Below are positions 1 to 26,985 of a stretch of 26,985 nt of DNA, piece after piece. The position numbers and the translations under genes were made by a program. This DNA comes from a virus (Duplodnaviria; Caudoviricetes). Location: positions 1 to 26,985 of IMG/VR virus record IMGVR_UViG_3300027881_000062. One strand, given 5' to 3'. The notes below the pieces were generated by a model. It was not told the origin of the DNA and searched no databases. It worked only from the letters and a program-made list of their open reading frames with translations. The stretch's first letter is position 1. The number at the start of each line of letters is the position of its first letter.

Positions 1-880
1 TGTCTCCCCAAAATTGTGAGGACGTGAAAATTGTTAAGTATGTATCGACACCTGGGTCTGTGATAAGCATATCGTCAATTTGCTTATCCGTAGTCGTGCT
101 ATCAGTGTCGTCGGAGGTGCCGCTTGCCTCGAAGATATCCCCACTAGCAATAGGCACAATATTTAGGGTGCGGTCGCCGACTAATACGGTACCAGAGCCG
201 GATGATGTTCGGAATTCAATCTCTACATCTTGTGAACCGTTCGGATTGATTTCACAAGCAATGCCCATAAACCACATATCATCTGCGGCCGAACTTTCAT
301 GATCATTGTGTCGTACAGTATGGGCAACAGGAGTGCCGCCAACAGTTACTCGAAATTCGGCGGGTGTGCCCGACGTTCCTTCATTAGAAGTGCTGAATGT
401 CAGTATGTAGGCGCCAGATGCGGGCGTCGTAAACGACATGCCGGCAAGAGTTGACCACGTTGACGAACCTGTACTGTCGGCGCTGGTTGAACTTGCTTCT
501 AAGTCAGTGCCAGTAATTGGGAATAGACACATCTCGCGGTTGGTAGCAACTAGAGGAGACGTGGTGCTAGTTGTATCGTGCCGTATCTCTACATCTTGGC
601 TGCCGTTGGGATTGACCCAGCACGACAACATGACCGTTAGCGTGGTGTCATCTACGCTGGTGTCTTCGTCATAGATACGCTCGGCGTGTGCGACAGGACT
701 CCCGCCAACATAAACTAAGAAGTGCGTCCTACCAGATGCGCCCGTCCCTATCTGACACTGGACCGTGGCGTGAAGGAGGTATTCTCCAGACGCTGGTGTC
801 AGCGTCAAGCCAGTAATTAGCGTAGGCGACGTCGAATCTAAGGTGTCGCTGCTAGTCGACTGTGCGCGGAGGATGGTCAT
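1..880 (-). CDS. Putative virion/receptor-binding protein with tandem ~120-aa beta-sandwich (C1q/TNF/BclA-CTD-like) domains; 3'-truncated at the window edge; not in the supplied ORF track
   Basis: ATG at 880, 4 nt after the upstream stop; open to the window edge (293 codons). Manual translation MTILRAQSTSSDTLDSTSPTLITGLTLTPASGEYLLHATV... Units 1 and 2 share VGG(S/T)PVAH and NPNGSQDVEI; a third unit starts at EASGTSDDTDSTT. The fold call is inference. Confidence 0.75.
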   Translation of the reverse strand, partial: MTILRAQSTSSDTLDSTSPTLITGLTLTPASGEYLLHATVQCQIGTGASGRTHFLVYVGGSPVAHAERIYDEDTSVDDTTLTVMLSCWVNPNGSQDVEIRHDTTSTTSPLVATNREMCLFPITGTDLEASSTSADSTGSSTWSTLAGMSFTTPASGAYILTFSTSNEGTSGTPAEFRVTVGGTPVAHTVRHNDHESSAADDMWFMGIACEINPNGSQDVEIEFRTSSGSGTVLVGDRTLNIVPIASGDIFEASGTSDDTDSTTTDKQIDDMLITDPGVDTYLTIFTSSQFWGD

Positions 881-884
881 GGTC

Positions 885-1352
885 TTAGATGATAGCGCCT
901 CTGTCTAAGAGTCTGGCCACTACCCTAAACAATTCTTGCGTCCTATTATCTTTCTGAAGGGCGGTAAGAGTATCCCAATCGTGGAAGGTTTCGATGAACT
1001 GATCCTTAGCCGTAACATCCTTCTCCCTTTCTATTTGAATGTCCGATTTCTGGGTGGCATCGTGCGCTATAAGAAGAGCATCAAGTGCGGCCTCCTGCGG
1101 TGCGGTTAAAGCTACCTCATATCGAAAACGCAATTCGCCTGGGTCGGCCGAGTCCGTTATGTCGGGCCCTCCGCCGGGATCCGTTTGACTTGAAATAATT
1201 TGAGTAGAAGCGAACGGTTCGTATTGCTGCCTACCCATCCTTGTAAACCCGGCAAGGAGCATGCCGTATTCAGGCAGGCCTGCTACCAAGTACTCTTGCT
1301 TGAACAGATCAAGGTCCAGGTCCTTATTCATAAATTTAATTAGGGTAATCAT
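885..1352 (-). CDS. Hypothetical phage protein (155 aa)
   Basis: AAGGA RBS-like motif upstream, tight packing with neighbours; no family recognised. Confidence 0.7.
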   Translation of the reverse strand: MITLIKFMNKDLDLDLFKQEYLVAGLPEYGMLLAGFTRMGRQQYEPFASTQIISSQTDPGGGPDITDSADPGELRFRYEVALTAPQEAALDALLIAHDATQKSDIQIEREKDVTAKDQFIETFHDWDTLTALQKDNRTQELFRVVARLLDRGAII

Positions 1353-1362
1353 ATCCTTTCCT

Positions 1363-2814
1363 TTATACGTCGCGATACTCGGTATCGGCCTCGTCGTCTC
1401 GTTTGACTTGCAATGTTCTCGTAATGGATGGTGCGTCTCCGGAGGTGTCAGTTAACACTCGAACCCGAATTGTTGTTGACTTGTTTACTGTATCATCAAC
1501 GTCCTGCGTTTGGCGCCACGTGGCCGTAATTTCTGTGCCGTCATCATTACGAAAACGAAATCCTTCCTGCTCATACGCCACGCCTTCTGTCGTAACAGCT
1601 TGCGGCGCATTGGGTGTCAACGTAAGAGTGGCGCTCAGCAACGTTGCTACATTGTTTTCAGTTACTACAGCCTGGGGTACGTTCTCCGTTAAGGTCAAAG
1701 CGGCGCTTGGAAGTTCAGCAACGTCGCCCTCAGTTGTCACGGCCTGAGGTACATTCGGTGTCAACGTTAAAGCGACTGACGGTAGCTGTGCTATATGTTT
1801 TTCAGTAGTGGCAGCTTGCGGGACGTTAGGCGTTAAGGTCAGGGCCGCTACAGGTAACTGTGCTACTTGATGATTGCTTGTAACTGTCTGGGGTACGTTC
1901 TCCGTTAAGGTCAACGTGGCGCTAGGCAGTTCTGCTATATGTTTCTCAGTAGTTACGGCCTGGGGTACGTTAGGCGTTAACGTTAAGACAGCGGCAGGTA
2001 ACTGTGCTATATGTTTCTCAGTCGTAATGGACTGAGGCACGTTAGGCGCTAACGTAAGGACCGCCGAAGATAACTGTGCTACTTGGTTGTCGCTAGTAAT
2101 AGCTTGTGGTGCTTGAGGCGCAAGCGTCAACGTGGCGCTAGGCAGCGTCACTGTATTCGGATCGAATGTCTCTACAGTTGGGACGTTCGCTGTCAGTGTA
2201 AGAACGGCAGCCGCGGCTATTGCGGCTATGTTATTTTCTGTTGTTATTGCTTGCGGAGCGTTTGGTGTGAGGGTTAGCGTAGCGGATGGCAGCTCTGCTG
2301 TGTTTGGATCCGCGGCGGCGTAATCTACCTCTAACTCAAAACCATCCCATGCGTGGAACAGGTTGTCTGGACCCTTCGTTTGACTCCAATTGAGTTGGCG
2401 AACTCTCACACTAGCGGCATTAACCTGTGCCACGCTTGCGCCGCTATTAACAGACGCCGTTCGATCTGCTAGTCCGGCGGCCTCGTCTGTCTCATCCCAT
2501 GCAACTGTGTTGGCATTGAAACCGGCTCCGGCGGCCATGTCCCAAACATAGTCAATCGTGTCGTTATCGAGGCCGCCTCCAACTTCTGCACGGACACGCA
2601 AAGTCACTGAGTTAATGCCAGTCGCCTCTCCTGGCAGATCGGTTAGTGTAAAGGTAATTGCAGCGCCACCGGCCCAATCGTTTGCGACCGAAGTCATCAA
2701 TGCGGCGTCAGGGGTTCCTCCGTCTACACCTTCATCAATATCGGTCAGGACGCCGCTATCGATGTTGCTATCTGTATCGGTTACGCCATCAGGGAATAAA
2801 TATGCAATAGGCAT
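1363..2814 (-). CDS. Putative fibre/shaft protein with ten 24-aa tandem repeats (483 aa)
   Basis: Acidic N-terminal domain, repeats of consensus xxAxLPSAxLTLTPNVPQAVTTEx, C-terminal QEGFRFRNDDGTE domain; start overlaps the upstream stop (TAATG). Confidence 0.75.
   Translation of the reverse strand: MPIAYLFPDGVTDTDSNIDSGVLTDIDEGVDGGTPDAALMTSVANDWAGGAAITFTLTDLPGEATGINSVTLRVRAEVGGGLDNDTIDYVWDMAAGAGFNANTVAWDETDEAAGLADRTASVNSGASVAQVNAASVRVRQLNWSQTKGPDNLFHAWDGFELEVDYAAADPNTAELPSATLTLTPNAPQAITTENNIAAIAAAAVLTLTANVPTVETFDPNTVTLPSATLTLAPQAPQAITSDNQVAQLSSAVLTLAPNVPQSITTEKHIAQLPAAVLTLTPNVPQAVTTEKHIAELPSATLTLTENVPQTVTSNHQVAQLPVAALTLTPNVPQAATTEKHIAQLPSVALTLTPNVPQAVTTEGDVAELPSAALTLTENVPQAVVTENNVATLLSATLTLTPNAPQAVTTEGVAYEQEGFRFRNDDGTEITATWRQTQDVDDTVNKSTTIRVRVLTDTSGDAPSITRTLQVKRDDEADTEYRDV
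1582..2304 (-). repeat. In-frame tandem repeat, 10 units of about 72 bp (24 aa; one unit has 25 aa)
   Basis: Counted from the translation, NTAELPSATLTLTPNAPQAITTEN through NVATLLSATLTLTPNAPQAVTTEG; e.g. tgctatatgttt(t/c)tcagt recurs near 1790, 1935 and 2005. Confidence 0.95.
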
Positions 2815-3077
2815 TAGACGTTTACCCCACAGCCTTTACAGCGTTGGCCTTTAGTCTCATCAGGCCAGTCTTTGCAGTTAATGTCTTTCGGTCCGAGAAA
2901 TGCACCGGGACCGTTAAGATAACGAGGATCGGCTAATACCTTATCCCAGTCGCCGAGTTCACGACGCAGGCCGCAAGTCCAGCGGAAACCGGGTTCGGTA
3001 TTTTCTTCGAGGAACTCACAAGCTATGCCGCCTGTCCAGCAGCAATGCATGTCTAAATTTCGGCCTAAACATTCCAT
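2814..3077 (-). CDS. Small Cys-rich protein, putative Zn or Fe-S binding (remote YkgJ/CxxCxxCC-like)
   Basis: 8 Cys in 87 aa: C3, HCC, CEFL, CGL, CKDWP, CKGC. The CC...CxFL...C...CxxWP spacing recalls YkgJ-type proteins. Confidence 0.65.
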   Translation of the reverse strand: MECLGRNLDMHCCWTGGIACEFLEENTEPGFRWTCGLRRELGDWDKVLADPRYLNGPGAFLGPKDINCKDWPDETKGQRCKGCGVNV

Positions 3078-3152
3078 AGTAGTCCCTAGGCCAGCTTCTC
3101 TGGCCGTAACCTTCCCTGGTTAAAGGATAGTCCGTTAAACCTGCTCAGGGAA

Positions 3153-3626
3153 CTACGCTGAGTCGTACTTGTGCAGCGCATATTCCACAACGTTGCCCGA
3201 CGATGCAATCGCCGTACCACTTTTGTTTTCAATTAAGAATGCAAAGTATTGTGGCAGGTTGTGGATAATGGCCCTGTACCGATAAGTTCTAGCCGTTGTC
3301 TCTACAGCGTCGCAAGGGAAGGATCGGACCGCCTCGGTGTGCCTATGATCTAGGTTCAGCGAATCCGCATAACTGCCTTCCGAACCAGTCAGTTGGCCTG
3401 CGAAGAGTGTATTGTCTTCGCTTGCTGCCATCCTTAGATTAACAACACCGTTGGCATCTCCGACCGAAGTTGTCGTAACAATGGTCACGTAAACCTCAGC
3501 CCAAAAGGCCTTAATCGCAGTGTTATCAATAGAAGCAGACTGCCAGAAAGCATCGTCTCCCAAAGAGTGCAGATTGGTAACGGTCAGAACCGAAGTGGAA
3601 CCATAGTTCTGTGTTGCGGTTGCCAT
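3153..3626 (-). CDS. Hypothetical virion-associated beta-rich protein (157 aa)
   Basis: GGAGG RBS inside the end of the upstream gene; Thr/Ala-rich with alternating hydrophobic strands. Confidence 0.7.
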   Translation of the reverse strand: MATATQNYGSTSVLTVTNLHSLGDDAFWQSASIDNTAIKAFWAEVYVTIVTTTSVGDANGVVNLRMAASEDNTLFAGQLTGSEGSYADSLNLDHRHTEAVRSFPCDAVETTARTYRYRAIIHNLPQYFAFLIENKSGTAIASSGNVVEYALHKYDSA

Positions 3627-3631
3627 ATCTA

Positions 3632-4084
3632 TTAACCTCCTGACAGCCTGTAATAACCGTTAGCATGTACCTGAACGGTTAACGTATTGGTGTCAGTTGT
3701 CGTCACGTCCAGAGGCGTGTCATCCAGCAGACCATAGCAGAATAAAACGTCTGCCGGGGCCGTGGTGGAATCGTCAAAGATCCAGTACCATCTGGCCACA
3801 ATAGATCCGCCCGATGCCGTAAAGACGGCATTGTCCGAATCGAATTGCCATGTGCCAGCTACTGGTTCCGTTAGCGAAACGGTCGTGAGAGTTTCCCGAG
3901 CGTAGCCATTACCGGATAGTTCATCCGTAATATCGGTTACGTCTTCGTGGTCGGCCTGAATCGGAGTATAGTTACTATCACTCAGGCCCATGATCCACGT
4001 ATCGGTATCAACATCTACCTGGCCGTTCTGCAAGAATTGTTTATAAGAATCATAAACAACTAGGGTCGCAGTGGTTGTTGCCAT
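3632..4084 (-). CDS. Conserved phage structural protein (fibre-associated/minor tail type)
   Basis: Motifs YDSYK..L.NG.VD.DTD, ELSGNGYAR, FDSDNAVFTASGGSIVAR.Y.IFDD match a widespread phage family that I recall preceding fibre-like genes. Confidence 0.7.
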   Translation of the reverse strand: MATTTATLVVYDSYKQFLQNGQVDVDTDTWIMGLSDSNYTPIQADHEDVTDITDELSGNGYARETLTTVSLTEPVAGTWQFDSDNAVFTASGGSIVARWYWIFDDSTTAPADVLFCYGLLDDTPLDVTTTDTNTLTVQVHANGYYRLSGG

Positions 4085-4347
4085 TACAATTTCCTCATTG
4101 GTTTAGTTTGAATTTGGGAGGATCCGGGATCCACAAATGTGGCCCCTTTCCACCCGTTATATGCCCAGTGCCACGCGTCGGCCACTTTATCTTTCATAAT
4201 TGCGAATGGTCCTGAAAGAAAAAGCAAGTCGTCGTGCGCCATCTTTTCGACGATTTCCTTATCGGCGGGCGTGAAAAGTAACGCTATCAAAACATCCTGT
4301 GAATTAAACTGTAGCGTTCGATCTCCTTCTTTAATTTTCACTAACAT
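4084..4347 (-). CDS. Hypothetical protein (87 aa)
   Basis: AGGAGA RBS; stop overlaps the next start (TAATG). Confidence 0.65.
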   Translation of the reverse strand: MLVKIKEGDRTLQFNSQDVLIALLFTPADKEIVEKMAHDDLLFLSGPFAIMKDKVADAWHWAYNGWKGATFVDPGSSQIQTKPMRKL

Positions 4348-4354
4348 AACTTTA

Positions 4355-4384
4355 TCTCCTACTTGGTTGGCACCAAATTAAGGG
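4355..4384 (-). promoter_or_regulatory. RBS-overlapping hairpin element, copy 1 (core TTGGTGCCAACCAA)
   Basis: mRNA CCU-UA-AUUUGGU-GCCA-ACCAAGU-AGGAGA; same core at 19538-19565 and, inverted, at 22918-22942. Confidence 0.55.
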
Positions 4385-4653
4385 GGGGCTTCGACGTTTT
4401 CGCTTGCTCCTTCTCCCTCTCCTGGAGGGCGCGGACCTGGCGGTACGGCAGCTTGTGCCGGTCTAAAGTTAATTCCGAAACGGCCACTCAAAAGCATTCG
4501 TAACAGCCACTTCAAATCAACAATGCCATCAGCATATTTAATAGGTGCTGTCACATTGCCAGACTTGTCCTCTAGGAATTCCATACCTTGAGTCATTCCA
4601 CTTCCGGCTCTTTGCTGTTCGGCCAGTTGTAATTCATCCATCGGTTGGTTCAT
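4378..4653 (-). CDS. Hypothetical protein (91 aa, Pro-rich C-terminus)
   Basis: AGGAGA RBS directly after the upstream stop. Confidence 0.65.
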   Translation of the reverse strand: MNQPMDELQLAEQQRAGSGMTQGMEFLEDKSGNVTAPIKYADGIVDLKWLLRMLLSGRFGINFRPAQAAVPPGPRPPGEGEGASENVEAPP

Positions 4654-4662
4654 TTCTTTCTC

Positions 4663-5031
4663 CTATGTCATACGCCGTAACGTTGTAATTCGGTCTTCCT
4701 GTGTGACCGCTACGTTCGTCAATGCCAGAAACAATTCATGCACCGCTAAGGCGGCGGCCTTTGCGTCGGTTACTTGGCCGACCTCAGTTGCATTTGCTTC
4801 AGTATCGAATACCCCTGGATCTCCAACAGGATCAGATTCACGCCTCTGCCATACCTCAAGAAATAGCTGATCGGCCAGTAGTTGGTCTGTTCCGCCCGCA
4901 AAGGCCCAAAGCTCTATGAGATCCTGATAGATGTTCTCGGATTCAACGACTGCAACCATTGTCTTGTTTGCGACGTTTTGCACCGCCGCTGACACATCCA
5001 GCCATCGTTTTTCACTACTATGTCCTGCCAT
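4663..5031 (-). CDS. Hypothetical helical protein (122 aa)
   Basis: AGGAGA RBS, packed in the operon; no family recognised. Confidence 0.7.
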   Translation of the reverse strand: MAGHSSEKRWLDVSAAVQNVANKTMVAVVESENIYQDLIELWAFAGGTDQLLADQLFLEVWQRRESDPVGDPGVFDTEANATEVGQVTDAKAAALAVHELFLALTNVAVTQEDRITTLRRMT

Positions 5032-5047
5032 TTCGTTCTCCTATAAA

Positions 5048-5188
5048 TCAAAGAAAATAGTTATCCATTACAAGCCAGATAACCACTATAATAACAAGGC
5101 CGAAGATTAAATTCCGCTTTGCCTTGAATGCCGCTTGGATTTTACCCCATGCGATGAAAGCCTCTTTGCCATATTTTGTAGCCATCAT
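5048..5188 (-). CDS. Small single-pass membrane protein (46 aa); not in the ORF track
   Basis: AGGAG at 5194-5198; MMATKYGKEAFIAWGKIQAAFKAKRNLIFGLVIIVVIWLVMDNYFL*; basic N-terminus then a hydrophobic stretch; fills the gap between neighbours. Confidence 0.75.
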   Translation of the reverse strand: MMATKYGKEAFIAWGKIQAAFKAKRNLIFGLVIIVVIWLVMDNYFL

Positions 5189-5203
5189 ATTTACTCCTGT
5201 CAG

Positions 5204-5704
5204 TTAGGGCGGCTCCTCTTCATTAAATGCCGATATATTGAATGTCGCGTCGTCAAGTAAGGTGCCGCCCGAGGCGGCATCATACGCTTCAACAGTAACG
5301 TTGGCATTTTGTTCTGTATCATAGTCGCCTTCAATCATTTCGATCTTCTTCGTGGCCGACATTTGTTGCCGGGTACTGAGCTCATTGGTATCGAGGCTGC
5401 CGGAGTTTACCGTACAGATAAGCCAAACATCAGCAACGTCCCCAACATCCAACCAAGGACCACGGGCGACCGTGTAGTTCCCAACATTAGTACTGCCCCA
5501 CTCACTGCCGCTAGTATTATATTGCACACCAGCCCAGCAAGTGCCAAAGCGGGAATTTTGATTGTTCGTGTTACTTAAGGAAACGCTAAGAGCAGGAATA
5601 ACAGGGCCATAAACTGCCGTGGCACAAACGATGCCGCGCTGGAATTTCGGCCTCCCCCATATACGTTCTGGCAAGTACAAATTCTTTTTTGGAACAATAA
5701 TCAT
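5204..5704 (-). CDS. Hypothetical protein after the tail tip gene (possible fibre-associated protein)
   Basis: Starts 10 nt after the tail tip stop; beta-rich C-terminal half. Confidence 0.65.
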   Translation of the reverse strand: MIIVPKKNLYLPERIWGRPKFQRGIVCATAVYGPVIPALSVSLSNTNNQNSRFGTCWAGVQYNTSGSEWGSTNVGNYTVARGPWLDVGDVADVWLICTVNSGSLDTNELSTRQQMSATKKIEMIEGDYDTEQNANVTVEAYDAASGGTLLDDATFNISAFNEEEPP

Positions 5705-5714
5705 GGCGGTCTTG

Positions 5715-8700
5715 TTACTCCTGTGACAGGCCTACCCCTACCAATTCATATAGGGAATCTGTTCGCTTGACCCAAGTACACCAACCCTTACCTGCCAATA
5801 TCATATTACCAGTATTCCTCAATGTAGCATCTCCTGAAAAGATTTCAAGGTTATTTGAGGCATCCACAAGCACTAAGTTCGAGAGTGTCGCATTAACAAT
5901 CCAACCAACGGCATCGACCGGAATGCCACCGTCATTGGCAAAGGTAATACCACCCGCTATGTTCGTTACTCTAATCCTCTTATGAACAGCTAACTCGGAA
6001 ATGGTGTAAGTAGAACTGCCCGACTTCGCGATTTGCGTCATATCTCCGAAGCCAACGTCCCGGAAATTCTGTGCGTAATCTTTTGCTTGGAAACCAGAAA
6101 TGGAATCGGCGGCATTACTGTCCTTAGTCCTGACTTCTCCTACCCCGTTGTAGTAAAGTTCTACGTAGGAATTGTCGAGGCAATAGACGAACCATTCATC
6201 ATTGGTGTCATTATAGAGGCCAGAACTGGTACTACCATTATCCATGTACGAGTGGCGTGCACCAATAGAGTAGCCATGATAACTGCTGTTAGTACCTTCT
6301 CCACCGGTGACCTGTACTGATCCGAACCCGCCTGTGACAGACGTGAAGTGGCCTATAGTATCCTGGTTGATATAGAGATCCCCATAGACTTGAAGATCAT
6401 CCGTGCCGTGCGGAACCCGCAATGCCCAGGCACCTAAATTGTTCAGCAAGCCAAAAGCACCAGTATCGAAATAAACGTATCCACGCAGAGTGGCTTTATC
6501 ATCTTCATAAAGCTGAATGCCGCCTGTGGTTGCACCACCGGCTAACTTCAGGTAGCCGTCATTATCTATGAACTGAGAAGACAGCTGAATACCAGCATTC
6601 GCATTCAGAAGGCTTGATACAGTAACTTGTCCGGGGAAGGTCACGTTGTTGGCATTGAGTTCCATCCAAGGCTCGATGCCTGTGCCCGCGCCGTTCGGTG
6701 ACGCAAAAGTCGATATACGACGGAACCAGTACTCGTGCCCGTCACCAGACCATAAAGCACCGTCCGTGATGTCGGCGGGATCAACTCCAAAGAATAATGT
6801 CTGTGTGGTTCCGGCTGTTGCTAGATCGTTGCCGATCATCAGGCCTCGATAAGTAGCCGAGTACCCAAATGCTTTCGATGCAAGAGTGTCACGATGGTAG
6901 GATGCAGTACCCATCGACAACGTAACGTCCTCTAACCAAACGCTGGCGGTTTGGTACCCCGTCATGCGATAGTCGGTGCCATCATGGTACTGCGTGAAGT
7001 AGTCGTTGTTGTCGGAATTGTATAAGCGTAACTTAGACGCATTGAGCAACTGCATGGCGCCTATAGTGAGATTGAAGAACGACAATCCGGAGTGGTTAAA
7101 CGTAAAGGTGTTTGAGCTTGAGGTGTAAAACATACCATAGCTCGACCCACCAGTGTCTTCCATATACAGGCCGTGACCACCCTGTATGCTAAGGTGCGTA
7201 GAAGTTTTTGTGTCGTTAGCGTCCTGCCACCATACCGTTGCACCGTCTGCCGCGAAAATAGCAGCAAGTGCTTGATTCGGATTGAATTGATGTGAACTGG
7301 TAGGTGTATGTGCTGTTAAATTTGGATCAACAATCCAACCGTAACCCGGCCCGGTAGTAGCAGGCCAAGCCTGACAGGTTATAGCGAATGTTATATCCGT
7401 TACGCCCGTAACCTGTATGTCGATGTATTTTTGATTCGTTGCATCATAGCCAGAGCGTATCAGACTTATTCCGCTAGTACCTTCATTTGTACCACGCAAA
7501 TGCAATGCTGACGCATTTGCACCCCACGTAGCGGGAACGTATATCTCCATCGGCATCGGAGCGCCACTACCACCCTGCGAACAGATTGTAATTAGCGCAC
7601 CACCGCGGCCGTTGTTCGCATCCTGAGATGCGATTTGCACCCACCCGTCAGTGCTATTTGCAGTGATTGTTCCCGCTGTGGCCTGCCAATGATATCCCCC
7701 TGTAGCAAGTGATCCGGCGGCGAGTGCGCCTGTAGAAAGAATTTTTACGCCTGTTTCTTCTACCCATGCGGAGCCATTCCAGCGCAACGTGGCGTCAGTG
7801 ACTGTACCATCAGCAATGGCTCCTGACACATCCGCAAATGTTCCGTCATCTTTAAGGAATTTGCCAGTGGATGTTGCGGGGGCCGCAACGACACCCGATT
7901 TCTGGGCACCAGTAAATTTGGCTGGTGATCTAGTCCAATCAAACTTGCCTATTATAAGTTCGCCCGCGGTGTAGCTATTTGGTATCTCCAATACCAATGA
8001 ACCGAGGCCACCACTGCCCTGCATCTTGACAGTCTGTTGAACTGTCATTGTTTGCTGCACTTCAATCCAGACACCTGTTGAAGCTGTGGTTAAATCAATT
8101 TCAATGTCAGGTGTGGCGGCTTGCCCAACATATCGAAGGTCCGGATCAATAGTAGAAGTATGGGCTAAGTAAGCTCTTACAGTTCCTGTGCCTGCCAACG
8201 TTGGAGACGCAGAAAGCTTATAGGCAATGGTTACAGTTACTTCGTCTCCTGCTTGTATGTTTGGTGGAGTGGTTAATGGAGTGGCCGTAGTCCCATTACT
8301 CGTATGATAATATGCAAGATGTATATTAGTAAGAAAGACGCCGGTAGTTCCTGCTTGATCCAGGATATTGCTCAAGTCTATTTCTAAAGTGCCACCTGTT
8401 ATAACAAATGGCTCTTCGGATTCAAGATAAGAATCGGTTCCACCTATCTTACCAACATGCCACGTCGAATCTTTATTCTTTAATGTGCCCCAGCCTAAGT
8501 GGGAGACATGGTCGCTTAATGTGAACTCGGGATCATATACAAGCCTGTCGATAAGGGACTCTGGCAAGAACCTCATATAGTTTTGGATAGTAGGCTCGTT
8601 CCCATCCAGTATGTACACGGCAGGCCGGCAGTATTGTACGTTATATCCAGCAGCGCCGCCAGCGAGGGCATCCCCGCCAAGTCTAAGGGTAGGACTGGCA

Positions 8701-11700
8701 GAGTTTGTATTCCAACGAAATTCAAGAACGTTCTGCGCTGATTTGCGCTCGCCAGTTTTTGGCCAGTATGTACCAGTAATACCCCTATGCGCTTGGTTAG
8801 CCACACTCTCCGGATGGACGATACCTACATGCAAGTACCAATCCTCAAACACTGTACCCTGTGGTGCAGTCTGCTGTAGGAAATCTGGATCGAGATCTTC
8901 AGCCCCAGTCACAAGCCTGTCATAGCGGCCATTAGAGCCAACTTCAGGACCTGGGCCGAATCCCCTATTTACACGGCCATCCTCTAGCACTCGGGAGAAA
9001 ACGTAAAATATATAGGACAATTCCTTACTGAATAATGGAAATTCATGACTCCATTCGGATAGAGAATTACCATCACCCACCACACCATCATCCGTGATTT
9101 GCATGATTAAAGGGAACTCGCCGAAGGGCCCAAACTCATCCTGGATCAATGTAGTACGTGCCACGGCACCATCAGTCAATACCCAACCACCCATTGGATC
9201 GGATGGCGAGGCCTGTTCCCAACCTGCAAGGTTGATTAAATTAACCCCTGAGGCATTTGCCATGGCCACCACAGTTTGGGTGATAACAAAGCCATCCCCA
9301 CCAAACGAATAAGAAAACTCAACTGTGAATGAGTTTGTACCAGATCCACTAGGAGTTATTGTAATACGACCAGTATTTAGATCGGTATCTGGATGAGCAG
9401 TTGTGGCACCAGTCATCGTGCCGGTAACAGGATCAAGTGTCACTCTATAACCCTGCCGCGCCTCGTCAGTACCAGCCTTTATAAAGGTTACATCCAAATC
9501 TGTTGTTAATTGTGTAGGTATCCACGTGCTAAAACCTGTTCGCATCCAGGCCAAACCATTTTCAGGTTCTACAAAGCCAACAAGCGCATCCGCTCCAGCA
9601 CTACCATCAGCACCATCACTCACAAGTACATCGGGAGAGGTCCAGGTAACAGTTGTATCCGTACCGGTCTGGCCGACGATAGAAAATGAACCTGTGCTCA
9701 CATAAAGAGGATCGGTACCAGCAGGAGGTTCAACAAACCAATCATCCGGCGAACCGCCGCTTATTGATGGCGGTGTAAGAGTTTGTGTCGTAAAATTGTA
9801 GGATCCGTCATCTGCATCAGGAGTCGAAGGAGCGCTGGATTTACGAAGATAGATGTTTGCTACATGAACGCTGAGACCATCATCTCCATCACCCCCAGGT
9901 GCCCCGTCTGCGCCGTCCGAGGCTAGTATTACTGGTGCCGTCCAATCTACAGTGTTGTCAGTCCCTGTTGTACCATTGATTTCAAATGTGCCCGAAGAAA
10001 CGTACAGGGGATCGGTTCCCGCCGGCACCGTAATAGACCAATCGTCAGCAGAGCCTCCGCCTGTTGATGGCGGTGTAAGTACATTGGTTGAAAAGTTGTA
10101 GGAACCATCGTCATCAATTGGTTCAGTGGGTGCGGAAGATTTTCTTAAGAATACGTTGCCTACAAATACACTATTACCGTCTCCGCCATCCGCACCATCG
10201 CTCACAAGCACATCAGGAGAAGACCAAGTAACAGTACTATCCGTTCCAGTTTGGCCTACAACGGAGAAGGAGCCAGTACTCACATATAAGGGGTCAGTAC
10301 CCGCTGGAGGCTCGACAAACCAATCATCGTCTGAGCCTCCACTAATGTCGGGTGGTGTAAGAGTTTGGGTTGTGAAATTGTATTCGCCATCGTCTACGTC
10401 AGGAGTACTTGGCGCCGAGGACTTGCGAAGATATACATTAGCTACATGAACACTTAGGCCGTCGTCCCCAGGGTCTCCTGTTGCGCCGTCTGCTCCATCC
10501 TGCACCAACAAGTCTGGTGCTGTCCACACAACTGTGGTATCCGTTCCCGTCTGCCCTATAATTGAAAAAGATCCGGTTGAAACATATAGGGGATCGGTAC
10601 CAGCTGGAGGCTCAACCAACCAAGTACTTGGAGGCGTTAACGTATTTGTCGTAAAATTGTATTGTCCGTCATCTACAGACGGGGTGCCTGGTGCCGAGGC
10701 ACTTCTTTTATAAACGTTTGCCGTATATACACTGAGACCGTCATCCCCATCCGTTCCCGGACTACCTACCGCACCATCAGAGGCTAATATAACAGGCGCC
10801 GTCCAGTCCACTGTATTATCAGTTCCTGTCGCTCCCGAAATTTCAAAACTACCAGTCGAAACGTATAAAGGGTCGGAACCGGCGGGTACAGTTATAGACC
10901 AATCGTCAGCAGAGCCTCCACCAATGGACGGCGGAGTTAAGACGTTTGTCGTAAAATTGTAGGAACCGTCATCGTCAATGGGCTCGGTTGGTGCAGAGGA
11001 TTTTCTTAAGAATACGTTGCCTACAAATACACTGTTACCATCCCCACCGTCCGCACCATCCTGTACAAGTAAATCGGGCGCGGTCCACACAACTGTCGTA
11101 TCAGTACCTATTTGACCGACAATCGAAAAAGATCCGGTCGAAACATAAAGAGGATCGGTACCAGCAGGAGGTTCAACAAACCAGGTGCTTGGAGGCGTTA
11201 ATACATTAGTCGTGAAGTTATACTGACCGTCATCTACAGAAGGAGTGCCAGGAGCAGAAGCACTTCGCTTGTAGACGTTTGCTGTATATACACTTAGGCC
11301 GTCGTCTCCGTCTGTTCCCGGTGTTCCTGTTGCTCCGTCCTGCACCAACAAGTTGGGAGAAGTCCACGTAACAGTTGTGTCAGTTCCTGTCTGCCCTACA
11401 ATAGAAAAGGAACCAGTACTTACATATAAAGGATCAGAACCGGCGGGAGGATCCACCGCCCAAGTAGAAGGCGGCGTTAATGTATTTGTACTGAAATTAT
11501 ATTGGCCGTCGTCCACAGAAGGAGTGCTGGGAGGTGTAGCACTTCTTTTATAAACGTTTGCCACATATACACTAAGGCCGTCGTCTCCAACTGCGCCGTC
11601 TGCGCCGTCTTGTACAAGTAGATCGGGCGCGGTCCAGGTAACGGTTGTGTCAGTCCCTGTCTGCCCTATAATTGAGAACGAACCCACACTAACATATAGT

Positions 11701-14219
11701 GGATCCGTACCTGCAGGAGGCTCGACAAACCAACCTGTCGCAGGAGTTAAGACTTGCGAGGTGAAGTTGTATTGCCCATCATCCGCTGAAGGAGTGCCCG
11801 GTGCCGAGGCACTACGTTTATATATGTTTGCTACATGAACGCTGAGACCATCATCACCAGCCGCGCCTGTTGCTCCATCCTGTACGAGCAGGTCAGGTGC
11901 TGTCCAAGTTACTGTCGTATCAGTTCCTGTCTGCCCTACAATTGAGAAGGAACCAGTCGAAACGTATAGCGGGTTTGCACCAGCAGGAGGCTCGACACTC
12001 CAAGTAGAAGGTGGGGTTAAAACATTAGTCGTGAAGTTATACTGACCGTCATCTACAGAAGGAGTACTGGGTGGTGAAGCACTACGTTTATATACGTTTG
12101 CTACATGAACGCTGAGACCATCATCTCCATCAGCACCAGGGGAGCCATCAGCACCATCTTGTACGAGTAAATCGGGAGAGGTCCAGGTAACAGTTGTATC
12201 CGTACCACTGGCTCCTACAATGGAGAAGGATCCTGTGGAGACATATAAGGGATCAGCGCCCGCCGGTGGTGCCTCTGTCCATCCACTGGGTGGTGTTAGA
12301 ACTTGCGTGGTGAAGTTGAATTCACCATCATCCACAGATGGTGTGGAGGGCGGTGTTGCACTACGTTTATATATGTTTGCTACATAGACGCTGAGACCAT
12401 CCCCCAACTCTGTTGCGGTACCAGCCACGCCTGCTGTCGTAACAGGCTCAAAAGTAGAGAAGTTACCTCTATCATCTTCCGATCTAATCCAATAAAAACG
12501 CTCTACCGTATCGTTTACGGCATCCAAATAAATGTTGGCGCGTGTCTCCGCTATCAGCGAGGCCGTACCAACGTCATCAGTGACGGAACGGTGGACCTCA
12601 ATAAGGCTGAACAAACTAGCAGGTGGCCGTAACCATGTAAGCTCTACCACACCGGACTTCCCTTCAGCAGCAAGCGAAGTAGGCGGCGGGACGGTCCTTA
12701 CAGGCGGCGTAATTACTCCGGCAAGAGTTCTTGTTGTATATTCGCCGATCGTTGGATCGGTGTATCTTGTCGAAAAATCTTCCTTAAGTGTGACCTTGTA
12801 ATTACCCTCCGGAGTCGGTTCCCAACCAACACAACGGAAGACTTTATTGGTCCACGAAAACTCAGATAATGTTGCCTGACAAAAAAGGCCTGGAAGTATT
12901 TTGATGCCTTTCTCATTTAGGATTAGTTCAACTACCAGTTGGTTATCAAATTGGTCTAGCTTACGGATGGCAATACGTTGGGCCATGTATTCCGAATTGG
13001 TGAAACGCAGGGACATATCAAAGGGAAGATTGAGACCGTCATCCCTTGTAACGTAAGCCGCGTTAACAGCCGAATTGAATTCTGCAGTCTTGTAATCTCT
13101 GGCCGGATCAACATAGAACCCGGTGACCGTATTAAACCTTTCCGATTGCGGGGCCGTTCCCCTAATGTTTACATCACCGGCCAGCCAAGTTGAGTCTATT
13201 GTTTCAGTGGGCGTGTCATAGACTCCAGCATACATAGTCCATTCGCCGCCGGTCCAAAGTAGCCGACCACTCATGGCCTCCTTTAGCTGGTTCAGCAAGG
13301 TCTCATGGTTCTCGTCCGTAAAGAATGCGCCGTTAACAGTGAACCGTTTTTCAGTTGTCGAAGGCGGGATATCCACTGAGACATCACAAGCGTCTGCGGC
13401 ATCGGCTACGGAAGGCCAATCAATATCATCAGCCGGATCGGCGTCCATGTACACAAACAAATAGTCTGCAATACATAAGGCAGGATTGTCAGAGAACTCC
13501 CACGTAGTGTCGTCCGTATATCGATGGTCGCCGCTGCCACCGTTTGTATCATCCTTCCGAGGATCATAAATACGACGGCCTTCCATTAAGCATGTTATCG
13601 TATTAGGTGGGCCGGTCTTCCAAATGTCGGCCGTCTGTTCAATATATGTTAATGCAAGCCACGCATTGAAAACTCCGTTCAACTTGTGATCAGAAGTTTG
13701 TTCCGTATAGGATGTTATCTTCAGCGCATTAGCCGCTTGGGGATTATACCCTACCTGCCACTGTATCTTTAAGGCGTTCTGGCCGTCGTTTACGAATTCA
13801 GCTTTAGTTACTACTCCAGTACCTGTGCCTCCCAATCCAGGCCCGGTTGGAGGCGTCCAAGTAATTTGTCCGACAGTTATTTCTCTGTCGTCGAGGAAGA
13901 AGGAAATGGCCTCAGCAAGGTGATCCACAAAGGCCACCTCATAATTCAATACCTGGTTGTCGTCCCCAAGCGTATTATTATAAGTGACTGCGCCACTGAC
14001 TTTCGCTGTACCATAAACAATGCGGCGAGGCTCCAAGGCTCCCCTGGCCATTGTTTGCAACCCTGCGAAGGAAGTACGAGGTGCCTTCGGTCCGAAAAGT
14101 TTATTGGTAAGGGTAGATAGGAGTATAACTCCCGCAACCTTTGCAAAGAAAGCGATTACTTTATGGGCTGCGAAAAATGCTTTGATGGCAACGTAGGCAG
14201 CCTTTATTGCGGTTACCAT
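5715..14219 (-). CDS. Tail tip / central fibre protein (lambda J-like host-specificity protein), 2834 aa
   Basis: Hydrophobic N-terminus, RRIVYGTAKVSG, GRRIYDPR...WEFSDNPALCIADYL (tail-tip motifs), FN3-like PPPTSL...LTW...YWIRS, ten repeats, fibre-like C-terminus ending WVKRTDSLYELVGVGL; lies after TMP/Dit/hub/NlpC-like genes. Confidence 0.9.
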   Translation of the reverse strand: MVTAIKAAYVAIKAFFAAHKVIAFFAKVAGVILLSTLTNKLFGPKAPRTSFAGLQTMARGALEPRRIVYGTAKVSGAVTYNNTLGDDNQVLNYEVAFVDHLAEAISFFLDDREITVGQITWTPPTGPGLGGTGTGVVTKAEFVNDGQNALKIQWQVGYNPQAANALKITSYTEQTSDHKLNGVFNAWLALTYIEQTADIWKTGPPNTITCLMEGRRIYDPRKDDTNGGSGDHRYTDDTTWEFSDNPALCIADYLFVYMDADPADDIDWPSVADAADACDVSVDIPPSTTEKRFTVNGAFFTDENHETLLNQLKEAMSGRLLWTGGEWTMYAGVYDTPTETIDSTWLAGDVNIRGTAPQSERFNTVTGFYVDPARDYKTAEFNSAVNAAYVTRDDGLNLPFDMSLRFTNSEYMAQRIAIRKLDQFDNQLVVELILNEKGIKILPGLFCQATLSEFSWTNKVFRCVGWEPTPEGNYKVTLKEDFSTRYTDPTIGEYTTRTLAGVITPPVRTVPPPTSLAAEGKSGVVELTWLRPPASLFSLIEVHRSVTDDVGTASLIAETRANIYLDAVNDTVERFYWIRSEDDRGNFSTFEPVTTAGVAGTATELGDGLSVYVANIYKRSATPPSTPSVDDGEFNFTTQVLTPPSGWTEAPPAGADPLYVSTGSFSIVGASGTDTTVTWTSPDLLVQDGADGSPGADGDDGLSVHVANVYKRSASPPSTPSVDDGQYNFTTNVLTPPSTWSVEPPAGANPLYVSTGSFSIVGQTGTDTTVTWTAPDLLVQDGATGAAGDDGLSVHVANIYKRSASAPGTPSADDGQYNFTSQVLTPATGWFVEPPAGTDPLYVSVGSFSIIGQTGTDTTVTWTAPDLLVQDGADGAVGDDGLSVYVANVYKRSATPPSTPSVDDGQYNFSTNTLTPPSTWAVDPPAGSDPLYVSTGSFSIVGQTGTDTTVTWTSPNLLVQDGATGTPGTDGDDGLSVYTANVYKRSASAPGTPSVDDGQYNFTTNVLTPPSTWFVEPPAGTDPLYVSTGSFSIVGQIGTDTTVVWTAPDLLVQDGADGGDGNSVFVGNVFLRKSSAPTEPIDDDGSYNFTTNVLTPPSIGGGSADDWSITVPAGSDPLYVSTGSFEISGATGTDNTVDWTAPVILASDGAVGSPGTDGDDGLSVYTANVYKRSASAPGTPSVDDGQYNFTTNTLTPPSTWLVEPPAGTDPLYVSTGSFSIIGQTGTDTTVVWTAPDLLVQDGADGATGDPGDDGLSVHVANVYLRKSSAPSTPDVDDGEYNFTTQTLTPPDISGGSDDDWFVEPPAGTDPLYVSTGSFSVVGQTGTDSTVTWSSPDVLVSDGADGGDGNSVFVGNVFLRKSSAPTEPIDDDGSYNFSTNVLTPPSTGGGSADDWSITVPAGTDPLYVSSGTFEINGTTGTDNTVDWTAPVILASDGADGAPGGDGDDGLSVHVANIYLRKSSAPSTPDADDGSYNFTTQTLTPPSISGGSPDDWFVEPPAGTDPLYVSTGSFSIVGQTGTDTTVTWTSPDVLVSDGADGSAGADALVGFVEPENGLAWMRTGFSTWIPTQLTTDLDVTFIKAGTDEARQGYRVTLDPVTGTMTGATTAHPDTDLNTGRITITPSGSGTNSFTVEFSYSFGGDGFVITQTVVAMANASGVNLINLAGWEQASPSDPMGGWVLTDGAVARTTLIQDEFGPFGEFPLIMQITDDGVVGDGNSLSEWSHEFPLFSKELSYIFYVFSRVLEDGRVNRGFGPGPEVGSNGRYDRLVTGAEDLDPDFLQQTAPQGTVFEDWYLHVGIVHPESVANQAHRGITGTYWPKTGERKSAQNVLEFRWNTNSASPTLRLGGDALAGGAAGYNVQYCRPAVYILDGNEPTIQNYMRFLPESLIDRLVYDPEFTLSDHVSHLGWGTLKNKDSTWHVGKIGGTDSYLESEEPFVITGGTLEIDLSNILDQAGTTGVFLTNIHLAYYHTSNGTTATPLTTPPNIQAGDEVTVTIAYKLSASPTLAGTGTVRAYLAHTSTIDPDLRYVGQAATPDIEIDLTTASTGVWIEVQQTMTVQQTVKMQGSGGLGSLVLEIPNSYTAGELIIGKFDWTRSPAKFTGAQKSGVVAAPATSTGKFLKDDGTFADVSGAIADGTVTDATLRWNGSAWVEETGVKILSTGALAAGSLATGGYHWQATAGTITANSTDGWVQIASQDANNGRGGALITICSQGGSGAPMPMEIYVPATWGANASALHLRGTNEGTSGISLIRSGYDATNQKYIDIQVTGVTDITFAITCQAWPATTGPGYGWIVDPNLTAHTPTSSHQFNPNQALAAIFAADGATVWWQDANDTKTSTHLSIQGGHGLYMEDTGGSSYGMFYTSSSNTFTFNHSGLSFFNLTIGAMQLLNASKLRLYNSDNNDYFTQYHDGTDYRMTGYQTASVWLEDVTLSMGTASYHRDTLASKAFGYSATYRGLMIGNDLATAGTTQTLFFGVDPADITDGALWSGDGHEYWFRRISTFASPNGAGTGIEPWMELNANNVTFPGQVTVSSLLNANAGIQLSSQFIDNDGYLKLAGGATTGGIQLYEDDKATLRGYVYFDTGAFGLLNNLGAWALRVPHGTDDLQVYGDLYINQDTIGHFTSVTGGFGSVQVTGGEGTNSSYHGYSIGARHSYMDNGSTSSGLYNDTNDEWFVYCLDNSYVELYYNGVGEVRTKDSNAADSISGFQAKDYAQNFRDVGFGDMTQIAKSGSSTYTISELAVHKRIRVTNIAGGITFANDGGIPVDAVGWIVNATLSNLVLVDASNNLEIFSGDATLRNTGNMILAGKGWCTWVKRTDSLYELVGVGLSQE
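9590..12402 (-). repeat. Ten in-frame tandem ~87-100-aa domain repeats joined by short collagen-like Gly-X-Y linkers (boundaries approximate)
   Basis: Unit DG(L/N)SV..(A/G)N.(Y/F)...DDG.(Y/F)NF....LTP...W...PAG..PLYVS.G.F...GTD.TV.W(T/S).P; linkers such as DGADGSPGADGDDG. Confidence 0.95.
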
Positions 14220-14603
14220 TTAAACTCTCCACCTATAGCCAATATATTCTAGTGGCCAATCCATTATGCTCGCCTTTGTCTTTACAGCTACTCGGTCGCC
14301 TATAACAATCCCAACAAGCCACGTCCCGTCTTCCTGTAAACAGGCCACCACATCATATTCTTCAATGGGGCATTCTTTGGGAAGTGGTGCGCCTAATATA
14401 GCTGTGGTGGCATCGACCAAGTTGCCATACTTTGCTATTGCTTTGGCCGCACCTACTTCATTCGAGTAATCGAACACATCCATTGGATTGTATCCCTTAA
14501 CGTGTTCGAGGACGGCGCCAGCAAATTGGCAGCAATCATAGCCGTAAGAAAACGGACGGCGAGACCATTCTAACAAAAGGGCAGGAAGCGAAGTATTGCT
14601 CAC
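14220..14603 (-). CDS. NlpC/P60-like tail assembly protein (DUF6950 / lambda K-like)
   Basis: PFSYGYDCCQFA motif; position between hub and tip genes; GTG start overlaps the upstream stop. Confidence 0.75.
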   Translation of the reverse strand: MSNTSLPALLLEWSRRPFSYGYDCCQFAGAVLEHVKGYNPMDVFDYSNEVGAAKAIAKYGNLVDATTAILGAPLPKECPIEEYDVVACLQEDGTWLVGIVIGDRVAVKTKASIMDWPLEYIGYRWRV

Positions 14604-15226
14604 GGAATATCCTGTCCTCTGTCAGTGTACCAATCGTCATCTCTATTGGCACCACTGTCTATCGTGGCCGGATCTCTATGACCCCACGTTAATTTGAGAT
14701 CCTTCATTTGTGCTACGAATTGTAGGCCAAGGTCTCCCGAGGATTTCTTTTGTTGGCTTTCGTCTGTGTATCTTGTACCAATCTTCTTGTTGAGGATGGC
14801 CAGAACGTGCTGGACAATAATACTAACAGAGTTATCGGACCCACGAACTCCACTACCATGTTCCACTCGGCCTTTATAGAAATTCCATGGCGTTCCGACA
14901 AGTGTTCCGTCATCATTTCTATAACCAATGTATAGGAAAACTTTGTCACCATAATTGGCCGCGTTCATGGATTCCGTAAAGATATTGGAATCCAATCCGG
15001 TCAAAGTCATGGTTACAGGAGAGGGCACTAAGTTTTCAGTTTCAGAAAGGCCACTGAGACCTCCCAAATTACCTATGCCCAAATAATCATTCGATTCAAA
15101 ATTGATTATTCCGAGGCCGGTATGTGCGTAAACTGGAGTAGTGAAATCTATCCTGGCCAATAACACAGGATGAATATGAGTGCCTTCCGCATGTGCTTCT
15201 GTAGCCGCGGCAAGAGTTCTACTCAT
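14600..15226 (-). CDS. Tail tip hub/minor tail protein (lambda L/DUF2163-like), 208 aa
   Basis: Start re-assigned to ATG 15226 (MSRTLAAA). Motifs YLGIGNLGGLS, MTLTGLD, RYTDESQ...GDLGLQFVAQM...LTWG. Confidence 0.8.
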   Translation of the reverse strand: MSRTLAAATEAHAEGTHIHPVLLARIDFTTPVYAHTGLGIINFESNDYLGIGNLGGLSGLSETENLVPSPVTMTLTGLDSNIFTESMNAANYGDKVFLYIGYRNDDGTLVGTPWNFYKGRVEHGSGVRGSDNSVSIIVQHVLAILNKKIGTRYTDESQQKKSSGDLGLQFVAQMKDLKLTWGHRDPATIDSGANRDDDWYTDRGQDIP

Positions 15227-15821
15227 TTGGAATCCCCATGGCCGCGAAAGATAATGTGCTGACCATATTCTTTGTAGTGTTGAAGGTGAAAGTCCCATCA
15301 CTAAGGACAAGGATTTCTACTGGCGTAATCACGTCAACGGAAGAATCGGTCGCCGGCGCCACGTAAATCCTTGGCGACAGGGATAGAACAGCTTGGCCTG
15401 ATCCATTTGTATCAACGTCACTGTCCACAGAATACATTTTATTGCCGAGCCCTATTCTGTCTCCGGCCTTCGCCCAATCAGTAATGTTATTGGGACAGTT
15501 ATCAATGTTTAAAGTCTTTCCTGTTTGGCTGCCGCCATTAACAAGCGGGCTACCGCCTAACGATCCCCGCTGCACATGACCAAAGTCTTGCATAGTGAAG
15601 CGGTGCTGCATTCCATTCAGCTTGTGCATGAAGGCTAACAGGTCAGCCCTATCATCCCCTTGCAAGATAGACCAAGCCGCTCTTACAAGCCAGCGCTCAC
15701 CTTCTCTGTCTGCTGTCTGTACGTAGTCTCCGAAAGGGCTTCGGAAAACGGCCGCATTGGATTCGCCTATCCAAAACGATAGGTTGGATGGCTGTATATT
15801 AGGAAAAGCATACGTGGTCAT
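15219..15821 (-). CDS. Distal tail protein (Dit-like)
   Basis: Directly after TMP with an ATGA overlap; FRSPF...QT...GERW and LNG...RF motifs. Confidence 0.75.
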   Translation of the reverse strand: MTTYAFPNIQPSNLSFWIGESNAAVFRSPFGDYVQTADREGERWLVRAAWSILQGDDRADLLAFMHKLNGMQHRFTMQDFGHVQRGSLGGSPLVNGGSQTGKTLNIDNCPNNITDWAKAGDRIGLGNKMYSVDSDVDTNGSGQAVLSLSPRIYVAPATDSSVDVITPVEILVLSDGTFTFNTTKNMVSTLSFAAMGIPNE

Positions 15822-18787
15822 CGCTGTCTAAAAACTCCCTTATCTCTTAGCATTATGACGTCTGCTACTGCGGACTTCCTAGCTTGGTCTAGCAAGCCTG
15901 GCAGTTCGGCCTGTAGCTTCTCGGAATCGGCGCCGTCTGCCACAATGTTTTGTTCAAATGTTATATTGATTGGTGCCTGGCCGCCTTTGCTTTGACTGGG
16001 CTTGGATATCTTAACTGTTTCCTCCGGCGACGCTTTGAAGGACACTACCTGGGAGTCTTTGCCTCCTGTGCCGCCAACTGTAAATTCGCCGCCGTCCTCA
16101 AAGCGTTGAAGATGCTTTTCCTTGTCGCCTATTAGTGCTGCAATGAGGTTATCAAACACCTTCCTATTTATCATAGGGGCAGGCCGCTGAGGTAGAACCG
16201 ATTCGCCTCTCCTAGTTTCGGTAATGTTTTTGATCACAGTAACCTGGCTGCGACCAGTATTGCGGTCCTCTGCTGGACGACTAATATCTTCCTCGGCCTG
16301 CTGAGGAGTTATTTTAGTTTGTGCCTGGCCACGTTTTGTTACAGTCTCAAGAAATTCTCGTAAGGACTCTTCCTTTTCTTTTACTTGCCGAGGCGTCCTT
16401 ACTGTAACTGTCTCACCTGGTGTGGCGTTAATCATTACTCGCTGAGAATCTGGACCGCCTACTCCGCCAACCATAAACTCGGCACCGTGTTGAGCATTAA
16501 CAGGTCCGCCGCCTGTCGGAATGACCCCACCGCCTGCACCAACCCCTCCAACTACGGCCGCAGCACCGCCGCCCAGGCCGCCAAATATTGACGAAAGAAA
16601 CTTCAAAGCTTGTGCCTTAATTACCATTCTTATGATGTCGCGTATCACTGAACCAGCGAAGTCCTTAAAGTTAGCCTTGCCTGAGGCTGCCATGTCAGCA
16701 ATACCATCCGACATATTATCCACAACTCTCTTCTGCACGTCGCCCAACTTTTCATATGCTGCCTCGGCATCTTCTGGAGGTTTGGACAAACCTCCTTCAG
16801 CTGGCTTCGGCGGAGGTTCGGCTGCGCCGTCCTGTATTTCTTTCCGCTTCGTCCGCAGAGCTTCTATTGTAGCTAGTGTCGCGTCACGCTCCTCAACGGC
16901 CTGTTGTACAGCCTCCCGAGAAGCATTCCGTCGCGCCTCCGCTGTGGCCTCTGTATCGGCGATAAGTTGGTCAGTAATTTCTCTGCTATCTTGTTTTTCT
17001 TTCCTGGCCTTCTCTTCAAGCTCTCGGATGAGCTCGTTTATTACCTCTATTTCTTTCTTTCGTTGCTGCTCGTTTTTCTCAGCCTCTTTTCTTGCTGCGT
17101 CTTCATTGCTGGCAAGGCCGGATATGGCCTCTGCAATATTGCGAATTTCTGCCGCCCTTTCCTCAAAACTTAAGGACTCCAATGTATCTGCTACCGCCTG
17201 TACCTTGGATGCGACACCTTCAATGATGGCATCTATTGCCGCGTTTATATTGATCTTTATATTATCAAACGTTCGTCCAATAGCGCCGGCCATTTCTTTA
17301 AAAAGAATTTGTACCGCCAACACTGACTTATGGAATGCGGCCACGAAGCTAATTTGGAAGGTCTTGTAGACGTCAATCAATAAGAAGAAGGCCGTACGAA
17401 TCTTTTCTACAAGCATATTTGCAAAGCGGTCGGCCGCGGCAATCATTAAAGTGAAACCCAGCTTGAGATTAGCTGGACCGCCAATAACAAATTGCTGCCA
17501 CAAGAACTTCGTCCACTTAACTATTCTTTCTATAGCGCCTTGCCATACCCCTTCGAATACAGCAGCACCGCCGCCTGCCTTTGTAACCGCTTCAGTAATT
17601 TGATCAAACGCTAGGCCTATGTCCTCCAATATCCTGTGTATGGTATCGAGGACGGCCGTGGTTCCTTTTTGTAACAACGGATTCCTAGCCAGTGCCCTTA
17701 TGTTCTCAGTAGCGCTCTGCGTCACCGCCCTGAGGGCCCCGTTCAGCTTCTCCCCTATCGTTAACTCCAAACCCTCGTAGGCCGATTTCATTGCCTTAAT
17801 ATCGCCGCTGAGATTATCAATGCGGACGGCCTGTTGCTCGTAAGCAATATTGGTTCCGGTTAATTGCTTGGTAAGCTTTCCTAACTGATCCCTGTTTACA
17901 ATAAGGGTATTGGCCACTGCCAAATTTCTGCGTCCAAACAACTGTACAGCATCACTACCCTCGTCGAAACCAGCATCAGCAAGATTTTGTAGTGCCTGCT
18001 GTAAGCCAACAACTTCGGGTTTAAACTCATCCCTTGACTGTGCTGTTAATGCCAGCAACATTCCTCGGAACTGCATGCCAGCCTCGCCGCCTTTGATTGC
18101 CCGGGTGGACATAAGCTGGAGGGCCGCATTAGTTTCTTCAAAGCTTATGTTGGCAATGCTGGCGATAGTACCAACGTTCTTCAACGCCTCTGCCATCTCT
18201 CCTACAAGCGCCGCACCTCGTTTGGAACCGGCTGCCAATACATTGATAAAGCGGGAGGATTCCTCAGCACCTGCTCCGAATTGGTTTAGTGCGGCTGCCA
18301 TTGCATTGGCGGCAGTAGGCAAGGTCTCGCCTGTCGCCTCTGCAAGTGCAATGGCTTCCTCAGTTACAAGGGAAAGGGCTTCGACGTTTTCGAGCAGGTC
18401 AGGCTTGGCGCTTGCGATTATCTTAAACGCTTCGGCCGCCTGTGTCGCTGATAGGGTAGTGGTCTCGCCAAACTCTTTCGATTTCTTCCTGAGAAACTCG
18501 AGGTCCTCTCCTACCGCGCCTGTTATGGCGCTAAGGTCGGCTACCGCTTGGCCGAAATCTATTTGGGATTTGATGAGGCTGCGAGCAATTACAAAGCCGC
18601 TAATTGCCGCCATGGCTTTAGCGACAAGGCCTAAGCTTTTAGAATGTTTCTTCGCATGTCGAGCGCCAGCGTCGTGTACTTGTTTGGACTTACGCTTTAT
18701 GGAATCCAAAGCGCGACGGATGGCCGAGGCACCTCGCTTGGAGCGATCGGATCCTATACCAATTTCAATGTCGCGTTCTATTGCCAT
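15818..18787 (-). CDS. Tape measure protein (989 aa)
   Basis: Long Ala/Leu helical protein with a TP901-family core (TTLSATQAAEAF, NQFG, INVLAAG, GGEAG, DNLSGDIK); follows the chaperone genes. Confidence 0.95.
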   Translation of the reverse strand: MAIERDIEIGIGSDRSKRGASAIRRALDSIKRKSKQVHDAGARHAKKHSKSLGLVAKAMAAISGFVIARSLIKSQIDFGQAVADLSAITGAVGEDLEFLRKKSKEFGETTTLSATQAAEAFKIIASAKPDLLENVEALSLVTEEAIALAEATGETLPTAANAMAAALNQFGAGAEESSRFINVLAAGSKRGAALVGEMAEALKNVGTIASIANISFEETNAALQLMSTRAIKGGEAGMQFRGMLLALTAQSRDEFKPEVVGLQQALQNLADAGFDEGSDAVQLFGRRNLAVANTLIVNRDQLGKLTKQLTGTNIAYEQQAVRIDNLSGDIKAMKSAYEGLELTIGEKLNGALRAVTQSATENIRALARNPLLQKGTTAVLDTIHRILEDIGLAFDQITEAVTKAGGGAAVFEGVWQGAIERIVKWTKFLWQQFVIGGPANLKLGFTLMIAAADRFANMLVEKIRTAFFLLIDVYKTFQISFVAAFHKSVLAVQILFKEMAGAIGRTFDNIKININAAIDAIIEGVASKVQAVADTLESLSFEERAAEIRNIAEAISGLASNEDAARKEAEKNEQQRKKEIEVINELIRELEEKARKEKQDSREITDQLIADTEATAEARRNASREAVQQAVEERDATLATIEALRTKRKEIQDGAAEPPPKPAEGGLSKPPEDAEAAYEKLGDVQKRVVDNMSDGIADMAASGKANFKDFAGSVIRDIIRMVIKAQALKFLSSIFGGLGGGAAAVVGGVGAGGGVIPTGGGPVNAQHGAEFMVGGVGGPDSQRVMINATPGETVTVRTPRQVKEKEESLREFLETVTKRGQAQTKITPQQAEEDISRPAEDRNTGRSQVTVIKNITETRRGESVLPQRPAPMINRKVFDNLIAALIGDKEKHLQRFEDGGEFTVGGTGGKDSQVVSFKASPEETVKISKPSQSKGGQAPINITFEQNIVADGADSEKLQAELPGLLDQARKSAVADVIMLRDKGVFRQR

Positions 18788-18793
18788 GCCTAA

Positions 18794-19138
18794 TTACCCT
18801 TTTAGCTTCTTAAGCTTTTCTAGCTTTTCCTTTTCCTCTTCGACTGCGGCCTGCACCTCGTGAACCGTTTGGTCGCAATACATTACCAAGGTCGCAAATC
18901 GCTCAACATCATAAACCGAATAGATCCTAGCAAAGGCCTCAATTTCCGATACAGTTATGTGAGCAAATTGCCTCCTATTCCATAGTGTCCTAAAAGCCGA
19001 GAATGTAAATTCCAAATGTGCAAACAATTCATCTCGCTTTCCTGCTGGTGTCTGGCCAGGGTTCTCCTCCTCTATTGCTTGGAAGAACTCTTGCTGCGCT
19101 TCTTCCCAACGTGTGCCGTACTCGACGGCCTCTCGGAG
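18794..19138 (-). CDS. Tail assembly chaperone -1 frameshift extension (gpGT-like C-terminal part)
   Basis: The -1 frame after the slippery site reads LREAVEYGTRWEEAQQEFFQAIEEENPGQTPAGKRDELFAHLEF... without a stop into the 18794-19027 ORF. Confidence 0.85.
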   Translation of the reverse strand, partial: LREAVEYGTRWEEAQQEFFQAIEEENPGQTPAGKRDELFAHLEFTFSAFRTLWNRRQFAHITVSEIEAFARIYSVYDVERFATLVMYCDQTVHEVQAAVEEEKEKLEKLKKLKG

Positions 19139-19533
19139 TTTTTTTGGTCGTCCTCTAACCTCTCCAGTCTGTAGTTCTCGATCCGCTGGCTTTCCAACAA
19201 TACCTGCTCCTTAAAATCGTTCAATGTTGGATCCAGCATTAACTCCAAGGCCTTCTCCTCCGAGTATTCAATTTCCTTACCGTCTAACCGCAAGCCCTTC
19301 CATCCTTTGATAATGTGCTTGGCCATGCAACGTGACAAAATCTTTGCCGCTGTCGCGTCGCTTATCTTCCCTCGTCCCACGGCCTTTTGATAAGGCTCCG
19401 ATATACGCTCCTGCATCTTCCTAAACGCAGGGTTATTAAACCTGGCAATTCTAATCGTGGTATCTTCGTCAACCACAATTTCCTTGCCTTCCTCTTCTAG
19501 CTGAGGGTCCGTTTTGTATTCTCTCAGGTCCAT
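19072..19533 (-). CDS. Tail assembly chaperone (gpG-like), 153 aa
   Basis: Start re-assigned to ATG 19533 with an AAGGAG RBS (MDLREYKTDPQLEEEG...IRIARFNNPAF...IIKGWKG...IEYSEEKA); between tail tube and TMP. Confidence 0.85.
   Translation of the reverse strand: MDLREYKTDPQLEEEGKEIVVDEDTTIRIARFNNPAFRKMQERISEPYQKAVGRGKISDATAAKILSRCMAKHIIKGWKGLRLDGKEIEYSEEKALELMLDPTLNDFKEQVLLESQRIENYRLERLEDDQKNSERPSSTAHVGKKRSKSSSKQ
19138..19144 (-). other. Programmed -1 ribosomal frameshift heptamer A AAA AAC
   Basis: In-frame CAA AAA AAC fits the X XXY YYZ pattern at the canonical position upstream of TMP. Confidence 0.85.
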
Positions 19534-19537
19534 CTTA

Positions 19538-19565
19538 TTCTCCTTTGGTTGGCACCAATTAAAGG
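19538..19565 (-). promoter_or_regulatory. RBS-overlapping hairpin element, copy 2
   Basis: mRNA CCU-UUAA-UUGGU-GCCA-ACCAA-AGGAGAA fills almost the whole tube-chaperone intergenic gap. Confidence 0.55.
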
Positions 19566-20726
19566 TTATGCGGGGAACTGATCTATTCGAGCCATCACGC
19601 CTTGTGTGGCATGCATCTTGGCTTCCCACTCCAACGAGGCCACAACCTCGTTATCGTTGCCCGAGCCTACCACGTCTCCGTTGGTATATGTAATGGCCGG
19701 GAATGAAACTACCATGCTATTGCCAGCAGGATCCGTAAGCACTACAGCAAGGCTGGAATCAGTCGAGTTGAGATACTTATCAAACAGCACCTCGTCCTCA
19801 AACAACGCAACCAAGTTGCCAGTGCATACAAACCGCCCGAGGCCGATTGCTACTGCATCAGCCTGGCCTACTCCGTCAACCACCCGGAGGTTTGCATCGT
19901 AGTTAACCTCAAGCGTTTGAACGAATATGCCTGTACCTAGCACGGCGCCGCCTTCCAATACCTTACCGACATTGGATGAAGCGTTAAGGATCTCGTTAGT
20001 AGGCGCTGCCGAATATGCTCCACTGCCTACTGTGGTGGCAGCAAGAACGCCCGACTTGCCCATTACCCCAAACGTGCCAGTCACCTTCTGCCTGGACGCA
20101 ATACTCAGCGACAGGGTAGCCATACGGCAGCCTTTAAAGGCAAAGAATTGTGTCGCGTCGTTCATGTTCTTTTCGAGCGTAAAACTCTTCTCCACAATTC
20201 CATTAGTCAACGTGCTGGCGTCAATGCTACGTGATCCACCTTCTGCCTCGTCCTCAAGAATTCCACCGGTCACAATAATCTTCGCGGAGGTGGCCGAAAC
20301 AATTTCAAAATAGCCGTTGTTGGCAGGATCAGTATAGCCCTTCGTATAGATCCATTGTCCAGGTTCCAAAGAACTACCAAAACCCGAACCGCTGTCATTG
20401 AAAGAGTTATCGGATTGAACCGCATCCAACGTGGCTATCGGACCAATGCCAAGTGGCGTGGTAAAGTCGCTGCCAAATATGCCCTCGTAATAAATGTCAT
20501 GGGCGGCATAAGACATTTCAAAATCCCAGCCTCCATCAGCATTTGACCCGACCTCCACAATATCTGAGACCTGCCGATCCGAGCGTACCTCGTCGGACCT
20601 TACCGTTTCTTTACGGTGGCCGAGGTTCTCAGTATTGTATCGAATGGCTGCCAGTGCAGAGGCCGGCGTGGTACCCCACGTGACCTCGGCAATACCAGCC
20701 AGTTGTACTCGTGAACTGTCAGACAT
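19566..20726 (-). CDS. Major tail tube protein (386 aa)
   Basis: EVTWGTTP, RSDEVRSDRQV, SFTLEK, FKGC, YTNGD motifs of siphovirus tube proteins; after the tail terminator; no sheath gene. Confidence 0.9.
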   Translation of the reverse strand: MSDSSRVQLAGIAEVTWGTTPASALAAIRYNTENLGHRKETVRSDEVRSDRQVSDIVEVGSNADGGWDFEMSYAAHDIYYEGIFGSDFTTPLGIGPIATLDAVQSDNSFNDSGSGFGSSLEPGQWIYTKGYTDPANNGYFEIVSATSAKIIVTGGILEDEAEGGSRSIDASTLTNGIVEKSFTLEKNMNDATQFFAFKGCRMATLSLSIASRQKVTGTFGVMGKSGVLAATTVGSGAYSAAPTNEILNASSNVGKVLEGGAVLGTGIFVQTLEVNYDANLRVVDGVGQADAVAIGLGRFVCTGNLVALFEDEVLFDKYLNSTDSSLAVVLTDPAGNSMVVSFPAITYTNGDVVGSGNDNEVVASLEWEAKMHATQGVMARIDQFPA

Positions 20727-20741
20727 TTCATGTCTCCTAAG

Positions 20742-21152
20742 TTAGTACGATCTCTCAAAATCGAAATCGAAAAACACTTTGGCGTTGACCTGCCAAAACC
20801 CATTTACATCATCGCCTACCTCGACGACTTCGGACTCCCTAAACGTAATACTCGAAAACTGCTGGCCTTCAAATATTGCGATCACGGAGTCCGCCATTAC
20901 TCTTGCTGCCTGCGTCCCTTCCTTAGCTTGTACAAAACACTGTGCAACGATCCAACCTGGCCGCCTATACAATATTTTGTTCCCGGAATAGCCAACCTCA
21001 CTAGCACGAGCGTTCCTTATCACCAAACGTATAAAAGGACCGGTAGGCCTCTTTCTTGCATCGTTCTCATATCGCACCGCGACACTTTGATCCGCCCACT
21101 GGGCGTCGAATCTTGTCTCTATGGCCAGGTGTGTCTCAGCATGCGAAGACAT
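20742..21152 (-). CDS. Tail terminator/completion protein (DUF4128-like)
   Basis: YEN, YRRPGWIVAQCFV...GT, FWQVN motifs; canonical position. Confidence 0.8.
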   Translation of the reverse strand: MSSHAETHLAIETRFDAQWADQSVAVRYENDARKRPTGPFIRLVIRNARASEVGYSGNKILYRRPGWIVAQCFVQAKEGTQAARVMADSVIAIFEGQQFSSITFRESEVVEVGDDVNGFWQVNAKVFFDFDFERSY

Positions 21153-21565
21153 TAGAGCACCGCCAACGTGGCAAGGTTATTGATAACGTCTCGCTCCACC
21201 CAACCTGAGGGAGCCTGGTCACTACTGCCTTCATTGAGAAAACCAATGTACGGCAGGCTATTACTTATCCACACCGTGGAGAAGGGTTTTAATCCTACGA
21301 GGGCTGCGGCCGCCTCGCCTTTCTTACTACCTTGTACGCCGCCAGCACTACCACCGGATTTCGTTGTCGAGGCATCTGGAAACCCCACTGAGATATTCCA
21401 GTTATTCATTGCCCGGCCAGTATCGATGGGAGTGTCTGCCACCAAATCTGCAAAGATATCGAAAGCAAGTTTCTTCTGTACAGTAACAACGTCGAGGCCA
21501 AGTCTCTTGGCAATCGAATCGAAGTTCTTGTTCAGCCTCCGCAAGTTTCTAACTTCTATGCTCAT
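21152..21565 (-). CDS. Neck protein, HK97 gp10-like
   Basis: TPIDTGRAMNNWNIS and NSLPYIGFLNEGSSDQAPSGWV motifs. Confidence 0.85.
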   Translation of the reverse strand: MSIEVRNLRRLNKNFDSIAKRLGLDVVTVQKKLAFDIFADLVADTPIDTGRAMNNWNISVGFPDASTTKSGGSAGGVQGSKKGEAAAALVGLKPFSTVWISNSLPYIGFLNEGSSDQAPSGWVERDVINNLATLAVL

Positions 21566-21984
21566 TCGTGGAATACCAATGCGCCGTCAGCACCGCCTCC
21601 GACTCGGCCAACCAAAAACTTATACAAGCCCTCCGCAGGGTCGCGTATAAAGCCTCGGACCAGCCAGGTATCATCATCCTTCACTATTGTGTCGCCAGTG
21701 GTTGGGCTTATTGTGACGTCTGTTCCCGGCACAAGCACCAACTGGTCTCCTGGCAGAGCTACCTCTACGAGTTCGGTAGGCATGCGTCTGTCGGCCTTAT
21801 TAAAAGGCAGAAACACTGCTCTAACTGAGAGCATGACAGTATCCGAGTCCGGCGTAACCACGCCCGTCGTCGGATCATAGTCAGGCTCCTGTCCCTCGTG
21901 TGTGTAGTCCACGGTCTCCTTAAGATCTCCGATCGCGTCGAAGGCCGTTCCAACAAGTGACTGGATGGTAGCTTGGAGACCCAT
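21562..21984 (-). CDS. Head closure/stopper protein
   Basis: YDPTTG, GD..VLVP, P.TGD.I...W.V pattern; between adaptor and neck genes. Confidence 0.75.
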   Translation of the reverse strand: MGLQATIQSLVGTAFDAIGDLKETVDYTHEGQEPDYDPTTGVVTPDSDTVMLSVRAVFLPFNKADRRMPTELVEVALPGDQLVLVPGTDVTISPTTGDTIVKDDDTWLVRGFIRDPAEGLYKFLVGRVGGGADGALVFHE

Positions 21985-21985
21985 A

Positions 21986-22510
21986 TTAACTCCTCAGCAA
22001 CGGCACCGCCGCTACCTGGCCGCCAGTTGCGGCCACGGACTTGAGCCTACCCAAGTGTGAAATCATTTGATAAACTTCATCGGATATTGTTTCGAGCCGA
22101 TCAAGTTTATCGAATGTCAACTCAATTACATCTACCTTCAATTTACTGAGGCCTTCCGTTCCTGTCTCAATGGAGCGGTCTCCAATAATAAGGAGACGGG
22201 CTTGCTCTGACACTGCTTCAATCAAACTGGTTGGCAATTCAGCGGAGTCTATAAGCTCTCCGTCTCTATCCAAAGCACCAAACCTTGGCCAGCGTAACGC
22301 TTGCTCTATGGTGTACTTGCCGCCCTGCCAGTCAAAATGGTTATCCAGCAGACGCGTTGCCCATACCAAAGCGGCGTCCTTCTCAGCATCAGTCGCGCCG
22401 GTCCAATCAGTAACAAATAGCCTGGCCTCGTGATACGAGTCCCCTTGCGCTCTTGTTGTATAGCTGTTGGAGGCCGCGCCGCCGATAGTTGCGTCTAATG
22501 TCAGAGCCAT
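21986..22510 (-). CDS. Head-tail adaptor (family often annotated DnaT-like ssDNA-binding)
   Basis: SNSY.T, ALVWATRLLD, QALRWPR, LKVDVIEL motifs. Confidence 0.85.
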   Translation of the reverse strand: MALTLDATIGGAASNSYTTRAQGDSYHEARLFVTDWTGATDAEKDAALVWATRLLDNHFDWQGGKYTIEQALRWPRFGALDRDGELIDSAELPTSLIEAVSEQARLLIIGDRSIETGTEGLSKLKVDVIELTFDKLDRLETISDEVYQMISHLGRLKSVAATGGQVAAVPLLRS

Positions 22511-22537
22511 GCCCGTTCCTCAATTACTTTGTGATAC

Positions 22538-22837
22538 CTACTCTTCCTCTTCCTCCGCTGCCGCTTTGGGGGCGGCCTTCGCAGCCGGTGGCGGAACCTT
22601 TGCCTTCTTTTTACGAGTTGGAAGCTTGTCCGTCTCTGCCTTTTTGTGGACTTTGGGATCGAACTCGGCCTCAGCGACTTTGTAAAAAAGATCCGCTCCG
22701 TTAGTGCCGGCCCCTTTGTTAACACAAAGAACTTCTGGCGTTGGTTTAACTCCGCGCAAAACAAGGCCGCGTAACGGGGTTGGTTGGTTGGTGTCGAGGT
22801 TCTTCAATTGTGAAGTAGTGTTGTCGTCTTCTGCCAT
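22538..22837 (-). CDS. Hypothetical protein after the capsid gene (99 aa; low-complexity K/A/P tail ending EEEEE)
   Basis: AAGGA RBS; EAEFDPKVHK motif of small post-capsid proteins. Confidence 0.7.
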   Translation of the reverse strand: MAEDDNTTSQLKNLDTNQPTPLRGLVLRGVKPTPEVLCVNKGAGTNGADLFYKVAEAEFDPKVHKKAETDKLPTRKKKAKVPPPAAKAAPKAAAEEEEE

Positions 22838-22865
22838 TTTCCTTACTCCTTCTCTGTTGCGTTAT

Positions 22866-22912
22866 AAAAAACAGGGCAAGGCCAGCGCCTAAAATAGACG
22901 AGGACCTTGCCC
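22866..22912 (-). terminator. Probable intrinsic terminator after the capsid gene
   Basis: Minus strand GGGCAAGG-UC..CGUCUA-UUU-UAGGCG..GG-CCUUGCCC followed by UGUUUUUU. Confidence 0.75.
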
Positions 22913-22917
22913 AAACT

Positions 22918-22942
22918 CCTTTAGTGGTGCCAACCAGGAGAA
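22918..22942. repeat. Inverted copy (copy 3) of the TGGTGCCAACCA element, in the capsid 3' UTR
   Basis: + strand CCTTTAGTGGTGCCAACCAGGAGAA versus - strand CCTTTAATTGGTGCCAACCAAAGGAGAA at 19565-19538. Confidence 0.75.
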
Positions 22943-22946
22943 ATCT

Positions 22947-24095
22947 TTATCCCGCGAGACGGCAGGCCAGTTCTCTTCGGACCAGTGCTGCACCATACAG
23001 CATGTCATAAGAGAATTGGACTTGCTTGTGCTGCCTCGAAATTTCAAGGCGTAGAGACAAGCCGCTTACCGGATCCGTTGCAGATTCGATAATGTTGCCG
23101 AGGCCCTGCGAGTCCGCAAGCGGACGAGATGCAAACGCGAACGCATCTCTGTGGAAGGCCAGGTTCACTACATGCGTTGCCTTTACCGTCAAAGTCTCAC
23201 CACCTGCCGTTGCTACTTGCAGGCCAGGTGCGATATTGATATCGCCGGTAGTAGACGCGCCAATTGTCGCATCCGCAGTCAATACATAAGTCTGCGAATG
23301 GCTACTGAAAGTAATAATATCACCTTCCAGCAAGTCAATGGCGTCACTGGCGCCGGTAGTCATGTTGATGGTCGTTTCACCAATGGGTTCGACTGTGGTA
23401 ACAGTAACGGCAGATACTACTGTAATACTACCAGCTGTATGGGACGGTACCTGTTGATCCATGAACCAGTCAAAACCAAGCTTGCGGTTGATCTTGCCTT
23501 CGACAATACCTTCCGCTGATCCACTGAATGACATGTCCTGGAATGCTCGGTTATTGAGCGCATTGGCCTCAGCGTCCGGGTCGATAACAAATCGCCGACT
23601 ATCAAGCGGTGCCAGTTGATTATTTAAAACCTTCCTGCAACCAGTGGCGTCTGAAGTTCCGGCGCCAGTTGATAGAAACGGCGTTGTGGCCGCTGTACCA
23701 AAGTACCCGTAAACGCCCAGGTACTTGCTCATGATAAAGGCATTCGCAGTGTTCACGAGACTTTTGATTGCCTCACTAGCCTGCATCGGGATCACGTTAT
23801 CCAGTGATTCCTTTTGCTCCTTATCCGTCAGATGGAATGGCGCCTCACGCCATTGATCGAGCGGGACAAGAGCCTGCGTCGGACTTGAATCGACGGAGGC
23901 GGGCGGCACTACATTCGGTGCAACATTGCGGTCAGCGATTGCTGACGGGATGGGAATAGTTACAGTGGTACCTTTTTGTGCAGCTTCCGACTCATAGTCA
24001 CGATTGACTAGTCGGGGCATCACTGCATTTTCTCGCAAGGCCATGAGACCTTGAGCGAGCAGTTTCGGTGCTAGGACCGAGAGATCATTAGCCAT
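22947..24095 (-). CDS. Major capsid protein, P22 gp5 (coat protein) family
   Basis: MAN...LRENAVMPRLVNRDY...KGTTVTIPIP, GFDWFMDQQVP.HT, NLAFHRDAFAFASRPL, DMLYG; follows the scaffold; GGAGG RBS. Confidence 0.93.
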   Translation of the reverse strand: MANDLSVLAPKLLAQGLMALRENAVMPRLVNRDYESEAAQKGTTVTIPIPSAIADRNVAPNVVPPASVDSSPTQALVPLDQWREAPFHLTDKEQKESLDNVIPMQASEAIKSLVNTANAFIMSKYLGVYGYFGTAATTPFLSTGAGTSDATGCRKVLNNQLAPLDSRRFVIDPDAEANALNNRAFQDMSFSGSAEGIVEGKINRKLGFDWFMDQQVPSHTAGSITVVSAVTVTTVEPIGETTINMTTGASDAIDLLEGDIITFSSHSQTYVLTADATIGASTTGDINIAPGLQVATAGGETLTVKATHVVNLAFHRDAFAFASRPLADSQGLGNIIESATDPVSGLSLRLEISRQHKQVQFSYDMLYGAALVRRELACRLAG

Positions 24096-24101
24096 TTAAA
24101 A

Positions 24102-24187
24102 ACCCTCCAAAATGTGAATAGGACTTGGATCGCAAACTCGTTCGCCTCCCCGAGGCGCCTACCAAGTCCCACCACACTGTGGAGGGT
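24102..24187 (-). promoter_or_regulatory. Structured mRNA leader that can sequester the capsid Shine-Dalgarno
   Basis: Nested inverted repeats 24180-24187/24102-24109, 24162-24169/24121-24128 and 24152-24157/24143-24148; the SD at 24104-24108 lies in the outer stem. Confidence 0.7.
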
Positions 24188-24244
24188 CAGATGCTGCTAT
24201 CTCAGCCGCTACATAGAACAGACTCCGTGCGGCGGCAAGTACTT

Positions 24245-25054
24245 TCAGTCGTCCACCACAATTGCTTTACCAGTGGCAATCTCTTCAATATGCCTTGACT
24301 TCGCGGCCTCGTCACTGCGGGGAATACGTATAATTCCGTCGGATCCAGGACCTGCAGGGGGTTTGCCGCCCTTACCGTCCGTGCTAGTGCTGGCCTCAAA
24401 GAGGTACGGCGCATCCTTTACCGTTTGTACAAGCCACTCGTCAATCGTCAGCGGATTGGCTTCGCCCCCATACACTTGCTCGCCCGCTGCATTGAGAGCG
24501 ACAAGCTTGCCCTCCTCGTTGACACGCCACACTGATCCGGCCCGTGAAAAGATGTCAGCTAAGGCACCTTTGATCGGTCTGTTGCCGGACGACGATATGA
24601 CCTTCCCGACTTCCGATTCCACAAGCACCGATGACAATCTTCCCTCATGCTTGGCACTTATTTCCTTCGCACTTGCGAGGGATTCAGTTAAGCTGACAAT
24701 CTGTGCCTCAAAGTCCGAACGCATCTTCTCCGTGCGGCTGGCTAACAACTCATCAAGCTTGCCAGCGTCGATCAACTTCTTGTCCTTAATCGATTGCTCC
24801 TGTTCCGTAAGGCGCTGGAACTCTTCCACCTCATCTTGCGTCAGCACCTTCTTCCCGTCGAACGCTTTCAGCTTCTCTGTTAGACTGATATTATTTGTCC
24901 GGAAGTCATCAAGGCGGCTTTTGATTGTGGTCAGTTCATCTACCGCAACCATACCCTCGACCTCAAGGACCCACTTTCCGTCCTTCTCTACATATAAGGC
25001 CGCTTGGGCTTCAGGTACATCCTCCTTCTTTGCATAACTTACTTGTAATGACAT
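24245..25054 (-). CDS. Capsid scaffolding protein (269 aa)
   Basis: LYVEKDGKWVLEVEG, DFRTNN, coiled-coil middle, APYLFE.S...G.GG C-terminus; directly upstream of the capsid gene. Confidence 0.85.
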   Translation of the reverse strand: MSLQVSYAKKEDVPEAQAALYVEKDGKWVLEVEGMVAVDELTTIKSRLDDFRTNNISLTEKLKAFDGKKVLTQDEVEEFQRLTEQEQSIKDKKLIDAGKLDELLASRTEKMRSDFEAQIVSLTESLASAKEISAKHEGRLSSVLVESEVGKVISSSGNRPIKGALADIFSRAGSVWRVNEEGKLVALNAAGEQVYGGEANPLTIDEWLVQTVKDAPYLFEASTSTDGKGGKPPAGPGSDGIIRIPRSDEAAKSRHIEEIATGKAIVVDD

Positions 25055-25067
25055 TTCTTTCTCCTAT

Positions 25068-25219
25068 GGGCCACTGGCCCCGCTGTAATGTGCTGTCACC
25101 TGACAGCACAGTCAAAAAACCGTGTAAAACGTTCTATATCGCTTGCTGTCCGCGGTTGACAGCCCTTTTCCGCATGATCCAGTGCATACGTGTAGGATCC
25201 TACTGTCAATCGGTGACAG
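25068..25219. promoter_or_regulatory. Palindrome-rich intergenic region upstream of the scaffold gene (candidate promoter/operators or structured RNA)
   Basis: Dyads at 25068-25080, 25089-25110, 25145-25163, 25192-25203 and 25203-25219; minus-strand TTGACA at 25209-25204. Confidence 0.5.
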
Positions 25220-25238
25220 CCCGTTTCCGTGATTATCA

Positions 25239-25370
25239 CTATCTCTTCCTTCTACTGCCTCTTCGGCTGGCTTGTATGGCCTGCAGTTGCTTCTTCTTCT
25301 GCTTCTTGGTTCCGGTGCCTGGTACGTTCGGGATCCGAAACTTTCCACCCTTAGCTTTGATTACTGGCAT
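25239..25370 (-). CDS. Small highly basic protein (43 aa); not in the ORF track
   Basis: AGGAGA RBS; MPVIKAKGGKFRIPNVPGTGTKKQKKKQLQAIQASRRGSRRKR; ends TAG TGA TAA. Confidence 0.75.
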   Translation of the reverse strand: MPVIKAKGGKFRIPNVPGTGTKKQKKKQLQAIQASRRGSRRKR

Positions 25371-25379
25371 GTCATTCTC

Positions 25380-25646
25380 CTATGCCGTTTGTACCTCGAA
25401 CCCAGCTATAAGTAGGCGCGTCTCAAGAGCGTCGATAAAGTACTCGCTAGCAGTTGTTATCACTGCCTCGACGTCGCCACTAGCCTGGCCTTTCTGCAAA
25501 GGTGCCTCTTGCGCTTGCAGTACGTTAATACCATTTTTGACCAAGTCAGTAACAAGGCCTGTCAATTTGTCCGACTCCGAATCAATAAGGTCGAATGTCT
25601 TGTCGTCAATTTTACCGATCACAATGCCTAATTCTCGGACGATCAT
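25380..25646 (-). CDS. Small acidic protein (88 aa), candidate immunity/partner of the upstream peptidase
   Basis: Start re-assigned to ATG 25646 (ATGA overlap with the upstream stop, GGAGAG RBS). The function is inference. Confidence 0.6.
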   Translation of the reverse strand: MIVRELGIVIGKIDDKTFDLIDSESDKLTGLVTDLVKNGINVLQAQEAPLQKGQASGDVEAVITTASEYFIDALETRLLIAGFEVQTA

Positions 25647-26985
25647 AATTCTCTCCAAAGTATTTCCATTTCTTTACTAAATAAGGTTTGATAAAAGTTA
25701 TAGGTGTCAGGTTGCATGGTACGCATCAGGTGGCGGCTGCCACGTGCATTAAAATAGCCAGCAAATGTTTCCGCGAACCATTCCTTTGCATTGTACAAAC
25801 TGTAGGATGTTTGACTGTGGCCTTTCATGTGCCTTTCTATATGCCACGAATACTTTCTTTGCTGTGCTGGCGAGATAACTCCGCCTGTCAACCTAAGCTC
25901 TAATTTCTTGCCTACAGCTTTCGAGGCCTTTCTGTATTCCTTCATCATCTTCGTGTAGGCCTCATTCAATTCGCCTAGCTGTACCTGTGCAGCTTTTGAT
26001 AAAGTTTTATTCCTCATCATACGTGCGTTCGCTCTAAACAAAGAGAAATCAATATGGTGGCCGAACTCGTGTATCCATGTTTCTGTCATGCGGAACGAAC
26101 CTGAATCTACCATACCCGTGACGCGGAGGCTGGGCCAGTATGCACCGCTAACATCACCAGTGTATTTATTTCCAAACGGATCCCACAGGCGCCCTCGCCT
26201 GCCCATATTGTATATTTCGGAGGTTGCACCATTTTTCAACATCGAATCGGCCAATGCTTTATTAAAACCATTCTCACCCATCGTTTTTAGTGCATCCTCT
26301 AATCTTTTCAACTGAGAGTTCGAAAGTTGCCCGAGACGTTTATCCTCCTTCAATAATGCACGGATGGCCTCTTTAGCATTTGCTGTGCTGGCAGTAAATT
26401 GTTTGACAGTCTTTGCGGCCTCCGACGTGAACCCAAATGTCTTGCCGTTCCGAGGTGCTAGGAACCGATTGCTCTTAATGCTCCACGGTACCACTTTAAT
26501 GCCGCGCTTGGTTTTGTCATAAACCTTCCACACGTTGCCATCAGCATCTTTGAAAACACTTTTAATATTTAACCTTCTGTAATTCTCTGGCGCTGTAAAT
26601 ATTGCCTTGGGTGCGCCTGCCGTAGTAGTAGTTGGCCCAACCGGAGGCTTAACGGGCGGCTTAACTGGAGGCGTAATGGGAGGCTTGCCGAACGTCAGCT
26701 TGGTCCTATTCCTAGCTGTTACGAATTTGCCTGTCCGAGTACTCCAGTGGACAGACTCGAGACCGCTCCTCGTCTTCTTAATTACTTTGAACGCCTCCCC
26801 GTTGAGTATGTACTGGTCGCCAACCTTAAGAGCCCGCAATCCTTCTAACGAAACGGTAGGGATGCTAGTCGGCGGTGCGATAAACGCTTCGGGCTTCGGT
26901 GTCGGTGCCTTGCGTGGCAGTGTTAGCGGTGGAGGAGCTCGAGGCGGCAGCTTGAGGGGCAAAGGCTTGTTGGCAGGCAGTTTGC
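25643..26985 (-). CDS. C-terminal part of a probable minor head (MuF-type) protein with a zincin metallopeptidase domain; probably 5'-truncated
   Basis: Frame stays open to the window edge (KLPANKPLPLKLP...). HEFGH at 26057-26071; YSLYNAKEWFAETF with EWFAE at 25769-25783. Position upstream of the scaffold; the MuF domain itself is not visible. Confidence 0.7.
   Translation of the reverse strand, partial: KLPANKPLPLKLPPRAPPPLTLPRKAPTPKPEAFIAPPTSIPTVSLEGLRALKVGDQYILNGEAFKVIKKTRSGLESVHWSTRTGKFVTARNRTKLTFGKPPITPPVKPPVKPPVGPTTTTAGAPKAIFTAPENYRRLNIKSVFKDADGNVWKVYDKTKRGIKVVPWSIKSNRFLAPRNGKTFGFTSEAAKTVKQFTASTANAKEAIRALLKEDKRLGQLSNSQLKRLEDALKTMGENGFNKALADSMLKNGATSEIYNMGRRGRLWDPFGNKYTGDVSGAYWPSLRVTGMVDSGSFRMTETWIHEFGHHIDFSLFRANARMMRNKTLSKAAQVQLGELNEAYTKMMKEYRKASKAVGKKLELRLTGGVISPAQQRKYSWHIERHMKGHSQTSYSLYNAKEWFAETFAGYFNARGSRHLMRTMQPDTYNFYQTLFSKEMEILWREL

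Follow-up and report, generated by a model that had tools for sequence, protein, structure and literature searches.

An RNA link between head and tail production is predicted in a group of uncultured tailed phages. Comparison of their sequences suggests that the 3' end of the capsid mRNA serves as an antisense RNA that represses translation of the tail assembly chaperone and of an 87-aa protein. We give this reading a probability of roughly 0.55; pairing between the RNAs as such, whether it represses or activates, is distinctly probable. The stretch of DNA analysed, hereafter the window, has 26,985 nucleotides and is a siphophage late operon. The features concerned are:

22947-24095, minus strand: major capsid protein (major head) gene (phrog_283, E 7e-75; PF11651), with its stop codon a few bases before the anti-SD arm.
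22916-22943, minus strand: capsid 3' UTR hairpin 1, the predicted antisense element, delimited from sequence, folds and 31 nt identical in relatives.
22866-22912, minus strand: intrinsic terminator-like hairpin and U tract directly after hairpin 1 (fold z-score of -3.4 for 22860-22960).
19566-20726, minus strand: tail tube gene (PF18906, E 1e-46), upstream of the copy 2 hairpin.
19540-19565, minus strand: target hairpin of copy 2 (19546-19557), between the tube stop codon and the chaperone SD.
19072-19533, minus strand: tail assembly chaperone gene (phrog_313, E 2e-27; start at 19533), a predicted target.
4356-4383, minus strand: target hairpin of copy 1 (4364-4375), which overlaps the stop of a 91-aa gene and covers the SD of the 87-aa gene.
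4084-4347, minus strand: 87-aa gene, predicted second target, which opens a conserved block of genes that follows the central tail fibre.

The PHROG and Pfam matches agree with the capsid and chaperone assignments of an earlier note on this DNA. An exact match search of the window also confirmed that a 12-mer described there lies in three intergenic positions, at 4364-4375 and 19546-19557 on the minus strand and, inverted, at 22925-22936 on the plus strand. These are the only TGGT-N4-ACCA dyads of the window and they have one common spacer. The triple by itself is not rare, as some 12-mer occurred three times in 14 of 100 order-3 Markov simulations, and the tail-fibre repeats are the source of many repeated 12-mers. 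Room for a wholly intergenic 12-mer exists at 620 of the 26,974 window positions, and this is the sole 12-mer family with at least two intergenic copies. Sequence comparison bears out the two further claims that the similarity reaches beyond the core into the flanks and that the capsid 3' UTR carries an anti-SD, complementary to the target SD regions.

Hairpin 1 is composed of a U-rich 5' tail and anti-SD arm, the seed (22925-22936) and a closing AGGAG arm. Two-tier hairpins are predicted for the UTR as well as for the 12 sense sites, and some are very weak. That of the window's own UTR is weak: it is missing from the lowest-energy fold of three fragments, the longest of which forms only the outer anti-SD stem, and it is present when the fold starts at the capsid stop codon. 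Six sequencing runs were compared, all as contigs; in the two that span the UTR, no change is listed in the hairpin, and the one run recorded as RNA does not reach the UTR. In relatives, the stem of the following terminator keeps its structure with an altered sequence; this terminator was not called by a simple terminator scan. No sigma-70-like promoter is listed near the capsid end in a promoter scan. A sigma-54 promoter was considered and dropped because TGGCAC is not followed by a -12 box (by eye, against the consensus). On the target side, the 87-aa protein has 71 homologues, all without a name, and no Pfam or PHROG family match. Fold searches with its model (pLDDT 87) gave no match, from which a new fold does not follow, and a structure search of an atlas returned only unnamed clusters, at 0.79.

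The arrangement is conserved in relatives. In a complete relative of 71 kb (G001), layout and orientation are as in the window, at 31% identity of the capsid fourfold sites. A scan for the motif showed that its orientation is fixed by position in relatives and is not random. The chaperone-junction site occurs in the window and in all 7 of the distinct relatives that have a tube identity of at least 60% and a sequence covering the junction; with tube homologues of at most 40% identity, it is found in 0 of 20 among the junctions listed. One fragment (L135) has the UTR and the chaperone site, and another (L003) both sense sites. The copy 1 site precedes a homologous 87-aa-type gene in L003 and G001, despite a different upstream gene. 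The UTR hairpin is identical over 31 nt in five distinct relatives (L023, L024/L025, L026, L135 and L138). Three of these were compared and share 48-57% of their capsid fourfold-degenerate sites; the window shares 31-34% with them. The complete relative contains five exact core matches in its 71 kb, four of them intergenic. The fourth match, found in this one genome, has no SD and is located in the 3' UTR of a replication module, where it is a candidate sponge.

The differences between sites are of one kind. Across the 10-nt core of the 12 sense sites there are eight (four distinct changes), all C>T or A>G, and all eight stay pairable with the UTR RNA as G.U. Two of them sit in the target loop, where local pairing offers no explanation; the six others, at core positions 9 and 10, can just as well be put down to the hairpin that the target itself forms. 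On the upstream side of the core, an A in the window UTR faces a T of the target, and a G in G001-type UTRs faces a C. One UTR change is matched in the targets, as compensatory change would require, but it amounts to a single event on one branch, and repeats homogenised by recombination would co-change too.

The UTR hairpin is complementary to the target RBS hairpins over about 25-30 nt. In duplex predictions for the window UTR against 22 SD-bearing starts, the two targets come first and second (-16.7 and -16.5, next -10.6 kcal/mol). With the G001 UTR and 142 starts, they come first and third (-25.6 and -18.9), the second rank being held by a seedless 207-aa gene (-19.2). An unbiased duplex scan of both strands places the sense copies on top in both genomes; the fourth site of G001 scores -33.5, barely above the next background match (-33.2). 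At 5 of the 6 sites for which a partner is known, the site's own UTR is predicted to bind better than the UTR of the other clade. In the predicted dimers, the whole SD is paired at all 11 SD-bearing sites, with folding programs that take no account of steric constraints. According to the accessible part of PMC10798244, pairing between kissing hairpins tends to stop at around 6 bp. Judged by the longest perfect match alone, G001 is at chance level (9 nt; mean of shuffled sequences 8.9). The earlier note's interpretation is partly supported: sequence comparison speaks for pairing of the capsid 3' UTR with two ribosome binding regions, through the conserved layout and orientation, the wobble-only differences, the binding ranks and the one matched change, and regulation in trans that couples head and tail output would be a further, putative step.

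The repression that we favour would proceed as follows. The terminator would yield abundant capsid transcripts ending here, either as whole mRNA ends or as a small RNA cut from them. The seed loop of the UTR would meet the GCCA-type loop of a target, and pairing would spread along the stems, which are weak and bulged, so that in the end the SD and the spacer are covered by the anti-SD arm and the U-rich tail. Output of the chaperone and of the 87-aa protein would then drop while capsid RNA accumulates. In several distant relatives, a terminator-like hairpin after the tube gene apparently does this job. Pairing in cis on read-through transcripts and pairing in trans would both fit. In the complete relative, the SD-less seed match of the replication module would absorb the earliest antisense RNAs, so that the effect sets in later. 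A more elaborate version, which we regard as rather unlikely, is an RNA timer for virion assembly, with a decoy in the 3' UTR of the replication module acting first, followed by a switch of the chaperone and 87-aa genes via a kissing loop of the plasmid type. Capsid RNA would act once it exceeds the decoy, and may also strike the ribosome binding site of the decoy gene itself. If so, pairing between mRNAs would by itself let a lytic phage put replication, head output and tail output in sequence, and the seed of the scaffold could be retargeted (see L086 below).

The same pairing may have the opposite sign, capsid RNA activating chaperone translation as in IncI-alpha repZ. A ribosome halting at the upstream gene would open the target hairpin, and the UTR loop would pair with the exposed seed and hold the SD open; in a variant, ribosomes terminating at the capsid stop would cover the anti-SD arm, strip it off the target SD and pass to the tethered start. 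The architecture is repZ-like, with an SD hidden in a hairpin just after the upstream stop and, immediately 5' of that SD, a short seed, which in repZ pairs with a UUGGC-type loop upstream (PMC4705826, available text). The anti-SD arm begins 4-6 nt past the capsid stop in six clade members, which would suit the variant. Masking of the SD, proposed in the earlier note for the stem-loops at copies 1 and 2, is partial: P(unpaired) is 0.33-0.35, where the other 14 SDs of the window have a median of 0.57. Across targets, 8 of 11 are partly masked (P(unpaired) at most 0.35), as activation would have it, but the SD is already mostly open in the three others (0.56-0.74). Moreover, the anti-SD arm and the U tail are the most conserved parts and line up with the SD and the spacer of the target; extended pairing therefore covers the SD. 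Finally, distances of 3.4 and 18.5 kb with a terminator between compare with about 100 nt in the plasmid. We consider activation unlikely.

It is still less likely that the sense hairpins act locally, as RNA that dampens translation or binds a protein, and that the UTR hairpin is an inverted duplicate with a role of its own, in 3' end stability or as a pause before the terminator, the complementarity being a relic kept by recombination. Conservation of the local hairpin would fit, as 29 of 32 cells of the 4-bp top stem are paired across sense sites and the 82-aa site of G001 has a C-G pair where the others have T-A; so would a UTR scaffold without a visible target in L086. Yet a stabilising hairpin needs no set sequence, and 31 nt are invariant beside a terminator stem that changes freely. 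An RNA-binding protein would not recognise a loop and its complement alike.

The earlier note had offered a TGGT-N4-ACCA operator as its alternative. Such a DNA site (an operator, a roadblock or a site of the partition type), recognised in either orientation by a protein of the phage or of its host, would account for the first 5 nt of the core, which do not vary among the 12 sense sites or the clade UTRs, and for positions at gene junctions and before terminators. Proteins of the ParB-like and small HTH types are encoded by G001. As phage precedent, the accessible part of PMC9283540 describes stoperators, bound by a repressor in many copies over the genome. Poor conservation of the dyad weakens the operator: 5 of the 6 distinct clade UTRs and 6 of the 12 sense sites have it disrupted, and the spacer is unchanged at 10 of 12. 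The orientation fixed by position, the one-directional substitutions and a core-to-flank spacing that varies by 0-4 nt also speak against it, and it leaves unexplained the conserved anti-SD stem and the L086 scaffold with its changed seed. We hold a DNA site to be improbable. Very improbable is either an inversion of the 3.4-kb connector-tube block, which copies 2 and 3 flank as inverted repeats, given the same block orientation in 3 of 3 records with both copies (window, G001, L135), no strand-changing joint in four sequencing runs (whose contigs drop rare forms) and no integrase or invertase match among the 84 G001 ORFs scanned, or mimicry of, or pairing with, host 16S rRNA or tRNA ends, which the seed, we presume, partly resembles (16S 3' end, tRNA CCA), with no tRNA in G001 or G002.

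Returning to the antisense element, one more distant locus (L086, capsid identity 49%) has the same UTR scaffold with another seed. The anti-SD arm and U tail are retained, and no start codon on the opposite strand would explain them. No match to its UTR was found at the chaperone site or elsewhere in this 6-kb fragment. L086 is the one case of the scaffold among 76 capsid homologues at 62% identity or less, with a model built with L086 included. At 52 loci with at least 3.5 kb downstream, inspection for UTR-to-downstream complementarity of other sequence gave no convincing case outside the clade; two GC-rich matches of 12-13 nt were seen in this set. In viral contigs, the core plus SD pattern has 19 matches, two of them in this clade (one contig, G002). 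The anti-SD plus core pattern has 14, of which four are at capsid ends, one is a known sense site and nine lie, on inspection, away from any recognised capsid end. The scaffold pattern has 28, five at capsid ends. Further copies were sought in five look-alike records; the gene content of two was examined, and these were set aside as chance matches, by an insertion-sequence gene (L006) and inside a terminase-like gene (L177). The 87-aa protein and the fourth-site gene of G001 retrieved no further viral loci as queries. The nearest capsids of cultured phages are at 55% (Vibrio SSP002/MAR10-like), and the UTR has only chance matches in 50,697 cultured-phage records. A tube profile search of GTDB gave one partial match, at 41%. 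An Rfam scan of window positions 22700-23100 yielded two matches with E values of 8-9, well short of the thresholds, and no C4/c4 or other phage antisense family.

How much head and tail protein tailed dsDNA phages make from their long late operons, and when, is usually ascribed to terminators, RBS strength and frameshifting. If confirmed, an antisense element that is conserved at the capsid message end and aimed at tail-assembly genes would add an RNA layer to morphogenesis. Phage antisense RNAs act, in the available part of a review, on lysis-lysogeny, lysis timing or host genes. A literature search, in which subscription papers were sparsely represented, found no comparable system. The finding suggests scanning phage genomes for UTR-to-RBS complementarity, and the natural loop variants are built-in controls for tests of pairing.

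Among known systems, ColIb-P9 Inc RNA/repZ and R1 CopA/CopT have mirror-image bulged hairpins with complementary loops, as predicted here. The UTR seed UUGGCA shares 5 of 6 bases with the UUGGCG loop of the Inc target, and the central GGC contact is common with CopA-CopT; with repZ the likeness is an SD-masking hairpin right after the upstream stop. For the YUNR U-turn motif of recognition loops (defined in PMC4485353), a UUGG is present in the UTR, but its first U is paired in the predicted folds. However, CopA and Inc are transcribed from the opposite strand of a single target, are fully complementary to it and control a replication initiator or leader peptide. The phage element is part of an mRNA end on the same strand, 3.4 and 18.5 kb off, and matches two or more sites imperfectly, in bulged duplexes, its targets being a tail chaperone and the 87-aa gene. 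P1/P7 c4, with P22 sar, lambda OOP and aQ, are looped phage RNAs that likewise pair around an RBS and block translation (PMC12197685, accessible part); they control antirepressor, cII or Q in lysis-lysogeny, whereas here a capsid 3' UTR would act on tail-region genes, with no integrase match. As in 3' UTR-derived trans-acting sRNAs, a conserved seed lies between the stop codon and the intrinsic terminator and is complementary to initiation regions elsewhere (ranks 1 and 2 of 22; 1 and 3 of 142). One such sRNA, CisR, has its seed in that position and acts on the cep mRNA of CTX-phi (PMC13250501, available text). The source of CisR is the prtV UTR and its target a phage mRNA; in the present case both partners would be phage RNAs, with 25-30 nt of complementarity, as read from sequence. 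The Min Jou interaction of MS2 also pairs coat-gene RNA with the distant RBS of another gene and couples their translation (PMC11339067, accessible part). It involves about 7 bp over 300 nt within a coding region of an RNA phage, whereas in the present case a UTR hairpin would reach several targets over 3-18 kb in a dsDNA phage.

The earlier note had placed one 12-mer in three intergenic positions of the window, two on the mRNA strand and one reversed, and this arrangement was confirmed:

4364-4375, minus strand: sense copy, after a stop codon and ahead of an AGGAG Shine-Dalgarno sequence (SD)
4084-4347, minus strand: 87-aa gene, predicted target
19546-19557, minus strand: sense copy, after a stop codon and ahead of an AGGAG SD
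19072-19533, minus strand: tail assembly chaperone, predicted target
22925-22936, plus strand: reversed copy, after the capsid stop codon, with an anti-SD arm on one side and an AGGAG arm on the other

The triple alone is not rare, since some 12-mer occurred three times in 14 of 100 Markov simulations. A wholly intergenic 12-mer is possible at only 2.3% of window positions, and no second 12-mer family has two intergenic copies. Beyond the three copies, the window holds no further TGGT-N4-ACCA dyad. No gene lies behind the AGGAG arm of the reversed copy; a terminator-like hairpin comes next.

The late operon of a siphophage fills the minus strand of the window, an entire 27-kb viral record, in the order minor head, scaffold, major capsid, connectors, tail tube, tail assembly chaperone, tape measure, distal tail, central fibre and a block of unknown genes. 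Capsid identity to the closest cultured phages is 55%. A GTDB scan with the tube gave a single partial match (41%), which carried no host information. The 87-aa target has 71 homologues, all unnamed, and family and fold searches returned no match for it. Near the 3' end of the chaperone (19072-19120), an A run is followed by C and then by a 77-aa ORF (18794-19027) that matches the chaperone's own PHROG, an organization resembling the common G/GT frameshift. The central fibre (5715-14219; 2,834 aa) contains long DNA repeats at about 9,600-12,400 and is twice the length of the fibres of the related locus L003 and of G001, a complete 71-kb relative. A head-region protein (25643-26962) has a weak zinc-peptidase-type Pfam match (PF07737, E 3e-7), as does its G001 homologue, and an unknown 483-aa gene (1363-2814) contains short repeats that are spaced by multiples of 72 nt (1672-2016).

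As judged by sequence comparison, the capsid 3' UTR element is real and conserved at clade level. Among the best 80 of 99 capsid homologue loci, it occurs in the four of 77-87% capsid identity, and two metagenome contigs supply two more examples; because L024, L025 and L137 represent one phage, the distinct relatives number five. All five share an identical 31-nt UTR stretch. At fourfold-degenerate capsid sites, agreement is only 48-57% among the three relatives compared and 31-34% with the window, and the adjoining terminator has kept its stem with an altered sequence. Among the 76 loci at ≤62% capsid identity, the scaffold was found in one only:

L086, 1767-1835: capsid 3' UTR scaffold of a distant phage (capsid identity 49%, tube 30%)

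Both the anti-SD and the closing arm are retained there, as are the first bases of the seed, which otherwise differs; no target was found in this 6-kb, 8%-complete fragment.

The tube-chaperone junction bears a sense site in the window and in seven distinct relatives (tube identity 60-95%). None of 20 junctions of ≤40% tube identity has one, and several of these carry a terminator-like hairpin in its place (by eye). A sense site precedes the 81-87-aa gene in all three records having that gene. G001 has all three copies, laid out as in the window, and a fourth sense match (70,537, minus strand; 19-nt seed match). A gene for an acidic protein, upstream of folE, has this fourth match in its 3' UTR, without an SD and followed by a terminator-like hairpin; one more core match is intragenic. 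The start of the acidic-protein gene (443-461 of L195, a piece of G001) briefly matches the anti-SD half with weak predicted binding (-11.0), a lead only. This gene heads the replication/base-modification block of G001, and the record ends fall within its acidic repeat. The FolE, QueC, PTPS/QueD-like, radical SAM and queuine-tRNA-ribosyltransferase-like genes of G001 (L195-L198) suggest 7-deazaguanine DNA modification. Also encoded are a PolA-UDG domain fusion, RecA, DnaB, a ParB-like protein and ArdC; no integrase match was found among the 84 G001 ORFs scanned.

Duplex prediction, proposed in the earlier note, ranked the two sense copies first on both strands of the window (-36.9 and -33.0, next -27.5; 5,390 scanned segments). 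In G001, the three sense copies came first (-39.0, -35.2 and -33.5, next -33.2; both strands, 14,782 segments). With SD-bearing starts only and folding costs counted, the two targets take the first two places among 22 starts in the window. Among 142 such starts in G001 they are first and third, second place going to a 207-aa gene matched via the anti-SD half. The longest perfect match is 12 nt in the window (shuffled mean 8.7, maximum 12 in 30 shuffles) and 9 nt, the chance level, in G001. At five of six sites, the phage's own UTR outbinds that of the other clade. A partial sense core is also present at 14643-14654, within a tail gene and about 45 nt ahead of the start of a 127-aa gene; this start ranks 4 of 22 (-9.3).

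All 12 sense sites compared are predicted to form weak two-tier hairpins with the seed on top, and the UTR to fold as their mirror. Of the 11 sites that have an SD, 8 mask it in part, and the predicted dimer pairs it fully at all 11. The UTR loop would first contact the target loop, pairing would then spread along the bulged stems, and the anti-SD arm and U tail would end up occluding SD and spacer. The active species could be the intact capsid mRNA end, a small RNA cut from it or a self-pairing read-through transcript. Ten sequencing runs contain this stretch, each in the form of contigs, and the six that were analysed yielded nothing on expression. We consider RNA-RNA pairing of the UTR with the sense sites, whatever its sign, probable at about 0.7. 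Repression of target translation is somewhat favoured, because conservation is highest in the anti-SD arm, whose sequence a plain closing stem would not require. Activation of the repZ type by the same pairing is unlikely but still viable, since the target anatomy fits that outlined in PMC4705826 and kissing complexes frequently stall (PMC10798244).

Base changes bear on the pairing itself. Over the 12 sense sites, the 10-nt core shows eight differences (seven C>T and one A>G), and these are the two kinds of change that retain pairing with the UTR RNA, as G.U. Six of them also preserve the target's own stem (29 of 32 cells paired), so that just two loop changes argue specifically for intermolecular pairing; with four distinct changes, the pattern provides moderate evidence. 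The compensatory change sought in relatives was seen once, as A-U upstream of the core in the window and G-C in G001-type phages, a single event that concerted change of the repeats could imitate. The DNA operator TGGT-N4-ACCA, put forward as the alternative, fits poorly. Its perfect dyad is broken in five of the six UTRs of the clade and at 6 of the 12 sense sites, and the spacer has stayed the same at 10 of these 12; a dimer operator would show the opposite (for phage repressor stoperator sites, see PMC9283540).

No Rfam family matches the capsid UTR, and the literature searched (main texts, mostly non-subscription) offered no example of an RNA from a capsid UTR that acts on tail genes. Related reports describe a conserved sRNA located upstream of a tail gene in a jumbo phage, its target unknown (PMC11512511), and long-range pairing in the MS2 coat gene (PMC11339067). 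In its mode of action, as predicted here from sequence, the element is like plasmid loop-loop antisense control, for which the YUNR recognition motif is treated in PMC4485353, and like P1 c4 among phage antisense RNAs (PMC12197685). In build it is like a 3'UTR-derived sRNA such as CisR (PMC13250501), and it falls outside the cis-encoded antisense systems.
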